Positions 1 to 64,000 of a stretch of 64,000 nucleotides of DNA are shown in pieces. How positions within the stretch are numbered: the stretch's first letter is position 1; every line of letters starts with the position of its first letter. The position numbers and the translations under genes were made by a program. The DNA lies in contig JAVBUN010000096.1 in assembly GCA_031555335.1 (NCBI GenBank), positions 2,893 through 66,892 on the forward strand, given 5' to 3'. The notes under the pieces were generated by a model. It did not search any database. It saw only the letters and a program-made list of their open reading frames with translations, and was not told the origin of the DNA. Source of the DNA: Microbacterium sp. (lineage in GTDB: Bacteria > Actinomycetota > Actinomycetes > Actinomycetales > Microbacteriaceae).

Positions 1-972
1 GCCGCCCGCGACGAACGGGATCATGTAGCTGACGCCGGTGAGGAGGATCCGCTGGATCCGCGTGGGCCAGGACCCGGCCTGCGCCGGCGCCGCCGGCGCC
101 GAGGCGGCGGATGCGGCGTCCACGCGCGCGGACCGCGGATCCCGCGCCGCCGCGATCGCCTCGGCGATGAGCGCGCCGGGTGCCTCGATGCCGCGCTTGA
201 CGCCGGACCGTACGACGGGCTTGCCCGCGAACCGCTGCGGTTCGCGGACATCCACGTCGACGGCGAAGATGACCGCATCCGCTCGGTCGATGACCTCCTG
301 CGGCAGCGCCCGGTAGCCGCTGGAGCCCTGCGGCTCCACGACGAGGTCGACGCCGCGCTCCGTGCCGGCGGCGGTGAGGGCGTCGGCGGCCATGAACGTG
401 TGTGCGATGCCGGTGGCGCAGGCGGTCACCGCGACGATGCGCGCGGGCCGGTCGTCGATGCGCTCACCGGTGTCCGTCGCCGCCGCCGCCGCGACGGGCG
501 CGGGCGCCGGTTCCGCCGAACCCTCGCCGATCGCCGCGCGCACCACCCGCACCACGTCGTCGGGCCCCGCGGCGGCACGCAGCGCCGCGGTGAAGTCGTC
601 CTGCATCAGATGCCGCGCGAGCCGCGAGAGCACCGCCAGATGCTCCTCCGCCGCATCCGCGGGCGCCGCGATGAGGAAGACGAGGTCGGCGGGCCCGTCG
701 CCGGCTCCGAAATCCACCCCGGGCGCGAGCCGGGCGAACGCCAACGAGGCCGTCGTCACCGCCGGGCTCTTGGCATGCGGGATGGCGATACCGCCGGGCA
801 GGCCGGTCTCGTCCTGCTGCTCCCGCGCCCAGGCGTCGGCGAACAGCGCCTCCGCGTCGGTCGCCCGGCCCGCCGCGACCACACGGGCCGCCAGGGATCT
901 GATGACGGCCGCCTTGTCGGCGCCGAGATCCTCGTCGAGACTGACGAGGTCTGAAGTGATGGTGTCGGACAC
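1..972 (-). CDS. fruA: PTS fructose transporter IIABC (5' part; runs off window start)
   Basis: Manual minus-strand translation from GTG at 972 (GGAGG RBS): IIA motif 'ETGLPGGIAIPHAK', IIB motif 'VAVTACATGIAHTFMAA', start of IIC 'LLTGVSYMIPFVAGG'; downstream of fruK and a DeoR gene. Confidence 0.93.
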   Translation of the reverse strand, partial: MSDTITSDLVSLDEDLGADKAAVIRSLAARVVAAGRATDAEALFADAWAREQQDETGLPGGIAIPHAKSPAVTTASLAFARLAPGVDFGAGDGPADLVFLIAAPADAAEEHLAVLSRLARHLMQDDFTAALRAAAGPDDVVRVVRAAIGEGSAEPAPAPVAAAAATDTGERIDDRPARIVAVTACATGIAHTFMAADALTAAGTERGVDLVVEPQGSSGYRALPQEVIDRADAVIFAVDVDVREPQRFAGKPVVRSGVKRGIEAPGALIAEAIAAARDPRSARVDAASAASAPAAPAQAGSWPTRIQRILLTGVSYMIPFVAGG

Positions 973-996
973 GATGACCTCCATTGGTCGGTCGGC

Positions 997-1941
997 TCAG
1001 CGGCGTATCCGCCGGACGGTGATGTCTTCGGTGGGCAGATCGCTCGGCAGCGGGGCTTGCGTGCCGGGCAGGGTGGCGGCGGCCGCGCCGTAGCGGACGG
1101 CCTGCCGGAGGGAATCGGGGGCGGATGCGGCAGCGGACTCGGCGAGCAGATAACCGGCGAGGGAGCTGTCGCCGGCCCCCACGGTGCTGACGGGGAAGAT
1201 GCGCGGGGCGACGGCGAACCACGACTCCTCCGCCGTGACGAGCACGGCACCGGCAGCGCCCAGGGTCACGAGCGCGGCGCGCACCCGGTGCGGCACGAGC
1301 GTCCGCGCCACGCGTTCGACCGACTCGGGGTCCGTGGACTCGGCGGGAACGGCTGCCAGCTCCGCGAGCTCCTCGTCGTTCGGCTTGATGAGGTCGGCGA
1401 GTCCCTGCTCGACCACCGCCTGGAGGGCGGCGCCCGAGGTGTCGACGGCGATCCGGGGCGCCGCATCCGCCCACCGCTCGCGCACGGCCCGGATGACGCG
1501 CACGTACAGGTCCGTTCCGGCGCCCGGCGGCACCGACCCGGCGAGCACCAGCCACCGCGCACCGTCGGAGGCCGAGACGACCTCGTCGATCAGCGCGCGC
1601 GTCTCGGCGTCGCCCAGAGCGCTGCCTGCCAGATTCACCTTCGTCGTCGTGCCGTCGGGGTCGAGGATCGTGAGGTTCGATCGTGCCTGCCCGGCGATGG
1701 GGACGACCCGGGTGGCGATGCCGGTCGCCTCCAGAGGGCCGGCGAAGGGGTCGTCCGCGGCGAGCGGGAGCACGGCGAGGGTCTCCGCGTCGGCCCCGGC
1801 GACGACACGGGACACGTTGATGCCCTTGCCTCCGGCATCCTCGCGCGCGGCGGTGCCCGGCTGCACCTCGCCGTGCCGGAGCGGTGCGGCCAGGGTGACG
1901 GCACGATCGAGCGACGGGTTGGCGGTGACCGTGACGATCAT
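997..1941 (-). CDS. fruK: 1-phosphofructokinase (PfkB family)
   Basis: 'MIVTVTANPSLD', 'GGKGINVS', 'IKPNDEEL', 'STVGAGDS' motifs; fru operon context. Confidence 0.93.
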   Translation of the reverse strand: MIVTVTANPSLDRAVTLAAPLRHGEVQPGTAAREDAGGKGINVSRVVAGADAETLAVLPLAADDPFAGPLEATGIATRVVPIAGQARSNLTILDPDGTTTKVNLAGSALGDAETRALIDEVVSASDGARWLVLAGSVPPGAGTDLYVRVIRAVRERWADAAPRIAVDTSGAALQAVVEQGLADLIKPNDEELAELAAVPAESTDPESVERVARTLVPHRVRAALVTLGAAGAVLVTAEESWFAVAPRIFPVSTVGAGDSSLAGYLLAESAAASAPDSLRQAVRYGAAAATLPGTQAPLPSDLPTEDITVRRIRR

Positions 1942-2723
1942 GCGACGAGCACCTCCACCTCGGCGTCCGCGAGCGCGGACGCGAGCGGGGCGTCCGGCGC
2001 CGCATCCGTCACCAGCACGTCGATCTGCGCCAGCGTCGCGAACCCCACGAGCAGCTCGCGCTCGAACTTGGATGCGTCGCAGACGACGACGACCCGTCGG
2101 GCGGCCGCGACGATGGCCGCCTTGACGGCCGCCTCCTCGGGGTCGGGGGTGCTGAGACCGAAGCCCGCGGAGAGGCCGTTGGTGCCCACGAAGGCGACGT
2201 CCGGCCGCATCCCGGCGATCGACGCGACCGTCGCCGCGCCGACCGCCGCCGCGGTCACGCCGCGGATCCGGCCGCCGACGATCGACAGATCCACACCGGG
2301 AGCATCGGCGAGAACCGGGGCGAAGGTGAGCGAGTGCGTGACGATGCGCGCGCCGCCGGACGTGGCGCGCAGGTGCTCGGGCAGCGCGTCGGCGATGGCC
2401 GCCGTCGTCGACCCCGCATCGAGGAAGACCGAACCCGAGAACGCGTCGCCGAGGATCGCCACCGCGCGGGCCGCGATGGCGCGCTTCGCCGCGCTGTGCT
2501 CGCGGACGCGCTCCCCGATCGCGGTCTCACGGATGCTGGAGCGCGTGCCCGCGACGGCGCCGCCGTGCACGCGGGTCAGGATGCCGCGGCGTTCGAGTTC
2601 GGCGAGGTCCCGCCGAACGGTCTCGGTCGTGACGTCGAAGCGCCGTGCCAGATCGACGACGGCGAGGCGTCCTTCGGTCTGGACGATCCGCTCGATCGCG
2701 TCGTGTCGCTCCGTTGCGTACAT
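1938..2723 (-). CDS. fruR: DeoR/GlpR-family regulator of the fructose operon
   Basis: HTH 'FDVTTETVRRDL', 'RVHGGA', 'FLDAGSTT', 'DASKF'; overlaps fruK start. Confidence 0.9.
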   Translation of the reverse strand: MYATERHDAIERIVQTEGRLAVVDLARRFDVTTETVRRDLAELERRGILTRVHGGAVAGTRSSIRETAIGERVREHSAAKRAIAARAVAILGDAFSGSVFLDAGSTTAAIADALPEHLRATSGGARIVTHSLTFAPVLADAPGVDLSIVGGRIRGVTAAAVGAATVASIAGMRPDVAFVGTNGLSAGFGLSTPDPEEAAVKAAIVAAARRVVVVCDASKFERELLVGFATLAQIDVLVTDAAPDAPLASALADAEVEVLVA

Positions 2724-2785
2724 CGGTTCTCCCCTTCGATTTCCACACAGTACAACACAAACACAGATTCGTGAAGACGTCGACG

Positions 2786-2825
2786 CACACAGAAGCCCCG
2801 GTCCGCAGACCGGGGCTTCTGTGTG
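2786..2825. terminator. Intrinsic terminator-like hairpin
   Basis: Perfect 18-bp inverted repeat cacacagaagccccggtc-cgca-gaccggggcttctgtgtg just downstream of the 2844-3617 gene. Confidence 0.8.
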
Positions 2826-2843
2826 TGCGCGGGTGTCGGGCGC

Positions 2844-3617
2844 TCAGGCCTCGCTCATGGCCAGCACCTCGGCCTGGCCCTTCGCGGCGTAGTACGCGGC
2901 GCGAGCCGCGTCCTTGCGCGCCTGCTCGGCATAGCCCGCCTCGAGCACGTCCTGCTCCACCGGGAAGTTCTCCACGTGGTTCACGCCGTTGTACTTCTCG
3001 ATGTAGGCGTCGAGCTCGGGGCCGCTCGTCCACGACGTGATGAGGCAGTAGCGCGGGTCGGTGCCGTTGTGGGTCGCCGCGTGCCACAGCCGCTGGGTGT
3101 CGATGATGAGCTGCGCGCCCGCGGGCAGCGCGATCCGCACCTCGCCGGCGGGGTCGGTGCGGTTCTCGCGCAGCACGAAGTAGCTGTCGGTGTCATCCGT
3201 GAGGTTGAAGAACCCGCGCACGACCCAGCCGGTGCCGTCGGGGTTGAGACGGTTGTTGTCGTCCTGGTGCAGGTTGTAGAGGCACTCGCCGTACGGAGTC
3301 GGCTGCAGCTCGATCACGCGGCAGCGGCCGACGTTCGCACCCGGCTCCTGCGCGCGACGCGTGAGGTTCGGGGCCTTCTCGACCTGGGAATCGATCCAGA
3401 CGCCGTCCTTGTCGGTGCGCGGCGGCTTGTGGTTCCAGAAGCCGTTGCACTCGATCTCACCCTTGGCGCTCGCGAGCGGCGCGAAGCGGGTGTCACCCGA
3501 CGACTTCCAGTCGTTGTACTCGATGTCGAGCCATTCCTTGGGGTCGAGCTCCTGGTTGTACCGGTCGAGCACGACGTAGCCGGTCTCTTCGAGAGCGGCG
3601 GACTTGATGTAACCCAT
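2844..3617 (-). CDS. Hypothetical protein, possible cupin/2OG-Fe(II)-like fold
   Basis: 257 aa, strong codon bias, AAGG RBS; 'LHQDDN' and 'LWHAATH' resemble an HxD...H facial triad. Confidence 0.75.
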   Translation of the reverse strand: MGYIKSAALEETGYVVLDRYNQELDPKEWLDIEYNDWKSSGDTRFAPLASAKGEIECNGFWNHKPPRTDKDGVWIDSQVEKAPNLTRRAQEPGANVGRCRVIELQPTPYGECLYNLHQDDNNRLNPDGTGWVVRGFFNLTDDTDSYFVLRENRTDPAGEVRIALPAGAQLIIDTQRLWHAATHNGTDPRYCLITSWTSGPELDAYIEKYNGVNHVENFPVEQDVLEAGYAEQARKDAARAAYYAAKGQAEVLAMSEA

Positions 3618-3667
3618 GACGGATCATGCCTTTCTTAGGGGGCGAGCGAAGTTTTTACACGCCCTGG

Positions 3668-3686
3668 TAAGGGCAGCCTACCTGCG
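3668..3686. promoter_or_regulatory. Putative IdeR/DtxR (iron) box
   Basis: taagggcagcctacctgcg resembles the TWAGGTWAGSCTWACCTWA consensus, ~50 bp upstream of the 3617 start. Confidence 0.4.
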
Positions 3687-3797
3687 GGCCCTGAGAGGCC
3701 ACGGGAGACGCGGCGAGCGCGCCGCATCCGCATACAGTAGGTGGGTCGGCGCGCGCGCCGCCGGGATCCATTCGCTGCGCACAACGAGATCGGAACC

Positions 3798-5810
3798 ATG
3801 GTCACTGCCACCAACGTCGATGCGACCGCCGTCAACACGATCGCCTGGTTGTCGGCCCCCGATACCCGCATCGTCGTACCGGTATACCAGCGGCAGTACC
3901 GCTGGGACATCGGAGGCTGCGAGCAGCTGCTCGCCGACATCCGCGCCGTCGCCGACCTGGGCGACGGGCACACCCATTTCCTGGCGTCGATCCTGTCCTC
4001 GCGCGGCAGCGACGCGGATGCGGGCGAGCTCGTGCTCATCGACGGACAGCAGCGGATCACGACCCTCATGCTGCTGGTCGCGGCCCTGCAGCACACCGTC
4101 CGCGAGAGCGATCCGACACTGGCCGCCCGCCTGCAGCAGGTGCTCGTGCGCGCCGACGATCCACACCGCACGCGTCTGCGGCCCCATTCGGCGTGGGCCG
4201 GCGTCTTCGAGAGCGTCGTGCTCGACCGTCGCGGGCCGGTCGACGAGGAGCGCGCCTCACGGTTCGACGACAACTACGCGTTCTTCCGCAGTCAGATCCG
4301 CGCCGACGAGGCGCCACGCATCTGGCGCGGGCTGCAGCGGCTGGAACACGTGGCGATCGCGCTCGGCACCGACGCGAACGCGCAGCAGATCTTCGAGAGC
4401 CTGAACTCGACGGGCGAGCCGCTGCGCGACCACGAGCTGATCCACAACTACATGCTGATGGGCCTCACCCATGCCGAGCAGACGGCCATCGAAGAGACGT
4501 TCTGGATGCCGATCGAGCAGAACACCGGCGAGACGATCGCCGATTTCTGGCGGCACTACCTCGTCATGAAGACCGGGCGCGAGCTCGCGGGTTCGGCGGG
4601 TCGGAGCGTCTACGAGGCGTTCCGTCACGAGTTCCCCGTGCTCGACCTCGCGTCCCTCCACGTCCACGCCGCCGAGTGGAAGGAGTATTCGGAGATCTAC
4701 CGCATCCTGCTCGACCCGGCGCACGCGCCCGACGAGGAGATCGCGCGGCAGCTGGGCTACGTCAACACGTTCGGACGCGGGATGTATCCACTCGTCCTGC
4801 GCGCCTACGCCGATTGGGCAAGCGGCCTGAGCGATCGCTCCGCCCTCGTCGACATGCTCGAGGCGATCCAATCGCTGCTGCTCCGGCGCCTCGTCTGCGG
4901 ACTCACCAACGACCGGCTGGTCGCCCGGCTCTGTCGCGCGAGCACCGACGGCCCGGCGTCGCTCGCGCGGGCGTTCGGCCGCATCACGCCCTCGGACGAG
5001 CGTGTCCGCGCCGCCATCAAGTACACCGAGCTGCCGCATCCGGCCTACGTGCTCGGCCGCATCGCCGGTGTGGACTCCCTCGCCGACCTCGGCCTCGAGT
5101 ACGTGTTCCCGCCGGCGCCGGCCGACACCTGGAGCGGCGACGGCGAGCGCGTCTTCGCGGAGTACACCGACGATGAGCAGAACAGCCACCGCGCGCTCGC
5201 CCGCACGCTCGGCAACCTCGCGCTCCTCGAGGATCCGCTCGCCGAGCGCGCCCTCGACCGGTCGTTCCCCGACAAGCGTGCGCTCTACGCCCGGAGCGCC
5301 GTCGCGGCGACAGCGGCTCTCGCCGACCTGCCGGCGTGGGGCACGGCGGCGATCTCGGCGCGCACCGCGGAGCTGACCGACGCCGTCGTGCGCATCTGGG
5401 GTCGCACGAGCGACGTGGTGATCGACGACGACGGGCTGATGCCGATCCTGGATGCGGTGCGCCGCCGCGGGTTCCCGCCCGGCTGGCAGCGGGAATGGGC
5501 CTACGTGCAGTACCGGAAGGAGCGGTGGGAGGTCTACGACATCAAGCACCTCTTCAATCGCGTCTTCACGCGACTCTGGGCGGACTCCCGGGAGGACGTC
5601 ATCGCGTTCAGCGCACGCCGCGGCGGACCCGTCTACGACGCCACGGCCTGGCACGGGCAGTGGGACACGCTCGGCGACGGCGCCTACCTCTACATGGGCT
5701 GGGATTCGCGATACATGCTCGGGGCCGTGCAGGGGGTGCTCGAGGAGGCCGGCATCGCCGCCGAGGTGTTCGTCATGTACTCCTACATCGGCAACGCGAT
5801 GCGGGTGTGA
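3798..5810 (+). CDS. GmrSD-like DUF262 + DUF1524 protein (HNH site degenerate) with extra C-terminal domain
   Basis: 'VPVYQRQYRW', 'IDGQQR', 'IFESLN' (DUF262); 'LEYVFP...LGNLALL...F.DKRALY' (DUF1524-like). Confidence 0.85.
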   Translation: MVTATNVDATAVNTIAWLSAPDTRIVVPVYQRQYRWDIGGCEQLLADIRAVADLGDGHTHFLASILSSRGSDADAGELVLIDGQQRITTLMLLVAALQHTVRESDPTLAARLQQVLVRADDPHRTRLRPHSAWAGVFESVVLDRRGPVDEERASRFDDNYAFFRSQIRADEAPRIWRGLQRLEHVAIALGTDANAQQIFESLNSTGEPLRDHELIHNYMLMGLTHAEQTAIEETFWMPIEQNTGETIADFWRHYLVMKTGRELAGSAGRSVYEAFRHEFPVLDLASLHVHAAEWKEYSEIYRILLDPAHAPDEEIARQLGYVNTFGRGMYPLVLRAYADWASGLSDRSALVDMLEAIQSLLLRRLVCGLTNDRLVARLCRASTDGPASLARAFGRITPSDERVRAAIKYTELPHPAYVLGRIAGVDSLADLGLEYVFPPAPADTWSGDGERVFAEYTDDEQNSHRALARTLGNLALLEDPLAERALDRSFPDKRALYARSAVAATAALADLPAWGTAAISARTAELTDAVVRIWGRTSDVVIDDDGLMPILDAVRRRGFPPGWQREWAYVQYRKERWEVYDIKHLFNRVFTRLWADSREDVIAFSARRGGPVYDATAWHGQWDTLGDGAYLYMGWDSRYMLGAVQGVLEEAGIAAEVFVMYSYIGNAMRV

Positions 5811-5812
5811 CC

Positions 5813-5877
5813 CTCAGCGCCGACCGCGTCGCGGCGTCCACCCGGGCGGGCGGGGATCCTCCCCCACGGTGCGCCCC
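5813..5877 (-). pseudogene. 3'-end remnant of the FGE-family gene (direct repeat of 7374-7438)
   Basis: ~88% identity by eye; encodes GRTVGEDPRPPGWTPRRGRR* vs ERAAGEGPRPSGWTPRRGPR*. Confidence 0.85.
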
Positions 5878-5892
5878 GCCCGAGGTGCGGAA

Positions 5893-6642
5893 TCAGACCT
5901 GAACGATGCCGCCGTCGACGTAGATGTTCGACCCGGTCATGAACGCGCTCTCGTCCGACGCGAGGAACGCGATCGCCGCGGCGACATCGTCCGGGTGGCC
6001 GACCCGGCCGACGGGGATCTTCGCGGCCCAGTCGGCAGTGAATGCGTCGATCTGGTCCGGGCCGACGAGCTCGGCGACGCCCGAGGTGGCGATAGGGCCG
6101 GGTGAGACCGCGTTGACGCGGATCCCCCTCGTCGACAGCTCGTTCGCCCAGGTGCGGACGAAACTGCGCACGGCGGCTTTCGATGCGGCATAGGCACCCA
6201 TTCCGACGTCGCCGCGATCGATCGACCCGGTCAGCGTCGCGATGACGGAGGCGCCCGCGTTCAGGTGCGGGAGCGCTTTCTGCACCGTGAAGAAAGTGCC
6301 CTTGGTGTTGATGGCGAACATCCGGTCGAAATGGTCCTCGGTGCTGTCCTCCAGTGTCACGAACCCGCCGATGGCGGCGTTCGCGACCAGGATGTCGATG
6401 CCACGTCCTCGGTCGGCGACGGCGGCGTAGAGGCGGTCGAGATCGCTCGGATCCGTGATGTCTCCCGGTACCGCCGTCACCCCGGAGCCGATTTCGGCCA
6501 CCGCATCGTCGAGTTCGTGCGCCCGACGTCCGGTGATGAACACGTGAGCGCCTTCGGCCACCATCCGCGCGGCGGCGGCGCGGCCGATCCCCCTCGTCCC
6601 GCCTCCGGTCACGACTGCTGTCTTACCCGTGAGCCTGTCCAT
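5893..6642 (-). CDS. SDR family oxidoreductase
   Basis: 'TGGGTRGIG', 'YAASK', 'VNAVSPG', 'VDGG'; ATG at 6642 with GGAGG RBS. Confidence 0.92.
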
Positions 6643-6662
6643 GATGTTCCTCCCACTCCAAT

Positions 6663-6714
6663 TACGCACCGTTCGGTGCATAAAACAGGCTAGCAGATAC
6701 GCACCGATCGGTGC
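6663..6714. promoter_or_regulatory. Two TetR operator palindromes (GCACCGnnCGGTGC)
   Basis: gcaccgttcggtgc at 6666-6679 and gcaccgatcggtgc at 6701-6714, between divergent SDR and TetR genes. Confidence 0.75.
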
Positions 6715-6735
6715 CGAAGTGATAGTCTCGACGGT

Positions 6736-7344
6736 GTGGACAACCAGGAGACCGTGAGACGTGGGCGCCCCCGGGAGTTCGACGCGGACGTGGCTCTCGA
6801 CGACGCGATGACCGTGTTCTGGGAGCATGGCTACGAGGGGGCGAGCCTGACCCTGCTCACCGACGCGATGGGCATCTCGCGCAAGAGCATGTACGCCGCC
6901 TTCGGCAACAAGGAGGACCTCTTCCTCAAGGTGCTGCAGCAGTACGAGCGGGGCCCCGGAGCATATGTGCGCGACGCCGTCGGAGCCCCCACCGCGCGGG
7001 AAGTGGCAGAGTCGTACCTCGCGGGTGCGGTCCGGGCGGGTACCCAGCCGGGACGGCCCGCGGGGTGTCTCGGGGTGAAGGCGGCGCTTGCCGTCGGCGC
7101 GGCCGGCCAGGGTGTGCAGGACATCATGACGGCGTGGCGTGCGGGGCGACAGGCCGACCTGCGCGGCCGGTTCCAGCAGGCGATCGCCGAAGGCGATCTG
7201 CCCGCCGATGCGGATGCCGAACTGATCGCCCGCTACCTGACCACCGTGGGAGACGGCCTCTCGGTCCAGGCGACCGGCGGCGCGACACGCACCGAACTGC
7301 AACGCGTGGCCGACGCGACGATGCGCCACTGGCCGCTGATCTGA
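6736..7344 (+). CDS. TetR/AcrR family regulator
   Basis: 'RGRPREFD', '[10 protein letters not shown]', '[13 protein letters not shown]', 'GCL'. Confidence 0.92.
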
Positions 7345-7374
7345 CGGGCCATCTCCTCACCCGCTCGGGTCGGC

Positions 7375-8127
7375 TCAGCGCGGACCGCGTCGCGGCGTCC
7401 ATCCGGACGGGCGGGGGCCCTCCCCCGCGGCGCGCTCCCGGTCGGCGGCGGCCGACCAGCCCTGTGCCGCATCCGGGGCATCGAACGCCCCGCGCGCAAC
7501 GCGGAATCCGATGTCGTCGGACGTCGTGCCGGGAGGGCCCCCGCGTCGCACCGACGCCCGCACGCTCCACGCGTCATCGGCGAACCCGCCACCCCGGAAC
7601 ACCCGGTAGTCGTCGTAGCGGGCGGGATCGAGGAAGTCCCAGCACCACTCCCACACGTTGCCGAGGGTGTCGAACAGGCCGTTGAGGTTCGGCAGCTTGC
7701 CGCCGACGTTCTGCGGCGATGAGACGCCGTCGAGCGCCGACCAGGCCACGTCCGGGAGCGGCCCGTAGTGCGGCCCGGTGGACCCGGCGCGGCAGGCGAA
7801 CTCCCACTCCGCCTCCGTGGGGAGCCGGAAGCCGTCGGCATCCGTATGCCAGGTGACGTCGGCCCCGTCGAACGTGTATGCCGGGTCGAGTCCCTCCCAC
7901 TCCGACAGGGCGTTGCAGAACCGCACCGCGCGCAGCCAGCCGACCTCGGTCACCGGCCGCCGGGGATGACGCCCGACGATGCCGAGCAGCTCCGCGAAGA
8001 CGTCCTCGGTGACGGGGTACACCGCGAGCTCGAACGGTTCGAGCGCCACCTGGCGTCGCGTCTTCGTGCGCGCGTCGTGCAGCGTGACCGTGCCGGGCGC
8101 GATCCGCGCCATCTCGATTTCCGTCAC
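7375..8127 (-). CDS. Formylglycine-generating enzyme (SUMF1/FGE-sulfatase) family protein
   Basis: 'FRLPTEAEWEFACR', 'NGLFDTLGNVWEWC', 'RVFRGGG', 'IGFR'. Confidence 0.9.
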   Translation of the reverse strand: MTEIEMARIAPGTVTLHDARTKTRRQVALEPFELAVYPVTEDVFAELLGIVGRHPRRPVTEVGWLRAVRFCNALSEWEGLDPAYTFDGADVTWHTDADGFRLPTEAEWEFACRAGSTGPHYGPLPDVAWSALDGVSSPQNVGGKLPNLNGLFDTLGNVWEWCWDFLDPARYDDYRVFRGGGFADDAWSVRASVRRGGPPGTTSDDIGFRVARGAFDAPDAAQGWSAAADRERAAGEGPRPSGWTPRRGPR

Positions 8128-8143
8128 CTCGGCACTCTACCCA
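7947..8143. repeat. 197-bp direct repeat, copy 1 (copy 2 at 63487-63683)
   Basis: Ungapped alignment at offset 55540; ~21 mismatches by eye (~89%); last 45 bp identical. Confidence 0.92.
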
Positions 8144-8159
8144 CGCGGGCTGGCGTCGG

Positions 8160-8996
8160 TCAGCGGGCGTCGACCACGGCACGCCAGGGCGCCCACCCGG
8201 GGTCATGAGCGGGCCAGACCTCCCACCCCGGGCGACCGTCAAGGTCGGCGAGGCGCTCGATCGCGGCACGTGCACGCTCGGCACCGGCCTCACCGACCGT
8301 GGATCCGCAAGGGATGCGGCCGTCGATGTTCGCCCGCAGATCGGCCGCGTCGCCCGCCAGCACCACGGTCGAGCCGGGCAACTCGACCACGAAGGACTGG
8401 TGCCCCGGGGTGTGACCCGACGTGTCGATCGCGATCAGGCCCGCCGCGAGGACGGTGTCGCCGTCGAGCAGCACGGGTGTCACGCCGGGCCGCACCAGGT
8501 CGTCGCCGAAGAGGAAAGCCATCCTGGCATCTTCGATGGACTGTGTGTGCGCCCATTCGCGGGCCTGCAGCAAAAGCGGGCGACCGGGCGGCAGCATCCG
8601 CACGCCGCCCGTGTGATCGAAGTGCGAATGAGTGATCGCGCACGCGGCGAGCTCCTCCCACCTCAGCCCCGCCTCCGCGATCTGCTGACGGAGGGGGTCG
8701 GGACGCGGCACGATCGGTGCATAGTTCTCGTAGTCGAAGCTGCGCACCCGCGCGTCCCGATCGTGGATCCGTGCCGGGTCGAAACCCCCGTCGACGAGGA
8801 TCCACCCCTCCTCGAACACGATCGCCGCGCCCGTGACCGGCTCCATCAGGTGCCGGAATCCGCTTCCGCCCGCAACCGACACCGCTTCGGCCACGGCTTC
8901 GAATCCCAGCACGAGCGGCACGAGTCGCTGCGGCGTGCCGGTGACGGCAAGGGGGCCGCACTGTGCCCACGGAACAGGGGCGGGCGCGTCAGCCAC
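8160..8996 (-). CDS. N-acyl-homoserine lactonase-like metallo-beta-lactamase-fold hydrolase
   Basis: 'THSHFDHTGG' (HxHxDH), 'GHTPGHQS', 'AGDAA', 'WPAHD'. Confidence 0.82.
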   Translation of the reverse strand: MADAPAPVPWAQCGPLAVTGTPQRLVPLVLGFEAVAEAVSVAGGSGFRHLMEPVTGAAIVFEEGWILVDGGFDPARIHDRDARVRSFDYENYAPIVPRPDPLRQQIAEAGLRWEELAACAITHSHFDHTGGVRMLPPGRPLLLQAREWAHTQSIEDARMAFLFGDDLVRPGVTPVLLDGDTVLAAGLIAIDTSGHTPGHQSFVVELPGSTVVLAGDAADLRANIDGRIPCGSTVGEAGAERARAAIERLADLDGRPGWEVWPAHDPGWAPWRAVVDAR

Positions 8997-9026
8997 GCTC
9001 GGACCCCTCCGTGCTGCCTCCGACGA

Positions 9027-10718
9027 TCATCGTCCCGCCGCGAGGTAGGCGCGCCAACCGCCGAACGCGGAGATGTCGGGCGCACCCTCGAGGGCGACCG
9101 CTTCGCACATGAATCCCGAGACGGTGGATCCGTCCTCGAGCTGCACCGGCCCGATCCCCATCGGGGCGGGAAGGCTCGCCACGAACGTGCCGAAACCCGC
9201 CGCAGGAAGCGTCCAGACCTCGCCGGCGATGGCGGAACCGCCCTCCTCGACTCGCACGATACCGGGCTTCGGCGGCACCGTCGTGAGCGCATGCAGCCGA
9301 TATGCGTTACTCGTGCGCACCTCGGCGACGAACGACCCGCCGGCCGCGACGAGCTGCGGATTCAACGGCTGGCCACGCAGGTGGGCACCGACGACGAGAA
9401 TGTCGATCGTCCCGCCGACGATCAATCCGGCGAGCTGGGCGAGCACCCGGTCTGCGAAAGGCGCCCCCGTGAGCATGACACCGAAGGGCAGGCCTCCCAC
9501 GAAACCGGCGGGCACAGCAAGCGCACTGCGATCGAGCAGGTTGCAGAAATTCGTGTAGCGCCCCATACGGGAGTTAGCGACGATCGGATCGGACTGGACC
9601 TCCGCGATCGTCGGATGCCAGGTGGTCGTGGGAGTGAGAAGCGCGTCCACATCCGCGAGTGCCGCGAGCCCCTTCATTCCAAGCCGGTCGAGACGCTCAC
9701 GGTCACGGAAGTAGTCCGCGGCCGGTGTCGCGCTCCCCGCGAGAACGATCTGCGCGACGCTCGGATCGAGATCCCCGCCCACGAGGTGCTGGTGCGCCGC
9801 GACGAACTCGCCGACGGCGGCCGTCCGTTCGGCCACGAACGCTCCCCCGTAGAGAAGACTCGCCGCCTCCAGCAATGGCTCGATGTCGACCTGCACGATC
9901 TCCACCCCCTGCGCCTCGAGTCGATCGACCACCGCAGCGAAGGCGTCCCCCCACCCGTCGGCGAGGTCGCCGAGCTGCGCGGGCAACGGCACAGCGATCC
10001 TGGGCGACGCGCTTGGCGCCGCGGCCGTCCCGTGCGTCCGCGCGGCAATCGGGTCGACGCCATCCGGCCCGCTCATGATCTCCGTCGCACGGCGCCCCAG
10101 CGACAGATCGCGAGCGAACACCGTGACGCAGTCCAGCGTGCGGCAGGCTGGGACCACACCCGTGGTCGGCACGAGGCCGAGCGTGGGCTTGATCCCATAG
10201 ATCCCGTTCAGCGCGGCGGGCACGCGTCCGGAGCCCGCGGTGTCGGTGCCGAGCGCGATGTCAACGATGCCGAGGGCGACGGCTACCGCCGATCCCGCAC
10301 TCGAACCGCCGGAGATCCTGCTCGGATCCCAGGCGTTGCGAACGGCCCCGAACGGGCTTCGCGTGCCGACGAGCCCCGTCGCGAACTGATCGAGATTCGT
10401 CTTTCCGATGACCAGCGCTCCTGCAGCGCGGAGCCGCGCCACAGCGGGCGCATCGTGCTCCGGCGTGTAGGCGAAGGACCGCGCACCCGCCGTCGTCGCG
10501 AGCCCCGCGACGTCGATGTTGTCCTTGACGGCCACGACGATGCCCGCCAGCGGCAGCCTCTCGCCCGCGTCCGCCCGCGCGTCGATGGACGCGGCCTCGT
10601 CGAGCACATCAGCGCTGTCGCGAAGCGAGATCCACACCTCGGGTCGATTCACGTCCGCGATACGCGCGTACGCGTCCGCCGCCCGCTCAATCGCCCGAAT
10701 CCCGGACGCCGCGCTCAC
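9027..10718 (-). CDS. atzF: Allophanate hydrolase
   Basis: 'AVKDNIDVAG', 'GKTNLDQFATGLVGTRSPFG', 'GTDTAGSGRVPA', C-domain 'VVGAHLRGQPLN'; GTG overlaps uca stop. Confidence 0.93.
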   Translation of the reverse strand: MSAASGIRAIERAADAYARIADVNRPEVWISLRDSADVLDEAASIDARADAGERLPLAGIVVAVKDNIDVAGLATTAGARSFAYTPEHDAPAVARLRAAGALVIGKTNLDQFATGLVGTRSPFGAVRNAWDPSRISGGSSAGSAVAVALGIVDIALGTDTAGSGRVPAALNGIYGIKPTLGLVPTTGVVPACRTLDCVTVFARDLSLGRRATEIMSGPDGVDPIAARTHGTAAAPSASPRIAVPLPAQLGDLADGWGDAFAAVVDRLEAQGVEIVQVDIEPLLEAASLLYGGAFVAERTAAVGEFVAAHQHLVGGDLDPSVAQIVLAGSATPAADYFRDRERLDRLGMKGLAALADVDALLTPTTTWHPTIAEVQSDPIVANSRMGRYTNFCNLLDRSALAVPAGFVGGLPFGVMLTGAPFADRVLAQLAGLIVGGTIDILVVGAHLRGQPLNPQLVAAGGSFVAEVRTSNAYRLHALTTVPPKPGIVRVEEGGSAIAGEVWTLPAAGFGTFVASLPAPMGIGPVQLEDGSTVSGFMCEAVALEGAPDISAFGGWRAYLAAGR

Positions 10719-13700
10719 CGGCGCACCCCGATCGCCGCGAGTACAGTGCCCGCCGCGACGCGATCGCCAGGACGGACATAGACCTCCAGCACCTCGCCGG
10801 CTCCCCCGGCCGTGACCGGAGCCTCCATCTTCATCGCTTCCAGCACCAGCATCCGTTCTCCTGTCTCCACCGATGATCCTGCCTCGACCTCGACCCGCCA
10901 CACGGTCGCCGCGAACGGAGCGGTCACTGCGACGGCACCCGCCGGCAGCACGGCGCCCCCTGTCTCGGAGGCTGCCGTATGCTCGACCGGGCGGTCGAAC
11001 TCCCCTGACGCTCGCCACCGCGCCTTCTCCTCGTCGAAGGCCAGCCGCTGTCGCTCGCGGAATCGCGCGATCGGATCAGCCTCCCGCTCCAGGAACGCGT
11101 GGTAGTCGGCGAGGGCGAAGGCGCCGTCCTCCGTCGCGAACCGTCCCCGACCCGCGTCCGTCTCTTGCCTGAGCTCGCTCAACTCATCGGCGGAGACCGG
11201 GTACCAGCGGATGCGGTCGAAGGAGCGTAACGCCCACGGGTCGGCCTGAAAGAGACCGCCGCGACGGAAGCGATTCCAGATCTGCACCGTACGGCCCACG
11301 AACTGATATCCGCCAGGGCCCTCCATGCCGTAGACGCACAGGTACGCGCCCCCGATCCCCACCGAGTTCTCTGCCGTCCACGTCCGGGCGGGGTTGTACT
11401 TCGTCGTGACGAGCCGGTGCCGAGGATCGAGGGGTGTCGCGACCGGAGCGCCGAGGTACACATCACCCAACCCGAGCACGAGATACTCCGCGTCGAAGAC
11501 CGTGCGATACACGTCGTCCACGCTGTCGAGCCCATTGATCCGGCGAATGAATTCGATGTTCCACGGCGTCCAGGGTGCATCGGCGCGCACTCCCGCCATG
11601 TACCGCTCGATCGCGATGCGCGTGGCCGGATCGTCCCACGACAACGGCAGGTGCACCGTGCGAGACGGAACGACGAGTTCCGCCGTGGGCGGCAGGTCCT
11701 CCTCCAGCTCGCGCAGGAATCCGACGAGATCCGATGCTCGCAGCGCCGTCGCATCCGTATGGATCTGCAGCGATCGGATCCCCGGGGTGACATCGACGAT
11801 TCCGGATGGAGCGTGTTCCGCGAGTCGCGTCTGAAGCGCATGCACGCGCATTCGCAGACCGATGTCGAGCTGCTGCTCACCGTACTCGACGAGCACGTTG
11901 TCGTCACCGTCGCGACGGTACTGCACCACCGGTCGCAAGACCCGCCCGTCCTCGACGATCTCCGGAAGCGTCCCGAGGCGGCCATCGTCGCCGTCGCCGC
12001 CGCGGCTGATCAGCGGCACGCCCCGACCGGCGGAGAGCGCAGCGGCGTCCGCCTCCCGCACGGGCACGAACCGCACCGTGTCACCGGGACGCAACTGCCC
12101 GAGCTTCCATAGCTCGCCGCTGGCGACCACTGCCGGGCAGACGAATCCTCCGAGGCTCGGACCGTCGGGTCCGAGGATGATCGGTGTGTCCCCCGTGAAA
12201 TCCAGTGCGCCGACCGCGTAAGGGGTGTCGTGGATGTTCGAGGGGTGCAGGCCTGCCTCGCCGCCGTCCGTGCGCGCCCACGTGGGCCGCGGCCCGGTCA
12301 GTCGCACCCCGGTACGCGCGGAATTCACCTGCACTTCGTACGCCGTGGTGTAGAGCGTGTCGATGTCGGCCCGGGTGAAGAACTCCGGCGCCGCGTGGGG
12401 CCCCTCGGTCACCCCGATCCGCCACTCGTTGACGATCAGCGGACGCTCGGCGTCCGGCACAGGGCCGGCGACCGGTGTCTCCGGCTCGGCACCGATGCGC
12501 AACACGTCGCCGGCCACGAGTGCGCGGCCGCCGTGCCCCCCGAAGCCGCCCAGCGTGAAGGTGGACCGGCTCCCGAGGTACGCCGGGACGTCGATCCCGC
12601 CGCGCACGGCCAGATATGTGCGCAGGCCCGGTCCCTCGGCAGCGCCGACGCGGAGCGCGCCACCGGCAGGAACACGGATGGGCTCCCAGCAGGCCACCGG
12701 CTCGTCGTCGAGGAGCACCATCACGGGCGCTCCGGTGACGCAGACGATCTGGGGTGACGAGAATCTCAGGGTCGGCCCCGAGACCGTCATCTCGAGTCCG
12801 GGAGCATCGTCGGGGTTTCCGACCGCTCGGTTCGCCTCGCGCAGTGACACGGCGTCCATCGGACCCGAGGGCGGAACACCCACGTGCCAGTATCCGAGGC
12901 GGCCAGGAAGATCCTGCACGGTCGTGAGGAGACCGGCCTCCTCCACGTCGATGCGCGCGTCCGGGTCGACGGTCTCACTCAGCATCCCGGTGTCGTGCGT
13001 GACGGAGCGCAGCCGGGGGTCGTCGCACAGCTCGCGAACGAGTCCGAGCCCGGTGACGATGCCGTCCACCCGCGAGCCGCCGAGCGCATCCCGGAGCCGG
13101 TCGAGCGCCTCATCCCGTGTCCGGCCGTGCGCGATGACCTTCGCGAGCAGCGGATCGTAGAACGATGTCACCTCCGAACCCGCTTCGACCCACGTGTCGA
13201 CGCGCACCCCGTCGACCGTGCCGTCGGCACCGACGAAGCGAGCGTGCGTGACCAGACCCGTCGACGGCGTGTTTCGGCGCGAGGGGTCTTCGGCGTAGAC
13301 GCGCGCCTCGACCGCGTGACCGCGGGGGGAATACTCCCGACCGAAGACGTCATCGCCGAGCGCGTGCGCACCACCTCGCGCGAGAGTGAGCATGAGTGCC
13401 ACGATGTCGACCCCGGTGACCGCCTCCGTCACCGGATGCTCCACCTGCAGGCGAGTGTTCACTTCGAGGAAGAAAGGGTCCCCGGTCGCCGGGTCGAGCA
13501 CGAACTCCACGGTGCCGGCAGAGCGGTAGCCGACCGAGCGCGCCAGCTCACCGGAGGCCCGGTGGAGCAGGGCCCGCACGTCGTCGGTCAGCCCGGGCGC
13601 GGGCGCCTCCTCGAGGACTTTCTGATGCCGCCGCTGCATTGTGCAGTCCCGGTCGCCCAGCACGGCGACCCGGCCCGCACCGTCACCGAACACCTGGACC

Positions 13701-14329
13701 TCCACATGACGGGCGTGACGGACGAGCTTCTCGAGGAACACCCCGTCGGCCCCGAAGTTCGCGCGCGACGACCGCACGACATCATCGAATGCGACGCGCA
13801 CGGCCGCGGCATCCTCGCAGGCCCGCATCCCGATCCCCCCGCCCCCGCCGGTGGCCTTCACCATGACGGGGAACCCGATCCGCGTCGCATGGGCCACGGC
13901 CTCGTCCGCGCTCTCCAGCAATCCGGTTCCCGGCAGGAGCGGGACGCCTGCCGCGACGGCGAGTGCACGAGCGGTGTGCTTCGCGCCGAACGCTTCGATG
14001 TGCTCGGGCGTCGGCCCGACCCACCGGACGCCGGCCGATTCGAAGGCGCGCGCGGCATCCGCGTTCTCGGCGAGGAAGCCGTAACCGGGGTGAACGGCGC
14101 CCGCGCCCATCCGCGCCGCGGCATCGAGGAGCGCGTCGAGGCGGAGATACGAGTCTGCCGCGGGTCCCGGGCCGAGACGCACCGCCTCATCCGCGTCACG
14201 CACGTGGGGGGCCGCCCGATCGGCGTCGGAGTAGACCGCGACGGTACGAAGCCCCACGGATCGGGCACCCCGGATGATGCGGCGGGCGATCTCGCCCCGG
14301 TTCGCGACGAGCAGCGTGTCGAAACTCAT
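10715..14329 (-). CDS. uca: Urea/guanidine carboxylase
   Basis: Biotin carboxylase 'ANRGEIA', CT domains 'HPSNIHD', 'TTKYNPART', biotinyl 'EAMKME'. Confidence 0.95.
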   Translation of the reverse strand: MSFDTLLVANRGEIARRIIRGARSVGLRTVAVYSDADRAAPHVRDADEAVRLGPGPAADSYLRLDALLDAAARMGAGAVHPGYGFLAENADAARAFESAGVRWVGPTPEHIEAFGAKHTARALAVAAGVPLLPGTGLLESADEAVAHATRIGFPVMVKATGGGGGIGMRACEDAAAVRVAFDDVVRSSRANFGADGVFLEKLVRHARHVEVQVFGDGAGRVAVLGDRDCTMQRRHQKVLEEAPAPGLTDDVRALLHRASGELARSVGYRSAGTVEFVLDPATGDPFFLEVNTRLQVEHPVTEAVTGVDIVALMLTLARGGAHALGDDVFGREYSPRGHAVEARVYAEDPSRRNTPSTGLVTHARFVGADGTVDGVRVDTWVEAGSEVTSFYDPLLAKVIAHGRTRDEALDRLRDALGGSRVDGIVTGLGLVRELCDDPRLRSVTHDTGMLSETVDPDARIDVEEAGLLTTVQDLPGRLGYWHVGVPPSGPMDAVSLREANRAVGNPDDAPGLEMTVSGPTLRFSSPQIVCVTGAPVMVLLDDEPVACWEPIRVPAGGALRVGAAEGPGLRTYLAVRGGIDVPAYLGSRSTFTLGGFGGHGGRALVAGDVLRIGAEPETPVAGPVPDAERPLIVNEWRIGVTEGPHAAPEFFTRADIDTLYTTAYEVQVNSARTGVRLTGPRPTWARTDGGEAGLHPSNIHDTPYAVGALDFTGDTPIILGPDGPSLGGFVCPAVVASGELWKLGQLRPGDTVRFVPVREADAAALSAGRGVPLISRGGDGDDGRLGTLPEIVEDGRVLRPVVQYRRDGDDNVLVEYGEQQLDIGLRMRVHALQTRLAEHAPSGIVDVTPGIRSLQIHTDATALRASDLVGFLRELEEDLPPTAELVVPSRTVHLPLSWDDPATRIAIERYMAGVRADAPWTPWNIEFIRRINGLDSVDDVYRTVFDAEYLVLGLGDVYLGAPVATPLDPRHRLVTTKYNPARTWTAENSVGIGGAYLCVYGMEGPGGYQFVGRTVQIWNRFRRGGLFQADPWALRSFDRIRWYPVSADELSELRQETDAGRGRFATEDGAFALADYHAFLEREADPIARFRERQRLAFDEEKARWRASGEFDRPVEHTAASETGGAVLPAGAVAVTAPFAATVWRVEVEAGSSVETGERMLVLEAMKMEAPVTAGGAGEVLEVYVRPGDRVAAGTVLAAIGVRR

Positions 14330-15024
14330 GCGCCGCCCACCCCGGTCGGTCGGGTGACGATCATGCGCAGCGGCGTGCAGCTGAAGTCATTGCAGGGGTT
14401 ATTCATCTGCGGACAGTTCGACACGATGACGAGCACGTCCCGCTCCGCCCGCACGGCCACACGCTTGCCGGGCGCCGATATCCCGTCGACGATCCCGAGC
14501 GAGCCGTCCGCCTCGACCGGAACGTTCATGAACCAGTTGAGGTTGGAGACGAGGTCGCGCTGGTCCAGGGAGTGCCGTGCCGCCTCCGCCAGGAAGTTCT
14601 CCCGGCATCCATGCTGATACGACGTGTGGTGCCCGTAACGTAGCGTGTTGGACTCCTTGCCGCACGCGCCCCCGATGGTGTCCTGACGGTCCACCTCGTT
14701 ACCCACGACCGTCATGAGCGGCAGTCCGCGGTTGCTGCGCAGCACAGAACCGGTGCGGATGTAGGCGTTGCGCTGCCAGGCGATCGTGTCGGCCGCACTG
14801 TACCGGTGCGCGGTGTCGGACGCGTCGTAGATGAGGCAATCGGCGGACTGATTGCCCCCGACATCGACGATCGTGAGGACGTCCCCCGCGCGGACGACGC
14901 CGGACCAGGGCGCGCGCGGCGCGACGACCGCGTCCACCACCACCATGCCGGCGACGAGCGGTTCCGACCAGTCGAGCGCCGCATCCGGTGCGTGGATGGG
15001 GCGATCGGGGACCGTGGTGAGCAT
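14326..15024 (-). CDS. cgdB: Urea-carboxylase-associated protein 2 (carboxyguanidine deiminase subunit)
   Basis: DUF1989 motifs 'GNQSAD', 'DTIGGAC', 'NWFMNVPV', 'SNCPQMNNPCN'. Confidence 0.85.
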   Translation of the reverse strand: MLTTVPDRPIHAPDAALDWSEPLVAGMVVVDAVVAPRAPWSGVVRAGDVLTIVDVGGNQSADCLIYDASDTAHRYSAADTIAWQRNAYIRTGSVLRSNRGLPLMTVVGNEVDRQDTIGGACGKESNTLRYGHHTSYQHGCRENFLAEAARHSLDQRDLVSNLNWFMNVPVEADGSLGIVDGISAPGKRVAVRAERDVLVIVSNCPQMNNPCNDFSCTPLRMIVTRPTGVGGA

Positions 15025-15035
15025 GGCGCGGCTCC

Positions 15036-15875
15036 TCAAAGCGCGGCGAGGGCAGCGTAGGTGATCGTGTTCCGGTAGGCGCGTGCGCGCTCGGGCGAAG
15101 CGGCGAAATGCGCATCGCCTTCCTCAGTCGGCCGGGATTCCCACGCCGTGATGCGGAGCGGACCCACGATGTAGTCGTCGCGGGGATCAAGCGCATGAGG
15201 CACGTTCGCGATGAGGACGATGAGAGGCAGCTCGGCGATCAGATCCAGGTGCCGGTCCGCGCCCGCAGAGCCGTGCCAGCGCAGGCTCCCGTCGTCCTCG
15301 ACGCGCACTCCCTGGAAGAACGTCACGGCCGGCGGAAGGTCGCGCTCCGTCAATCCGTGCTTGGCTGCGGCCAGCGCGAGGAGCCCCTGTCCCGATGGCG
15401 ACGGCCCCTCGGGAGCCGCGTCCCCGTAACGGTGCTCGTTCCACGCGTTGCTCGTCGTTCCACTGAACGCGTCGTGCGCGCCCGAGGTGTCTTCGACGAT
15501 CGTCGCGAGGACGCGTCCGTCGCCGGAGAGGAGAGGATGCCCCGCGCTGAGATACGCCTGCCAAGGAATCTTCTGGGTATCGGCCACATTGAGGCGCTCG
15601 TGCGGAGACACCGCGTTGAACACGAGCATGTGCGCGCAGGCGTCGCCCGTGATGTCCGACAAACGGATGCGGGTCCCGCGGGCCACACGGAGGTGAGAGT
15701 AGCCGCCCGGCGCCACCGTCTCCGCCCATCGCATGAGCGACGGGTGCACACCGGACAGTCCGAAGGGTGCCCGCGTCGGCGGCATGTACGGCATCCAGTC
15801 GGAATCACTGACACGAGAGCGAGCGTCCGCGCGGGCGCGCCCCACATCACCGAGTCCGTCGATTCGACCGTTCAT
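15036..15875 (-). CDS. cgdA: Urea-carboxylase-associated protein 1 (carboxyguanidine deiminase subunit)
   Basis: DUF1989 motifs 'ERLNVADT.K', 'LLSGDGRVL', 'PHALDPR'. Confidence 0.85.
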   Translation of the reverse strand: MNGRIDGLGDVGRARADARSRVSDSDWMPYMPPTRAPFGLSGVHPSLMRWAETVAPGGYSHLRVARGTRIRLSDITGDACAHMLVFNAVSPHERLNVADTQKIPWQAYLSAGHPLLSGDGRVLATIVEDTSGAHDAFSGTTSNAWNEHRYGDAAPEGPSPSGQGLLALAAAKHGLTERDLPPAVTFFQGVRVEDDGSLRWHGSAGADRHLDLIAELPLIVLIANVPHALDPRDDYIVGPLRITAWESRPTEEGDAHFAASPERARAYRNTITYAALAAL

Positions 15876-15890
15876 CACGGATCCGACCTT

Positions 15891-15939
15891 CCTGTCGCTT
15901 GACAGGTATCTGAGCATGCATGCGTTTCCTCCGTGTTAC
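15891..15939. promoter_or_regulatory. AmtR-type operator (CTGTC-N4-GACAG) plus GlnR-like box
   Basis: cctgtcgcttgacagg at 15891-15906; gtttc-n6-gttac (minus-strand GTAAC-n6-GAAAC) at 15924-15939. Confidence 0.72.
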
Positions 15940-15961
15940 ACGCCGCGGGTACGGTGTGAAC

Positions 15962-16621
15962 ATGGCGCTGGTACGAACGGGACGACCCCGCGCGTCGGGC
16001 GCATCCCCCACAGAGCAGGGCACGCGCGCCGATATCCTCGCCGCCGCCGCGGCACTGTTCTGCACTCGCGGGTACGCCTCTGCGAGCACGCATGCGATCG
16101 CCCAGGCCACCGGCATCCGCCAGGCCTCCCTGTACCACCACTTCGCGCGCAAGCACGACGTGCTGCTGGCACTTCTCCTCGGCACCGTGCAACCGTCGCT
16201 GGACGTGGCGGCGACTCTCCTGGCAGCCGACGATGAGGCGGCCGCACGGCTGTGGGCGCTGTGTGTTTCGGACGTCCGCCTGCTCGCGGCCGGACCCCAC
16301 AACGTCGGCGCGCTCTATCTGCTCCCTGAAGTCTCCGAGGAGCACTTCGCTCCCTTCCGCGAGCGCCGGAGCGAGCTCGAAACCGCGTATCGCACCCTGG
16401 TGACGGCGTGCGGCGTCCCAGCTGATCGCGCGGGCGCGGAGACGCAACTCGTGCTCGCGCTCGTCGAGAACGTGATCCTCCAGCGCAAACGCGGCGCCCG
16501 ACCGACGGATGCGGATGCATCCGGGATCGCGTCCGCCGCGCTCCGCGTGCTCGATCTCGACCGGTCCACTCGGGAACGGGCGGCGGCGGCCGGGACGCGC
16601 CTGCTCGGCACGGCCGACTGA
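15962..16621 (+). CDS. amtR: TetR family regulator, AmtR-like
   Basis: 'GRPR', 'GIRQASLYHHF', 'NVGALYLLPEV'; divergent from the urea carboxylase operon, with matching operators. Confidence 0.75.
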   Translation: MALVRTGRPRASGASPTEQGTRADILAAAAALFCTRGYASASTHAIAQATGIRQASLYHHFARKHDVLLALLLGTVQPSLDVAATLLAADDEAAARLWALCVSDVRLLAAGPHNVGALYLLPEVSEEHFAPFRERRSELETAYRTLVTACGVPADRAGAETQLVLALVENVILQRKRGARPTDADASGIASAALRVLDLDRSTRERAAAAGTRLLGTAD

Positions 16622-16647
16622 GCCTCCGCGCCGACCGCACGGCGATC

Positions 16648-16721
16648 TTCACAGGACTGTTACCGCCCAGAAACCCGTGGTAACCGGCGGCTTCGCGATC
16701 CTTCCTATCAGGCGATAGGAA
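16648..16721 (+). promoter_or_regulatory. GlnR-like boxes and second AmtR-type operator upstream of the SSS transporter
   Basis: ttcac-n6-gttac-n6-gaaac-n5-gtaac (16648-16684); ttcctatcaggcgataggaa palindrome (16702-16721; CTAT-N6-ATAG). Confidence 0.7.
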
Positions 16722-16758
16722 CTGTCGCCCACCCTCATCCGATGCCTCGGGAGTACGC

Positions 16759-18261
16759 ATGATCATCTTCGGTGTTGCCCTCACGGTCGTCCTCGTCCTC
16801 GTCGTCGGCATCGCTGTCGGACGGAAGGTCGACGGCGACAGCTCGAACTACCTCGTCGCTGGCCGCCGATTGGGCGTCCCCCTCGTCACGGTCTCCTTGA
16901 CGGCGGCGGCCGTCGATGCGAATGCCACGGTCGGCAACACCGACCTCACGTCCCAGTTCGGCTTCTGGTCGGGCGCGTCTCTCGCGATCGGGCTGGCCCT
17001 CTGTCTGCTCCTCACCGGCCTCTTCCTCGCGAAGCGCATGAACGGGATGAAGCTGTTCACGCTGGGCGACTATTTCCGGTTGCGGTACAACCGTGCGACG
17101 GAGCTCTTGGCATCGGTGCTCATGGTGGTGTCCTTCACCATCCTGCTCGCGGGCAACCTCGTCGCGTGCGGCTTCCTCCTGGAGCAGTTCGCCGGCATCC
17201 CCTACGAGTGGGGGATCGTCCTGGCTGTCGCTCTGGTGCTCGCCTATACAATCGCCGGCGGACTCTTCTCGGACGCGTATACCGCCGCGATCCAGACCAC
17301 GATCACCGTCATCGCAGCGATCGTCCTGCTCGTCTGGGTCGCCGCCTCCTTCGGCATCGTGATCCCGGAGGGGATGGGCCCATTCGACACCGCGCAGTTG
17401 ACCGATCCCGCGGCCGGTGCCCCGATCAACTGGGCGACACTCGTCTCCCTCGCCATTGGCGACATCGTCGCGATCGACTTCATGCAGCGCATATTCGGCG
17501 CGAAGAGCCCGTCGGTCGCGCAGCGGTCATGCTTCGCAGCGGCAGCCCTCACGGCGGCCATCGGCAGCATCTTCGCGATCGTCGCGCTCAGCGTCTCGTC
17601 AACGCTCGGCCTCTCGGTCGCGGACGGCCCGATCCTGTACACGCTGCTCGGCGACTTCGCACCGCCGATCATCGCGATCCTCGTCCTCTCCGGCATTGTC
17701 GCCGCGTCGTTCTCCACTGCGTCCGGAGCGATGCTCGCCACGTCCGCGATCACGGTGCGGAACATCTTCACCGTGCGTCGCCACGCAGGAGCGGGGCCCG
17801 ACCCGCTCCTGCGCTGGACCCGGCTCGCCATGATCCCGTTCGTGATCGCGGGCGCGTTCCTGTCGATCCGGGTGAGCCAGACCGGCATCCTTCTCACGCT
17901 CGCCTTCGATCTGATGCTCGCGTGCCTCGCAGCGCCGTTCCTCATCGGGGTGTTCTGGAAGCGCCCCGGTGCCGTCGCGGCGCTCACGGCGATCGGCGTC
18001 GGATTCGTGGTCCGGATGACATTCCTCGCCCTCACGCCGACGCTGTACGGCGTCCCCAACGACATCCTCTACATCCCGAACGACCTCATAGATACGGACT
18101 TCGACGGCTGGGCCACGCTCCTGGCCGCGGCGATCGGTTTCGCCACGTACATCGCGGCGGCGTTCGTCGCCCCGCGGAGCCGGGCCGAGCACGCGGCGGA
18201 GGACGTCGTGCGCGATGAGCTCGCGTCCGAACGCGCCGCGGCCGAAGTCGGCGTCGCCTGA
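16759..18261 (+). CDS. Sodium:solute symporter family transporter
   Basis: 'NYLVAGRRL', 'YT..GG...AYT', 'DFMQRIF', 'AASFSTA'; many TM segments. Confidence 0.88.
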   Translation: MIIFGVALTVVLVLVVGIAVGRKVDGDSSNYLVAGRRLGVPLVTVSLTAAAVDANATVGNTDLTSQFGFWSGASLAIGLALCLLLTGLFLAKRMNGMKLFTLGDYFRLRYNRATELLASVLMVVSFTILLAGNLVACGFLLEQFAGIPYEWGIVLAVALVLAYTIAGGLFSDAYTAAIQTTITVIAAIVLLVWVAASFGIVIPEGMGPFDTAQLTDPAAGAPINWATLVSLAIGDIVAIDFMQRIFGAKSPSVAQRSCFAAAALTAAIGSIFAIVALSVSSTLGLSVADGPILYTLLGDFAPPIIAILVLSGIVAASFSTASGAMLATSAITVRNIFTVRRHAGAGPDPLLRWTRLAMIPFVIAGAFLSIRVSQTGILLTLAFDLMLACLAAPFLIGVFWKRPGAVAALTAIGVGFVVRMTFLALTPTLYGVPNDILYIPNDLIDTDFDGWATLLAAAIGFATYIAAAFVAPRSRAEHAAEDVVRDELASERAAAEVGVA

Positions 18262-18266
18262 GGTCC

Positions 18267-19271
18267 TCAGCGATCCAGCAACCGGCGCGGCTGCTCGACG
18301 ACCATGTCGTGCAGCCGCGCCGTCGAGACACCCGCCGCCGCCAAGAGGGGGAGGACGTGACCGAGCACGTGCCCGTAACCGGGTCCGCCATGATGCACGA
18401 GCTGCGCCTTGGTCCAGAGGGACCCGCCCAGGACGTGCCGAGAACTCGGGTGGTCCGCGGCGAATTCCACGAAGAACGCGAGCCGTTCGTCGTCCGAAGG
18501 GTTGCTCACGCGGCCGAGATGCACGGCCTCCGTCCCGAAGCACATCTCGACCACGGCGCCGGCGCCGGTGAGGTCCGCCCAGTACGGGCCGTCCATGAAC
18601 TCGTCGCCGTTGGTGAAGACGATCCGCTGCGGCGGGAGTCCCTCATCCGTCATGAGCCGGATGACCGCGAGACCGTCCCGGGCATCGGGATCGAGGCGGA
18701 CCGAGACGGCGGCACCCGTCCGCACGGCGGCACGCGCTGCGGCACGGAGCATCCCCCGCTCGGGCTCCGGCACACCGGCCGTGGTCCCCATGATGCCGAG
18801 CATCCCGGCCCGGTAGTCGGTGCCGGGGATCGCGACGGCGAGCGCGTCGTGCAGGTGCCGTTCGAGTCCTGCCTCATCCAGCTCCGCCACCCAGGCCGGC
18901 AGCGTGGAGCGGATGTAGGCGCCGTAGGCGACGACGACCTGCACCCCGGACGCGCGCGCGATCTCCGGGAGCCCGGCGTGGTCGGGGCCGAGGCCCCACG
19001 ACGTGCACTCGACGACCGAGCGCTGTCCGTCGGCGCGGACCCGGGCGAGCTCCTGCGCTGCCAGCACCGGGTCGTCGAGTCGCAGGTTGTCGGCGAGCGC
19101 GAGCATGTTCTCGGAGAGGTAGGCGACGGTCTCGGGCGACACCCGGTCCCCCGCGGGCGCCGGCTGCGCTCCCGGCCGCTGCAGCCGGCTCGCGTCGGCC
19201 AGCAGGTGGTCGTGCATCGAGGTCGCGCCGAGTTCGTCCGCCCGGATCGCCCCGTGCACCGTCTCGATCAC
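18267..19271 (-). CDS. Phosphotriesterase-family protein (metal site degenerate)
   Basis: 'IETVHG.I...LG.TSMHDHL' PTE start; other ligands replaced (GIMG, VSVR, FTNGD, GGSLW). Confidence 0.8.
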   Translation of the reverse strand: MIETVHGAIRADELGATSMHDHLLADASRLQRPGAQPAPAGDRVSPETVAYLSENMLALADNLRLDDPVLAAQELARVRADGQRSVVECTSWGLGPDHAGLPEIARASGVQVVVAYGAYIRSTLPAWVAELDEAGLERHLHDALAVAIPGTDYRAGMLGIMGTTAGVPEPERGMLRAAARAAVRTGAAVSVRLDPDARDGLAVIRLMTDEGLPPQRIVFTNGDEFMDGPYWADLTGAGAVVEMCFGTEAVHLGRVSNPSDDERLAFFVEFAADHPSSRHVLGGSLWTKAQLVHHGGPGYGHVLGHVLPLLAAAGVSTARLHDMVVEQPRRLLDR

Positions 19272-19313
19272 CGCGTCCTCCGTGTCCGCATCCGTGTCGC
19301 CGGAATGGCTCTT

Positions 19314-19346
19314 GCGGGATCCATTCTGACATGTTTAGGATCCAAT
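19314..19346. promoter_or_regulatory. Paired GntR (VanO-like) operator A
   Basis: GGATCC cores at 19317 and 19338 (21-bp spacing). Confidence 0.75.
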
Positions 19347-19347
19347 C

Positions 19348-19707
19348 ATGACCACGATCTTCCGTCCCCTCGATGTCGCCGTCGCCGACCTCGACGCCAA
19401 GCCGCTCGCCCTCCCGAGCGCCCAGCCCCTCTCCGGCGAGATCGAGGTGCGATCGCGCGTCGAGTTCGCCAATGAGGGTCGCACGATCATCTCGGGCATC
19501 TGGGAGAGCGACCCCGGCACGTCCCGCTGGGAGTTCACCGGCCGGGGCGAGATCGTGCACATCCTCGCCGGCGTCCTCACCGTCCAGGAGGACGGCGCAG
19601 AGCCGGAGACCCTGACCGCGGGAAGCGCGGCCGTGTTCCCCATCGGCTGGTGCGGGACGTGGACCGTCGAGGAGCCCGTGCGGAAGCTCTACGTCGTCTA
19701 CAAGTGA
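19348..19707 (+). CDS. Cupin domain protein (DUF861/EutQ-like), probably leaderless
   Basis: 'GIWESDPG', 'E..HIL.G', 'FP.GW.GTW.V...VRK.YV'. Confidence 0.88.
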   Translation: MTTIFRPLDVAVADLDAKPLALPSAQPLSGEIEVRSRVEFANEGRTIISGIWESDPGTSRWEFTGRGEIVHILAGVLTVQEDGAEPETLTAGSAAVFPIGWCGTWTVEEPVRKLYVVYK

Positions 19708-19743
19708 GCCCGGATCCGGTGCGCGTGCGCCCGGATCCGACCC

Positions 19744-20157
19744 TCACCAGCCCCGGGTCCGCTTCGCCGGCAGCAGGTCGGCGACGCGGACCCTCAGCGT
19801 GTCCTCGTCGCGCGTGATCCACACCCCCGCGTCCGGCCAGTAGTCCGAGAGCAACTCGGCGCACACCCCGCACGGCTCGATGACGTGCGTCGTCCCGCCG
19901 GGACGCCGGAGCACGCTGACCGCACTCACCACGTCGGCGGGGACGCCGTGGATCGCGGCGTGCTCGATGACCTTGCCCGCGGCGACGCCCTCCGCGCACA
20001 CCGCGCTGCGGCGAGCGGAGCCGTCGACGTGGACGCCGAGGACGACGGCGCCGTCGGCCGTCCGCATCGCCGCGACCACCTCGTGCCGCCCCTGGACGTA
20101 CACGGTCTCGAGCAGCGAGAGCGCGGCGGACATCAGTTCGGCGTCGGCATCGGACAT
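19744..20157 (-). CDS. Cytidine/blasticidin-S deaminase-like Zn deaminase
   Basis: 'VCAEGVA' and 'PCGVCAELL' motifs; 137 aa. Confidence 0.85.
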   Translation of the reverse strand: MSDADAELMSAALSLLETVYVQGRHEVVAAMRTADGAVVLGVHVDGSARRSAVCAEGVAAGKVIEHAAIHGVPADVVSAVSVLRRPGGTTHVIEPCGVCAELLSDYWPDAGVWITRDEDTLRVRVADLLPAKRTRGW

Positions 20158-20183
20158 CTCGGCGGGGCGCCGCAGCAGCGGCC

Positions 20184-20951
20184 TCATGCGGCGGTGATCC
20201 CGAGGATGCGGGCGTAGTTGCCGCCCTCCACGAGCGCGCGGTCGGCGGCGTCCGGGATCGCCTTCGCGATCTTCATGCGCTCGAGGTCGAAGTCCGAGCC
20301 CGGCCACTCCGATCCCAGCAGGATCTTCTCGGGTCCGAGGCGGGCGTACGCCCGCTTCACGTCCGCCATCAGGGTCGCGGAGGTCTCCAGGTATACGTGC
20401 GGCTGGCGCTCGGCGACGATGATCGCCTCCGGGACGTTCCACACCGCACCCATGTGCGCGATGATCGTCGGCACGTCGGGGTGCCCCTTGGCGATCTCCT
20501 CGATCGCGAGCGGCGCGCAGAACGCGTCGTCGAGCGCGTTGATGAGCACCGTCATCCCGTGCTCCGCGCAGGCGCGGAAGACCGGGTCCAGGAGCCCGTG
20601 ATCGGCCACGTGGTACCCGTGCATGCTCGGGTGCAGCTTCAGCCCCCGGATCCCGGCGGCCGCCATCCGATGCACCTCGTCGACGGCGTCGTCGGCCTGC
20701 GGCATGACCTGACCGAAGCCGATGAAACGGTTCGGGTACGCGTCCTGCAGTCCGATGATGAAGTCGTTCTCGATGCGCTGGGCGAGCGAGCAGATCATCG
20801 CCATGTCGACGCCGGCGGCGTCCATACGGTCGAGGATCCGCCGCGGGTCGAAGGGCGTGTAGGCCGGGGGCGCCTCGCCCGGACGCACGCCGGTGAGATA
20901 GTCGGATCGTCCGCGCACGTCCTGCGTCGTGTTGTAGGCGTCGAGGATCAT
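20184..20951 (-). CDS. Amidohydrolase_2 family protein (metal ligands degenerate)
   Basis: 'GLKLHP', 'IIAHMG', 'VYLETS', 'LGSEWP'; N-terminal 'DAYNT' instead of DxHxH. Confidence 0.8.
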   Translation of the reverse strand: MILDAYNTTQDVRGRSDYLTGVRPGEAPPAYTPFDPRRILDRMDAAGVDMAMICSLAQRIENDFIIGLQDAYPNRFIGFGQVMPQADDAVDEVHRMAAAGIRGLKLHPSMHGYHVADHGLLDPVFRACAEHGMTVLINALDDAFCAPLAIEEIAKGHPDVPTIIAHMGAVWNVPEAIIVAERQPHVYLETSATLMADVKRAYARLGPEKILLGSEWPGSDFDLERMKIAKAIPDAADRALVEGGNYARILGITAA

Positions 20952-20991
20952 CGCAGCCCGCTCCCGTTCTCTCCTGAATGCCCATGCACTG

Positions 20992-21024
20992 CATGGATCC
21001 ATTCCGCTTGTATTAGGATCCAAT
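20992..21024. promoter_or_regulatory. Paired GntR operator B
   Basis: GGATCC cores at 20995 and 21016. Confidence 0.75.
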
Positions 21025-21025
21025 C

Positions 21026-22138
21026 ATGACACATGAGCGCACCGGCGCCGAGTCGGCCGCGGCGAACCGCCTTCAACTCGGCACGTTTGGCACGAACCTC
21101 TCCCCCGGGATCACCTTCACGACGATCCCCGGTGCGCTGACGACGGACTGGAGCCGCGTCGTGGAGCTCGCGCAGCGTGCCGAGGCGATGGGTTTCGAGG
21201 CCATCGTGCCGATCTCGCGATGGAAGGGCTACGGCGGGGAGCACAACCCCCACTCGGACGCCTTCGACACCCTGACGTGGGCGGCGGCCGTCGGCGCGGT
21301 CACCTCGAGCGCCCGCATCTTCGCGACCGTGTCGATGCCCGTGGTGCATCCGGTGATGGCCGCGAAGCAGATGGCGACGATCGACCGGGTCACCGGCGGA
21401 CGCGCCGGCATCAACGTGCTCGCGGGGTGGTTCCGGCCGGAGATGGAGATGTTCGGCGCCGAGCTCCTTCCCCACGATCGTCGCTACGACATGGCCGACG
21501 AGTGGATCGAGATCGTCACGCGCCTCTGGTCCGCGCGCGACGAGTTCGACTACGCGGGCGACTTCTTCCAGCTCCGCGGGGCGTACTCGCGCCCGCAGCC
21601 CGGCGCGAACCGACCGGCGATCATGAATGCCGCCATGTCCGGCCGCGGACTGGAGTTCGCCCTGCAGAACGCGGATCAGATCTACGTCAAGCTCAGCGAC
21701 GACCGCGCCGCGGCGACCGCCCACGTGCGGGAGATCAAGCGCCGCGCGCGCGAGGAGTACGACCGGGACATCGAGGTCTGGACCTTCGGCTACGTCGTGG
21801 ACGCCCCGACGGAGGAGGCCGCTCGCGAGTTCCTCCGCTTCTACGCCGAGGAGCACGGCATGCACGACGCCGCCGTCAACGCCCTCACGATCATGGGCGT
21901 CGAGGCCGAGGTCGCGGGGGACAATTCGACCGCCGCCCGCCGGTTCAGCTGGGTCGCCGGCGACGGCGGCGTGCCGTTGATCGGCACACCCGAGCAGGTC
22001 GCGGACGGACTCGAATGGCTGGCGGATGTCGGCGTGGACGGCTGCCTCCTCGGCTGGCCGCTCTGGGAGGAGGGGATGGCGCGCTTCGCGAGCGACATCC
22101 TCCCCCTCCTCACCGAGCGCGGCCTCCGCGCCGGTTGA
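21026..22138 (+). CDS. LLM-class flavin-dependent monooxygenase (RutA/SsuD-like)
   Basis: 'RWKGYGG', 'HPVMAAKQMATID..TGGR..IN..AGW', 'IGTPEQVA'. Confidence 0.88.
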   Translation: MTHERTGAESAAANRLQLGTFGTNLSPGITFTTIPGALTTDWSRVVELAQRAEAMGFEAIVPISRWKGYGGEHNPHSDAFDTLTWAAAVGAVTSSARIFATVSMPVVHPVMAAKQMATIDRVTGGRAGINVLAGWFRPEMEMFGAELLPHDRRYDMADEWIEIVTRLWSARDEFDYAGDFFQLRGAYSRPQPGANRPAIMNAAMSGRGLEFALQNADQIYVKLSDDRAAATAHVREIKRRAREEYDRDIEVWTFGYVVDAPTEEAAREFLRFYAEEHGMHDAAVNALTIMGVEAEVAGDNSTAARRFSWVAGDGGVPLIGTPEQVADGLEWLADVGVDGCLLGWPLWEEGMARFASDILPLLTERGLRAG

Positions 22139-22142
22139 GCCG

Positions 22143-23054
22143 TCAGGCCAGACGCAGCATCCGCGCGGCGTTCTCGCCGAGCAGGGCGTCGACCTCACCC
22201 CGGCCGAAGCCCGGGAGGGACTCCACGATCTCCGCCGTGACCGCCGGGGTGTACCAGGGAAAGTCCGATCCGGTGACGACCCGCTCCACGCCGACCCCTC
22301 GGATGAGCTCCACGACGTCGGTCGCGGTGGGTCCGGCCGAGGCGCCGATCCAGATGACGATCTCGGACAGATCGAACATCAGCTGGGGGTACGCCTCGGC
22401 GAGCGCGAGCGTGGACCGCCACGATCCACCCCCGAGGTGCGCCAGGACGAGCTGCAGGCCGGGGCGCCGAGCGGCGAGCGGGGCGAACCGTTCCGGCTCG
22501 GAGTAGCCGATCCGTCGTGAGTCCGGCCCGGAGTGGAAGACGATCGGCACCCCGGCCGCCTCGCAGGCGTCGTAGACGCCCTCCATGCCGGGATCGTCGA
22601 CATGCGTGCGGATGCCGATCGGATGGATCTTCAGGCCCCGTGCACCCCAGTCGGCGAAGGCCTCGGTGAGGTGCGCACGTGCATCGTCCGAGGTCATCAC
22701 GGCGGGGTTCGCGGTCACGAACGGAAGCAGCTCCGGATGCGGCGCCGCCATCTCGCACACCCACCGGTTGTAGGCGACGAGGTCGTCGCGGTACTGGCCG
22801 TACGCGGGCTCGGCCGGCCAGTGCCCGCCGGACTGCGGCGCGTCCGGATATCCCGGCACCTCGTAGCTGCCGAGCACGGTCGCATGGTCGAAGCCGGCGG
22901 CGCGAAGCGCAGCGAGCCCCTCGTCGACCGCGCCGCCGACGCCTGCGAGGGGGACGTCGGCCATCTCGCCGTACTCGACGATCGGGAACGTGTCGATCTC
23001 GTACCGGCCCTGCGCGGGATCGGCATAGAGATGCATGTGGGTGTCGATCCTCAT
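22143..23054 (-). CDS. Amidohydrolase_2 family protein (intact metal site)
   Basis: 'IDTHMH', 'GLKIHP', 'VFHSG', 'LAHLG', 'GSDFP', 'GENAAR'. Confidence 0.88.
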   Translation of the reverse strand: MRIDTHMHLYADPAQGRYEIDTFPIVEYGEMADVPLAGVGGAVDEGLAALRAAGFDHATVLGSYEVPGYPDAPQSGGHWPAEPAYGQYRDDLVAYNRWVCEMAAPHPELLPFVTANPAVMTSDDARAHLTEAFADWGARGLKIHPIGIRTHVDDPGMEGVYDACEAAGVPIVFHSGPDSRRIGYSEPERFAPLAARRPGLQLVLAHLGGGSWRSTLALAEAYPQLMFDLSEIVIWIGASAGPTATDVVELIRGVGVERVVTGSDFPWYTPAVTAEIVESLPGFGRGEVDALLGENAARMLRLA

Positions 23055-23554
23055 CGGCGCATCTCCGCCGACGAGTACGTCTCCACGACGGCGGTCATCT
23101 CGAACACGTTGCCGCCCGACAGGCTCATCAGACCGAGTCCCATCGAGGTGCTGCGTCCCACCTCGTCGCCGAACACTTCGACGAGCAGGTCGGATGCGCC
23201 GTTGGTCACGAGGTTGACGTCGGTGAACTCGGGCGTGGTCACGACGCAGCACAGCGTGCTCACGAAGGCGCGGACGTCGTCGAGCGACCCCACGGCGTAG
23301 CGGATGAGCCCCAGGACGTTGACGGCCGTGTAGCGCGCGGCCGCGTAGCCCTGCTCCTGCGTCACCGTGTCGCCCACCCGCCCGGGGAAGACCATGTTGC
23401 CCTGGCGGTCCTCCGGGGTCATGCCGCTGATGGTGAGGATGTGCCCGCTCCGGTGGAACGCCTTCATCGTCCCGTAGCGTTCCCCGTACGGGGGGTTCGC
23501 GTAGTCGGGGATCACGAGACCGAGCTCGCGCGCACGCTGTTCGGGAGAGGTCAT
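23051..23554 (-). CDS. RidA/YjgF family protein
   Basis: 'ELGL.IP', 'ISG', 'G.VG...T.EQGY.AAR', 'NGASDLL..VFG'. Confidence 0.85.
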   Translation of the reverse strand: MTSPEQRARELGLVIPDYANPPYGERYGTMKAFHRSGHILTISGMTPEDRQGNMVFPGRVGDTVTQEQGYAAARYTAVNVLGLIRYAVGSLDDVRAFVSTLCCVVTTPEFTDVNLVTNGASDLLVEVFGDEVGRSTSMGLGLMSLSGGNVFEMTAVVETYSSAEMRR

Positions 23555-23588
23555 GGAAGCTCCGTTCCTGGCGTAGCCACATCCTGGC

Positions 23589-23624
23589 TAGAATGGATCC
23601 ATTCTAAGCATTATCGGATACATA
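23589..23624. promoter_or_regulatory. Paired GntR operator C
   Basis: Perfect 18-bp palindrome tagaatggatccattcta (core 23595); second core GGATAC at 23616. Confidence 0.78.
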
Positions 23625-23664
23625 CCCGTGCGCCGCACGAGGTCTGTGCGGAGTGGAGGACACG

Positions 23665-24159
23665 ATGACCGCCGAAGAGCGCGCGCGAGAGCTCGGACTG
23701 GAGATCCCGGACTATTCCGACCCGCCGTATGGGTACCGGTACGGGCCGATGAAGCCCTTCCACCGGATCGGCAACCTCGTCGAGCTGGGCGGACTCACGC
23801 CCGAGAGCCGCACGGGAGAACGCCTCCACCCCGGGATCGTGGGTGAGGACCTGACGATCGAGCAGGGCTACGCCGCGGCGCGACTGACCGCGATCCACAC
23901 GCTCGGGATGATCCGCTACGCGCTCGGGTCGCTGGACAACGTCGTGAGCCTGTCCCGCGCGCTCTGCTTCGTCGTGTGCCCTCCGCGCTTCACCCAGCTG
24001 CACGAGGTGTCCAACGGCGCGAGCGACCTGTTCCAGGATGTCTTCGGCCCCGAGATCGGCACCTTCGGCCGCGCCTCGATCGGCGCGACCGCTCTGTCGA
24101 ACGACAACTGCTTCGAACTGTGGCTGAGCCTGGAGGCCGTCCCCGAGCAGACCGCATGA
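23665..24159 (+). CDS. RidA/YjgF family protein
   Basis: Close paralog of 23051-23554; 'NGASDLFQDVFG...GRASIG'. Confidence 0.85.
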   Translation: MTAEERARELGLEIPDYSDPPYGYRYGPMKPFHRIGNLVELGGLTPESRTGERLHPGIVGEDLTIEQGYAAARLTAIHTLGMIRYALGSLDNVVSLSRALCFVVCPPRFTQLHEVSNGASDLFQDVFGPEIGTFGRASIGATALSNDNCFELWLSLEAVPEQTA

Positions 24160-25385
24160 CGACGGCGAGCATCACGAGGTCCCTGCCGTTCTGGCTCATC
24201 TTCGCCGCCTCCGCCCTCGGCGGGATGACGAACGCCGCCAGCACGCCGATGATCCCGGTCTATGTCGAGGAGGTGCTCGGCGGCGGCCCCGGGCTGTCCG
24301 GGGCCGTGATCTCCCTCGCCGCGGTGACCTCGATGATCGCGATGCCCGTCGCCGGCATGCTCGCCGACCGCCGCGGGTACCGGGTGATCGCCGCATCCGG
24401 CAGCGCCCTCGCGGTCGTCGCGATGATCCTGATGGGGGCGTTGCCGTTCCTGTGGGGCGCCGGGCTCAGCAGGCTCCTGTTCGGGCTGGGGAACGCGGCG
24501 GCGATGACCCTGGTGATGGCCTGGCTCGTCGCGATCACTCCCCCGAGTCAACGCGGGCGCGCGCTCAGCATCTACGGGCTGAGCGTCTGGATCGGCCTCG
24601 CCCTCGGTCCTCAGATCGGCACGGCCGTGAACGAGTGGCAGGGTCCCACGGCGGTCTTCTATGTGTGCGCCGCGCTCGAGCTCGCGACGCTCGTGGTGAT
24701 CCTCGTGCTGCCCCGTCGGGTGGTCACGACGAACACCTCGCCCATCCCGCTCGACGGCACGCGCCGGGCATCGTGGATCCGGGTGCTCCGCGTCGTGTGG
24801 GTGCCCGGGGTCGCGGCCGCCTCCGCCTGGTGCGGCGAGGGCCTCATGGTCGCCTTCCTCATCGTGCATCTGAGCGCCGCGGGCGTGCCCGCCATCGGCA
24901 TCATGGGCGCCGCGGGCGTCTTCGGCGTCTTCGCGGTGAGCGTCATCGGCTCCCGCGTCGTGCTCGCGAACCTCCCCGACCGGATCGGGCCGCTCCGCGC
25001 GACCGCGATCTCGCTCGTCTGCCTGTCCGCCGGTCTCGCGACCCTCGGTCTCGCCCGCGACTTCTGGGTGGCCGCGCTCGGCGCGGTGATCATCGGCGTC
25101 GGGTTCTCACCGCTCTATCCGTCGCTCACCATGCTCGCCACCCGCGGCCTCAACAGCGGCAATCGCGCCCTCGGACTCGGCATGTTCTCCAGCTTCACGA
25201 GCATCGGGTACGCCGGCGGCGCGCTGATCGGCGGGCTCGTGCTGGCGGTCACCTCGTCGATGTGGGCGTTCCTCATCGTCGCGGGTCTCCAGCTGGCGGC
25301 TCTCGCCGTCGTGACGATCTTCACGCGCGACGACTCGCCGCGCCCCCCGGTCGCGGATGCCGTCGTACGGCACCCCGCGGCCTGA
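24156..25385 (+). CDS. MFS transporter
   Basis: 'GMLADRRGYR' motif A, 'QRGRALS', about 12 TM segments. Confidence 0.88.
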   Translation: MTTASITRSLPFWLIFAASALGGMTNAASTPMIPVYVEEVLGGGPGLSGAVISLAAVTSMIAMPVAGMLADRRGYRVIAASGSALAVVAMILMGALPFLWGAGLSRLLFGLGNAAAMTLVMAWLVAITPPSQRGRALSIYGLSVWIGLALGPQIGTAVNEWQGPTAVFYVCAALELATLVVILVLPRRVVTTNTSPIPLDGTRRASWIRVLRVVWVPGVAAASAWCGEGLMVAFLIVHLSAAGVPAIGIMGAAGVFGVFAVSVIGSRVVLANLPDRIGPLRATAISLVCLSAGLATLGLARDFWVAALGAVIIGVGFSPLYPSLTMLATRGLNSGNRALGLGMFSSFTSIGYAGGALIGGLVLAVTSSMWAFLIVAGLQLAALAVVTIFTRDDSPRPPVADAVVRHPAA

Positions 25386-25399
25386 GAACGACCCGCGGA

Positions 25400-26455
25400 T
25401 CAGGCCGCGACGAGCACCGGCTCGCGCACGACGGGCGGGGCGATGACGTGCACGCGCTCGGGCGCCGCACAGGCCACCCGCACGCGCGAGCCGACGACGA
25501 GCGTCGAGGCATCGATCGAGGTCGGGAGCGAGCAGATCACCTTGCGTCCGCCGTCGGTGGCGAGTTCGAGCCGGAAACGCGTGCCCTGGAAGCTCAGCAG
25601 TCGCACGACGCCGTCGATGGACCAGGCCGGCGTCGCCTCGCTCAGCGGGACGACGACGAGGTCCTCGGGCCGCAGCACGGCGGTGCCCTCGGATCCCTCC
25701 GCGTCGTCGCAGATCCGTCCGTCGCGGGTCGGGAAGAGGTTCGCCTCCCCCAGGAAGCTCGCCACGTACTCGTCGGCCGGACGGCGGTAGAGGTCTTCCG
25801 GTGAGGCGACCTGCACGAGGACGCCGTCGCGCATGATCGCCACGCGGTCGGACATCGTCATGGCCTCGGTCTGGTCGTGCGTCACCGACAGCGTCGTGAT
25901 GCCGACCTTCCGCTGGATGCGCGTGATCTCGACCTGCATCTGCTCGCGCAGCTGCTTGTCGAGGGCGGCCATCGGCTCGTCGAGGAGCAGGATGCCGGGG
26001 TTGGCCGCGATCGCACGGGCGAGCGCGACCCGCTGCCGTTGCCCACCGGACAGCGATGCCGGCGACCGGTCCGCCATCCCGGGCATCTGCACGAGACGGA
26101 GCATCTCGTCGGCGACGGCGCGGCGCTCCTTTGCGGGACGACGGGCCGCGAGCAGCGGGAAGGAGACGTTCTCCCCGATCGTCATGTGCGGGAAGAGCGC
26201 GTAGGACTGGAACACGACGCCGACGTTCCGCTTCTGCGGCGGGCGGCGAACGACGTCGACCCCGTCGAACAGCACGTGGCCGCTGTCGGCCGCGAGCAGG
26301 CCCGCGACGACGTTGAGCAGGGTCGACTTCCCGCTGCCGCTCGCGCCGAGCAGGGTGACGAACTCCCCCGGCTGCACGTCGAGCGACACGCCCTTCAGGA
26401 CATGGTTGTGGCCGAGGGTGACATTGACGTCGGAGATCGAGAGGGCGACGGTCAT
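25400..26455 (-). CDS. ABC ATPase, PotA-like
   Basis: 'GASGSGKST', 'VFQSYALFPHM', 'LSGGQRQR', 'LLLDEP'. Confidence 0.92.
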   Translation of the reverse strand: MTVALSISDVNVTLGHNHVLKGVSLDVQPGEFVTLLGASGSGKSTLLNVVAGLLAADSGHVLFDGVDVVRRPPQKRNVGVVFQSYALFPHMTIGENVSFPLLAARRPAKERRAVADEMLRLVQMPGMADRSPASLSGGQRQRVALARAIAANPGILLLDEPMAALDKQLREQMQVEITRIQRKVGITTLSVTHDQTEAMTMSDRVAIMRDGVLVQVASPEDLYRRPADEYVASFLGEANLFPTRDGRICDDAEGSEGTAVLRPEDLVVVPLSEATPAWSIDGVVRLLSFQGTRFRLELATDGGRKVICSLPTSIDASTLVVGSRVRVACAAPERVHVIAPPVVREPVLVAA

Positions 26456-27309
26456 TCGACGACTCCTTCCAGGACGGGGGCGGATGGGCGACGGGTGCCG
26501 CCGCGACGGCGGCGGATCGCGTTGGAGAGCGGGAGGATCGCGAGCAGCAGGATGGCCAGCAGCGACACGAGCGTCGAGGCGGCGGTGAGCTCGGGCGAGA
26601 ACGCCTCCTGTGAGGCGTTCAGCATGCGAAGCGGCAGTGTCTGCATCCCGATCGGAAGGAGGAAGACCGCGAGGACGACCTCGTCGAAGACGATCACGAA
26701 CGCGAAGAGCGCACCGGAGAGCACATAGGGCAGGAGCGCCGGAAGCTCGATCTTCCACAGCACGAGCGGCCACCTCGCCCCGAGCGTGCTCGCCGCGGGG
26801 CGCAGCGCCGGGTCGAGCCGCGCGATGCCTCCCGAGACCAGGACGAACACGTACGGCATCGCGACCAGGGCGTGACCGACGATCAGGGAGACGAGGGTCC
26901 CGCGAAGGAAGCCGAGATTCATGTTCACGCCGTAGAGGCCGAGCGCGTACGCGATCGGGGGCAGCGCGATCGGCACGATGAAGGCGGTCCGGATCCAGCG
27001 CTGCGCCGTGCGGCTGCGCACCCGGGTGAGGCCGATCGCGCCGGCGGCACCGAGCGTCGTCGCGATGATGGTCGACAGCGCCGAGGTCCACAGCGACAGC
27101 CCGAACGACGACATCCACTGCTTGTCACCGAGCACTTCGCCGTACCACTGCAGCGAAAAGCCCTCGGGCGGGAAGAGGATGAACGATCCCGCCGTCCACG
27201 ACGTCGAGACGAGGATGAGGAACGGGACGATGAGCAGGAGGCTCGCGAGCACCGCAACCAGCAGAATGGGCGCGCGATACCAACCGAGAGTACGGCCGAC
27301 GGTGGTCAT
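26452..27309 (-). CDS. ABC permease, PotC-like
   Basis: 'PPEGFSLQWY', 'AASTLGA', 'FDEVV', 'TLP'. Confidence 0.9.
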   Translation of the reverse strand: MTTVGRTLGWYRAPILLVAVLASLLLIVPFLILVSTSWTAGSFILFPPEGFSLQWYGEVLGDKQWMSSFGLSLWTSALSTIIATTLGAAGAIGLTRVRSRTAQRWIRTAFIVPIALPPIAYALGLYGVNMNLGFLRGTLVSLIVGHALVAMPYVFVLVSGGIARLDPALRPAASTLGARWPLVLWKIELPALLPYVLSGALFAFVIVFDEVVLAVFLLPIGMQTLPLRMLNASQEAFSPELTAASTLVSLLAILLLAILPLSNAIRRRRGGTRRPSAPVLEGVVE

Positions 27310-27316
27310 GGTCGCG

Positions 27317-28195
27317 TCATCCCCACTTTTCACTGACGTTGAACAGGCGATCGGCCACGAGATAGACGAGCATCGTGCCGGCGACCAGCAGGATGCTCAT
27401 CGCGGCGCCGAGGTCGGGCCGGTTCGCCTGACTCATCTGCGAGTTGATGAGACCGGACACCGTGAGGTTGCTGGGGCCACCGAGCAGGAGCGGCGTCACG
27501 TAGAACCCGAGCGACATGATGAACACGAGCACTCCACCGCTGATCACCGCTGGGACGATCTGCGGCCAGGTCACCGAGCGAAAGGTGAGCAGCGGCCCGG
27601 CACCGAAGATCGTGGCGGCCTTCAGCTGCTCGGAGTCGATCGCCTGCAGCGCGCTCATGACCGGCAGCACCGCGAAGGGCAGCATCACGGCCACCATCGC
27701 GGGATACATTCCGAACGTGGTCTGATACAGCTCGATCGGCTCCCCGGCGAGACCGAACAGCCCCAGGAACCAGTAGATGGCGCCCTTGGGCAGCTCGAGC
27801 AGCATCCAGCCGAAGGAACGGACCATGATCGACGTCCAGAGCGAGAGGATGAGCGCCGCCAGCAGGCACAGGCGCAGCCAGGTGGGCGAGGCGACGATCG
27901 CCAGCGCGTACGCGGCCCCCAGCACCATGGTGAGGATCATGACGATGAACGCCATGACCACCGTGCGCACGAGCGAAGCGATGAACGCGGGGACGACGAA
28001 CATGCCGGGGTACGCGGCTCCCCCGCCCTCGAGCGACTGCGTGATGAGGGCGATCATCGGCAGGCCCAGGGCGACGGCGAAGAAGATCACCGGCGGCCAC
28101 AGCAGCCACCGCCGCTCGGCCGCGCTCACCCCGAGGGTGCGCGGCACGCGGGTGGCACGCGCGCGGCGTGGCACGGCCATTGACGTGGTGCTCAT
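27317..28195 (-). CDS. ABC permease, PotB-like
   Basis: 'WTSIMVRSFGW', 'LPF.VLP', 'GFYVTPLLLGG'. Confidence 0.9.
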   Translation of the reverse strand: MSTTSMAVPRRARATRVPRTLGVSAAERRWLLWPPVIFFAVALGLPMIALITQSLEGGGAAYPGMFVVPAFIASLVRTVVMAFIVMILTMVLGAAYALAIVASPTWLRLCLLAALILSLWTSIMVRSFGWMLLELPKGAIYWFLGLFGLAGEPIELYQTTFGMYPAMVAVMLPFAVLPVMSALQAIDSEQLKAATIFGAGPLLTFRSVTWPQIVPAVISGGVLVFIMSLGFYVTPLLLGGPSNLTVSGLINSQMSQANRPDLGAAMSILLVAGTMLVYLVADRLFNVSEKWG

Positions 28196-28249
28196 GGCGT
28201 CATGCTCCCTGATCAAGATTGCGGTCGCGTTTCCGGCCCGCCTCGGTAA

Positions 28250-28312
28250 CTTGGATCCAATGTATCGCGCTATGGATCCGAAAACGTTTCTCTTGTGTTT
28301 CCGCGGAGTTAC
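28250..28312. promoter_or_regulatory. Paired GntR operator D plus GlnR-like boxes
   Basis: GGATCC cores at 28253 and 28274; gtttc-n6-gtttc-n6-gttac at 28286-28312. Confidence 0.72.
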
Positions 28313-28340
28313 GGCACTCAGGCGCACCCCTCCCGTACGA

Positions 28341-28380
28341 GAGAGCGGGGCCGTGGACGTCCGTCCACGACCCCGCTCTC
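28341..28380. terminator. Hairpin after the SBP gene
   Basis: gagagcggggccgtggacg / cgtccacgaccccgctctc inverted repeat. Confidence 0.65.
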
Positions 28381-28391
28381 GTCGGGGATGA

Positions 28392-29474
28392 TCAGCCGGC
28401 CAGCCAGTCGGTGTACCAGTTGAGCATCGCCTCACGGTTCTCGGAACGCCACTTCGAATCGGCCATCACGATCGTGGTGTGGCTCGGCGCATTGGGCAGG
28501 TTCTCCTGGACGTCCTCCGGGATGAACTCGTACGCGTCGGGGTTTCCGGGGCCGTAGTTGGTCCGCTCGGCGAACGCCGCCTGCAGCTCGGGGTCGTGGA
28601 AGACGCCGGTCAGCGCCATGATGTTGTCGACATCCGGCGCCCCCTTCGGGATCGAGATCACGTTCGGCGAGACGACCGCCTGGTCCCACGACACGGTGAC
28701 GTCCTGGCCGGCGTTGCGCAGTGCCGCGAACTGACCGCTGGGGCCGGCCGCGACGGCGGCCGTACCGGAGACCAGCAGCTGCTGGATCTCCGCGTAGGAC
28801 TTGAAGAACACCAGGTCGGGACGCAGCTCGTCGAGCTTGGCCGAGCAGCGGTCGAAGTCGAGCGGGTAGAGGTCCTCCGGCTCGACGCCGTCCGCCAGGA
28901 GCGCGATCTCGCAGGAGCTGTCGTATCCGGCGGGCTCGCCCGACCACGCACGCTTGCCGGGGAACTTCTTCGTGTCGAAGAAGTCCGCCCACGTCTGGGG
29001 TCCGCCGTCCGGGAACGTCTCGGTGAGATAGCCCTGCGCGGCACCGACGAAGAAGGTGCCGAAGGCGTAGGGGCGGGCGTCCTCGGGAAGCTCCTGGTCC
29101 TGGTACTCCTCGGGGACCTCGAGCAGGTTGTCCTGGTGCAGGTACAGCTCCTCGAGCCCCAGGTGCATCGCGTCATAGTCCCCCGGCTCGCCGTCCAGCA
29201 TCGCCGACTGCATCGCCTCGTTGATGACGACCGAGGTGACCTCCACGCCGGTGTCCTCGGTGAACGGCCCGAAGAAGATCTCCTGGCGGGCCTCGTTCGT
29301 CGGTCCGCCGTAGTCGGCCCAGACGATCTGGCCGCTCAGCGCGGCGGCGGTGTCGTCGGTGGTCGGCTCGGCGGCGTCGCCGCCGGAACTGGCGCAGCCG
29401 GCCAGCAGCGCGACCGAGGCGCTGAGCGCAAGCCCGGAGACCGCGAGCCTCCGGATGCTGATTTTCGCGTGCAT
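28392..29474 (-). CDS. ABC substrate-binding lipoprotein, PotD/PotF-like
   Basis: Lipobox 'LAGC', 'WADYGG', 'PQTWADFFD..KFPGKR', 'LYPLD'. Confidence 0.88.
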   Translation of the reverse strand: MHAKISIRRLAVSGLALSASVALLAGCASSGGDAAEPTTDDTAAALSGQIVWADYGGPTNEARQEIFFGPFTEDTGVEVTSVVINEAMQSAMLDGEPGDYDAMHLGLEELYLHQDNLLEVPEEYQDQELPEDARPYAFGTFFVGAAQGYLTETFPDGGPQTWADFFDTKKFPGKRAWSGEPAGYDSSCEIALLADGVEPEDLYPLDFDRCSAKLDELRPDLVFFKSYAEIQQLLVSGTAAVAAGPSGQFAALRNAGQDVTVSWDQAVVSPNVISIPKGAPDVDNIMALTGVFHDPELQAAFAERTNYGPGNPDAYEFIPEDVQENLPNAPSHTTIVMADSKWRSENREAMLNWYTDWLAG

Positions 29475-29554
29475 GTGTGTACTCTCCGTACGGGGTCAGA
29501 GTGCTGCGGTGGGACAGATCTGGTGGAGCTCGGGTTGGGATGCGATCCGCATCC

Positions 29555-29639
29555 CTTGGATCCAATCTTCCTCCTAGTGGATCCCTCGCACAATCTCAGG
29601 CCGTTTCCACCTCGTGAAGATCTGTTTCGACGGCGTTAC
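29555..29639. promoter_or_regulatory. Paired GntR operator E plus GlnR-like boxes
   Basis: GGATCC cores at 29558 and 29579; gtttc-n6-gtgaa-n5-gtttc-n6-gttac at 29603-29639. Confidence 0.72.
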
Positions 29640-30283
29640 GGGGACGACTCGCCCGCGTCGTCGTCCATCCGCCAGACCGCGACCAGCCGCGGCGCGTGCC
29701 GCAGCGCGGCCGGGTCGGCGGGTGCCGCCGCATCCGCGACGATGTAGGTCTCCTCGACGGTACCGGCGAACGGATGGACCGGCACCGTCTCGTCGATCAA
29801 CGACCGGCAGCCCCACAGGAGAGGCCCGGGACCGGCGAGCACCGGGGCGCCGAGCACGACCGCCGCAGACACCGGGTCACCCTCGTCGACTCGCGCCTCG
29901 ATCGAGAGCCGGTCTCCCGGGCGACCGGGGATCCTTGCCACCAGCCACACCGCGGATGCCGCAGGAACGGGCGAACCGACCGCGATGCCGACCGGCCCCG
30001 ACGAGGTGCCGACCCCCACGGCCGCGCGCCCGTCCGCCCCGAGGCCGACCCACCATCCGACGGCGTCCTGCGCGTGCGAGAACACGCCCTGCGGGACGCC
30101 GACGTCGCCGGCCGGCGCCCGGAACCGCACGGCCACGGTGACGCCGGCCTCGTCGATCCGCAACGCCCCGCGCAGGCGACGCACGTGCACCGGTGCGCCG
30201 GCCGAGTCGGCGGGGCCGCTCGCGTCGGCGACGTCCACCGTCTCGGGATGCACCCGCGCCGGGAACGACGCGTCGTGGCTCAT
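29636..30283 (-). CDS. Hypothetical protein, possible LamG/ConA-like jelly-roll domain
   Basis: ATG overlaps amidase stop; beta-rich pattern 'GVFSH..GWWVGLGADG..PLLWG..PFAGTVEE..LVAVW'. Confidence 0.55.
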   Translation of the reverse strand: MSHDASFPARVHPETVDVADASGPADSAGAPVHVRRLRGALRIDEAGVTVAVRFRAPAGDVGVPQGVFSHAQDAVGWWVGLGADGRAAVGVGTSSGPVGIAVGSPVPAASAVWLVARIPGRPGDRLSIEARVDEGDPVSAAVVLGAPVLAGPGPLLWGCRSLIDETVPVHPFAGTVEETYIVADAAAPADPAALRHAPRLVAVWRMDDDAGESSP

Positions 30284-31713
30284 CGCGCCGCGGCGACGGT
30301 CGGCGCGGGATGCCGGGCGGTGTGGCCGAGCACCGCCTCGATGGCCGCCGTGTGAGCGAGTAGGTCCCGCTCGCCGCGGTTGCGCCCCACCGCCTGCAAC
30401 CCGACCGGCAGCCCGTCGGAGAACCCGGCGGGGGTCACGACGACCGGGTGCGCGGTCGCGGTGATGCGGTTCGCCAGCATCTGCCACCGGAAGTAGCGGT
30501 CGTATTCGACGTCGCCCACCCGTGCGACCCACTCGTCTTCTGCGGGCGGCGCGACCACGGGGGTGGCCGGGAAGACGAGCAGGTCGACGTCGTCGAACGC
30601 GCGCTCGGTGCGCCGGTAGATCTGGGTGCGCACGGCCAGCGCGTCGGCGAGCTCTGCCGCCGACACCCGCTCGCCCTGCCGGACGTTCCGCACCATGTCG
30701 GGGCGCATGAGCTCCGGATGGGCGGCGACCTCGTCGCGATAGGAGGCGTAGAAGTTGAACATCTCGATGGTCTCCCACGCCTGTTCGGCGTCGGCGAGCG
30801 GCAGGTCGAGATCGACGATCGTGAACCCGGCGGCCTCGAGGATGCGACGAGCATCGGCGTGGACGCGGGCGACCTCCGCGGAGATCGGCACGCCGTCGGC
30901 GTCGGCGCTCCATCCGATCCGCACGTGGCCCGGGTCGGACGCCACGAGGCCGAGGAACTGCGCAGGGTCCTCCGCGATCGACATCGGGGCCATCGGATCG
31001 GCCCCGGACATCGCGGCGAGGGCGAGCGCGGCATCCTGCGAGGTGCGCGCCATGGGCCCCAGCACGCCGTGCGCGGTCCACGCGTTACCGAGGCGCCCGC
31101 TCGCCACGCGTCCCGGCGTGGGCCGGACGCCCACGACGTTGCAGAAGGCCGCCGGGTAGCGCAGGCTTCCGCCGCTGTCCGACCCGTCCGCGAAGGGCAG
31201 CATGCCCGATGCGACGGCGGCCGCAGCTCCCCCGCTCGATCCGCCGGCATGCCGGGAGGAGTCGTACGGATTGCGGCAGACGCCGTGGAGCGGATTGAAC
31301 GTCAGTGTGCCGAGGCCGCCCTCGGGCGTCGCGGTCTTGGCGATCACCAGCGCCCCGGCCCGGCGGATCCGGCCGACGACCATGGCGTCGGAGGCGGCGG
31401 GCTCGGCGTCCGCGTAGATCGCCGAGCCGTGGGTCGTGGGCAGGCCCGCGACGTCCATGAGGTCCTTGACGCCGGTGGGGAGCCCATGGAGGATGCCGAC
31501 CTCGTCGCCGCGCGCGACCGCACGGTCGGCGTCGCGGGCGAGCGCGATCGCGGCGGATTCGGGGATCATCGCGACGATCGCGCCGATGGCGCCGTCGACC
31601 TCCTCGATGCGTCCCAGGTGGGCGCGCATGACCTCCTCGGCCGAGAAATCGCGGGCGCGGATGCCGGCGGCGAGGTCGGCGGCGCTCTTCCAGTACAGGG
31701 CGGTGTCGGTCAT
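30280..31713 (-). CDS. Amidase (amidase signature family)
   Basis: 'GVKDL', 'GGSSGG', 'GSDSGGSLRYPA'. Confidence 0.92.
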   Translation of the reverse strand: MTDTALYWKSAADLAAGIRARDFSAEEVMRAHLGRIEEVDGAIGAIVAMIPESAAIALARDADRAVARGDEVGILHGLPTGVKDLMDVAGLPTTHGSAIYADAEPAASDAMVVGRIRRAGALVIAKTATPEGGLGTLTFNPLHGVCRNPYDSSRHAGGSSGGAAAAVASGMLPFADGSDSGGSLRYPAAFCNVVGVRPTPGRVASGRLGNAWTAHGVLGPMARTSQDAALALAAMSGADPMAPMSIAEDPAQFLGLVASDPGHVRIGWSADADGVPISAEVARVHADARRILEAAGFTIVDLDLPLADAEQAWETIEMFNFYASYRDEVAAHPELMRPDMVRNVRQGERVSAAELADALAVRTQIYRRTERAFDDVDLLVFPATPVVAPPAEDEWVARVGDVEYDRYFRWQMLANRITATAHPVVVTPAGFSDGLPVGLQAVGRNRGERDLLAHTAAIEAVLGHTARHPAPTVAAAR

Positions 31714-32753
31714 CGGGGTTCCTTCTCCAGGGGTGCGGCGTCCGGGGTGGGACGGTCGAGCAGGGCGGCCGGGCGGGCGACGAGCATGTCGTCGATCCGG
31801 GTCCGTGCGACCCCGGCCCGCTCGAGCGCGGGGACGATTCGTCGCACGACGTGCCCGTATCCCATGCCGCCCCAGCGGGAGAGCTGGCCCTTGGTCCAGA
31901 CCGAGCAGCTCAGCGTCACCGCGGCATCCGGCCGGTCCGCGAGCAGGTCGACGAGGAACGCGAGCCGGTCGTCGTCGTTCGCGTCGCGCGCCCGGTCGCC
32001 GAAATGGTGCTCGCTGCCGAAGGCGAACTCCACGACGGCGCCGCTGTCCGAGATCTCGCGGACATAGACGGGGTCGAGCACCTTGTCGATGTTGCAGAAC
32101 AGGATCCGGGAGGCGGGCAGGCCGGTGGCGGTCAGGATCTCGACCACCTCCGGGCCGCGTCGGGCGGCGGCGTCGAGTCGGACCGTGACGGCGCTTCCCG
32201 CCTCGGCGGCGGCCCGGCCGGCCGCGCGGAGGGCTCGCATCTCCGCCCCGGTGATCTGGGCGCTCGTCCCCATGAGTCCGAGCACGCCGGCCCGGAAGTC
32301 GGTCCCGGGGATGGCCTCGAGGAGCGCGGTGCGGAACAGATCCTCCATCCGCGCCTCCGTCTGCTGCGCCCACCACATCGGCAGGGTCTTCTCGATGTAG
32401 CTCCCGTAGGCGGCCACGATATGCACCCCGGCCGCGCGCGAGACCGCGGGCAGATCGGCGGATCGAGGGCCCATCCCCCACCCGGTCGCCTCGACGATGG
32501 TCCCAAGTCCGGCGGAGGCGGCCGCGCCCAGCTCGGCGACGGCGAGCGCGGGGTCGTCCAGGGTGAGATTGTCGGCGAGCGACAGCCAGCTCCAGCGGAG
32601 GTCCCCCAGCACCTCGGGCCGCATCGGCCCCTCGAGCACGCCTCCCTCACGGGTCAGGCGAGTGAGCGTCCGCGAGTCGGCGAGCACGTGCTCGTTGGTC
32701 GACACGACGCCGAGCTCCGCCGCGGGGAGCCGGCCGAGGACGGTCTCGATCAT
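31710..32753 (-). CDS. Phosphotriesterase-family protein (metal site degenerate)
   Basis: 'IETVLG....LG..STNEHVL'; GLMG, VTVR, FCNID, SCSVW substitutions. Confidence 0.8.
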   Translation of the reverse strand: MIETVLGRLPAAELGVVSTNEHVLADSRTLTRLTREGGVLEGPMRPEVLGDLRWSWLSLADNLTLDDPALAVAELGAAASAGLGTIVEATGWGMGPRSADLPAVSRAAGVHIVAAYGSYIEKTLPMWWAQQTEARMEDLFRTALLEAIPGTDFRAGVLGLMGTSAQITGAEMRALRAAGRAAAEAGSAVTVRLDAAARRGPEVVEILTATGLPASRILFCNIDKVLDPVYVREISDSGAVVEFAFGSEHHFGDRARDANDDDRLAFLVDLLADRPDAAVTLSCSVWTKGQLSRWGGMGYGHVVRRIVPALERAGVARTRIDDMLVARPAALLDRPTPDAAPLEKEPR

Positions 32754-34153
32754 GCCTCGCCCTCCGTCGCCGGAATCGCGGAGGCCTCCGGGATGACGTG
32801 CACGGTGCGCCCTCCGACATCGGTGCGCAGGACGGTCAGCGTCCGCAGGGCGTCCACGGGGACCGCGGTGGGATCCGCCGACCACAGCGCCCAGTCGGCG
32901 AGCATCCCCGCACGCAGCATCCCCCGTTCGTGCTCGGCCAGACTCGCGTACGCGGCGCCCGTCGTGTACGCGGCGAGCGCCTCCGTCACCGTGACGGCCT
33001 CGGTGGGCGACAGCGGGTGCTCCTCGCCTGCGACGCGACGCGTGACGACCTGCCAGACGAGGTGGCGCGGGTCGAAGGAGAAGAACGGCCCGTCGGAGCC
33101 GAAGGCGACCACGACCCCCGCGTCGAGCCAGCTCCGCACGGGGTTCGCGCGTTCCGCCCGGTCGGCGATCTTCGCGCGGAGCCCCCGGCCGTTGTGCCAG
33201 ATCAGCGACGGCTGGAGCGAGGCGATCACGCCCGTGGCGGCCGCGAGCGCCATCGTCTCCGCGCTCGGTTCGAGGTAGGCGTGGATCAGCTGATGCCGGC
33301 GGTCGGCGACGATCCCGGGATGCTGCGCCTCGGCGTTCGCGTAGGCCCGCGCGACGAACGCCGCGGCGCCCCCGCCGACCGCGTGGGCGCCGACCCCCCA
33401 GCCGTGTGCCGCACACCAGTCGACGAGGCGCTGGAAGTCGGCCTCGGAGATCCGTTGCACGCCGGCGAATCCGCTGTCGTCCCACGGCTGCTCGAGGAGG
33501 GCCTCCCCCTTGAGCGCCTCGCCGTCCGCGTACACCTTGATCGGGCCGATCTTCAGCTGCGCGTCGCCGAAACCCGTGGACAGACCGATCCCGTCGAGAT
33601 GCGTGATCACCGCGTCGAGGTCGGGCGTCCGCGCGCTGCCCGGCTCGAGATAGGGCATGGCCACCGTGCGCATGGTCAGCAGTCCGCGGCGGTGCGCCTC
33701 CTGGTATCCCCGCAGCTCCTCCACCATCACCGCGGGGTCGACGATCCCGGTGATGCCGAGGGAGTGCAGCAGCGGCTGAACGCGCTCGAGGGCTCGGACG
33801 CGGTCCTCGAACGGCGGGTCCTCGGGCCCGTCGTCATCGAAGCTCTCGCGCATGGCGACGATGTACTCCTCCACGTCGGCCCCGGCGCCGAGGTAGTCGA
33901 GCGCCTTCAGCCCGGCGCGCTGCATGTGCAGGTGCGCGTCGATCAGCCCCGGCAGCACGACACCGGGGAGAGTCTCCTCCACGGCTCCCGGCACCGCCGC
34001 ACGCACCGCGTCGAGCGATCCGACGGCCACGATGCGATCGCCCTGCACCGCGAACGCCTCGGCCCGCGGACACGCGGGGTCCATCGTGACGACGGCCGCC
34101 CGGTAGAGGACGGGGGCCGGGCGCGTGACGGGGGCGGGGGGTGGGGTCGCCAT
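32750..34153 (-). CDS. Amidohydrolase_3 (YtcJ/NfdA-like), shortened
   Basis: 'PGLIDAHLH', 'IK.YADG', 'AHAVG', 'LIHA', 'GSDGP', 'AYT.GAA'. Confidence 0.85.
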   Translation of the reverse strand: MATPPPAPVTRPAPVLYRAAVVTMDPACPRAEAFAVQGDRIVAVGSLDAVRAAVPGAVEETLPGVVLPGLIDAHLHMQRAGLKALDYLGAGADVEEYIVAMRESFDDDGPEDPPFEDRVRALERVQPLLHSLGITGIVDPAVMVEELRGYQEAHRRGLLTMRTVAMPYLEPGSARTPDLDAVITHLDGIGLSTGFGDAQLKIGPIKVYADGEALKGEALLEQPWDDSGFAGVQRISEADFQRLVDWCAAHGWGVGAHAVGGGAAAFVARAYANAEAQHPGIVADRRHQLIHAYLEPSAETMALAAATGVIASLQPSLIWHNGRGLRAKIADRAERANPVRSWLDAGVVVAFGSDGPFFSFDPRHLVWQVVTRRVAGEEHPLSPTEAVTVTEALAAYTTGAAYASLAEHERGMLRAGMLADWALWSADPTAVPVDALRTLTVLRTDVGGRTVHVIPEASAIPATEGEA

Positions 34154-34204
34154 GGACGGATGCGTCCTCTCGGTCGGTTCGGGTGATCGGCGCGGTGTCC
34201 GCGG

Positions 34205-35386
34205 TCAGACGGACAGGAGTGCGCGGGGGATGCGGGACAGGGCCGAGACCGCACCGTCCTCGACGAGGAGCGTGTCGATGGCCGCGGCCTCGAATCCCTC
34301 CCCGCGGTGGAACAGCACGGTCTCGAAGTTCGACGTGTAGCCGTCGCCGAGCGGCGTCGGGCGGGGCCCGTCGTCCGCGAGATACGTGTGCCCCACCCAG
34401 CTGGGCGGGAAGGCGAGGCCGAAGCCGTAACCGCCGACCCACCAGATGTTCTCGGCCGGCACGCGATCGCGGAGCACCCGCTCGGCGGACGCCATCGCCG
34501 CCGCGGGGCTCTGCCCCACCACGGCCGTGCGGCAGAACTCCGCCAGGCAGTCGGCCCCGGCGCGCAGATAGTCGTCGGCGGTCTGATTCCAGCCGTCGAT
34601 CACGAACGCCCGGCTCAGATTGACGTGATAGCGGTCGACGACGGCGCAGGCGTCGATGGAGACGACCTCGCCGCGCTCGATCCGCCGGTCCGACGGGAAA
34701 GCGTGCACGTCGGCCCAGGCGGTCGGCCCCGACGAGACGAGCGCATGCTGCGCGGGCACCTCGGAGCCGCGTTCGGCGAGCAGGGAGGTGATGAGGGCGG
34801 CGACCTCGAGCTCGGTGAGCCCCGGCCGCAGTCGCGTGCGGAGCTCCTCGAAGGCGTCGTCGAGCATCGCGCCGGCCCGCCGCATCTTCCGACGCTCGGC
34901 CGGCGATTTCCGCACGCGGAGATCGTCGACCACGTAGTCCCCCGCGACGACCTCGGCGCCAGCCGCGGCGAGGCCGGCGGCGATGTCGCGGAGAACCCCC
35001 GCGACCGGGTTGGGCGCGAACCACTCGATGCCGACCGCACCTTCCGCCCACCCGCGCTCGCGCAGTGCGGAGACGAGCTCCTCGGGCGAGGTGCCGTAGT
35101 CGACGAGAACGAGCTCGTCGTGGATGGCGTTCATCGGCACGTAGTCCGCATGACGCGACCAGTCCACGAAGACGAGCTCGCTCTGGCGGGCGTGCACGAC
35201 GACGCCGATCGGCAACCGCGGGGCGTACCAGCTGGCGACGTATCCGGTGAGGTAGCAGACGTTGACGGGCGACGTCACGACGAGCACGTCGATCCCGGCG
35301 TCCGCCATGGCGGCGCGCAGGGCGGTATGGCGGGCCTCGTACTCGCTCACCGCGAACGGCAGGGCGGGCGGGATGCTGCGTGCCAC
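34205..35386 (-). CDS. M24 family hydrolase, ectoine hydrolase (DoeA/EutD)/creatinase-like
   Basis: 'EY.AR', 'N..YLTGY', 'R..KS..E', 'RYH..LSR', 'GYGFGLAFPPSW'. Confidence 0.8.
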   Translation of the reverse strand: MARSIPPALPFAVSEYEARHTALRAAMADAGIDVLVVTSPVNVCYLTGYVASWYAPRLPIGVVVHARQSELVFVDWSRHADYVPMNAIHDELVLVDYGTSPEELVSALRERGWAEGAVGIEWFAPNPVAGVLRDIAAGLAAAGAEVVAGDYVVDDLRVRKSPAERRKMRRAGAMLDDAFEELRTRLRPGLTELEVAALITSLLAERGSEVPAQHALVSSGPTAWADVHAFPSDRRIERGEVVSIDACAVVDRYHVNLSRAFVIDGWNQTADDYLRAGADCLAEFCRTAVVGQSPAAAMASAERVLRDRVPAENIWWVGGYGFGLAFPPSWVGHTYLADDGPRPTPLGDGYTSNFETVLFHRGEGFEAAAIDTLLVEDGAVSALSRIPRALLSV

Positions 35387-35428
35387 GGACTCTCCTCCCC
35401 CGCGCTCCGCCGACGACGCGGCGAAGAA

Positions 35429-35480
35429 TTGACCTCGCGGAAACATGATGGATCCTATCATGAGAGAAATGGATCCATTT
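35429..35480. promoter_or_regulatory. Paired GntR operator F plus weak GlnR-like box
   Basis: GGATCC cores at 35450 and 35471; ttgac-n6-gaaac at 35429-35444. Confidence 0.72.
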
Positions 35481-35497
35481 GAACGAGGAGCTGCACT

Positions 35498-36562
35498 ATG
35501 ACCCCATCCCTCGGCCGTCGGCGACTTCTCGTCGGCATCGCCACCGTCCTGGTCGGTGCCGGCCTCGCCGGCTGCGCATCGGCGAGCGAACCGTCCGGCG
35601 ATGAGACCGCATCCGACATCTCCGGCCAGGTGGTGTGGGCGGACTGGGGAGGCCCGACCCACGAGGCCTTCCGGGAGGTGTTCTTCGACGCGTTCACGGC
35701 CGACACCGGCGTCGAGGTCGTGGACACGACGATCGCATCGGCGATCCAGTACCAGATGCTCGAGGGGGGCGCGGGAGACTACGACACCATGATGACGGGC
35801 ATGTCGGAGGTCGTCCTCTACTCCGACAATCTGCTCTCCCTGCCCGAGGGCATGACCCGCTCGGACCAGCTCCCGGAGGACGTCGCCGAGTACACGATCG
35901 CCACGCCGCTGATCGGCTACGCGCAGGGATACCTCACCGACACGTTCCCCGACGGCGGGCCGCAGACCTGGGCGGACTTCTGGGACACCGAGAAGTTCCC
36001 CGGCAAGCGGGCCGTGCCCGGCGAGTACAACGACTTCATGTACGAGGCCGCACTCATCGCCGACGGCGTCGCGCCCGACGACCTCTACCCGCTCGACCTC
36101 GACCGCGCCACGGCCAAGCTCAACGAGCTCAAGCCCGAAATGGTCTTCTACACCGAGTACCCGCAGGTGCAGCAGCTCCTCAGCTCGGAGGCCGCGTCGA
36201 TCGCCTTCGCCCCGAACGGCCAGTACGCCGCGCTGCAGAACTCCGGCCAGGACGTGACGGTGTCCTGGACCGAGGCCTTCGTCGAGGCGAACCCCTTCGT
36301 CGTCCCGGTGAAGGCGAACAACGCCGATGCGACGTTCGCGCTCGCCGAGTACCTGGCCGACCCGGAGCTGCAGGCGGAGTTCTCGAAGCGGACGCACTAC
36401 GGGCCGTCCAACTCGGCCGCCTTCGAGTTCATGACCGACGACGAGATCGCCGAACTCCCCAACGCACCGCAGAACACGGCGATCATCTGGGCGAATGCCG
36501 AGGAGCGGGCGAACCTCTACGAGGAGATGACGAACCGCTACACGGAGTGGCTGCAGAGCTGA
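35498..36562 (+). CDS. ABC substrate-binding lipoprotein, PotD-like (paralog of 28392-29474)
   Basis: Lipobox 'LAGC', 'WADWGG', 'PQTWADFWD..KFPGKR'. Confidence 0.88.
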   Translation: MTPSLGRRRLLVGIATVLVGAGLAGCASASEPSGDETASDISGQVVWADWGGPTHEAFREVFFDAFTADTGVEVVDTTIASAIQYQMLEGGAGDYDTMMTGMSEVVLYSDNLLSLPEGMTRSDQLPEDVAEYTIATPLIGYAQGYLTDTFPDGGPQTWADFWDTEKFPGKRAVPGEYNDFMYEAALIADGVAPDDLYPLDLDRATAKLNELKPEMVFYTEYPQVQQLLSSEAASIAFAPNGQYAALQNSGQDVTVSWTEAFVEANPFVVPVKANNADATFALAEYLADPELQAEFSKRTHYGPSNSAAFEFMTDDEIAELPNAPQNTAIIWANAEERANLYEEMTNRYTEWLQS

Positions 36563-36566
36563 CCGG

Positions 36567-36619
36567 ACGAGGCACGGCCCCGGTCCTCCCGCACAGGGAG
36601 GGCCGGGGCCGTGTCTCGT
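36567..36619. terminator. Bidirectional terminator-like hairpin
   Basis: 24-bp near-perfect stem between convergent SBP and amidase genes. Confidence 0.75.
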
Positions 36620-36629
36620 GTCGGCAGCG

Positions 36630-38063
36630 CTATCCCGCGGGGACGGGCGGACGGCGCGCCATGGTCTCCGCGACCGCGCCCTCCCACGTGAGCCCGAATG
36701 CGAGCAGCTCCCGGTCGCCGCGGTAGCGCCCGACGAACTGCACGCCGATCGGCAGCCCGTCGGTGGAGAACGTCATCGGCATCGAGAGCGCCGGCATCGC
36801 GGTGGCCGTGATCCTGCTGCACGAACGCTGCCACGCGTAGTACCGGTCCATCGCGACCCCGTCGATCTCCGTCGGGTACTCCCACTCGACCGGGAACGGC
36901 AGCACCTGCACGCACGGGGCGAGCAGCAGGTCGTACTCGCCGAGCAGTCGCTGCGTCTGGCGGAACAGTCGCGTGCGGGCGGCGGCGGCGCGCACGAGCA
37001 GCTCGGGCGTGAATCCGGCGGCCCAGGCGATGTCGTCCTTGAGCGTCTGCTTCATCAGCTCCGGGTGCCGCAGCGAGTCGTCGCCGTGCCCGTCGAGGAA
37101 CTCGAGCGATCGGAACGTCTCGAAGACGAGGTCGGCCTCCGAGAGGTCGAGCTCGACCGGCACGACCTCGGCGCCGAGCGCGGCCGCGAGGTCCGCCGCC
37201 GCCCGGGTCGCCGCACGGACCTGCGGGTCCAGCGGCAGGCCGCCCAGATCTTCGCTGAAAGCGATGCGGGCGCCCTCGAACGCACGCGGGGCGATCGACA
37301 GGAAGAGCGCCGGGTCCTCGTCGATCGACAGCGGCGCCCGCGGCTCGGGCCCGGAGATCACCGACATCATCATCGCCGCGTCGGCGACGTTCCGGGTGAG
37401 CGGTCCGAGCACCGACCCCGGATCCCAGGCGTTGCCGGGCCGCGACGACGCCACCCGGCCCGCGGTCGGACGGAGCCCGACGAGGTTCCCGAACGACGCG
37501 GGGTTGCGGATGCTCCCGCCGAGGTCGGACCCGTCCGCGAGCGGCAGCATCCCCGTCGCGACGGCAGCGGCAGCTCCCCCGCTCGATCCCCCGGCCGACC
37601 GGGAGAGGTCGTAGGGGTTGCGGGTCACGCCGAAGACCTCGTTGAACGTGTGCGATCCCACGCCGAACTCGGGGACGTTGGTCTTGCCGACGAACACCGC
37701 TCCGGCATCCCGCATCCGCGAGACGATCACCGCGTCGCCGTCCGCCACGTTGTCCGCGTAGATCCGCGAGCCGTGCGTCGTCGGCAGACCCGCGACGTCC
37801 ATGAGGTCCTTCACCGCGATCGGGAGGCCGTGCAGCGGCCCGAGCGAGATCCCGCGCGCCGTCAGACGGTCGCGGGCACGCGCCTCGGCCAGTGCCGCCT
37901 CGGGGCGATACGAGACGATCGCGTTGAGCGCGGGGTTCAGCGCGTCGATGCGGGCGAGGTGCGCCGCGACGACCTCCTCCGATGAGACCTCGCGGACGCG
38001 GATCGCCTCCGCGAGCTCGCGCGCGCTCATCGCCGTCAGGTCCGTGTTCGTCGGGATCGTCAC
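36630..38063 (-). CDS. Amidase (amidase signature family)
   Basis: 'AVKDL', 'GKTNVPEF', 'GGSSGG', 'GSDLGGSIRNPA'. Confidence 0.92.
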   Translation of the reverse strand: MTIPTNTDLTAMSARELAEAIRVREVSSEEVVAAHLARIDALNPALNAIVSYRPEAALAEARARDRLTARGISLGPLHGLPIAVKDLMDVAGLPTTHGSRIYADNVADGDAVIVSRMRDAGAVFVGKTNVPEFGVGSHTFNEVFGVTRNPYDLSRSAGGSSGGAAAAVATGMLPLADGSDLGGSIRNPASFGNLVGLRPTAGRVASSRPGNAWDPGSVLGPLTRNVADAAMMMSVISGPEPRAPLSIDEDPALFLSIAPRAFEGARIAFSEDLGGLPLDPQVRAATRAAADLAAALGAEVVPVELDLSEADLVFETFRSLEFLDGHGDDSLRHPELMKQTLKDDIAWAAGFTPELLVRAAAARTRLFRQTQRLLGEYDLLLAPCVQVLPFPVEWEYPTEIDGVAMDRYYAWQRSCSRITATAMPALSMPMTFSTDGLPIGVQFVGRYRGDRELLAFGLTWEGAVAETMARRPPVPAG

Positions 38064-39589
38064 GCCGCGTCCTCCAGGATCATCCGGGCCACCTTCTCGC
38101 CGACGACGATGGCGGGCATCGCCGTCGTCGCACGCGGCACCGTTGGCATGATGGAGCAGTCCGCGACGCGGAGCCCCTCGACGCCGTGCACCCGTCCGCG
38201 CGCGTCGACGACCGCGAGCGGATCCGCGCTCGTCCCCATCCGGCACGTGCCGACCGGATGCCAGTAGTTGTCCGGACGCCGATAGAGGTGGGCGGCCAGC
38301 GCGGCCCGCTCGAACGTCCCGGGGCCGGGATGGATCTCCCGGCCCACCAGGGGGGCGAGCGCGGGCGACGCGGCGAGCTCGCGGAGGATCTCGGCACCGT
38401 CGACGAGCATCGCGACGTCGATCCCCTCCGGGTCGGCGAGGAAGCGGTGGTCGATCCACGGCTTCGCCTCGGCGTCGGTGCTGCGGATGCGGACGAAGCC
38501 GCGCGAGCGCGGCTGGAGCGCTGACGTGCCGATGCTCCACCGCTTGTCGTCGCCGCGGTGGGTCGGGCTGTACGGCAGGAAGTGCAGGTCGAACGCCTCG
38601 GTCTCGTGCCGCGAGGCGGCCTTGCCCATCGCCTGCTCGTCGGGCGCCCAGCCGGTGCGGCGGGCCTCGTCCATCGCGGCCGTCATCCGGTCCGATCCCT
38701 GCCAGCTCATGAGGAGGAACGGCTGGTCGTGGAGGTTCTCGCCGACGCCGGGGAGGTGCGTGACGACCGTGATGTCGAGCGGTGCGAGCTGTGCCGCGGG
38801 CCCGATTCCCGAGCGCAGCAGCACGGTCGGAGAGTTGTAGGCTCCGCCGCAGAGCACGACGGTCCCCGCCCAGACGACGATGCTCGCGCCGTCGTGGCGC
38901 ACCACGACCCCGGTCGCGACGCCCCCCTCGATCACGACGCGCTCGACGAGCGCGTCGCCGACGATGCGGAGATTCGGCAGCGCGCGCACGGGATCGAGGT
39001 AGGCGAAGGACGCGTTCACCCGGACGCCGTCCTGGATATTCATCGCCTCGGGGGCGAACCCCGCCGCCTCGTCGAGATCGTTGAGGCTGGCGAGCGTGGG
39101 CATGCCCACCGACGGGGCGGCCTCGTACCAGGCGTGCTGCCATGGGGTGAGTTCATCCGGTGTGAACTGCCGCACCCGCATCCGCCGCATCCCCTCCTCG
39201 AAGAGGGGCACGAGGTCATCGGCGGCCCATCCCTCGAGCCCGGCCTCCGCCCAGGCGTCGTAGTCCCGGCGGTGACCCCACGTCTGGGTGCAGCCGTTGA
39301 CGTCCGAGGAGCCGCCGATCGCCCGGGCCCGCTCGAACCCGACCGACCACGGGTAGGTGTCCCCCGAGTCGTAGCCCCAGTCATGGGAGCGCCCGAGGCG
39401 GGTGGCATCGACGAAATCAGCGGGCCAGCGCGCGTCGCCCTCCGGACCGAAGTCGGGTCCGGCCTCGAGGACGAGGACCTCGTGCCCGGCCTCCGCGAGA
39501 CGGGCGGCCACCACGCTGCCCGACGTCCCACCCCCGACCACCACGTACTCCGCCCGGGTGGGCATCTCGCGGGGGGACGTCGACGTCAT
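38060..39589 (-). CDS. GMC family oxidoreductase (choline-dehydrogenase-like)
   Basis: 'VGGGTSG', 'IGGSS.VNG', 'LLRSGIG', 'GVGENLHD', 'HPVGTCRMG'. Confidence 0.92.
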   Translation of the reverse strand: MTSTSPREMPTRAEYVVVGGGTSGSVVAARLAEAGHEVLVLEAGPDFGPEGDARWPADFVDATRLGRSHDWGYDSGDTYPWSVGFERARAIGGSSDVNGCTQTWGHRRDYDAWAEAGLEGWAADDLVPLFEEGMRRMRVRQFTPDELTPWQHAWYEAAPSVGMPTLASLNDLDEAAGFAPEAMNIQDGVRVNASFAYLDPVRALPNLRIVGDALVERVVIEGGVATGVVVRHDGASIVVWAGTVVLCGGAYNSPTVLLRSGIGPAAQLAPLDITVVTHLPGVGENLHDQPFLLMSWQGSDRMTAAMDEARRTGWAPDEQAMGKAASRHETEAFDLHFLPYSPTHRGDDKRWSIGTSALQPRSRGFVRIRSTDAEAKPWIDHRFLADPEGIDVAMLVDGAEILRELAASPALAPLVGREIHPGPGTFERAALAAHLYRRPDNYWHPVGTCRMGTSADPLAVVDARGRVHGVEGLRVADCSIMPTVPRATTAMPAIVVGEKVARMILEDAA

Positions 39590-40212
39590 GCGCTTGCCCG
39601 CTGCTCGAGCCACGCGGCGACGTCGTCGGACACCACGAGCGCGTCGCGCTGGAGGTACTGCACGGCTTCGAGCGCGTGGTCGTGGGCACGACGCGTCGAG
39701 CCGCCCACGCAGTCGGTGATCACGCGCACCCGGTAGTCGTGTTGGTGGGCGTCGACGGCGGTGTAGTGGATGCACACGTCGGTCAGCCCGCCCACGAGCA
39801 GCAGGGTCTCCGCCTTGTACGCCTTCAGGACGATCTCGAGCTCCGTGCCGAAGAACGCCGAGTACCGCCGCTTCCGGATGACGAACTCCTCCGGGCGCGG
39901 ATCCAGCCAGGAAGCCAGCTCCGTGCCGTCGTCGCCCTCGATGCAGTGCGGCCCCTCGTCGCCGTCGAGTTCGCGTCCGATGTCGACGAGCGAGCGCTTG
40001 TGCACCTCCTGGATGAACACGACGGGCACGTCCGCCGCACGGGCGAGGTCGATGAGCCGTCGCACGCGCGGAGCGCGCTCCGCCTTGCCGCCCATGACGG
40101 GGATGCCGCCCTCGGCGGCCGGCGCGGTGCCGGAGCCGCCCTGGATGTCGACGACGACGAGAACGGGATTGCCGACGATGGCGACGCGGTCGGTGGTGTC
40201 GGGCGTGGTCAT
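39586..40212 (-). CDS. Isochorismatase/cysteine hydrolase family protein
   Basis: D ('VVDIQ'), K ('KRRYSAFFGT'), C ('TDVC') triad. Confidence 0.9.
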   Translation of the reverse strand: MTTPDTTDRVAIVGNPVLVVVDIQGGSGTAPAAEGGIPVMGGKAERAPRVRRLIDLARAADVPVVFIQEVHKRSLVDIGRELDGDEGPHCIEGDDGTELASWLDPRPEEFVIRKRRYSAFFGTELEIVLKAYKAETLLLVGGLTDVCIHYTAVDAHQHDYRVRVITDCVGGSTRRAHDHALEAVQYLQRDALVVSDDVAAWLEQRASA

Positions 40213-40223
40213 GGGAACTCCGT

Positions 40224-41243
40224 TCAGGGCCGGTCGAGAAGTCGACGCGGGGTGTGGATGAGGATGGCATCGGCGGCGGCCTGGTCCCCCGACGCGAGCC
40301 GCGAGATGGCCGGGCCGACCCTGCGGAACAGGTGGTCGTAGCCGTTGCCGCCGTTGCGGTGCAGGTTCGCCTGGCTCCACACGTCCGCACCCACGATGAG
40401 CTGGTCCCGGTACCCCTCCGAGAGGAGCCACTCGACCATCTCGAGCCGCTCACCGTCGGTCGGGTTCCGGAGGGCGGGCGAGCCGTAGAAGAAGTCCGAA
40501 CCCCACGTGTCGTAGGCGAGCACCGCCCCGGCCTGGGCGATTTCCCGGTGGTAGCCGGGGTCCCAGAGCTCGTCGAGGTGCCCGATGACGATGCGCTCGG
40601 CGGGCATCCCCTCCTCGATCAGCACCTCGAGGACGCTGGTCCCGCCGGTCCCGCGGAAGGACTGGTGCGTGTAGACGGCGGCGCCGGTCTCGACGCCGGC
40701 GCGGGCGGCGGCGCGGAGGACGCGCCATTCGGCGTCGGTGATCGGCCAGCTCGTGCCGATCTCGCCCAGGATGGCGGGCAGGATGCCGGTGCCGTCGATC
40801 CCCTCGGTCAGCTGGGCGATGAGCATCTCGGTGAGCGTGTCGACGTCGGCCGTCCGCACCGTCTCGGTCATCGTCTCCTCGACGTAGAACCCCGCGCCGA
40901 CGCAGATGTTCACCCCGGAGCGACGCGAGATCTCCGGGAGCTCGGCGATGCGCCGGCCCATCCCCTCGAGCGTCAGCTCCACGACGGCAGAACCGCCCGC
41001 GGCACGCACCCAGGCGAGCTCCTCGGCGGCGACGACCGGATCGTGCAGCACGAGGTTGTCGGGGAGCGCGAGGAAGTTCCAGCGCAGGTAGGCCATCAGC
41101 TCGGGACCCATCGCCACGCCCTCCGGGGGCGCCTCGGTCTGGGGCTTCGCCCACAGGCTCAGATCGCTCAGCACGTGCTCGTGCATCGACGTGGGGCCGA
41201 GCTGGTCGGCCGGGATCGGGCCGAGCACGGTGTGGATGGGCAT
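40224..41243 (-). CDS. Phosphotriesterase-related hydrolase (intact site)
   Basis: 'MHEH', 'LGEIG', 'YTH', 'IGHLD', 'GAD'. Confidence 0.88.
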   Translation of the reverse strand: MPIHTVLGPIPADQLGPTSMHEHVLSDLSLWAKPQTEAPPEGVAMGPELMAYLRWNFLALPDNLVLHDPVVAAEELAWVRAAGGSAVVELTLEGMGRRIAELPEISRRSGVNICVGAGFYVEETMTETVRTADVDTLTEMLIAQLTEGIDGTGILPAILGEIGTSWPITDAEWRVLRAAARAGVETGAAVYTHQSFRGTGGTSVLEVLIEEGMPAERIVIGHLDELWDPGYHREIAQAGAVLAYDTWGSDFFYGSPALRNPTDGERLEMVEWLLSEGYRDQLIVGADVWSQANLHRNGGNGYDHLFRRVGPAISRLASGDQAAADAILIHTPRRLLDRP

Positions 41244-41267
41244 GCGACTCCTCGGGGGCGGTGCGGT

Positions 41268-42281
41268 TCAGGCGCCGAAGACGGCTCTGCGGGGGTTGTC
41301 GCGATGAATGGCGTCGAGCACGTCGGGCTCGATGCCCGCCTCGATCGCGAGGGCGCGGAACTCCTCGAACAGGAAGGTGTAGCCGGGACCGCCGTAGGCG
41401 CGCAGGTGCGATCGCTGGCACACGTCCTGCGAGAGGAGCAGCTTCCCGGCGTACCCGGCGGCGATCAGCGTCTTCAGATAGTCGATCCGTCGGTCGATCT
41501 GGGAGCGCACGAGCTGCCCGCCCACGCGGCAGGTCATCAGGCAGTCGAACTCGACGAACGCGCCCCGGCGGAGGATCTCGAGCGAGTACTCCACGCTCTT
41601 GACGGTGTCCGCGTGACCGATCACCACGCGTGCCGGGTCCACCCCCTCCTCCTCGAGGATGTCGAGTTGCGCGAGGCCGGTCGGGAAGGTGGCGGCGTGG
41701 GTGGAGACCATGATGCCGGTCTCGCGGCTCGCCCGTCCGGCCGCGCGGAAGGAGCGCTCCTCGACGGCGGTGATGTGGGAGAGGTCCGAGGCGATCTCTC
41801 CGATGACACCGGAGCGGACGCCCGTCCCCGGGATCTCGTCGAGCAGGTCCGCGATGAGGTGGTCGGCGAGCATGTTCGTCGAGGTGCGGTCGAACCACGT
41901 CTTGTCGAGGTAGGTGTCGTAATAGTGGCCGGTGCCGAGGATCACCTGGACACCGGTGAGCTCGGCCGCCTCCTTCGTGGCGAGCACGTTGGCGACCGAC
42001 CGGGATCCGGTCCGCGGGTTCTGCTGCATCAGGGACAGATCGTCGGTCCACCCGACCGGCGCGGCGTAGTCGCTCAGCTCACCGTTGGTCATGTCGATGA
42101 TCGTCGAGCCGCCCGCCATCCGGAATCCCCGCAGCTCCGCCTCCATCTCGGCGGCGACGTTCAGGTACCCGTCCTGCGGGGTCGTGAGCGTCATGTTGAT
42201 GTAGACGTGCTCGTGCGGGAGCGTCACGCCCAGGTCGCCGGGGCCGATCGGTCCCGTGACGGTCTGCACCGTGTCGACCAC
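41268..42281 (-). CDS. Phosphotriesterase-homology (PHP-like) hydrolase (intact site)
   Basis: 'LPHEH', 'IGEIA', 'STH', 'IGHAD', 'LSQDVC'. Confidence 0.88.
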   Translation of the reverse strand: MVDTVQTVTGPIGPGDLGVTLPHEHVYINMTLTTPQDGYLNVAAEMEAELRGFRMAGGSTIIDMTNGELSDYAAPVGWTDDLSLMQQNPRTGSRSVANVLATKEAAELTGVQVILGTGHYYDTYLDKTWFDRTSTNMLADHLIADLLDEIPGTGVRSGVIGEIASDLSHITAVEERSFRAAGRASRETGIMVSTHAATFPTGLAQLDILEEEGVDPARVVIGHADTVKSVEYSLEILRRGAFVEFDCLMTCRVGGQLVRSQIDRRIDYLKTLIAAGYAGKLLLSQDVCQRSHLRAYGGPGYTFLFEEFRALAIEAGIEPDVLDAIHRDNPRRAVFGA

Positions 42282-42308
42282 GGATGCCTCCTTCTCGCCG
42301 TGCGGCGC

Positions 42309-43766
<1,458 letters not shown>

Positions 43767-43784
43767 CGGTGTTCCTCTCGGAGA

Positions 43785-45314
43785 TCAGAAGATCTCGAAG
43801 TATTCGCGCTGCTCCCAGTCGGAGACGTGACGCAGGTATCGGCCGAACTCGGCGCGCTTGATCGTCGCGTACCAGTCCACCACGGTGGCCCCGAGCGCCG
43901 TCCGGAAGGCGTCGTCCGCGACCAGCGCGTCCACCGCGTTGCCGAGGGAGGCGGGGAGGGCAGGTGCGTCGGTGCGGTACGGGTCGGTGGTCGGCGCCGG
44001 GGGGACGAGGCCGCGCTCCATGCCGTCCATGCCGCTGATCACCTGGGACGCGATGTACAGGTACGGGTTCGCGGCGGGCTCCCCGGAACGGTTCTCGAGG
44101 CGCGTTGCCGGGTCGCCCGCTCCGCCGACGGCCCGGATCATCGCCCCCTTGTTGTCGACGCCCCACGCGACCCGGTCCGGGGCGAGGGAGAACGGCTGGT
44201 ACCGCTTGTACCCGTTGACGGTCGGCGTCGTGAACGCCGCCGCCGCGGGCGCATGCGCGAGGAGGCCGGCGAGGTACGCGGTGCCGAGGGGACTCAGCGG
44301 CACGCCCGTCTCGGCCGGCACGAAGGCGGCCTCGCCGGTGGCGAGGTCGTACAGCGACTGGTGCAGGTGCCACCCGGTCGACGCCCCCTCGGCGCCCTGC
44401 GGACGGGACATGAAGGTGGCGTGGTAGCCGAGTCCCCGGGCGATCCGGCGCACCGCCATCCGGCACAGCACGATCGCGTCGGCGATCTGCGCCGCATCCC
44501 CCGCCTCCATGGTGATCTCGAACTGGCTGGGTCCGAACTCGAGCTCGATCGACCGCAGCGGCAGATCGAGCAGGGTGAGTCCCTCGTACAGCGCATCGAC
44601 CAGGGGCTGCATCGCGTCGAGCGACTCCTCGTGCAGCAGCTGCGCGCCGCGGGTGGTCGGCAGGGTGGGGATCGCCTCGCCGGGACGCCCGGGAGCGCCC
44701 ACGTGGCTCGCGTCGAGGTCGCCGCCGGAGGGCCGGTAGACGTGGAACTCGAGCTCCGCGCCGACCGTCATGCCGTAGCCGCGCGAGCCCAGGGTGGTCA
44801 GCTCGGTGCGCAGGATGGATCGCGTGCAGAACGGCACCGGGGATCCGTCCGGGAAGCGCAGGTCGCACAGGACCCAGCCGGTGCGCTTCGTCCACGGGAG
44901 CACCCGGAACGTCTCCGGGTCGGGCACGAGCACGATGTCGCCGGCGCCGCTGAACCCGTCGACGCCGACACCCGTCTCGGCCGAGAACACGGAGAACACC
45001 GACTGGCCCGAGGTGTCCTTCAGCAGGAGCGAGCTCGGCACGGTGATCCCCGCCCGCATCGCGGCGGGCACTCCTGCGCGGGTGATCGTCTTCCCGCGGA
45101 GGATGCCGTGCTGGTCGACGAAAGAGAACCGCACCATCTCGATGCCGATCTCGTCCATGACGCGGCGCATCTGGCCGGCGGACGCGTACTGCGCCTCGGA
45201 CCAGAGATCGTGGCGGGCGATGAAGCCCGTGCGATCCGCGGCGAGCATGGGTCGCGCCGAGACCCCGCCGCCGTTCTCGGAGACCGGGCGCTCGTCCGCG
45301 TTGCGTTCACGCAT
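43785..45314 (-). CDS. Glutamine synthetase-like gamma-glutamyl-amide ligase
   Basis: 'ELEF', 'E.GPSQFE', 'GWHLHQS', 'RLENR'; no DGSS motif; GGAGG RBS. Confidence 0.85.
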   Translation of the reverse strand: MRERNADERPVSENGGGVSARPMLAADRTGFIARHDLWSEAQYASAGQMRRVMDEIGIEMVRFSFVDQHGILRGKTITRAGVPAAMRAGITVPSSLLLKDTSGQSVFSVFSAETGVGVDGFSGAGDIVLVPDPETFRVLPWTKRTGWVLCDLRFPDGSPVPFCTRSILRTELTTLGSRGYGMTVGAELEFHVYRPSGGDLDASHVGAPGRPGEAIPTLPTTRGAQLLHEESLDAMQPLVDALYEGLTLLDLPLRSIELEFGPSQFEITMEAGDAAQIADAIVLCRMAVRRIARGLGYHATFMSRPQGAEGASTGWHLHQSLYDLATGEAAFVPAETGVPLSPLGTAYLAGLLAHAPAAAAFTTPTVNGYKRYQPFSLAPDRVAWGVDNKGAMIRAVGGAGDPATRLENRSGEPAANPYLYIASQVISGMDGMERGLVPPAPTTDPYRTDAPALPASLGNAVDALVADDAFRTALGATVVDWYATIKRAEFGRYLRHVSDWEQREYFEIF

Positions 45315-46644
45315 CGACGGCGACCTCCGCGTTCGTCCGCGGTCCTGCCCACGGCGACGCCGCACGGCGCTCACGCTCGCGATCGACCCAGCGCGTCTGC
45401 CACGCGTCGTTCGCGGCGATCGTGTCCATGGCGATCGGCCCCGTGAGCGCGGCCGCCTCTTCTTCGCTGACCGGATGCGACGGGGTCTGCGCGCCGGCGG
45501 CGAACGCGTCGATGGCGCGCAGGAGCAGCCGTCGGTTCGCGCTCACGGCGCGATCGGACACCCCGAGGCGCTCGACCGTACGGTCCTGGATCGTGCCCAT
45601 GCTCTCCACGGCCCACTGGTCGTGCACGTTGATGTCGAGCCCCATGCCGGTGTAGGTGAGCTCTTTCTGCTCCTGCGGGTCGAAGCCCCAGTTGTTGCTG
45701 CGGTTGCGCAGCGGCCGGTAGTCGGGCAGGCTCACGCCGTCCAGGCGCTGCTGCAGCAGGGTGTCCTTGTCGGTGGTCTCCGCGAAGTCGTACCAGATCA
45801 TGTACCAGTACGAGGTCTCGTCGTCGATCGGCACATGCCACTGGGTGAAGACCTTGGTGTTGCCGAACGGCACGACGAAGGCGTTCGGGAAGAGCAGGTT
45901 CGTCACGCGCACGTGCTTTATGTCCTCGGTGAGCTGGCGGAGCGCGTACACGCGGAGCCCGTGCTCGGCGTTCTCGACCTCGATGTCGGGGCGGTAGCTC
46001 TCCCCGACGAGCATCGAGAGCTTCTTGCCGGTGCCCTCGACCTCTTCGGCGAACTGCTGGCCGTACATCTCCCGCGGGTCCTCCTCGATGAACCGGTGCA
46101 GGAACGAGACGTGGCTCGGGTCGATGCCGCCCTCGAGACCCTGCAGCCAGTTGCACTCCCAGAGGCCCTTGAAGGCGAAGGTGTACTCCTCGGGCGCGAC
46201 GAAGCAGTCGTAGTGCGGGAAAGGCGGCGGGTCGCCCGCCCCCATGTAGGTGAAGATGATGCCGTTGCGCTCGATGCACGGGTAGTTCGCGATGCGCACC
46301 TTGCCGAGGAACTGGCTGTGGTCGGGTTCCGCCGGCTGCTCGACGCATCGACCCTCGCCGTTGTAGAGCCACCCGTGGTAGAGGCAGCGGATGCCGTCCT
46401 CCTCGAGTCGTCCGTACGACAGGTCGACGCCGCGGTGCGCGCAGTACCGGCTGATCAGCCCCCACCCCTCGCGCTTCTTGAACAGCACGAGGTCCTCGCT
46501 CATGATCCGCACCTGCTTGACGGGGCGCTCCCCCGGCATCTCCGACACGAGGCCGGCGGGCTGCCAGTACGACCGCAGCAGCGAGCCCAAGGGCGTCCCC
46601 GGGCCGGAACGCGTGATCTTCTCGTTGTCTTCCTGCTTCAGCAT
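45307..46644 (-). CDS. Rieske non-heme iron oxygenase alpha subunit (phthalate-dioxygenase/VanA-like group)
   Basis: 'CAHRG...CLYHGW'; mononuclear site 'EGGIDPSHVSFLH...HD'. Confidence 0.92.
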   Translation of the reverse strand: MLKQEDNEKITRSGPGTPLGSLLRSYWQPAGLVSEMPGERPVKQVRIMSEDLVLFKKREGWGLISRYCAHRGVDLSYGRLEEDGIRCLYHGWLYNGEGRCVEQPAEPDHSQFLGKVRIANYPCIERNGIIFTYMGAGDPPPFPHYDCFVAPEEYTFAFKGLWECNWLQGLEGGIDPSHVSFLHRFIEEDPREMYGQQFAEEVEGTGKKLSMLVGESYRPDIEVENAEHGLRVYALRQLTEDIKHVRVTNLLFPNAFVVPFGNTKVFTQWHVPIDDETSYWYMIWYDFAETTDKDTLLQQRLDGVSLPDYRPLRNRSNNWGFDPQEQKELTYTGMGLDINVHDQWAVESMGTIQDRTVERLGVSDRAVSANRRLLLRAIDAFAAGAQTPSHPVSEEEAAALTGPIAMDTIAANDAWQTRWVDRERERRAASPWAGPRTNAEVAVDA

Positions 46645-46654
46645 GGGCGTTCCC

Positions 46655-46688
46655 TCGTATCCGATAGTCGAAGCTTTGTATCCAATAT
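46655..46688. promoter_or_regulatory. Paired GntR operator G
   Basis: GTATCC cores at 46657 and 46678. Confidence 0.65.
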
Positions 46689-46698
46689 AGTGACGCGG

Positions 46699-47646
46699 TC
46701 AGGCGTCGAGGACGAGCAGCGGGCACGCGGCGCGGGAGACGCAGACCATCATGCAGTCGTTGCGCGCCTTCTCCTGCGCGGTGAGCACGAAATCGCGGTG
46801 CTCCACCTCGCCGTCGAGCACGGCCGTCTCGCAGCTGCCGCAGATCCCCTCTTCGCAGTCCGACAGCACATCGATGCCGGCCTCGCGCATGACCTCCAGC
46901 ACCGACACGTCCGGCTGCACCTCGAGCTCGAGGCCGGACCGGGACAGCTGGATGCGGAATGCGCCGCCGGGCTCGTACTCGACGGTGGGGGCCGAGAAGT
47001 ACTCGACCCGGAGGCGCCCGGAATCCTCGGGCAGCTGCTCACGGAGTGCGGTCAGCATCCGCTCGGGGCCGCACGCGTAGACGAGCGCACCCGGGCGTGC
47101 GGAGATCTCCGCCGGCAGGTCGATCCGATCCGCCTCGTCCCGGGCGACGACGACGACCGAGCCCCCCTCGAGAGCGTCGATCTCATGGAGGAACGGCATG
47201 CGCGAGCGGGAGGAGCCGAGGTACAGGAGCGTCCACGGGATGCCGGCGACCGAGGCGGCACGCATCATGGGGAGGATCGGGGTGACGCCGATTCCCCCGG
47301 CGACGAAGAGATACTCGCTCGCCGGCTCGAGCAGGAAGTGCGTGCGCGGTCCGCGGATGAGCACCGTGTCGCCCGGACGCAGCCGCTCGTGCACGGCACG
47401 TGATCCTCCCCTGCTCGATTCCTCGAGCAGCACCGCGATGCGGTAGCTCGCCGCGTCGATGGGCCCGCACAGCGAGTACGGACGGACGGGGGCGCCGGGG
47501 ACGACGAGATCAATGTGCCCGCCCGGCTGCCACTCCGGCAGCCGCCCGTCGATCGCCTCCAGCTCGACACTCAGCACGCGCTCCGCCTCGAGTCGCAGGG
47601 ATCGCACGCGGACCGGGATATCGGCGGTCTCCTCGCTCACGGTCAT
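46699..47646 (-). CDS. PDR/VanB-family oxidoreductase (FMN/NADH/2Fe-2S)
   Basis: 'R.YSL', 'SRGGS', 'AGGIG.TP', 'YACGP', 'CEEGICGSC...C'. Confidence 0.93.
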   Translation of the reverse strand: MTVSEETADIPVRVRSLRLEAERVLSVELEAIDGRLPEWQPGGHIDLVVPGAPVRPYSLCGPIDAASYRIAVLLEESSRGGSRAVHERLRPGDTVLIRGPRTHFLLEPASEYLFVAGGIGVTPILPMMRAASVAGIPWTLLYLGSSRSRMPFLHEIDALEGGSVVVVARDEADRIDLPAEISARPGALVYACGPERMLTALREQLPEDSGRLRVEYFSAPTVEYEPGGAFRIQLSRSGLELEVQPDVSVLEVMREAGIDVLSDCEEGICGSCETAVLDGEVEHRDFVLTAQEKARNDCMMVCVSRAACPLLVLDA

Positions 47647-47647
47647 A

Positions 47648-47680
47648 GTTGGATCCTAACATGACGGTTCTGGATCCAAT
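47648..47680. promoter_or_regulatory. Paired GntR operator H (between reductase and GntR genes)
   Basis: GGATCC cores at 47651 and 47672. Confidence 0.78.
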
Positions 47681-47794
47681 AACGACCGAAATGGACGCCA
47701 CGCGGGAAGAGGCCTGCTCGGCACACGGGCGTTCTGGTACGTTTCCAACGCGCGGCACTGGTTGGGGGCGGCGCGTGACGCAGGAGGAAACCGT

Positions 47795-48514
47795 ATGAGC
47801 GTTGGCGACGTCGCGACGTCGGAAGCGACCGGGCATGCGCTCGTCGACGAGATCGCCGCGAAGATCCGAGCGCGCATCATGTCCGGCGACATCCCGATCG
47901 GGGCGCAACTGCGCCAGGCGGAACTGGCGAGCGACTTCGGGGTCAGTCGCACCCCGGTGCGCGAGGCCCTCCGACAGCTGCAGGCCGGCGGACTGATCGA
48001 CGTCGTGCCGAACCGCGGTGCGGTCGTGCGCGTCCCCTCCCCCTGGGAGGTGCGCGAGGCGTACGAGGTCCGCGCCGAGCTCGAGGCCCTCGCCGCCGCC
48101 CGCTGCGTGAGCCGGGTCTCCCGTGCGGACATCGAGAAGCTGCACGCGGCGAACCAGGCCATGTACGACCGTTCCCTCGCGGAGAACCAGCCCGCGCGCG
48201 AGGTCGCGCTCGACAGCCGTCGTGAGAACGACCTGTTCCACAACACGATCACGGCCGTCTCGGCGAACGAGCGGCTCGCCCGCACGATCGACGAGATCAA
48301 CGAGAACTTCCCCCGGAACGTCTCCGCGCAGCTTCTCGTCGGCGACGCCCGGCACCGCGACGAGAACTACGAGGAGCACTCCCGGATCATCGAGGCGCTC
48401 GAGCGCGGCGACGCGGAGACCGCTCAGGCCGAGATGCGGCGGCACGTGCTCAAGGCGGGCGAGCAGCTCGCCCAGTGGTACGAGCGTCGTTCGTCGACGG
48501 TCTTCAAGGGCTGA
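47795..48514 (+). CDS. GntR/FadR (FCD) family regulator, VanR-like; candidate master regulator
   Basis: 'GVSRTPVREAL', 'R..LE', 'N..FH', 'EH..I..A', 'M..H'. Confidence 0.92.
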   Translation: MSVGDVATSEATGHALVDEIAAKIRARIMSGDIPIGAQLRQAELASDFGVSRTPVREALRQLQAGGLIDVVPNRGAVVRVPSPWEVREAYEVRAELEALAAARCVSRVSRADIEKLHAANQAMYDRSLAENQPAREVALDSRRENDLFHNTITAVSANERLARTIDEINENFPRNVSAQLLVGDARHRDENYEEHSRIIEALERGDAETAQAEMRRHVLKAGEQLAQWYERRSSTVFKG

Positions 48515-48527
48515 CCGCCGCCGACCC

Positions 48528-49043
48528 TCAGCCCGCGACGACGGCGGCGCCCATGAGGAGCACCGACAGTCCCATGCTGGCCTGCTGCACACGGTCGACG
48601 CGGCGGGTGCGGCGGATGAGGATGGACGCCGCGGCGTAACCCACGGCTCCGACGATCCCGGTGGCGGTCAGCGCGGACGCCGGACCGCCGTGGTGCCCGC
48701 TCGTCGCGACCTCGGCGGCCGCCGCGGGCACGGTCATCAGGATCAGCAGGAACGCCATGACGATCGCGCCGATGGCCTCGTGGGCGCGCGCGACGCGCCG
48801 CTCACCGGCGCCCGCGCGGCGACCCGGCGCTGCGAGGGAGACGACCGCGCCGGCCAGGAGAAGTCCCGACCACGCGATGGGCGCGAGCAGGACGGCGCCG
48901 GCAGCCGCATCCGCCATCGCGACCACCATGAGCAGCGTGAGGATCAGCCCGCGCACGCCGCCCGCGTGCCGGCGGTTGGCGAGCAGGCAGCAGCCGCCGA
49001 GGATCGTCGTGCCGAGCGCGCCGAGGTGCAGCGCCAGCCCCAT
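48528..49043 (-). CDS. Hypothetical membrane protein
   Basis: About 5-6 hydrophobic segments with His/Met residues; starts 4 bp after the amine oxidase stop. Confidence 0.65.
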   Translation of the reverse strand: MGLALHLGALGTTILGGCCLLANRRHAGGVRGLILTLLMVVAMADAAAGAVLLAPIAWSGLLLAGAVVSLAAPGRRAGAGERRVARAHEAIGAIVMAFLLILMTVPAAAAEVATSGHHGGPASALTATGIVGAVGYAAASILIRRTRRVDRVQQASMGLSVLLMGAAVVAG

Positions 49044-49047
49044 CGGC

Positions 49048-51057
49048 TCAGTGCTCGGCGTGGCCGGCGTCGTGCCCGTGCGCCCCGTGAGCGGACCCGT
49101 GATCGTGTCCGCCGCACTGGCAGGCACCGGGCGCGCAGGCGCACGCGGATCCGGAGGTCGCCCCGGGCGCGCAGTGCGCGCTGGCCGAGGACGGCAGATC
49201 GAGCGACGGGTTGCGGGTGAAGAAGCCGTCCGGCTCGAGCCGCAGCCCGATGCGGTGCACGGGCATGATCGGCCACTCCTCGGGCTTCGGGTAGTGGTGC
49301 ACGCCGACGATCGGCCAGACGACCAGCTCGGCGCCGTCGAGCGGACGGTCCGCCTGCTGCCAGGCCGTGATGCCCTCCGCCTCGAGCGGTGCCTGATTCG
49401 GGTACTCCCCCGCGATGAAGCGCTCGTTCGGGTCGTAGGCGGTGGCCCACAGGTGCTTCGCCACGAACGGCGCCTTCCGGGCCACGACGCTGCCGGGCTT
49501 CGCGAACAGCCGCGTGGTGTGCGGGATCGCCAGGCGGTACGCGGTCGATTCGCCGAAGCGGTTCGTCCGGTCGGCGCTCTCGATGCGCCAGTGGACGGCG
49601 CGGGACGCGTCCGCCATCCGCGCCGCGTCCTTCTCGGATGCGATCGTCTCGGGCACCATCTTCACGGCGTTGCCGTACGGGTTGAGCTCCTCGTCCTCCT
49701 CGACCTCCGCGTGCATCTCCACGAGGCGGTTGAGGTTCCCGTCCACGGCGGTGTCCAGGCGTACGGCGAAGTAGTGCTGGTGGGTGGGCGCCTGCACGTT
49801 GGGGCTCACCATCCGGCCGAAGGGGGGCGTGAGACCGTCGTCGATGCCCGACACCGACAGGATGCCGGTGAGCTTGATCTCGAGCTCGATGCTGCCGTCC
49901 TGGTGGAGCGACCAGTAGAACCCGTAGTCGTAGTTCGCGACGGTCGCGAAGAACGAGATGACCAACCGGCGGGACCGGCGCACGTCCGCCTCACCGGTGC
50001 GGGTGTTCACGTGCTTCCACAGGATCGAGGCGTCCTCCTCGTGCAGGCAGATGCCGTTGACGATGGTCTTCGCCTCGCCCGTGCCGTCGACCACGTGGGC
50101 GTCGAAGTAGCGGATCTCCCCGAGGCAGTCGCAGCCGAGCTCGAGCGACGCCGTGAGCGGGCCCGCGCCGTACTCGCCCCAGTCGAAGAAGTTCTTCCGG
50201 TACGCGGTCGGATCGGGATCGAGGTACGGCACGTACATCTCGTTGACGGCCGCGCGGCGGAGCACCGGGCGCACCACGTCGCCGTCGCGGTAGGCGACGT
50301 CGTGCAGCACGAGGCCCTCGCGGTGCGTGAAACCGATGCGGAACGACCAGTTCTGCCAGGTGACGAGGTGCCCGTCCACCTGGAAGCCGGGGCCCTGGGG
50401 CTGGACGATCTCGAGAGGAGCGACCTCACGGTCGGGCCCCCAGGTGCCGGAGCGGTAGTTCCCGCCCTCGGATGCCATCGGGATGACACCGTGGTCCTCG
50501 ATGCGGATGACGTCCAGCGTCTCGAGGTCGAGGATCGGCACGAGACCCGCCACCGGACGTGCGTAGCCGTTGTCGTCGACCGACTCGCGATACCAGACGG
50601 TCCCCCACGACAGGCGGCGGTCCGCGAGGTCCTCCGGTTCGAAGCCGGTGATCGACTCCGGGTCGACCCACACGAGCGAGGTGTCGGTGATCCCGCGCTT
50701 GGCGAGCGCCTCGACGATGAGCGGGTGGTTCCGGGCCGCCTGCGCGATCAGCCGGGCTTCGTCGGAGGAGACGCCCGGACGCTTGGCGTCGACGGGCGAC
50801 CAGGACGCGATGGCTGCGGCGCGGTCGGTGCCAGGCGTCCACGCCGTGACCTCCCATGCCTCGTGCGCGCCCGGATTCATCACGACGAGGCGCACGGGGC
50901 GCCCCCGGCCGTCGGCGAGGGCTCGGGCGAGGTGCTCCTCGACGGCGATGCCCCAGAATCGCGGCGCCTCGCCGATCCGCGCGTCGGCGCGCACCAGCGC
51001 GATGACCTCGGCGATCTCGTCGGGGGTGAGCGGGTCGCTCCAGTGGCGCAGGGTCAT
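49048..51057 (-). CDS. Copper-containing (TPQ) primary amine oxidase with Cys/His-rich tail
   Basis: 'TVANYDY' TPQ motif, 'HQH', 'HHYP.PEEWP.MP', 'LGCDCLG'. Confidence 0.93.
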   Translation of the reverse strand: MTLRHWSDPLTPDEIAEVIALVRADARIGEAPRFWGIAVEEHLARALADGRGRPVRLVVMNPGAHEAWEVTAWTPGTDRAAAIASWSPVDAKRPGVSSDEARLIAQAARNHPLIVEALAKRGITDTSLVWVDPESITGFEPEDLADRRLSWGTVWYRESVDDNGYARPVAGLVPILDLETLDVIRIEDHGVIPMASEGGNYRSGTWGPDREVAPLEIVQPQGPGFQVDGHLVTWQNWSFRIGFTHREGLVLHDVAYRDGDVVRPVLRRAAVNEMYVPYLDPDPTAYRKNFFDWGEYGAGPLTASLELGCDCLGEIRYFDAHVVDGTGEAKTIVNGICLHEEDASILWKHVNTRTGEADVRRSRRLVISFFATVANYDYGFYWSLHQDGSIELEIKLTGILSVSGIDDGLTPPFGRMVSPNVQAPTHQHYFAVRLDTAVDGNLNRLVEMHAEVEEDEELNPYGNAVKMVPETIASEKDAARMADASRAVHWRIESADRTNRFGESTAYRLAIPHTTRLFAKPGSVVARKAPFVAKHLWATAYDPNERFIAGEYPNQAPLEAEGITAWQQADRPLDGAELVVWPIVGVHHYPKPEEWPIMPVHRIGLRLEPDGFFTRNPSLDLPSSASAHCAPGATSGSACACAPGACQCGGHDHGSAHGAHGHDAGHAEH

Positions 51058-52601
51058 CGGGTTCTCCTTGGGTCGAGCGTGTCGTCGGCGTGATCCGCGC
51101 CGCCCACGAACGCGGCGCCGTCGGCGCGCGGATCGCTCGCGGCCTCCAGCGTCGACGTCGCGCGCGCGACGCGCACCAGTTGAACATGTCCGGCCTCGTC
51201 GGCGGGGCCGGGGAAGGCGATGACGGGGACGCCGAGCTCCGCGGCGCGCTCGCGCACGGCATCGGGTGCTCCCGGTTCGCACACGAGGCTGAGGGTCGGC
51301 TGGCCGAGGTCCCGGTCGCCCACCACCCAGCGCGGGCGCGCCAGCACGTCGTCGAGCCTCTGAGCGGGATCGAGGGTGTCCGACAGCAGCTGCGCGAGGA
51401 TCCACGGCTGCGCGCGACCGCCCTGGCAGCCGGCCACCACGGTGACCGCTCCGTCGTCGACGATCGCCGGGCACAGCGTGTGCGGGGGCCGTGCGCCGGG
51501 CCGGATGAAGGCGGGCGACGCGGGATCCGCGGAGAAGGCGCTGCCCCGGTTGTGCAGCACGATCCCGGTCTCGGGATCGAGCAGCGAGGCGCCGAAAGTC
51601 ATGTACACGCTCTGCACGATCGTGATGGCCCACCCGTCCTCGTCGGCGGCGGTGACGGACGCCGTGTCGCCCGAGGGCCGGGGTTCGCCGGGTCCGTCCG
51701 GTGCGTCGTCCGAACGCAGATCGAGCAGGGCGTCCAGGTCGATCTCGTGGGCGCGTGGATCGCCCAGGTGCGCGGCGCGGGCGCGGACGCCGCGCAGACT
51801 CGCCTCGAAGACGGGCCGCGGGTCGGGACGGGCGGCCGCCGCCGCGGACGCAACGCCGAGCAGGATCGGTCCGACCGACGGCGGTGGGGCGACGCTCCAG
51901 GTCGCGCCGTCGATGTCGGACTGAAGAGCGGGCACGATCTCGGGCCGGTAGTCGGCGAAGTCGGATGCCTCGTGAACGCCGCCGGCCAGCGACAGCGTGC
52001 GCAGGAGTGCGGCCGCCGTCCAGCCGCGATAGATGTCCGTCGGATCGACGGCGAGGCGACGGAGCGTCGCCGCGAGCGCGGGCTGCTGCAGGAGGTCCCC
52101 CTCGGCCAACATCCTGCCCTCCGGGGCGAAGACGCCGCGCAGACCCGGATCGGCCATCACCGCGTCCGCGCGGGAGACCAGCGCGCGTGCCAGCCCGGCG
52201 CTGACCGGCTCGCCGTCGGCGGCGAGGCCGGCCGCGCCCTCGAACGCGTCGGCGAGCGGACGCCGAGCACCGAGGCCGTGGATCGCGCTCCAGCCCGCGA
52301 CGATGCCCGGGACGCTCACCGCGTGCGCCCCCTGCCGCGGCACCTCCGACCATCCGCCGCTCACCTCGTCGACGCGACGCGGCGCGGTGCCCGCTGCGAC
52401 GACGGCGCGCGTCCGCCCGTCGGGAGCCCGGACGACGGCGATCAGGTCGCCGCCGAGCGCGCACTGGTGCGGATAGACGACCGTGAGCGTCACGGCGGCC
52501 GCGAGCGCCGCGTCGAGGGCGTTCCCCCCGGCCGCGATCGCGCGTTCGCCCGCCGCGACGGCGGCGTGGTGGGGTGCCGCGAGGGCCACTCTCGTCATCA
52601 C
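51054..52601 (-). CDS. Gamma-glutamyltransferase family protein
   Basis: 'GGNALDAA', 'VVYPH...GGD', nucleophile 'GDTA', 'HNRG', 'PPHTL', 'SDPRADG'. Confidence 0.88.
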   Translation of the reverse strand: MMTRVALAAPHHAAVAAGERAIAAGGNALDAALAAAVTLTVVYPHQCALGGDLIAVVRAPDGRTRAVVAAGTAPRRVDEVSGGWSEVPRQGAHAVSVPGIVAGWSAIHGLGARRPLADAFEGAAGLAADGEPVSAGLARALVSRADAVMADPGLRGVFAPEGRMLAEGDLLQQPALAATLRRLAVDPTDIYRGWTAAALLRTLSLAGGVHEASDFADYRPEIVPALQSDIDGATWSVAPPPSVGPILLGVASAAAAARPDPRPVFEASLRGVRARAAHLGDPRAHEIDLDALLDLRSDDAPDGPGEPRPSGDTASVTAADEDGWAITIVQSVYMTFGASLLDPETGIVLHNRGSAFSADPASPAFIRPGARPPHTLCPAIVDDGAVTVVAGCQGGRAQPWILAQLLSDTLDPAQRLDDVLARPRWVVGDRDLGQPTLSLVCEPGAPDAVRERAAELGVPVIAFPGPADEAGHVQLVRVARATSTLEAASDPRADGAAFVGGADHADDTLDPRRTR

Positions 52602-53692
52602 AGTCCCCGTCGTGTCGTGGAGATGAAGTCCAGGTCGGGTCGTTCGACCCCCAGCGCCAGGTCGGCAGCGGCGTCGCCCACCGCGGGACCGAACTTGAAG
52701 CCGTGGCCCGAGCAGGCGGACACGACCACGACCTCGGGCGCGTCGGTGAGCGGTCCGAGGATGAAGCGTTTGTCCGCGGTCATCGTGTAGAGGCAGGCGG
52801 CGGCCTCGACCGGCGCCGGGTCGAGCCCGGGCACGAACGTCGACAGGAGCCGCTGCAAGGCGGCGGTCTCGGCCTCGTCCGGTGCGGCCACCGGAATCTC
52901 GGGATCCCAGACATCCCGCGCATCGACGCCGAGCTTCACGCCGTTGCCATCGGCATCCGGGATGCCGAAGACGAGCCCCTCGGCCCGGTCGACGGAGAAG
53001 GCGCCGAGCATCGGCGGGATGCCGGCCTCCTGCCCGGCGGCGACCGTGAGCGTGAGGATGCGCCAGACCTCGAGGAGCGGGGCGAGGGCGGGAACGAGCG
53101 AGGACATCCAGCTGCCGCCCGCCAGCACGAGGCGCCGCGCACGGAGTTCGCCCTGGTCGGTGCGGACGAGTACCCCGCCCGCGTCGCGCTCCCAGCCGAG
53201 CACGTCGACGCCGCCACGGAGATCCGCGCCGTGGCGCGTGGCCTCGGCGCGGAGGACTGTCTGTGCCCGCTCGGCCTCGATCACACCCGCCGAGGGGTCG
53301 GACACCGCCCCGTAGCCCTCCGGCACGACGAAGCCGGGCATGAGCGCTTCCATCTCGCCGCGCTCAGACACCGCTCGACAGCCCGGCCCCTGCAGCTGCG
53401 CCGCACCCGCGTGCGCGTAGAGCCCGCCGGTCCGGTGGATGAGCGTCTCGCCGCCGGCGGCCTCGAGCGCCTCCCACCCGGTCCAGGCGCGATCGACGAG
53501 ATCGTTCCAGACCGGGTTCGGGTAGGCGCGTCGGATCATCCGGGTGCGTCCGTGCGACGAGCCCCGGGCATGTCCGGGGGCGAACCGGTCGAGGCCGATG
53601 ACGTCGACGCCGCGGCGGGCGAGCGACGCGGCGGTCGCGAGCCCGTGGATGCCCTGTCCGACGACGAGGACGTCGGTGTCGACTCCGCTCAC
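52598..53692 (-). CDS. Monomeric sarcosine/N-methyl-amino-acid oxidase-like flavoprotein (SolA/MSOX family)
   Basis: 'GSSHGRTRMIR', 'ACLYT' (FAD-linking Cys), 'SGHGFKF'. Confidence 0.87.
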   Translation of the reverse strand: MSGVDTDVLVVGQGIHGLATAASLARRGVDVIGLDRFAPGHARGSSHGRTRMIRRAYPNPVWNDLVDRAWTGWEALEAAGGETLIHRTGGLYAHAGAAQLQGPGCRAVSERGEMEALMPGFVVPEGYGAVSDPSAGVIEAERAQTVLRAEATRHGADLRGGVDVLGWERDAGGVLVRTDQGELRARRLVLAGGSWMSSLVPALAPLLEVWRILTLTVAAGQEAGIPPMLGAFSVDRAEGLVFGIPDADGNGVKLGVDARDVWDPEIPVAAPDEAETAALQRLLSTFVPGLDPAPVEAAACLYTMTADKRFILGPLTDAPEVVVVSACSGHGFKFGPAVGDAAADLALGVERPDLDFISTTRRGL

Positions 53693-54936
53693 GCGGCGCC
53701 GCCCGCAGCATCCGAGGCGACGGCGGTGACCGCCTCGACCAGTGCGTCGACGTCGGATTCGTCGTTGTACACGTGCAGCGAGGCACGCACGACGGCGTCG
53801 AGGCCACGCGCACCCAGGTCCCACTGTCCGTGCGTCGCCGGAACCGAGACCACACGCACCGACCGGCGCGACAGGGCGTCGACGACGAGCGGAGAGACGA
53901 CGCCCGCGATGTCGAAGGTGACGATCGCGCTGTCCGCGCCCTCCGGGTCAGCCACGCGGACGCCGGGGATCATCGCGAGCTGCGCGCGGAGTGTCCGCCC
54001 GCCCTCGCGGAGGTGCGCCTGCGTCGGCAGGATCCCGCGCGACAGCGCCTCGTCGACGGCGACACCGAGCCCCAGGCGCGCGGAGACGGCGGCCTCCCAG
54101 CTCTCGTACCGGCGCGCGCTCTGGGTGAGCTCCCATGCGAGCGGCGAGCTCCACTGCGCGCCCCGGACGTCCGGGGCGGTGGGGGCGAGCCGCTCCATCA
54201 GGGACGCGGAGACGTACGCGAATCCCGTCCCCCGGGGTGCGCGCAGGAACTTGCGACCCGTCGTCACGAGGATGTCGCACCCCACCGCGTCGACGTCCAC
54301 CCCGAGATGGCCGACCGACTGCGTGGCGTCGAGGATGTACACCGCGCCGTGTCGGCGGGTGATCGCCCCGATGGCCGCCACCGGCTCCGTCAGTCCGGAC
54401 GAGGTCGGGACGTGCGAGACGGTCACCGTCGTCGGCCGACCGTCGGCGAGCATCGCGTCCAACGCCTCGAGGTCCACACACCCCCGATCATCCACCGGCG
54501 CGAGCACGAGTTCCACCTCGCGCTCGCGGGCGAGTGTCATGAGGTGGAGGGCGTGGCTGACGTAGGTGGTGCTCGCGGCGACGATGCGGGAGCCCGCGGC
54601 CGGGCGGAGGGCGTCCAGCAGCACGCGCAGCCCCGCGGAGGCGCTGTCGAACAACGCGATCTCCGACGCCCGCGCGCCGATGAGTGCCGCGGTGCTGTCG
54701 TAGATGGCGTCGAGGCGGTCCCGCACGACGGCAGCGGCCTCGTAGCCGCCGATCGCCTCCTCGAGCCGGAGATGCTGCACGACCGTGTCGACGACCGACA
54801 CCGACGGAAGGGCGGACCCCGCAGCGTTGAGATGGTGCGACCGCGTCGCGCCCACGGTGCGCATCCGCTCCGCAGCCACGTCGACCGCGCCGGTGGTGGC
54901 GATGACCGCGGGGTGCGATCCGTCCCTCGGTGTCAT
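53689..54936 (-). CDS. PLP-dependent aminotransferase class V / C-S lyase (EgtE-like)
   Basis: 'HLNAAG', 'DATQSVG', 'TGRKFLRAPRGTG', 'VRASLHVYN'. Confidence 0.85.
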   Translation of the reverse strand: MTPRDGSHPAVIATTGAVDVAAERMRTVGATRSHHLNAAGSALPSVSVVDTVVQHLRLEEAIGGYEAAAVVRDRLDAIYDSTAALIGARASEIALFDSASAGLRVLLDALRPAAGSRIVAASTTYVSHALHLMTLAREREVELVLAPVDDRGCVDLEALDAMLADGRPTTVTVSHVPTSSGLTEPVAAIGAITRRHGAVYILDATQSVGHLGVDVDAVGCDILVTTGRKFLRAPRGTGFAYVSASLMERLAPTAPDVRGAQWSSPLAWELTQSARRYESWEAAVSARLGLGVAVDEALSRGILPTQAHLREGGRTLRAQLAMIPGVRVADPEGADSAIVTFDIAGVVSPLVVDALSRRSVRVVSVPATHGQWDLGARGLDAVVRASLHVYNDESDVDALVEAVTAVASDAAGGAA

Positions 54937-54957
54937 CCGATGACCAATCTCTCATGG

Positions 54958-54990
54958 GCGGGATCCAAAACTAACATGTATGGATCCACT
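54958..54990. promoter_or_regulatory. Paired GntR operator I
   Basis: GGATCC cores at 54961 and 54982. Confidence 0.75.
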
Positions 54991-55065
54991 TAGTGATGCA
55001 TTGTCTCTTGATCGGCGCGCGGGGTCCGCGCGGGAGCGCCGGAACCCGCGCGGTGGTACGCCGAT

Positions 55066-55096
55066 CACCGAGGGCGCGCAGACCGCGCCCTCGGTG
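55066..55096. terminator. Hairpin downstream of the NtaA-like gene
   Basis: 13-bp perfect stem caccgagggcgcg/cgcgccctcggtg. Confidence 0.55.
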
Positions 55097-55132
55097 CCGG
55101 CGGCGCTCATCGGATCGCCGCCGGCGGGGGGG

Positions 55133-56512
55133 TCATCGGTCGGCGTGCACCTGGCGGAAGGCGGCGCCCGGGTGGGTCGCGGGAAGCCGGTCGCCGGACT
55201 CGGGGAACAGTCGCGCCCGGAGGGTGGACGGCGAGCGGTCGGGGTCGACGAGACCCCGCTCGACGAGGGCGGGAACCAGGTGCTCGAGGATGTCGTCGTA
55301 GGTACCGGGCGTGATGAACGGCCGCACCAGGAATCCGTCGGCCTGGGTCTCGAGGAGGAAGGCCTCCATCTGATCGGCCACCTCGTCCGCCGCACCCACG
55401 AACATGGTGCCGTTGATCTGGCGGCTGTGGGAGGCGTCGAGGATCTCCCGCGGCGTCGCGTTCCGCCCGCGGGACGGATCCTGATAGGTCGCGAGGGACG
55501 ACTGCCCCTCCTTCAGGTCGAAATCGGGCAGCGGCTCGTCGAGCGGGTAGGCCAGAAGGTCGATGCCGGTCCCCCACATGAACTCGGTCGCCGCATACTC
55601 GCGGGTCATGTAGGTGAGCATGTCGGCGTGCTTCGCCTGCGCCGCGGCGGTGTCCGCTCCCACGATGAGGTGCGCGCCGACGACGAACTTGACGCTGTCC
55701 GCCCCGCGGCCGTTCGCCACCACACGCGCACGGATGTCCGCGATCTGCGCGGCGACGTGCGAGGGGTCGCTGCCGCCGATGAAGACGAGCTCCGCGTACG
55801 CGGCGGCGAAGCCCCGCCCCGCGTTCGATGCGCCGGCCTGCATCAGGAAGGGCGTCCGCTGCGGGGACGGGGGCAGGGTGAACGCACCGTGGGTGCGCAG
55901 GTGGCGACCGTCGAACGACACCTGGCGCACGCCCTGTGCGTCGGCGTACACGCCTGTCTCCTTGTCGGCGATGAGCGCGTCATCCGCCCACGATCCTTCC
56001 CACAGGCTCAGGCAGATGGAAACGTGCTCCTCCGCCTGCGCGTAGCGCTCATCGTGGGGGGTCGGCGATTCACCGAACAGATCGGCCGAGGTCGCCTGGG
56101 CGGTCCCGGTGACGATGTTCCACCCGACCCGGCCCTCCGTGAGGTGATCGAGCGTGCCGTAGCGCCGGGCCACCGAGGGTGCGCGCTCGACCGTGGTGGA
56201 CGAGGTCACGACCACGCTGAGCGTGCTGGTCGCGCCCGCGATCGCGGAGACCAGGGTGATCGGGTCGCCCATCGGGAAGTTCGTCGCATCCGTGACGGCC
56301 TGCGGGATCAGCGCGCCGTCCGGAGTCGCGGGGTAGCTGTAGGAGTCGGCGAAGAAGAGGAAGTCGAATCCCCCGCGCTCGAGGGACTGGGCGAGCTTCG
56401 TCCAGTACGGGATCGTGAGGTACTGCGCGGACGTGTTCTCGGGGTGCCGCCAGCTGGTGCCGAACACTCCATTGGGGTTCAAGGTCTGCAATGCGCCCAG
56501 GATGATGCCCAT
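55133..56512 (-). CDS. NtaA/DmoA/SnaA family FMN-dependent monooxygenase
   Basis: 'WRHP', 'FFAD', 'LDHLT.GRVGWNIVT', 'PSPQRTP...QAGAS..GR.FAA'. Confidence 0.9.
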   Translation of the reverse strand: MGIILGALQTLNPNGVFGTSWRHPENTSAQYLTIPYWTKLAQSLERGGFDFLFFADSYSYPATPDGALIPQAVTDATNFPMGDPITLVSAIAGATSTLSVVVTSSTTVERAPSVARRYGTLDHLTEGRVGWNIVTGTAQATSADLFGESPTPHDERYAQAEEHVSICLSLWEGSWADDALIADKETGVYADAQGVRQVSFDGRHLRTHGAFTLPPSPQRTPFLMQAGASNAGRGFAAAYAELVFIGGSDPSHVAAQIADIRARVVANGRGADSVKFVVGAHLIVGADTAAAQAKHADMLTYMTREYAATEFMWGTGIDLLAYPLDEPLPDFDLKEGQSSLATYQDPSRGRNATPREILDASHSRQINGTMFVGAADEVADQMEAFLLETQADGFLVRPFITPGTYDDILEHLVPALVERGLVDPDRSPSTLRARLFPESGDRLPATHPGAAFRQVHADR

Positions 56513-56548
56513 GGCCGGCTACTCCGTCCGTATCGGTTCTGTCGTGCT

Positions 56549-56582
56549 TTAGTATCCACAGTAGCAGATATTGGATCCATTC
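56549..56582. promoter_or_regulatory. Paired GntR operator J
   Basis: Cores GTATCC at 56552 and GGATCC at 56573. Confidence 0.7.
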
Positions 56583-56661
56583 CTGGTCGAGATGTCCCGC
56601 GCCATCCCTGCCGGTCGAACGCGGGACCGGTCACGCAACGTCGAGCGGATTGCCCTCCTCC

Positions 56662-56694
56662 CATTGGATCCACTTCCTATAGATTTGAATCCAC
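56662..56694. promoter_or_regulatory. Paired GntR operator K
   Basis: Cores GGATCC at 56666 and GAATCC at 56687. Confidence 0.7.
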
Positions 56695-56731
56695 GTGGAC
56701 GTTCGAGATCCGGACGTCGGAGAGGAGATCG

Positions 56732-57415
56732 GTGCATATCGTCTTGGTCCATGGGGCGGGCGGCTCCGACAAGTCATGGTCGCTGGTCACCCCGCTGCTC
56801 GATGCCGAAGGCATCCCCTATTCGGTCGCCGACAATCCGTCACAGTCCCTCGCCGACGACGTCGCGACGGTCACCGCGATGATCGACGCGGCGGACGACG
56901 AGGTGCTGCTCGTCGGGCACTCGTACGGCGGTGCGGTGATCACGAATGCGGGCAACCACGATCGTGTCCGCGGGCTCGTCTACGTCGCCGCGTTCGCCAC
57001 GGACGAGGGCGAGGCCATCTCCGACATCGCGGACCGGTATCCCCCCGCGGAGGTGGCCTCGTTCATGACGCGCGGCCCGAACGGTGAATGGATCAGCGAG
57101 GACTCGGAGGCCAGCAGGCTGGCGCTCGCCTGGGACGTGCCCGACGAGATCTGGGCGAACCGGCACGCGGACAACCGCGTGTCCGCCGACGCGATCTTCA
57201 CCGAGACCACCGGTCGCCCCGCGTGGGCCTCCCGCCCGGCGTGGTACCTGTTGGCGACCCAGGACAAGCACATGCCGCCCGGCGCCCAGCGCGACATGGC
57301 GGAGCGCGCCGGCGCGACCGTCGAGGAGGTCGACACGAGCCACGCGGTGCCGCATGCGGCACCCGAGCGGGTCGTGGCGATCATCGGCCGCGCCGTGGAG
57401 TCGATCGGCGCCTGA
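56732..57415 (+). CDS. Alpha/beta hydrolase
   Basis: 'VLVHGA', 'GHSYGG', 'D', 'SH'; GTG start with GAGGAG RBS. Confidence 0.88.
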   Translation: MHIVLVHGAGGSDKSWSLVTPLLDAEGIPYSVADNPSQSLADDVATVTAMIDAADDEVLLVGHSYGGAVITNAGNHDRVRGLVYVAAFATDEGEAISDIADRYPPAEVASFMTRGPNGEWISEDSEASRLALAWDVPDEIWANRHADNRVSADAIFTETTGRPAWASRPAWYLLATQDKHMPPGAQRDMAERAGATVEEVDTSHAVPHAAPERVVAIIGRAVESIGA

Positions 57416-57420
57416 CGCCG

Positions 57421-57474
57421 CGCACGGACGAAGACCGGACGGCCCGCGATGGGCGTCCGGTCTTCGTCCGTGCG
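57421..57474. terminator. Bidirectional terminator hairpin
   Basis: 21-bp perfect stem between convergent genes. Confidence 0.78.
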
Positions 57475-57475
57475 G

Positions 57476-58255
57476 TCACAGGTCCAGACGGAACCCCGGA
57501 GCACCCGGGTCGGCGTCCAGGAGCCTGCGCGTGTACCAGTGCTGCGGGTCGGCGTAGATCTGCGACACCGGCCCGTGCTCGACGATCTCGCCCGCGTACA
57601 GGACGATCACTTCGTCGCTCACGCGCTGCACGACGGCGAGGTTGTGCGAGATGAACATCATGGTGACGCCCATCTCCGCCTTGATCTCCGCGATCATCTC
57701 GAGGATCTGCGCCTGCACCGACACGTCGAGCGCAGAGGTGATCTCGTCGGCGATCACGAACGACGGATCGAGGATGAATCCGCGCGCGATCGCGACCCGC
57801 TGGCGCTGCCCCCCGGAGAACTCGTGCGGGTACCGCACCATCATGTCGGCCTGGAGGCCGACCCGCTCGAGCCAGGATGCGATCCGATCCCGATGCACCC
57901 GCACGTTCGCGCGGACCGGATCGAGCGCCTCGGCCAGCGTCTGACCGATCGTGCGCCGCGGCGAGAGCGAGGAGAACGGATCCTGCGGGATCATCTGCAC
58001 ACGCCGTCGGTACGCGAAGGCGCTGGGCTGATTCCTGCTCAGTGTCCGCACGTCGACGGTGTCGACCTCGACACTGCCGGACTCGACCGGAACCATCCCC
58101 ACGAGCACCTTCGCGAGGGTGGACTTGCCCGATCCCGATTCGCCGACCACGCCCACCGTTCGTCCCGGGGCGACGTCGAACGACACCCCGTGCAGCACAC
58201 GTGTGGAGCCGAAGGACACCGTGAGGTCCTGCACACCGACCATGGGCTCAGTCAT
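57476..58255 (-). CDS. Peptide/opine-type ABC ATPase (OppF/DppF-like)
   Basis: 'GESGSGKST', 'QDP.SSL', 'YPHEFSGGQRQR', 'HWYTRRLL'. Confidence 0.9.
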   Translation of the reverse strand: MTEPMVGVQDLTVSFGSTRVLHGVSFDVAPGRTVGVVGESGSGKSTLAKVLVGMVPVESGSVEVDTVDVRTLSRNQPSAFAYRRRVQMIPQDPFSSLSPRRTIGQTLAEALDPVRANVRVHRDRIASWLERVGLQADMMVRYPHEFSGGQRQRVAIARGFILDPSFVIADEITSALDVSVQAQILEMIAEIKAEMGVTMMFISHNLAVVQRVSDEVIVLYAGEIVEHGPVSQIYADPQHWYTRRLLDADPGAPGFRLDL

Positions 58256-59970
58256 CGGACGCTCCGCGGGATCTCGGTCGTGGGCGGCACCTGGATCAGC
58301 GGCGTCGCGGCCAACAGCTGCTTGGTGTACGGGTGGGAGACGTCGTCCACGGTCAGGCGCCCGACGTCGTCGATGCGCTCGACGATCTCGCCGTCCTTCA
58401 TGACGAGCACCCGATCGCACAGCGCACGCACCACACCGAGATCGTGCGAGATGAACAGCACCGACGTCCCCATCTCGGCGTTCATCCGCCGCACGAGCGC
58501 CAGAACCTCCCGCTGCACGGTGACATCCAGGGCCGTCGTCGGCTCATCGGCGACGAGCAGCTGTGCCTCCGTGCTCATGGCGGAGGCGATCATCGCCCGT
58601 TGCTTCATCCCCCCGGACAGCTGGTGCGGGTACTGCCGCATCCGTCCTTCCGGATCGGTGAGCAGCACCTGACGGAAGCGCTCGATCAGGTTCCGCCGCG
58701 CCGCACGGCGCGGGTGGCCGAGGACGCGCACGAGCACGTCGGAGAGCTGCGACCCGACGGTCAGGGCGGGGTTCAGGGCCGTGCCGGGGTCCTGGTAGAT
58801 CATGGCGACCCGCCGGGCCATGTCCTTGCCGGACACCCGTGTCGTGAGATCGGTGCCCGCCAGGGTGAGCGTGCCCACCGACGCGGACAGACCCTCGGCC
58901 AGGAGCTTCGAGACGACGGAGGCGGTCACGGACTTCCCCGAGCCCGATTCGCCCACGATGCCCACCACCTCGCCCCGACCGACCGTGAACGAGACGTCGG
59001 ACACGAGGGCGCGGCCCGTCTGGCTGTGGCGGACGGTGAGACCGTCGACGACGAGCAGGGGGTCGCCGGCGGGCACGATGGCGGGGATGGCGGGGTCGCG
59101 CACCAGACGCGCGCGACTGACGTTGGAGCGCGGGTTCGACGCGGCGGCGAGGCCGTCGCCGATGAACAGCGACGCCAGCGAGGCGAACACGAGTGCCACC
59201 GCAGGCGGGACGACCAGCACGGGGTTGGTGAAGATCTTCCGTACGCCCTCGTTCAGCAGCGAGCCCCAGTCGAACGCCGGGCTCTGCGCGCCGAGCCCGA
59301 TGAACGAGAGTCCGGAGAGCTCGACGAGGGCGCCGGCGAAGGCCGCGGAGATGAGGATGAGGAGCGGCTCCGCCATGTTGGGGAGCACGTGGCGTACCGC
59401 GATGCGCCCGGTGGGCACTCCCATCAGCCGCGCGGTGACCACGTACTCGCGCGAGGCGAGTCCGGCCGCGAGGTTGGCGGTCAGGCGCGCGAATCCCGCG
59501 GTGTTGGCGACGGCGATCGCGAGCACGGCGGGCACGATCCCCCGTCCGAGGATCGCGGCCACCACGATGGCGATCAGCATCGCCGGGTAGGACACCAGGA
59601 ACTCGATGATACGGAGCGAGAACTCGCGGACACGACGCGGCGACAGCCACACGCCGACACCGATGCCGATGCCGACGACCCCCGCGAGGACGGTGGTCGC
59701 GGCGGCGGCGAGCATCGTCACCCGGGTGGCGACCAGCGTCCGCGCCAGCATGTCGCGTCCCAGACCGTCGGTGCCCATGGGGTGCGCGGCCGTCGGACCC
59801 GAGTTCGGATCGCCCGTCATGGTCGACGCGGCATCCGACAGGAAGATCGGGGCGAGGATCGCGACCAGCACGAGCACGCCGAACATCGCCAGTCCCACGT
59901 AGAGCAGCGGCGCGGAACGGAAGCGGATCCGCCGCGCGGTGGGGGGCGGCGGGGTCTGCAGGTTAACCAC
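58252..59970 (-). CDS. Fused ABC permease-ATPase (DppC-DppD-like)
   Basis: 'HPMGTDGLGRD', 'HVLPN', then 'GESGSGKS', 'YPHQLSGGMKQR'. Confidence 0.9.
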   Translation of the reverse strand: MVNLQTPPPPTARRIRFRSAPLLYVGLAMFGVLVLVAILAPIFLSDAASTMTGDPNSGPTAAHPMGTDGLGRDMLARTLVATRVTMLAAAATTVLAGVVGIGIGVGVWLSPRRVREFSLRIIEFLVSYPAMLIAIVVAAILGRGIVPAVLAIAVANTAGFARLTANLAAGLASREYVVTARLMGVPTGRIAVRHVLPNMAEPLLILISAAFAGALVELSGLSFIGLGAQSPAFDWGSLLNEGVRKIFTNPVLVVPPAVALVFASLASLFIGDGLAAASNPRSNVSRARLVRDPAIPAIVPAGDPLLVVDGLTVRHSQTGRALVSDVSFTVGRGEVVGIVGESGSGKSVTASVVSKLLAEGLSASVGTLTLAGTDLTTRVSGKDMARRVAMIYQDPGTALNPALTVGSQLSDVLVRVLGHPRRAARRNLIERFRQVLLTDPEGRMRQYPHQLSGGMKQRAMIASAMSTEAQLLVADEPTTALDVTVQREVLALVRRMNAEMGTSVLFISHDLGVVRALCDRVLVMKDGEIVERIDDVGRLTVDDVSHPYTKQLLAATPLIQVPPTTEIPRSVR

Positions 59971-61030
59971 GGTCGTCTCCGAGGGTGCGCGGGTCCACGA
60001 GGCCGAGGACGATGTCGATCAGAAGCGTGAAGAGCAGCGAGATCCCGCCGATGACGAAGACGGCGGCACGGATGACGGGATAGTCCTTGTACTCCGCGAT
60101 CGCCTGCACCACCACTCCCCCGAGTCCGGGCCACGCGAAGACGGCTTCGACGATGAGCGCGGAGCCGAGCAGCGCCGTGAGGATGATGCCCGACAACGTC
60201 AGCGCGGTCGTGAGGAGGTTGGGCATCATGTGCTTGGCGTAGAGCGTGACGGTCGGGAGGCGCCAGCCGCGGGCGGTGCGCATGTAGTCCTGCTCGAGGA
60301 CCACGGAGGTCTCCCGGCGGACGATGCGGGCGACGGAGGCGATGCAGCCGATGCTGAGGGCCACGATCGGCAGGATCGCGGATTCGGCGACGCCGTACGC
60401 CGGCGAATACGCGGGCGGGAGCACCGCCAGCCAGACGGAGAACACCGTGACCAGGATCGTCGCCTGGACGTACGCGGGGATGGAGGAGATCAGGCCGGTG
60501 CCGGCATTGAAGCCGTGGTCGAGCCACCGGTGCCGGTCACCGCGGGCGACGATGCCGACGGCCATGCCGAGGGCGAGACCGACCACGAGGAAGACGATCA
60601 GCGAGATGAAGGCGATCGAGATGGTGTACGGAGCCGCCGCGGCGACGATCTGGGTCGCCGGCACCCGGTACTGGAACGAGACGCCGAAGTCGCCGCGGAC
60701 GACGTTCGCCAGATAGCTGCCGAACTGGGCGTACAGCGGCTGGTCGAGACCCAGCTCCGTGCGGATCTGGTCGACCTCGGACTGGCTCGCCCCCTCCCCG
60801 GCGATCGCGGAGGCGGGGTCTCCCGGGATCAGCTGGACGATCAGGAACGTGATGACGATGAGCAGGGCGAGGTTCACGACCAGGCCGATGCCGCGCCGCA
60901 GCAGGAATCGACGCCACGCGCCGCCGAGGGTGCTGGCCCGGGGGGCCTGCGGGCCGGCCGGCGAAGGCCGGCCCGCAGGGCTCCCCGAATCGGACGACGC
61001 GGGCGAGCGTCCATCCACGGTGTTCGTCAA
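59963..61030 (-). CDS. ABC permease (DppB-like)
   Basis: 'PGDP', 'LGLDQPL', 'DYMRTAR', 'VFAWPGLG'; start uncertain. Confidence 0.88.
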   Translation of the reverse strand: MTNTVDGRSPASSDSGSPAGRPSPAGPQAPRASTLGGAWRRFLLRRGIGLVVNLALLIVITFLIVQLIPGDPASAIAGEGASQSEVDQIRTELGLDQPLYAQFGSYLANVVRGDFGVSFQYRVPATQIVAAAAPYTISIAFISLIVFLVVGLALGMAVGIVARGDRHRWLDHGFNAGTGLISSIPAYVQATILVTVFSVWLAVLPPAYSPAYGVAESAILPIVALSIGCIASVARIVRRETSVVLEQDYMRTARGWRLPTVTLYAKHMMPNLLTTALTLSGIILTALLGSALIVEAVFAWPGLGGVVVQAIAEYKDYPVIRAAVFVIGGISLLFTLLIDIVLGLVDPRTLGDDRG

Positions 61031-61069
61031 GGGAGCCTCCTCGTCGATCCGGTTCGGGATGAGGGACGG

Positions 61070-62638
61070 TCAGCCGATGATGCGCATCGACGAGATGTCC
61101 CAGTTGTTCGAGAACACCGTCGACGCGTACCCCTCACGGGCGATCACGTAGTGGGTGTCCGTGACGAGCGGGACCACGTCGACGTGCTCGAGGATGGTGC
61201 GCTGCGCATTGCCGAACGCCTCGCACTGCGCCTCCGGGTCGGCGGCGGCGAGCCCCTCCTGGAGGAACGCGTACCCCTCGGCGTTGTCGACACCGGCGAT
61301 GTTGCGGCCACCGTTCGCGGCGGTCGGCCCGACGTACGTCGCGATCGCCTGGCTGAGCGGGTTGGCGACGGACGTCGCGTTCACGGCCAGGTCCCACTTC
61401 TCCGGCTCGCCGCGCATCTGCGACTGCCAGTCGGCGGGGTCGAGCGCCGAGACCTCGACGGTCGCGCCGCCGGCCCGGAGCGATTCCGCGAGGAAGTCGG
61501 CGGCCGGGTCCCAGTTGGAGACCGTGAGGAGACGGATGGTCGTCCCGGCGAGCACCTTGGCCGCCGCGGCCGGGTCGAGCCCCGGAAGCAGGTCGGTGCC
61601 GTCGATCACGCAGTCCACCGTCGAGGCGTCGATGGAGGTCTGCGGCGTGGCGAGGCCGCCCAGCGCCGCGGCGCTGAAGCCCTCGGGATCGATCGCCTGG
61701 GCGACCGCGGTCCGCAGCTCGATGTTGTCGAGGAACACCGAACCCGCGCCCGGGGTCTGGTTGAAGATCAGCGTGTTCGCCGAGCTCGGCATCGTGACGT
61801 AGGAGAACGCGTCATCGTCCACGAAGCGCTCCACGTTCGCGTCGTAGAAGCGGGTGATGTCGATACCGCCGTCCGCGAGGAGGTTGGCGCTCGTGTTCGA
61901 GTCCGACGAGACCGTGATGTTGATGGTCTTGGCGGGGGTGCCCTCGACCGACCAGTCCGGCCACGCGTCGTAGTCGTCGCGCAACGTGTAGGTGGCACCG
62001 ACGCCCGCGGTGGAGCTCTCGAGCGTGTAGGGGCCCGACCAGGCGCCGTCGACGGTTCCCGCGGCGAGCCCCTCGAGGTCGGCGAGGCCTGCGGGGCAGA
62101 TGATGCCCGTGTTCGACTGGCTGAGTCCCTGCAGGACGTCGGCGTACGGAGCGGCGAGGGCGACGGTGACCGTGCCCGCCGCGTCGTCGGCGGTGATCGT
62201 CGGCGTCTCGGGCCCGAAGACCGACGAGCGTGCCGCCTGGGCCGCGGCGTTGTCGACCGTGGCGAAGTAGTCGAGCGAGTCGGCCACGATCGTCGGGGTG
62301 ATGACGGTGCCGTCCGCGCAGGTCGCGTCGTCGCGGATCGTGAAGACGTAGTCGGTCGCGGACGCGGCCTCCCACTCCGTCGCGAGCCCGCCGATGAACC
62401 CCTCCGTCTCACCCGGGCGGATGAGTGTGTCGAAGCCCAGTCGAGCCGCGTCCCCGTCGGAGTCCGAAGAGATGATGGCCGGGTCGAAGACGCTCGGGGC
62501 GTACCAGAGCTCGGTGTTGATGGTGTCGGTGCTGCCCGCTGCCGTCTCGCTCGTCGGCGCGGCGCCCGCACAGGCGGTCACCGCCAGGCCGACGGCGCTC
62601 GTCAGCGCCAGGACGGCGAGGGCTCTCTTCTTGTTCAC
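61070..62638 (-). CDS. ABC substrate-binding lipoprotein, family 5
   Basis: GTG start with GGAGG RBS, lipobox 'VTAC', 'LA.EW', 'F.IR...DGT', 'SGPY'. Confidence 0.87.
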   Translation of the reverse strand: MNKKRALAVLALTSAVGLAVTACAGAAPTSETAAGSTDTINTELWYAPSVFDPAIISSDSDGDAARLGFDTLIRPGETEGFIGGLATEWEAASATDYVFTIRDDATCADGTVITPTIVADSLDYFATVDNAAAQAARSSVFGPETPTITADDAAGTVTVALAAPYADVLQGLSQSNTGIICPAGLADLEGLAAGTVDGAWSGPYTLESSTAGVGATYTLRDDYDAWPDWSVEGTPAKTINITVSSDSNTSANLLADGGIDITRFYDANVERFVDDDAFSYVTMPSSANTLIFNQTPGAGSVFLDNIELRTAVAQAIDPEGFSAAALGGLATPQTSIDASTVDCVIDGTDLLPGLDPAAAAKVLAGTTIRLLTVSNWDPAADFLAESLRAGGATVEVSALDPADWQSQMRGEPEKWDLAVNATSVANPLSQAIATYVGPTAANGGRNIAGVDNAEGYAFLQEGLAAADPEAQCEAFGNAQRTILEHVDVVPLVTDTHYVIAREGYASTVFSNNWDISSMRIIG

Positions 62639-62715
62639 GTGATGTCCTCCATAGGCGATCGCGGGTGGTGCTTCGGGTGAAGGTGGAGCATCTGGACGAC
62701 TCACCACAGGAGGAG

Positions 62716-62760
62716 AGCGCATCCAATCAACGACATTATGTATCCAATCATGGATCCATA
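62716..62760. promoter_or_regulatory. GntR operator L (three cores)
   Basis: GCATCCAAT at 62719, GTATCCAAT at 62740, TGGATCCAT with core at 62752. Confidence 0.68.
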
Positions 62761-62876
62761 GCGACATGCGATCGCGGATGGGGCTGCGCGAGTTTCGCGC
62801 AGCCCGCGTGAACAACCAGAACCGCAGAGGTCGATGGCGGACCGGGGCGTCACCCGCGCTCCGCCACGCGCGCCGA

Positions 62877-63486
62877 TTACTGGGCTGCCAGGTGAGCCGC
62901 GCGATAGTGCCGCGGCGAGAGCCCCGTCGTCCGCTGGAACGAAGTGCTGAACGCGCTCTCCGACCAGAAACCGAGGGCCGTGGCGATCTCGCCGACCGAG
63001 GCGTCACCGGACATGAGCTGCCGCTCGGCGAGAAGAGTACGCCAGCGCTGCAGGTACCGCATCGGCGGTGCCCCCGCAGTCGCCCGGAAGCGATCGACGA
63101 AGGCCGTGCGCGACATCGCCACGAGGCGCGCCAGCTCGTCGAGCGACCACCGCCGGGCAGGTTCCGCGTGCATCGCACGCACCGCCTCACCCAGTCGGTC
63201 GTCGGTGACGAGTCGGAGCATGCCCGGCGGGAAGGCCGCCGCCTCGTCGGCGAGGAGGGCGCGGAAGATCTCCACGAGGAGCAGCTGTGCGTGCAGCTTC
63301 CCGCTCACCTGGGCGGCCGGTGGATGCGTCGTCATCTCGTAGAGGATCCGCTTGAGGAGTCAGCCGATCGCCGAGGTGGCGCCTCCGTGCGCGGAGAGCC
63401 TGGTCACGACCGGGAGCGAGTCCAGCAGGAGCGATTCCCGCACCCGGTCCATTTCGATATGCCCGCCGACGATCGCGACGTCGGCG
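62877..63486 (-). pseudogene. AraC (cupin + HTH) regulator pseudogene
   Basis: Intact HTH 'MSRTAF..RF....G.PP..YL..WR', 'SESAFS'; in-frame TGA at 63360-63362; 5' end replaced by the FGE fragment. Confidence 0.82.
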
Positions 63487-63683
63487 CGGTCACGGGCCGC
63501 TCGGGATGACGCCCGACGATGCCGAGCAGCTCCGCGAAGACATCCTCGGTGACGGGGTAGACGCCGATCTCGAACGACTCGAGAGTGACATTGCGGCGGG
63601 TCCTCGTGCGCGCGTCGTGCAGCGTGACCGTACCGGCGGCGATCCGCGCCATCTCGATTTCCGTCACCTCGGCACTCTACCCA
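63487..63683 (-). pseudogene. 5' remnant of the FGE-family gene plus upstream region (direct repeat of 7947-8143)
   Basis: MTEIEMARIAAGTVTLHDART...GRHPERPVT matches the first 60 aa of 7375-8127, then shifts into AraC sequence. Confidence 0.88.
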
Positions 63684-63695
63684 GGCGCCGTGTCG

Positions 63696-64000
63696 TTAGC
63701 GCGACGCGGTGAGCACGCTCCGCTGCTCCGCGAGCGGGCAGGTGAACACGTCTCGCTCCCCCAGCCCGACGCGGTTGATGTAGCGCACCACGATCGCGTA
63801 CGACGCGAACAGGCCGGTCTGCGTGTACGGCACGCCACGCTCCCGGCAGTACGCCGCGATGATCGGGGCGGCGCGGCGCAGGTGGGGGCGCGGCATGGAC
63901 GGGTACAGGTGGTGCTCGATCTGGTAGTTGAGCCCGCCCATCGCGATGTCGAGCAGCCGGCTCCCCCGCACGTCGCGGCTCATCATGACCTGCCGCCGGA
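63696..64000 (-). CDS. Fatty acid (acyl-CoA) desaturase, 3' part
   Basis: 'GGLNYQIEHHLYP' His box. Confidence 0.88.
   Translation of the reverse strand, partial: RRQVMMSRDVRGSRLLDIAMGGLNYQIEHHLYPSMPRPHLRRAAPIIAAYCRERGVPYTQTGLFASYAIVVRYINRVGLGERDVFTCPLAEQRSVLTASR

Follow-up and report, generated by a model that had tools for sequence, protein, structure and literature searches.

Paired operators at 21-bp spacing and a GntR/FCD repressor of the VanR group probably unite a 45-kb catabolic island of Microbacterium sp. in one regulon

A 45-kb catabolic island of Microbacterium sp. very probably constitutes a single regulon, in which its own GntR/FCD repressor (VanR group) would act at paired palindromic boxes, and this interpretation is supported by comparative genomics. 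The island lies within the window, that is, the whole stretch of 64,000 nucleotides analysed here, on a 71-kb contig of an assembly of 2.69 Mb that is 82% complete. The original prediction had described about 40 genes, and our own gene map agrees with it, giving 40 genes in 16 transcription units. Judging from the core enzymes, the approximately 40 genes joined by the operators would serve the catabolism of an amine-type compound. The 12 paired sites claimed earlier all exist, each at 21-bp spacing (seven exact and five degenerate), and are listed here together with the regulator.

Regulator, 47795..48514, + strand: GntR-family wHTH plus FCD effector domain, predicted VanR group
Pair 1, 19317..19343: between divergent PTE-a (18267-19271, -) and cupin (19348-19707, +); exact
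Pair 2, 20995..21021: between the Amidohydro_2-a/CDA-like deaminase operon (-) and luciferase-like monooxygenase a (LLM-a; 21026, +); exact
Pair 3, 23595..23621: between the RidA-a/Amidohydro_2-b operon (-) and the RidA-b/MFS operon (+); second box GGATAC, 2/16 mismatches
Pair 4, 28253..28279: upstream of the ABC permease-permease-ATPase operon (28216 to 25400, -); exact
Pair 5, 29558..29584: upstream of PotD-like binding protein a (29474 to 28392, -); exact
Pair 6, 35450..35476: between the M24/Amidohydro_3/PTE-b/amidase-a/hyp215 operon (-) and binding protein b (35498, +); exact
Pair 7, 46657..46683: upstream of the Rieske/GoaS/ALDH/PTE-d/PTE-c/isochorismatase/GMC/amidase-b operon (46644 to 36630, -); both boxes GTATCC
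Pair 8, 47651..47698: between the reductase (47646, -) and the regulator (47795, +); exact pair plus a weak third box at +21
Pair 9, 54961..54987: upstream of the EgtE-like PLP enzyme/MSOX-like oxidase/GGT/Cu amine oxidase/DUF5134 operon (54936 to 48528, -); exact
Pair 10, 56552..56578: upstream of luciferase-like monooxygenase b (56512 to 55133, -); first box GTATCC, 2 mismatches
Pair 11, 56666..56692: upstream of an alpha/beta hydrolase (56732, +); second box GAATCC, 1 mismatch
Pair 12, 62719..62745: upstream of the Opp-type ABC transporter operon (62638 to 57476, -); GCATCC/GTATCC, 3/16 mismatches, weak

The exact arrangement GGATCC-N15-GGATCC occurs eight times in the window, compared with 0.01 occurrences expected from shuffles. 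The seven exact pairs listed above (19317, 20995, 28253, 29558, 35450, 47651 and 54961) have AT-rich spacers, while the five degenerate ones (23595, 46657, 56552, 56666 and 62719) keep a spacing of exactly 21 bp and contain one or two degenerate boxes each, of the forms GTATCC, GGATAC, GAATCC and GCATCC. The weakest of the 12 is pair 7, with 4/16 mismatches. Intergenic DNA makes up 5% of the island; all 12 sites fall in it and account for all 16 transcription-unit heads. A further exact GGATCC pair, which was not in the earlier list (19712..19738), was rejected as a member of the regulon: it has a GC-rich spacer, forms a terminator-like hairpin (dG -28.6, z -5.2 on folding) and is located between the stop codons of the convergent cupin and deaminase genes.

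The pattern TGGATCCA-N13-TGGATCCA, allowing no more than two mismatches over its 16 nt, is matched by 10 of the 12 sites. In the whole 2.69-Mb assembly it has 13 matches at the operator spacing, against 0-3 at centre-to-centre spacings of 16-27 bp. The raw count at this threshold was rejected as a proof of specificity, because same-composition palindromes match as often or more, such as TCGATCGA with 21 matches, or nearly so, such as ACGATCGT with 12. What distinguishes the sites is their location: they are intergenic, have an AT-rich spacer and stand at an operon head. Elsewhere on the 71-kb contig, outside the island, zero sites were found, in agreement with the earlier statement that the fru, SDR and guanidine modules lack such pairs. 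One further genuine site, near-identical to pair 12, is present on C296, a small contig that nearly duplicates the right end of the island. The expected confinement of the motif to the island holds in the host assembly, although at 82% completeness the genome may contain sites elsewhere, and it also holds in six near-complete congeners that carry an orthologue of the regulator.

Among 121 Microbacterium genomes, the regulator orthologue is present in eight, which are exactly the eight with clustered AT-rich pairs; that is, the motif accompanies the regulator in 8/8 genomes versus 0/113. The six near-complete carriers (G002, G016, G019, G108, G113 and G131; 2.9-4.0 Mb) have 5-8 sites on the contig of the regulator and 0-1 elsewhere, and the sites spread over approximately 30-45 kb where the island is on a single contig. 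In G108 the island is split over two contigs, the second of which holds the CuAO operon and one of the seven sites. G119 (87% complete) has seven sites on the contig of the regulator and two GC-rich ones elsewhere. Zero sites were found in G007 and G051, and G135 has only three scattered GC-rich matches. The genus-wide count of exact pairs was discarded as a marker: G089, G130, G097, G123, G128 and G060 have 6-21 of them, and those inspected are scattered and GC-rich. Since such counts are confounded, spacer composition, clustering and the 16-nt pattern were used.

Most of the individual sites recur in other genomes. Equivalents of pair 1 are found in seven congeners and of pair 4, before the permease operon, in six; pairs 3 and 5 are also kept in congeners, and the arrangement of pair 6 recurs in G019 and G108. 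Sites are present at Amidohydro_2-a operon heads in 14 loci, at RidA-b heads in 12 of 13, at Rieske operon heads in 32 of 58 and at SBP5 heads in 15 of 16. For pair 9, the operon head has a site in 48 of 64 loci and in 7/7 congeners. Pair 10 is without cross-genome support because no orthologue of its operon turned up in other genomes. Pair 11 is likewise without such support.

For the phylum, sequence within 10 kb on either side of 80 regulator loci was read, more than 112 orthologue carriers having been found. Carriers include the cultured Microbacterium sediminicola JCM 15577 and Microbacterium sp. T32, and closed genomes exist for JCM 15577 and Microbacterium trichothecenolyticum T2. The PWM applied to these loci derives from the sites of the window itself; the 8-mer and exact-pair analyses do not depend on it. 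Upstream of the regulator, no 8-mers are more enriched than words of the box, GGATCCAA in 67 and TGGATCCA in 56 of the 80 loci. Exact pairs have a spacing of 21 bp in 86 cases, 22 bp in 11 and any other value in at most four. Consequently, the 21-bp spacing that the original prediction called invariant is so within the window but not in other genomes, where 22 bp also occurs. A pair is located upstream of the regulator gene in nearly all of the 80 loci, which represent many families, and 26 of them contain arrays of three boxes; third and fourth boxes continue the 21-bp register. The consensus of 188 sites is ttGGATCCaAt, and even a 52%-identical homologue retains a degenerate pair at 21 bp.

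Gene order is shuffled between these genomes, yet the sites stay with the operon heads. Pairs that remain at operon boundaries while the order of operons varies could in principle be scars left by a mobile or cassette system that reorders the operons, or the sites at which it recombines. This is hardly conceivable, since the sites occur at the 5' ends of operons only and never at 3' ends, and the boxes are conserved while the spacers are variable. Moreover, no integrase or transposase gene was found among the island genes, and the exact phase and palindromic form fit protein binding.

It could also be asked whether the boxes are the sites of another transcription factor, encoded elsewhere, with the local GntR protein a bystander, since they are tied to this protein by sequence evidence rather than by direct binding. 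The co-occurrence in the genus (8/8 versus 0/113) and the pair before the regulator gene itself in nearly all the phylum loci make this very unlikely. In addition, no second gene with a DNA-binding domain was found among the island genes besides 47795-48514. The island gene map and domain search therefore bear out the earlier view of a GntR/FCD gene as the sole regulator, transcribed divergently from a VanB-type reductase, the two being separated by a region that carries a pair.

The regulator belongs to the GntR superfamily and, within it, to the FCD (FadR C-terminal domain) subfamily, with Pfam matches to GntR (E 9.7e-19, residues 17-78) and FCD (E 4.1e-19, residues 88-218). Its AF2 model (pLDDT 83.8) consists of three helices and two strands followed by a helical bundle. 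The effector domain of the model has six long helices and a short 7-residue helix (176-182), the latter in a low-confidence stretch; effector domains of the VanR group have six helices and those of the FadR group seven. The best Foldseek matches are PmiR (7XP0/7XP1), 7U5Q, Atu1419, McbR (4P9F), AlkR (9ISW) and TM0439, while FadR entries do not appear before rank 41 and have TM 0.3-0.5, and the phmmer order agrees. Based on the model, the regulator would be a VanR-group FCD GntR protein, whose nearest solved relatives are of the VanR group and not of the FadR group. Among 27 orthologues across the phylum the wHTH is nearly invariant, which agrees with the invariant box. Five residues (N145, D146, H149, H195 and H217) are invariant in the same set, and the effector domain contains a predicted metal site of three His and Asp/Asn, as in TM0439, PS5454 and Atu1419, matched by pattern only (PMC7797058). 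At the equivalog level, NCBIfam names neither the regulator nor any of nine core enzymes, and a tblastn search with the regulator against 72,556 plasmids returned zero matches at E 1e-30.

The literature confirms the identity of the operator given in the original prediction: ATTGGATCCAAT is vanO, the operator of the GntR-type repressor VanR in Caulobacter crescentus (PMC3300003, PMC5377333). The vanR-vanAB promoter contains two vanO copies, one beside the -35 box and the other over -10/+1 (PMC5377333). The two systems share the palindrome core TGGATCCA with A/T flanks, two copies per promoter, and a regulator divergent from a Rieske-type oxygenase/reductase operon. However, from the published description, the vanO copies flank the core promoter, so that their distance exceeds 21 bp. 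VanR, a vanillate-responsive repressor, acts on vanAB (vanillate O-demethylase); the island system comprises 12 promoter regions and approximately 40 genes, and its oxygenase is nearest to isophthalate and phthalate dioxygenases, not to vanillate demethylase. Likened by operator and published description, the regulator would thus resemble VanR proper in recognising ATTGGATCCAAT but not in controlling vanAB.

Another relative, the VanR-group FCD GntR protein Atu1419 of Agrobacterium fabrum (PDB 6Z74, 6ZA3), has the same fold class and ranks with the closest matches by both structure and sequence. Its dimer binds a short 10-bp palindrome overlapping -10 boxes, and the protein is a repressor of a catabolic cluster as well as of its own gene (PMC7797058). 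This palindrome, ATGTATACAT, is unlike the island box, and Atu1419 acts as a tetramer, forming DNA loops between palindromes that are separated by 109-190 bp (PMC7797058), whereas the boxes here are 21 bp apart. The strict 21-bp phase suggests side-by-side dimers, unlike the looping of Atu1419.

Four genes, which look leaderless, have the proximal box within 0-4 nt of their ATG and TAGGAT at -12 to -7. For example, 4 nt separate the end of the box in pair 1 from the cupin ATG, with TAGGAT as the predicted -10; the distance is also 4 nt from pair 2 to the ATG of LLM-a, and 3 nt from pair 6 to that of M24, again with TAGGAT as the predicted -10. From pair 8 to the reductase ATG it is 4 nt, and TGTTAGGAT would be the extended -10. 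The proximal box would accordingly be placed over the -10/+1 region, an arrangement that fits repression. Some FCD-type GntR proteins are activators, and the local protein might bind the boxes as an activator or dual regulator; the long leaders at SBP8-a (83 nt), SBP5 (80 nt) and gntR (117 nt) leave the position of the box relative to the start site uncertain. We consider this unlikely, because no promoter fits downstream of a box that is 0-4 nt from the start codon, as at the four genes, and because VanR and Atu1419, with the same layout, repress.

The sequence around the boxes bears on one more reading, namely that they form a promoter signature, the -35/-10 recognised by a special sigma factor, rather than an operator. 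TAGGAT inside the box fits an actinobacterial -10, and the spacers often end in a TAnnnT-like 6-nt stretch. Nevertheless, both boxes are the same palindrome, a start-to-start distance of 21 bp would leave a spacer of only 15 bp, a single pair serves both directions, and third and fourth boxes follow in the 21-bp register. Since the sequence also equals a known repressor operator, a sigma-factor signature is extremely unlikely.

For the preferred repressor regulon, we infer binding, repression, a stoichiometry of two dimers and an inducer as follows. One dimer would bind each 12-bp palindrome centred on TGGATCCA; as 21 bp is two helical turns, two dimers would sit on the same face of the DNA, with three or four in register at some promoters. 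The proximal box would cover -10/+1 and the distal box the -35 region, so that the bound protein would block RNA polymerase. At divergent promoters a single pair would serve both directions, and the regulator would control its own gene too. A small-molecule inducer may bind the metal-containing FCD domain and release the protein, and the 16 transcription units, which would encode uptake systems and enzymes for an amine/amide-type compound, would be switched on together.

The original prediction regarded the island as a single pathway for one inducer class. That is more than the comparison shows: there is a conserved core together with accessory operons that differ between genomes. The core, which accompanies this regulator and operator in many genera of actinobacteria, comprises a gamma-glutamyl ligase, a Rieske oxygenase, an aldehyde dehydrogenase, a Cu amine oxidase, GGT, an MSOX-like oxidase and a PLP lyase-like enzyme. 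The GS-like enzyme matches NpaA1 (PDB 8WWU) with 427 bits, E 1e-126, over 480 residues, and its gene adjoins those of the Rieske oxygenase and its reductase. The Rieske protein is a single subunit (Rieske/LigXa_C), whose closest relatives of known structure are isophthalate and phthalate dioxygenases and for which NCBIfam gives no equivalog match. Taken as a set, the NpaA1-like ligase, phthalate-type Rieske protein, Cu amine oxidase and GGT point to amine catabolism. In the core route, glutamate would be attached to the amine, followed by oxygenation, removal of the glutamyl group and oxidation of amines to acids. One island protein, hyp215 (29636-30283), has no Pfam match.

That no described pathway corresponds to the island, as stated earlier, is correct in part; the core is similar to the route, of the NpaA1/AtdA1 type, by which aromatic amines are gamma-glutamylated. 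The likeness to NpaA1-A5 (Pseudomonas sp. JS3066) and AtdA1-A5 (aniline) lies in the GS-like gamma-glutamyl organic amide synthetase (PMC11335346). The Npa/Atd/Tdn systems have an alpha/beta dioxygenase, whereas here the enzyme is a single-subunit member of the phthalate family. They also have a GATase-like gamma-glutamylanilide hydrolase, whereas the GATase domain (glutamine-amidotransferase-like hydrolase) is absent from all island genes; GGT, Cu amine oxidase, the MSOX-like oxidase and the EgtE-like PLP enzyme are conserved here instead. We know of no GntR regulator of the VanR-group type in Npa/Atd-type pathways. In the literature covered, which left out many subscription papers, no description was found of the operator with a GntR protein in Actinobacteria or of the enzyme combination.

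Tentatively, the pairs could mark an undescribed pathway, Actinomycetota-wide (rhizosphere and invertebrate-gut metagenomes), for an amine or gamma-glutamyl-amide natural product, possibly an aromatic amine, with the regulator assembling 2-4 dimers in 21-bp register, a mode undescribed for the VanR group. In concept, this is an ordinary local repressor regulon, a familiar type of switch. Its interest is that approximately 40 enzymes and transporters of unassigned role would be tied into one inducible unit, in the setting of nitrogen-compound catabolism of soil and plant-associated actinobacteria. A reporter on these promoters, or a thermal-shift screen of the regulator, could reveal the inducer and hence the substrate. 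The strict 21-bp phasing and the arrays of up to four boxes offer a natural test case for cooperative binding in the VanR group, and the regulator-operator pair could be used in high-GC Gram-positives as an orthogonal switch.

Metatranscriptome contigs from two runs of one study, which are blind to starts, strand and level, may include DNA carry-over and are not used here to judge repression or leaderless starts, contain the regulator gene at full length (47764-48625) and the catabolic genes only as small fragments.

The window lies within a 71-kb contig of an assembly of 2.69 Mb in 330 contigs (82% complete, 70.7% G+C). Genes were called by a codon-usage model trained on the same genome and named by Pfam, and the island comprises 40 genes in 16 transcription units.

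Gene content of the island, window 18267-62638 (Pfam)
Hydrolases: phosphotriesterase (PTE) family (five), amidase (two), Amidohydro_2 (two), Amidohydro_3 (one), M24 creatinase-like (one)
Further enzymes: CDA-like deaminase, isochorismatase-like hydrolase, RidA (two), luciferase-like monooxygenase (two)
Oxidation and ligation: GMC oxidoreductase, aldehyde dehydrogenase, glutamine-synthetase-like ligase
Oxygenase pair: Rieske oxygenase and VanB-type reductase
Oxidases and others: Cu amine oxidase with DUF5134 membrane protein, GGT, MSOX/SolA-like oxidase, EgtE-like PLP enzyme
Cupin and hydrolase: small cupin, alpha/beta hydrolase
Transporters: MFS, PotABC-type ABC system with two binding proteins, Opp-type ABC system
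47795-48514, + strand: GntR/FCD regulator (Pfam GntR plus FCD), the only one of the 40 genes with a DNA-binding domain in Pfam

The original prediction placed two GGATCC-type boxes 21 bp apart at 12 sites of this island, and all of them are present. The exact form GGATCC-N15-GGATCC occurs eight times in the window against 0.01 expected; seven of these are predicted sites with AT-rich spacers, and the remaining five sites have degenerate boxes spaced at exactly 21 bp. The eighth exact pair (19712) was rejected as an operator, being a GC-rich terminator-like hairpin (dG -28.6 kcal/mol, z -5.2) at a point where two genes converge. This hairpin (19700-19750), with GGATCC in its arms, lies between the cupin and deaminase genes and is the only non-operator exact pair in the island.

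The whole assembly was then scanned with the 16-nt pattern TGGATCCA-N13-TGGATCCA at no more than two mismatches, which gave 13 matches, 10 in the island, one on the small contig C296 and two that are GC-rich, and the same boxes at other spacings gave 0-3 matches. It should be noted that TCGATCGA pairs give 21 matches in this 70% G+C genome, so that the raw pair count is not remarkable in itself. What is remarkable is the position of the sites, all of which are intergenic (5% of the island sequence) and at operon heads. Each divergent or tandem promoter gap of the island has a pair, and none was found in the neighbouring modules or upstream of the short AraC-type gene at 62877-63335. The latter (152 aa, HTH_18 only) looks truncated and lies just past the last operator pair. 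As for C296 (2.8 kb), its bases 1-140 match, nearly base for base, the 5' part of the gene for the Opp-type binding protein together with its operator pair (window 62626-62745), and the contig diverges from the window beyond; its pair reads GCATCC / GCATCC, 21 bp apart. The contig stems from a second strain within the assembly or else is a paralogue of the island's right end.

The main new evidence tying the boxes to the regulator comes from comparative genomics. A regulator orthologue (76-79% identity) is present in 8 of 121 Microbacterium genomes, and exactly these eight have clustered AT-rich pairs. Six of them (G002, G016, G019, G108, G113 and G131; 99-100% complete, 2.9-4.0 Mb) have 5-8 sites (no more than two mismatches) on the regulator's contig, spanning about 30-45 kb where the island sits on one contig, and 0-1 sites elsewhere; in G108, one of the seven sites is on a second contig, which holds the Cu amine oxidase operon. 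G119 (87% complete) has seven sites on the regulator's contig and two GC-rich ones elsewhere. Among genomes without the orthologue, G007 and G051 have no sites, and G135, G089, G130, G097 and G053 have scattered GC-rich matches only. Both the assembly scan and the six congeners bear out the expected confinement of the motif to the island, and the island of the window has the most sites of the eight Microbacterium genomes compared.

Across Actinomycetota, a search with the regulator retrieved 80 loci at 58-80% identity; the genera represented include Microbacterium, Curtobacterium, Rathayibacter, Agreia, Herbiconiux, Kineosporia, Jiangella, Nocardioides, Gordonia, Rhodococcus, Streptomyces, Actinoplanes, Nonomuraea and Pseudonocardia. 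In the 260 bp preceding the regulator gene, an unbiased 8-mer count ranks box words first, with GGATCCAA in 67 and TGGATCCA in 56 of the 80 loci. Exact GGATCC pairs are spaced by 21 bp in 86 cases and by 22 bp in 11, any other spacing occurring at most four times. The boxes are kept while the spacers vary freely between loci, and the pairs remain at operon heads despite shuffled gene order, both between genera and among the eight Microbacterium islands. Sites stand directly upstream of the regulator (65/80), the EgtE-like operon (48/64), the Rieske gene (32/58), the reductase (26/32), the Opp-type binding protein SBP5 (15/16) and RidA-b, which heads the RidA-b/MFS operon (12/13). The winged-HTH half of the regulator is nearly invariant phylum-wide, as is the box, and a degenerate pair spaced at 21 bp persists even in a homologue of 52% identity from another family. 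In 26 of the 80 loci the array continues in register, with a third box at +21. In 12 loci (L020, L021, L030, L032, L034, L038, L039, L043, L044, L048, L049 and L052), a TGGGTCCA-like element upstream of the regulator lies exactly 42 bp past box 2, a position where the window has none; this points to a weak fourth operator, in phase with the others, close to the promoter of the regulator gene.

What kind of regulator is it? The AF2 model (27 orthologues, pLDDT 83.8) best matches structures of the VanR group (PmiR, 7U5Q, Atu1419, McbR, AlkR and TM0439), with FadR far lower in the ranking, and phmmer concurs. The FCD metal-site residues (three His plus Asp/Asn) are invariant among orthologues; the model has six long helices and one short, a count that alone fits no clear six-versus-seven call. 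The box core had been recognised as a VanR operator, and the literature agrees: VanR of Caulobacter, a GntR-type repressor, has two ATTGGATCCAAT operators (PMC3300003, PMC5377333), one immediately preceding the -35 box and the other over the -10/+1 region (PMC5377333). In the case of Atu1419, also of the VanR group, a dimer occupies a short palindrome overlapping -10 boxes, but the protein works as a looping tetramer (PMC7797058). VanR proper was rejected, because the oxygenase under control here does not resemble VanA and the regulon is much larger. No description of the regulon was found in the literature searched, nor a plasmid copy of the regulator by tblastn against 72,556 plasmids (E 1e-30).

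For the cupin, luciferase-like monooxygenase a, M24 and reductase genes, the proximal box stops 3-4 nt short of the ATG, the starts reading (TGT)TAGGATCCAAnn-ATG, with a TAGGAT -10 element at -12 to -7 as counted from the A of ATG. A -10 element so close to ATG is the pattern of leaderless actinobacterial mRNAs, which the putative starts of these four genes fit. In many genomes the reductase start (CAT) keeps this same fixed distance to the box. The remaining promoters have spacers whose final six bases are TAnnnT-like, with a Shine-Dalgarno sequence after them. At both promoter types the proximal box would cover the -10/+1 region and the distal one the -35 region, which is the geometry of a repressor, and, since 21 bp is two helical turns, adjacent dimers would share one DNA face. 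Binding, repression, stoichiometry and inducer are steps that we infer.

Among genes kept with the regulator within +/-10 kb, the core consists of Cu amine oxidase (69 of 80 loci), MSOX-like oxidase (66), EgtE-like PLP enzyme (64), Rieske oxygenase (58), aldehyde dehydrogenase (58), GS-like ligase (55), isochorismatase-like hydrolase (40) and GGT (39), around which accessory hydrolase, oxygenase and transporter operons vary. The ligase matches NpaA1 (E 1e-126), a structurally characterised gamma-glutamyl organic amide synthetase for aromatic amines (PMC11335346), the nearest relatives of the Rieske protein are isophthalate and phthalate dioxygenases, and no core protein has an NCBIfam equivalog. 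With moderate to low confidence, the regulon serves the catabolism of an amine, possibly aromatic; the route would run from gamma-glutamylation through oxygenation and deglutamylation to amine/aldehyde oxidation. The predicted operator pairs are present at all operon heads; a single pathway for one inducer is not established, because many families of the island occur in two to five copies. The Cu amine oxidase has a Cys/His-rich C-terminal tail, and the DUF5134 gene is next in the same operon (window 48528-51057 for this stretch).

Metagenomes from invertebrate guts and from the rhizosphere contain near-identical DNA. In each of two metatranscriptome runs of one invertebrate-gut study, a contig covers most or all of the regulator gene (window 47764-48625), the catabolic genes being represented only by short scraps, a pattern too weak to interpret.

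To the left of the island, the window has a fructose PTS/DeoR unit and an SDR-TetR pair, with a GmrSD-type (type IV) restriction endonuclease gene (3741-5810) between them, and a urea/guanidine carboxylase module that includes allophanate hydrolase. All eight Microbacterium islands adjoin homologues of the neighbouring module (window 9027-18261), a link that other genera do not retain within 10 kb. Its two DUF1989 genes are present in all eight genomes, and most of the stretches fetched also have the urea/guanidine carboxylase, the TetR gene and the SSS transporter. Several genomes have an additional operator pair near the SSS-transporter end.

Follow-up and report, generated by a model that had tools for sequence, protein, structure and literature searches.

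The phosphotriesterase (PTE) family is a textbook model of both metal-dependent catalysis and enzyme evolution, and the locus described here raises the question of what members of such a family might still be doing once most of their metal ligands are gone. Four genes of the family, two lacking the metal site (A and B) and two retaining it (C and D), lie in the window, i.e., the whole 64,000-nucleotide stretch of DNA that was analyzed:

18267..19271, (-) strand: gene A, PTE-fold protein without the metal site, 334 aa, ligand columns H,H,I,R,N,S, A-type sub-clade
31710..32753, (-) strand: gene B, PTE-fold protein without the metal site, 347 aa, ligand columns N,H,L,R,N,S, B-type sub-clade
40224..41243, (-) strand: gene C, canonical Glu-bridged PTE-family gene, ligand columns H,H,E,H,H,D, nearest to Rsp3690 (3k2g) and PTER
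41268..42281, (-) strand: gene D, canonical PTE-family gene, ligand columns H,H,E,H,H,D, on a branch more distant than that of C

Loss of the metal site in A and B

By both fold and sequence, A and B are members of PF02126, which is the sole Pfam match in either of them (DNA-binding or signalling domains are absent), with profile scores of 117 bits for A and 114 bits for B at a cut-off of 22.4 bits (C and D score 201 and 178 bits, respectively); the two are 47% identical to each other. The open reading frame at 31710-33485 is too long for B, the start of which is the ATG at 32753, preceded by a GGAGG-type site and overlapping the stop of the upstream gene, and with B's frame trimmed to this position both proteins are full length, as a preliminary description of this DNA had claimed.

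The four genes, aligned with one another and with two solved structures (3k2g and 9efa), bore out what that description had said of the ligand motifs, namely, that C and D keep HEH, GEI, TH, GH-x-D and the terminal D, and that A and B have a pattern of losses in common (HDH, GIMG, VR, TN and S in A; NEH, GLMG, VR, CN and S in B, where HEH has additionally become NEH). Strand by strand, the His-x-His of beta1 is kept in A and has lost its first His in B (N in 5/6 members of the B-type sub-clade), the bridging carboxylated Lys/Glu of beta4 is absent (I in A, L in B), R192 and N221 of A align with the His of 3k2g and 9efa, leaving beta5 and beta6 without theirs, and the beta8 Asp is gone (S284 in A, Ser in B), so that four to five of the six metal ligands are lost. 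In the AF2 model of A (pLDDT 95.7; TM of 0.94 to 3k2g and of 0.91-0.92 to PTER), R192, N221 and S284 occupy the C-terminal ends of beta5, beta6 and beta8, respectively, where the true ligands belong, and neither this model nor the alignment to solved structures revealed shifted ligands nearby, so that the idea of a lost site has survived this check. Besides the beta1 HxH, the second-shell residues D223, K288, Y119, D260 and R263 (A numbering) are kept. The database label “phosphotriesterase” is almost certainly wrong for A- and B-type proteins, since the residues defining that chemistry are missing from them.

Single origin and purifying selection

A and B fall inside one monophyletic clade (support 1.0, 71 tips), whose sister group is the PTER/Rsp3690-like branch that has C as a regular member. 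The ligand columns read HHIRNS in 116/120 of the A homologs, and a wider homolog set splits into 126 R-N-S and 128 H-H-D sequences with almost no intermediates, the substitution pattern being kept in ~125 homologs down to roughly 40-50% identity. Only the Arg at beta5 (100%) and a hydrophobic residue at beta4 (71/71 tabulated clade members vs. E in 36/36 canonical relatives) are universal across the clade, while the beta6 N is T in one sub-clade and the beta8 S is G or A in two. On this phylogeny, the pattern is common to A and B by descent from one ancestral origin, and its sharing is no coincidence to be weighed against chance, both having inherited it within one clade. Each of the five sub-clades has its own gene context, and changes in the pocket track that context (Y116 to C/V, H98 to P/A, N221 to T, S284 to G/A), as would be expected of paralogs with different ligands.

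Metal-free copies have been retained across orders of Actinomycetota. A class-wide sample of 400 genomes contained one further carrier, which makes the clade rare there. A scan of genome contigs with A as the sole query returned one locus, the clade was absent from the seven other genomes sampled of the window's own genus, and it was present in 11/201 genomes of the genus of Microbacterium sp. A204 (G401). The protein atlas search returned PF02126 clusters only.

Both genes are under purifying selection: compared with genome G257, A has a dN/dS of 0.33 and B one of 0.27, and 11 neighbouring genes span 0.14-0.36. Conservation is higher at the C-terminal strand ends than elsewhere (mean entropy 0.82 vs. 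1.41, p=4e-5, for a “pocket” defined topologically rather than by coordinates, and for sequences that are not independent); the same bias is seen in the canonical clade and is absent on the opposite barrel face. That the two genes are merely decaying and retained by chance has little more to commend it than the loss of catalytic ligands itself, and is contradicted by frames that are open and full length, an invariant pattern in ~125 homologs, the dN/dS of 0.27-0.33, a conserved operator (see below) and retention across actinobacterial orders; on these comparisons, the pseudogene reading is already refuted, and its chance of being right is negligible. The preliminary description had proposed a selected subfamily instead of decay; neither of the two outcomes that it named as refuting this was observed, and the proposal holds, as the substitutions are invariant, the clade is monophyletic, dN/dS is level with that of the neighbouring enzymes and the regulon is conserved, with the refinement that the universal part of the pattern is restricted to the beta5 Arg and the hydrophobic beta4 residue. 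That A and B are working proteins under selection is thus well supported.

A co-regulated island with changing neighbours

A dual operator, GGATCC-N15-GGATCC, occurs at 11 sites in the window (0.77 expected), and all four PTE-family genes sit behind it:

19317..19343, no strand: dual operator in the divergent promoter region between gene A and the cupin gene
35450..35476, no strand: dual operator upstream of the M24-AH3-B-amidase operon
47651..47677, no strand: dual operator upstream of the long operon ending ALDH-D-C-isochorismatase-GMC-amidase, beside the GntR/FCD regulator gene
47795..48514, (+) strand: GntR/FCD-family regulator gene, candidate operator binder

The co-regulation of A and B suggested earlier thereby gains a basis in the sequence, i.e., the operator common to A, the B operon and the D-C operon. 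In many other organisms, too, metal-free copies are immediately preceded by the operator, which has the equivalent position upstream of the A-type genes in loci L001, L012 and L015, and the GntR/FCD regulator is, from its position alone, a candidate for binding it. The metal-free clade marks a conserved, co-regulated actinobacterial island, and the common operator offers an experimental handle on the inducer of that island. The neighbours relevant to A and B are as follows:

9027..15917, (-) strand: module of cgdA, cgdB, urea/guanidine carboxylase and allophanate hydrolase genes
19348..19707, (+) strand: Cupin_3 gene, divergent from A, a pairing seen again in L001, L010, L012 and L015
19744..20187, (-) strand: CDA-fold deaminase-like gene with the zinc/catalytic motifs CAE and PCGVC kept, a recurrent upstream neighbour of metal-free PTE genes
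20184..20951, (-) strand: Amidohydro_2 paralog with a degenerate ligand set, 68-88% identity across loci, dN/dS 0.14
25400..29474, (-) strand: PotD-like ABC transporter (binding protein, two permeases, ATPase)
30280..31713, (-) strand: amidase-signature gene, its start overlapping the stop of B
32750..34153, (-) strand: Amidohydro_3 (AH3) gene, its stop overlapping the start of B
34205..35386, (-) strand: M24 creatinase/ectoine-hydrolase-like gene, first in the operon of B

The island comprises genes for a polyamine-type transporter, amidases, amidohydrolases, a Rieske oxygenase and guanidine/urea carboxylation, its most conserved gene being the degenerate Amidohydro_2 paralog. The AH3-B-amidase order is retained in G257 and G522. 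In the window as well as in G257, L015, L030 and L036, no more than 10 kb separates the cgdA-cgdB carboxylase module from metal-free PTE genes, and at 13 further loci the ABC ATPase gene is immediately followed by a metal-free PTE gene. Immediate neighbours vary by sub-clade (AH3/amidase, ABC ATPase, CDA-like, ALDH or cupin/cgdA), none of them being a constant partner. As to the substrate, creatinine/creatine, guanidino-amines and pyrimidine or pterin-like rings were considered with none preferred, and the NCBIfam and PDB matches of the neighbours (Amidohydro_3, the degenerate Amidohydro_2 and M24) were all far below family cut-offs.

Partner subunits or stand-alone proteins?

The preliminary description had also suggested that the two proteins might be non-catalytic subunits of heteromers formed with C and D. 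Put more broadly, A and/or B could be an inactive partner that stabilises or activates a live amidohydrolase-superfamily enzyme of the island (A-type with C or D; B-type with the adjacent Amidohydro_3 or amidase), which we regard as possible, if rather doubtful. The loss of most of the metal ligands would agree with such a role, and there is a precedent in 6,7-dihydroxylumazine isomerase (DHLI) of the lumazine pathway in Cupriavidus sp. LA-1, an alpha2beta2 enzyme of the Amidohydro_2 family encoded by adjacent genes, the products of which are ~65% similar, and in which the alpha subunit, devoid of the metal-binding His, is essential to its live paralog (PMC12391406). A and B resemble DHLI alpha, which is functional and required for the catabolism of an N-heterocycle, in being amidohydrolase-superfamily proteins short of metal-binding His residues, and differ in their Pfam family and in that their nearest live paralog is ~40% identical, belongs to a separate operon and is missing from some of the genomes carrying B.

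The co-occurrence evidence is divided between the two types. An A-type gene is accompanied by a C-type gene in 11/11 carrier genomes, and no C-type gene was found in the 190 other genomes of the genus searched, which would suit a partnership; the island is inherited as a block, however, so co-occurrence is no proof of contact. B-type genes persist in the islands of G522 and G498, from which C and D are missing, and in G498 B is the sole PF02126 gene. Nor do metal-free and canonical PTE genes ever neighbour each other in the genomes that have both types (G257, G401 and nine more), being 6-28 kb apart or on other contigs (in the window, A is 21 kb and B 7.5 kb from C, in separate operons), and five loci examined with 10-kb flanks contain no canonical PTE at all; the D-C tandem itself recurs in G257, G401, G403 and G516. 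As metal-free and canonical genes are never adjacent and B persists without C and D, a role for B as their dedicated “dead” partner is disfavoured and this part of the earlier suggestion weakened, whereas for A, given its constant company, it may still hold. B is, by the overlaps at its start and stop, translationally coupled to the Amidohydro_3 and amidase genes, which would fit a partnership with those enzymes, against which it has to be noted that the immediate neighbours are not constant among sub-clades and that conservation is centred on the pocket face.

With a single origin, purifying selection, conservation focused on the pocket, membership in the regulon and no fixed partner gene, A and B are most readily, though still tentatively and with somewhat less than even confidence, interpreted as stand-alone, pocket-using and probably metal-independent pathway proteins of one actinobacterial clade. 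These PTER/Rsp3690-like (beta/alpha)8-barrel proteins, of single origin, gave up the binuclear metal centre: the bridging Glu turned hydrophobic, an invariant Arg replaced the beta5 His, Asn replaced the beta6 His (one sub-clade has Thr instead), and Ser replaced the beta8 Asp (Gly/Ala in others). The guanidinium group of the Arg may now occupy the former metal site, and the old pocket, lined differently in each sub-clade, would still bind some small molecule, the likeliest being an intermediate that is anionic or bears a carbonyl group, which would probably be converted without a metal. Each protein would then work on its own within a co-regulated island devoted to taking up and breaking down nitrogen-rich compounds, A and B presumably handling different intermediates. 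Ser284 was rejected as a universal nucleophile, being Gly or Ala in two sub-clades.

Several observations sit uneasily with this stand-alone interpretation: no residue set that might stand in for the metal chemistry is invariant clade-wide (besides the Ser being Gly/Ala in two sub-clades, the first His is Asn in the B-type), B is translationally coupled to its Amidohydro_3 and amidase neighbours, and the A-type is always found with the C-type (11 genomes). A more specific proposal is that these are PTE-fold catalysts of a new mechanistic subtype of the amidohydrolase superfamily, hydrolysing, decarboxylating or isomerising intermediates of the ureido, guanidino or N-acyl type with the Arg substituting for the binuclear centre, and that five specificity sub-clades serve one conserved actinobacterial regulon for a nitrogen-rich substrate; this is conceivable, but we would not rely on it.

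The lack of an invariant nucleophile or base set, taken together with pocket-focused conservation, would also suit a stand-alone ligand binder devoid of catalysis (e.g., an intermediate carrier, a sequestering protein or a sensor feeding back on the regulon or transporter), as would one large sub-clade being the final gene of an ABC-transporter operon and, in name only, the closest solved relative having originally been called a binding protein. We consider such a binder unlikely nonetheless, because several paralogs per island with context-specific pockets are more typical of enzymes, PF02126 stands alone without a DNA-binding or signalling domain, and HxH, D223 and K288 are kept. The kept HxH could alternatively hold one metal together with new clade-specific residues (H98, C244, E242 or D194 in the A-type), making these proteins mononuclear metalloenzymes with a rebuilt site; H20 and H22 are indeed present in 4/5 sub-clades, and H98 and C244 are conserved in, and specific to, the A-type and ALDH-adjacent types. 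An invariant Arg where the metal would sit would, however, repel a cation; the B-type carries N at position 20 and A at position 244, H98 is missing from the ABC-adjacent type, and none of the candidates for a third ligand is conserved clade-wide, all of which renders a rebuilt site improbable.

Comparison with known systems

The closest solved relatives of A and B, by both sequence and fold, are Rsp3690 of Rhodobacter sphaeroides (PDB 3k2g; E of 2e-38 against A) and mammalian PTER, an N-acetyltaurine amidohydrolase (PDB 9efa/9efb), with which they have in common the N-terminal insertion, the barrel and the second-shell residues D26, N62, E74, Y119, D223, D260, R263 and K288. The binuclear site of these relatives is complete (H,H,E,H,H,D), whereas four of its positions are I/L, R, N and S in A and B, and B also has N for the first His. 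Amidohydrolase-superfamily barrels are known to persist as non-catalytic partners (CRMP/DPYSL and PyrC' of Pseudomonas ATCase), and a metal-independent hydrolase is known in LigI, which keeps its His/Asp residues and simply does not bind a metal. All three belong to different families, and unlike in the LigI/cog3618 type, the His/Asp set of A and B has been replaced instead of kept. Literature searches for a metal-free or pseudo-enzyme phosphotriesterase branch, cog1735 and carboxyguanidine deiminase links found nothing relevant, and a paper on riboflavin catabolism features no such protein.

What can become of a metalloenzyme scaffold, be it a metal-free catalyst, a binder or a partner subunit, is a question to which this long-lived branch is relevant: its metal centre was discarded, selection has maintained its pocket, and context-specific types have arisen within it. 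Another ligand-less PF02126 copy with a beta5 Arg was encountered in G401 (C1:448.5-454.2 kb), where it lies directly upstream of a live copy, forming a tandem dead/live pair. It represents a separate lineage beside Lys-bridged (HHKHHD) enzymes and falls outside the 71-tip clade, and the site must therefore have been lost there independently. The recurrence of the Arg in such a pair lends some weight to a partner role, and, as the same His-to-Arg change is seen in this unrelated ligand-less copy in tandem with a live one, the beta5 Arg may be a mere structural plug typical of “dead” copies.

Metal-Site Loss and Retention of the Fold

The window (GC ~70%) contains four PF02126 genes, which are the only ones in the whole source genome, a metagenome-assembled one (2.69 Mb, 82% complete). 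Their six metal-site positions, as read from a four-way alignment and from alignments to the solved structures 3k2g (Rsp3690 of Rhodobacter sphaeroides) and 9efa (PTER, N-acetyltaurine amidohydrolase), confirm the ligand losses in A and B, and the intact sites in C and D, that the preliminary description had noted.

PF02126 genes of the window and their residues at the metal-ligand columns (beta1 HxH; beta4 bridge; beta5; beta6; beta8)
Gene A, 18267-19271, minus strand: H, H; I; R; N; S
Gene B, 31710-32753, minus strand: N, H; L; R; N; S
Gene C, 40224-41243, minus strand: H, H; E; H; H; D
Gene D, 41268-42281, minus strand: H, H; E; H; H; D

The start of B was placed at 32753 from GC content by codon position, from a GGAGG-type site and from its ATGA overlap with the gene before it; the ORF 31710-33485 is thus an over-extended version of B. 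With a pLDDT of 95.7 and a pTM of 0.93, the AF2 model of A is a confident one, and it superposes on Rsp3690 with a TM of 0.94 and on PTER with 0.91-0.92. R192, N221 and S284 (gene A numbering) sit at the C-terminal ends of beta5, beta6 and beta8, i.e., at the strand-end ligand positions, and the ligands have therefore been replaced; shifted ligands in A are ruled out. Only 5 bp (18262-18266) separate the end of A from that of a convergent SSF transporter gene, where a terminator hairpin cannot fit.

A Conserved Metal-Free Clade

HHIRNS was found in 116 of the 120 homologs of A (50-91% identity; from Microbacterium, Streptomyces, Jiangella, Micromonospora, Nocardioides and others), the remaining ones differing at the first or third column only. 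For B, the Arg pattern was seen in ~15 of the 150 best representatives at 50% identity, and HHEHHD in 131. The joint alignment had R-N-S in 126 sequences and H-H-D in 128, with intermediates almost absent, and the Arg-bearing proteins formed one clade (71 tips, support 1.0) of a 107-sequence tree. A and B thus share their ligand pattern because both descend from one ancestor that had lost the metal site; gene C falls in the sister group and is a member of this live branch. The clade comprises five sub-clades, which differ from one another in site variant and gene context.

Sub-clades of the metal-free clade (ligand columns; typical context)
A-type: HH-I-R-N-S; divergent from a cupin gene, or between RidA (before) and cgdA (after)
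ALDH-adjacent: HH-L-R-T-S/A; aldehyde dehydrogenase directly downstream
B-type: NH-L-R-N-S; with Amidohydro_3 and amidase
ABC-adjacent: HH-(I/L/V)-R-N-S; final gene in a PotD-like ABC transporter operon
CDA-adjacent: HH-(M/V/L)-R-N-G; upstream neighbours are a degenerate Amidohydro_2 and a CDA-like deaminase

When the window was compared with G257, a 7-Mb genome, A gave a dN/dS of 0.33 and B one of 0.27, inside the range of 11 neighbouring genes (0.14-0.36). Given these values and the invariant homolog pattern, decay can be practically dismissed, and the earlier proposal of a selected subfamily is supported, also by the single clade.

Of the replaced positions, just two are universal across the clade, the Arg and the hydrophobic residue at beta4; H22, D26, E74, Y119, D223, D260, R263 and K288 are kept from canonical (binuclear-site) relatives. 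In the metal-free clade, the C-terminal ends of its eight strands have a mean entropy of 0.82 versus 1.41 at other positions (p=4e-5); this bias is absent from the opposite strand ends and is shared by the canonical clade. The best reading, a tentative one, is that A/B are stand-alone, pocket-using and probably metal-independent pathway proteins; a non-catalytic binder seems unlikely, and a rebuilt mononuclear metal site somewhat more so.

In L010, a metagenome contig from a near-identical strain (8.9 kb at 98.9% identity), homology stops inside the last third of A, yet the sequence motif that holds S284 and K288 is preserved. Compared with 18267-18385 (the 3' part of A), L010:8500-10571 runs on into unrelated DNA that lacks the SSF transporter, suggesting a recombination joint within the gene.

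The Island and Its Operator

A syntenic island in G257 carries one B-type copy (Amidohydro_3-B-amidase) and one A-type copy; cgdA, cgdB and an allophanate-hydrolase-like gene come after the A-type copy. The common gene set, which recurs in 80 metagenome loci and several Microbacterium genomes, comprises a PotD-like ABC transporter, MFS, RidA, a degenerate Amidohydro_2, a CDA-like deaminase, amidase, Amidohydro_3, ALDH, a GMC oxidoreductase, isochorismatase and a guanidine/urea carboxylase module. The degenerate Amidohydro_2 is the most conserved gene of the island, with a dN/dS of 0.14 and 68-88% identity between loci.

The window has 11 sites of a dual operator, GGATCC-N15-GGATCC, against 0.77 expected (19317, 19712, 20995, 23595, 28253, 29558, 35450, 47651, 54961, 56552 and 56666), including sites upstream of A, of the B operon and of the D/C operon, beside a GntR/FCD regulator. 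The operator is conserved in Microbacterium, G257 and many metagenome loci, precedes metal-free PTE genes by 20-60 bp in at least 9 other loci, and defines a regulon of ~40 kb, so that the suggested co-regulation is supported at the sequence level. One copy (19712-19738) is oddly placed for an operator, as two convergent genes end on either side of it.

Partner Subunit or Stand-Alone Protein

No paper on a ligand-less phosphotriesterase-family branch was found in the literature searched. A superfamily precedent for a functional ligand-less member is provided by the lumazine-pathway enzyme DHLI, an alpha2beta2 complex of Amidohydro_2 proteins that needs its ligand-less alpha subunit for activity (PMC12391406). 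It is also a precedent for an Amidohydro_2 pair acting as one enzyme (PMC12391406), although the intact/degenerate pair of the window (20184-20951 and 22143-23054) is non-adjacent.

This precedent favours A/B being partner subunits, which we consider possible, if less probable than a stand-alone role; the preliminary description had named heteromers with the active paralogs. Canonical and metal-free PTE genes, however, were never seen adjacent, and five metal-free loci with 10-kb flanks had no canonical copy. In G522 (L103, G522:C12:20000-39900) the operon GS-ALDH-isochorismatase-GMC-...-AH3-B-amidase lacks D and C, and in G498, a fragmented assembly, the B-type copy is the sole PF02126 gene; both L103 and L102 (G498:C117:24000-43900) miss the D-C tandem between ALDH and isochorismatase while retaining the B-type copy, Amidohydro_3 gene and amidase. 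A dedicated dead-partner role with C/D thus appears disfavoured for the B-type. This verdict does not extend to the A-type: in the genus of G401 (Microbacterium), 11 of the 201 sampled genomes have a metal-free copy, and the nine A-type carriers among them each have a C-type gene 6-28 kb away, with none found in the remaining 190. Whole-island inheritance would explain this co-occurrence equally well. As the start and stop of B overlap the Amidohydro_3 and amidase genes, a partnership of B with either protein is possible.

Two tandem dead/live PTE pairs in G401 itself (L104, G401:C1:447500-455500), with ligand-less copies directly upstream of Lys-bridged HHKHHD ones, are phylogenetically separate, outside the clade of A/B, and the metal site has thus been lost independently at least twice. 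One of these dead copies again has Arg at beta5, a recurrence which suggests that Arg is a favoured filler of the empty metal site and tempers any claim of a catalytic Arg.

A 215-aa ORF without a Pfam match (29636-30283) is similar to a 754-aa N,N-dimethylformamidase-beta-like (DMFA2_C) protein of G257, but to no more than the N-terminal part of that protein; it could be what is left of a truncated gene, or a domain encoded on its own.
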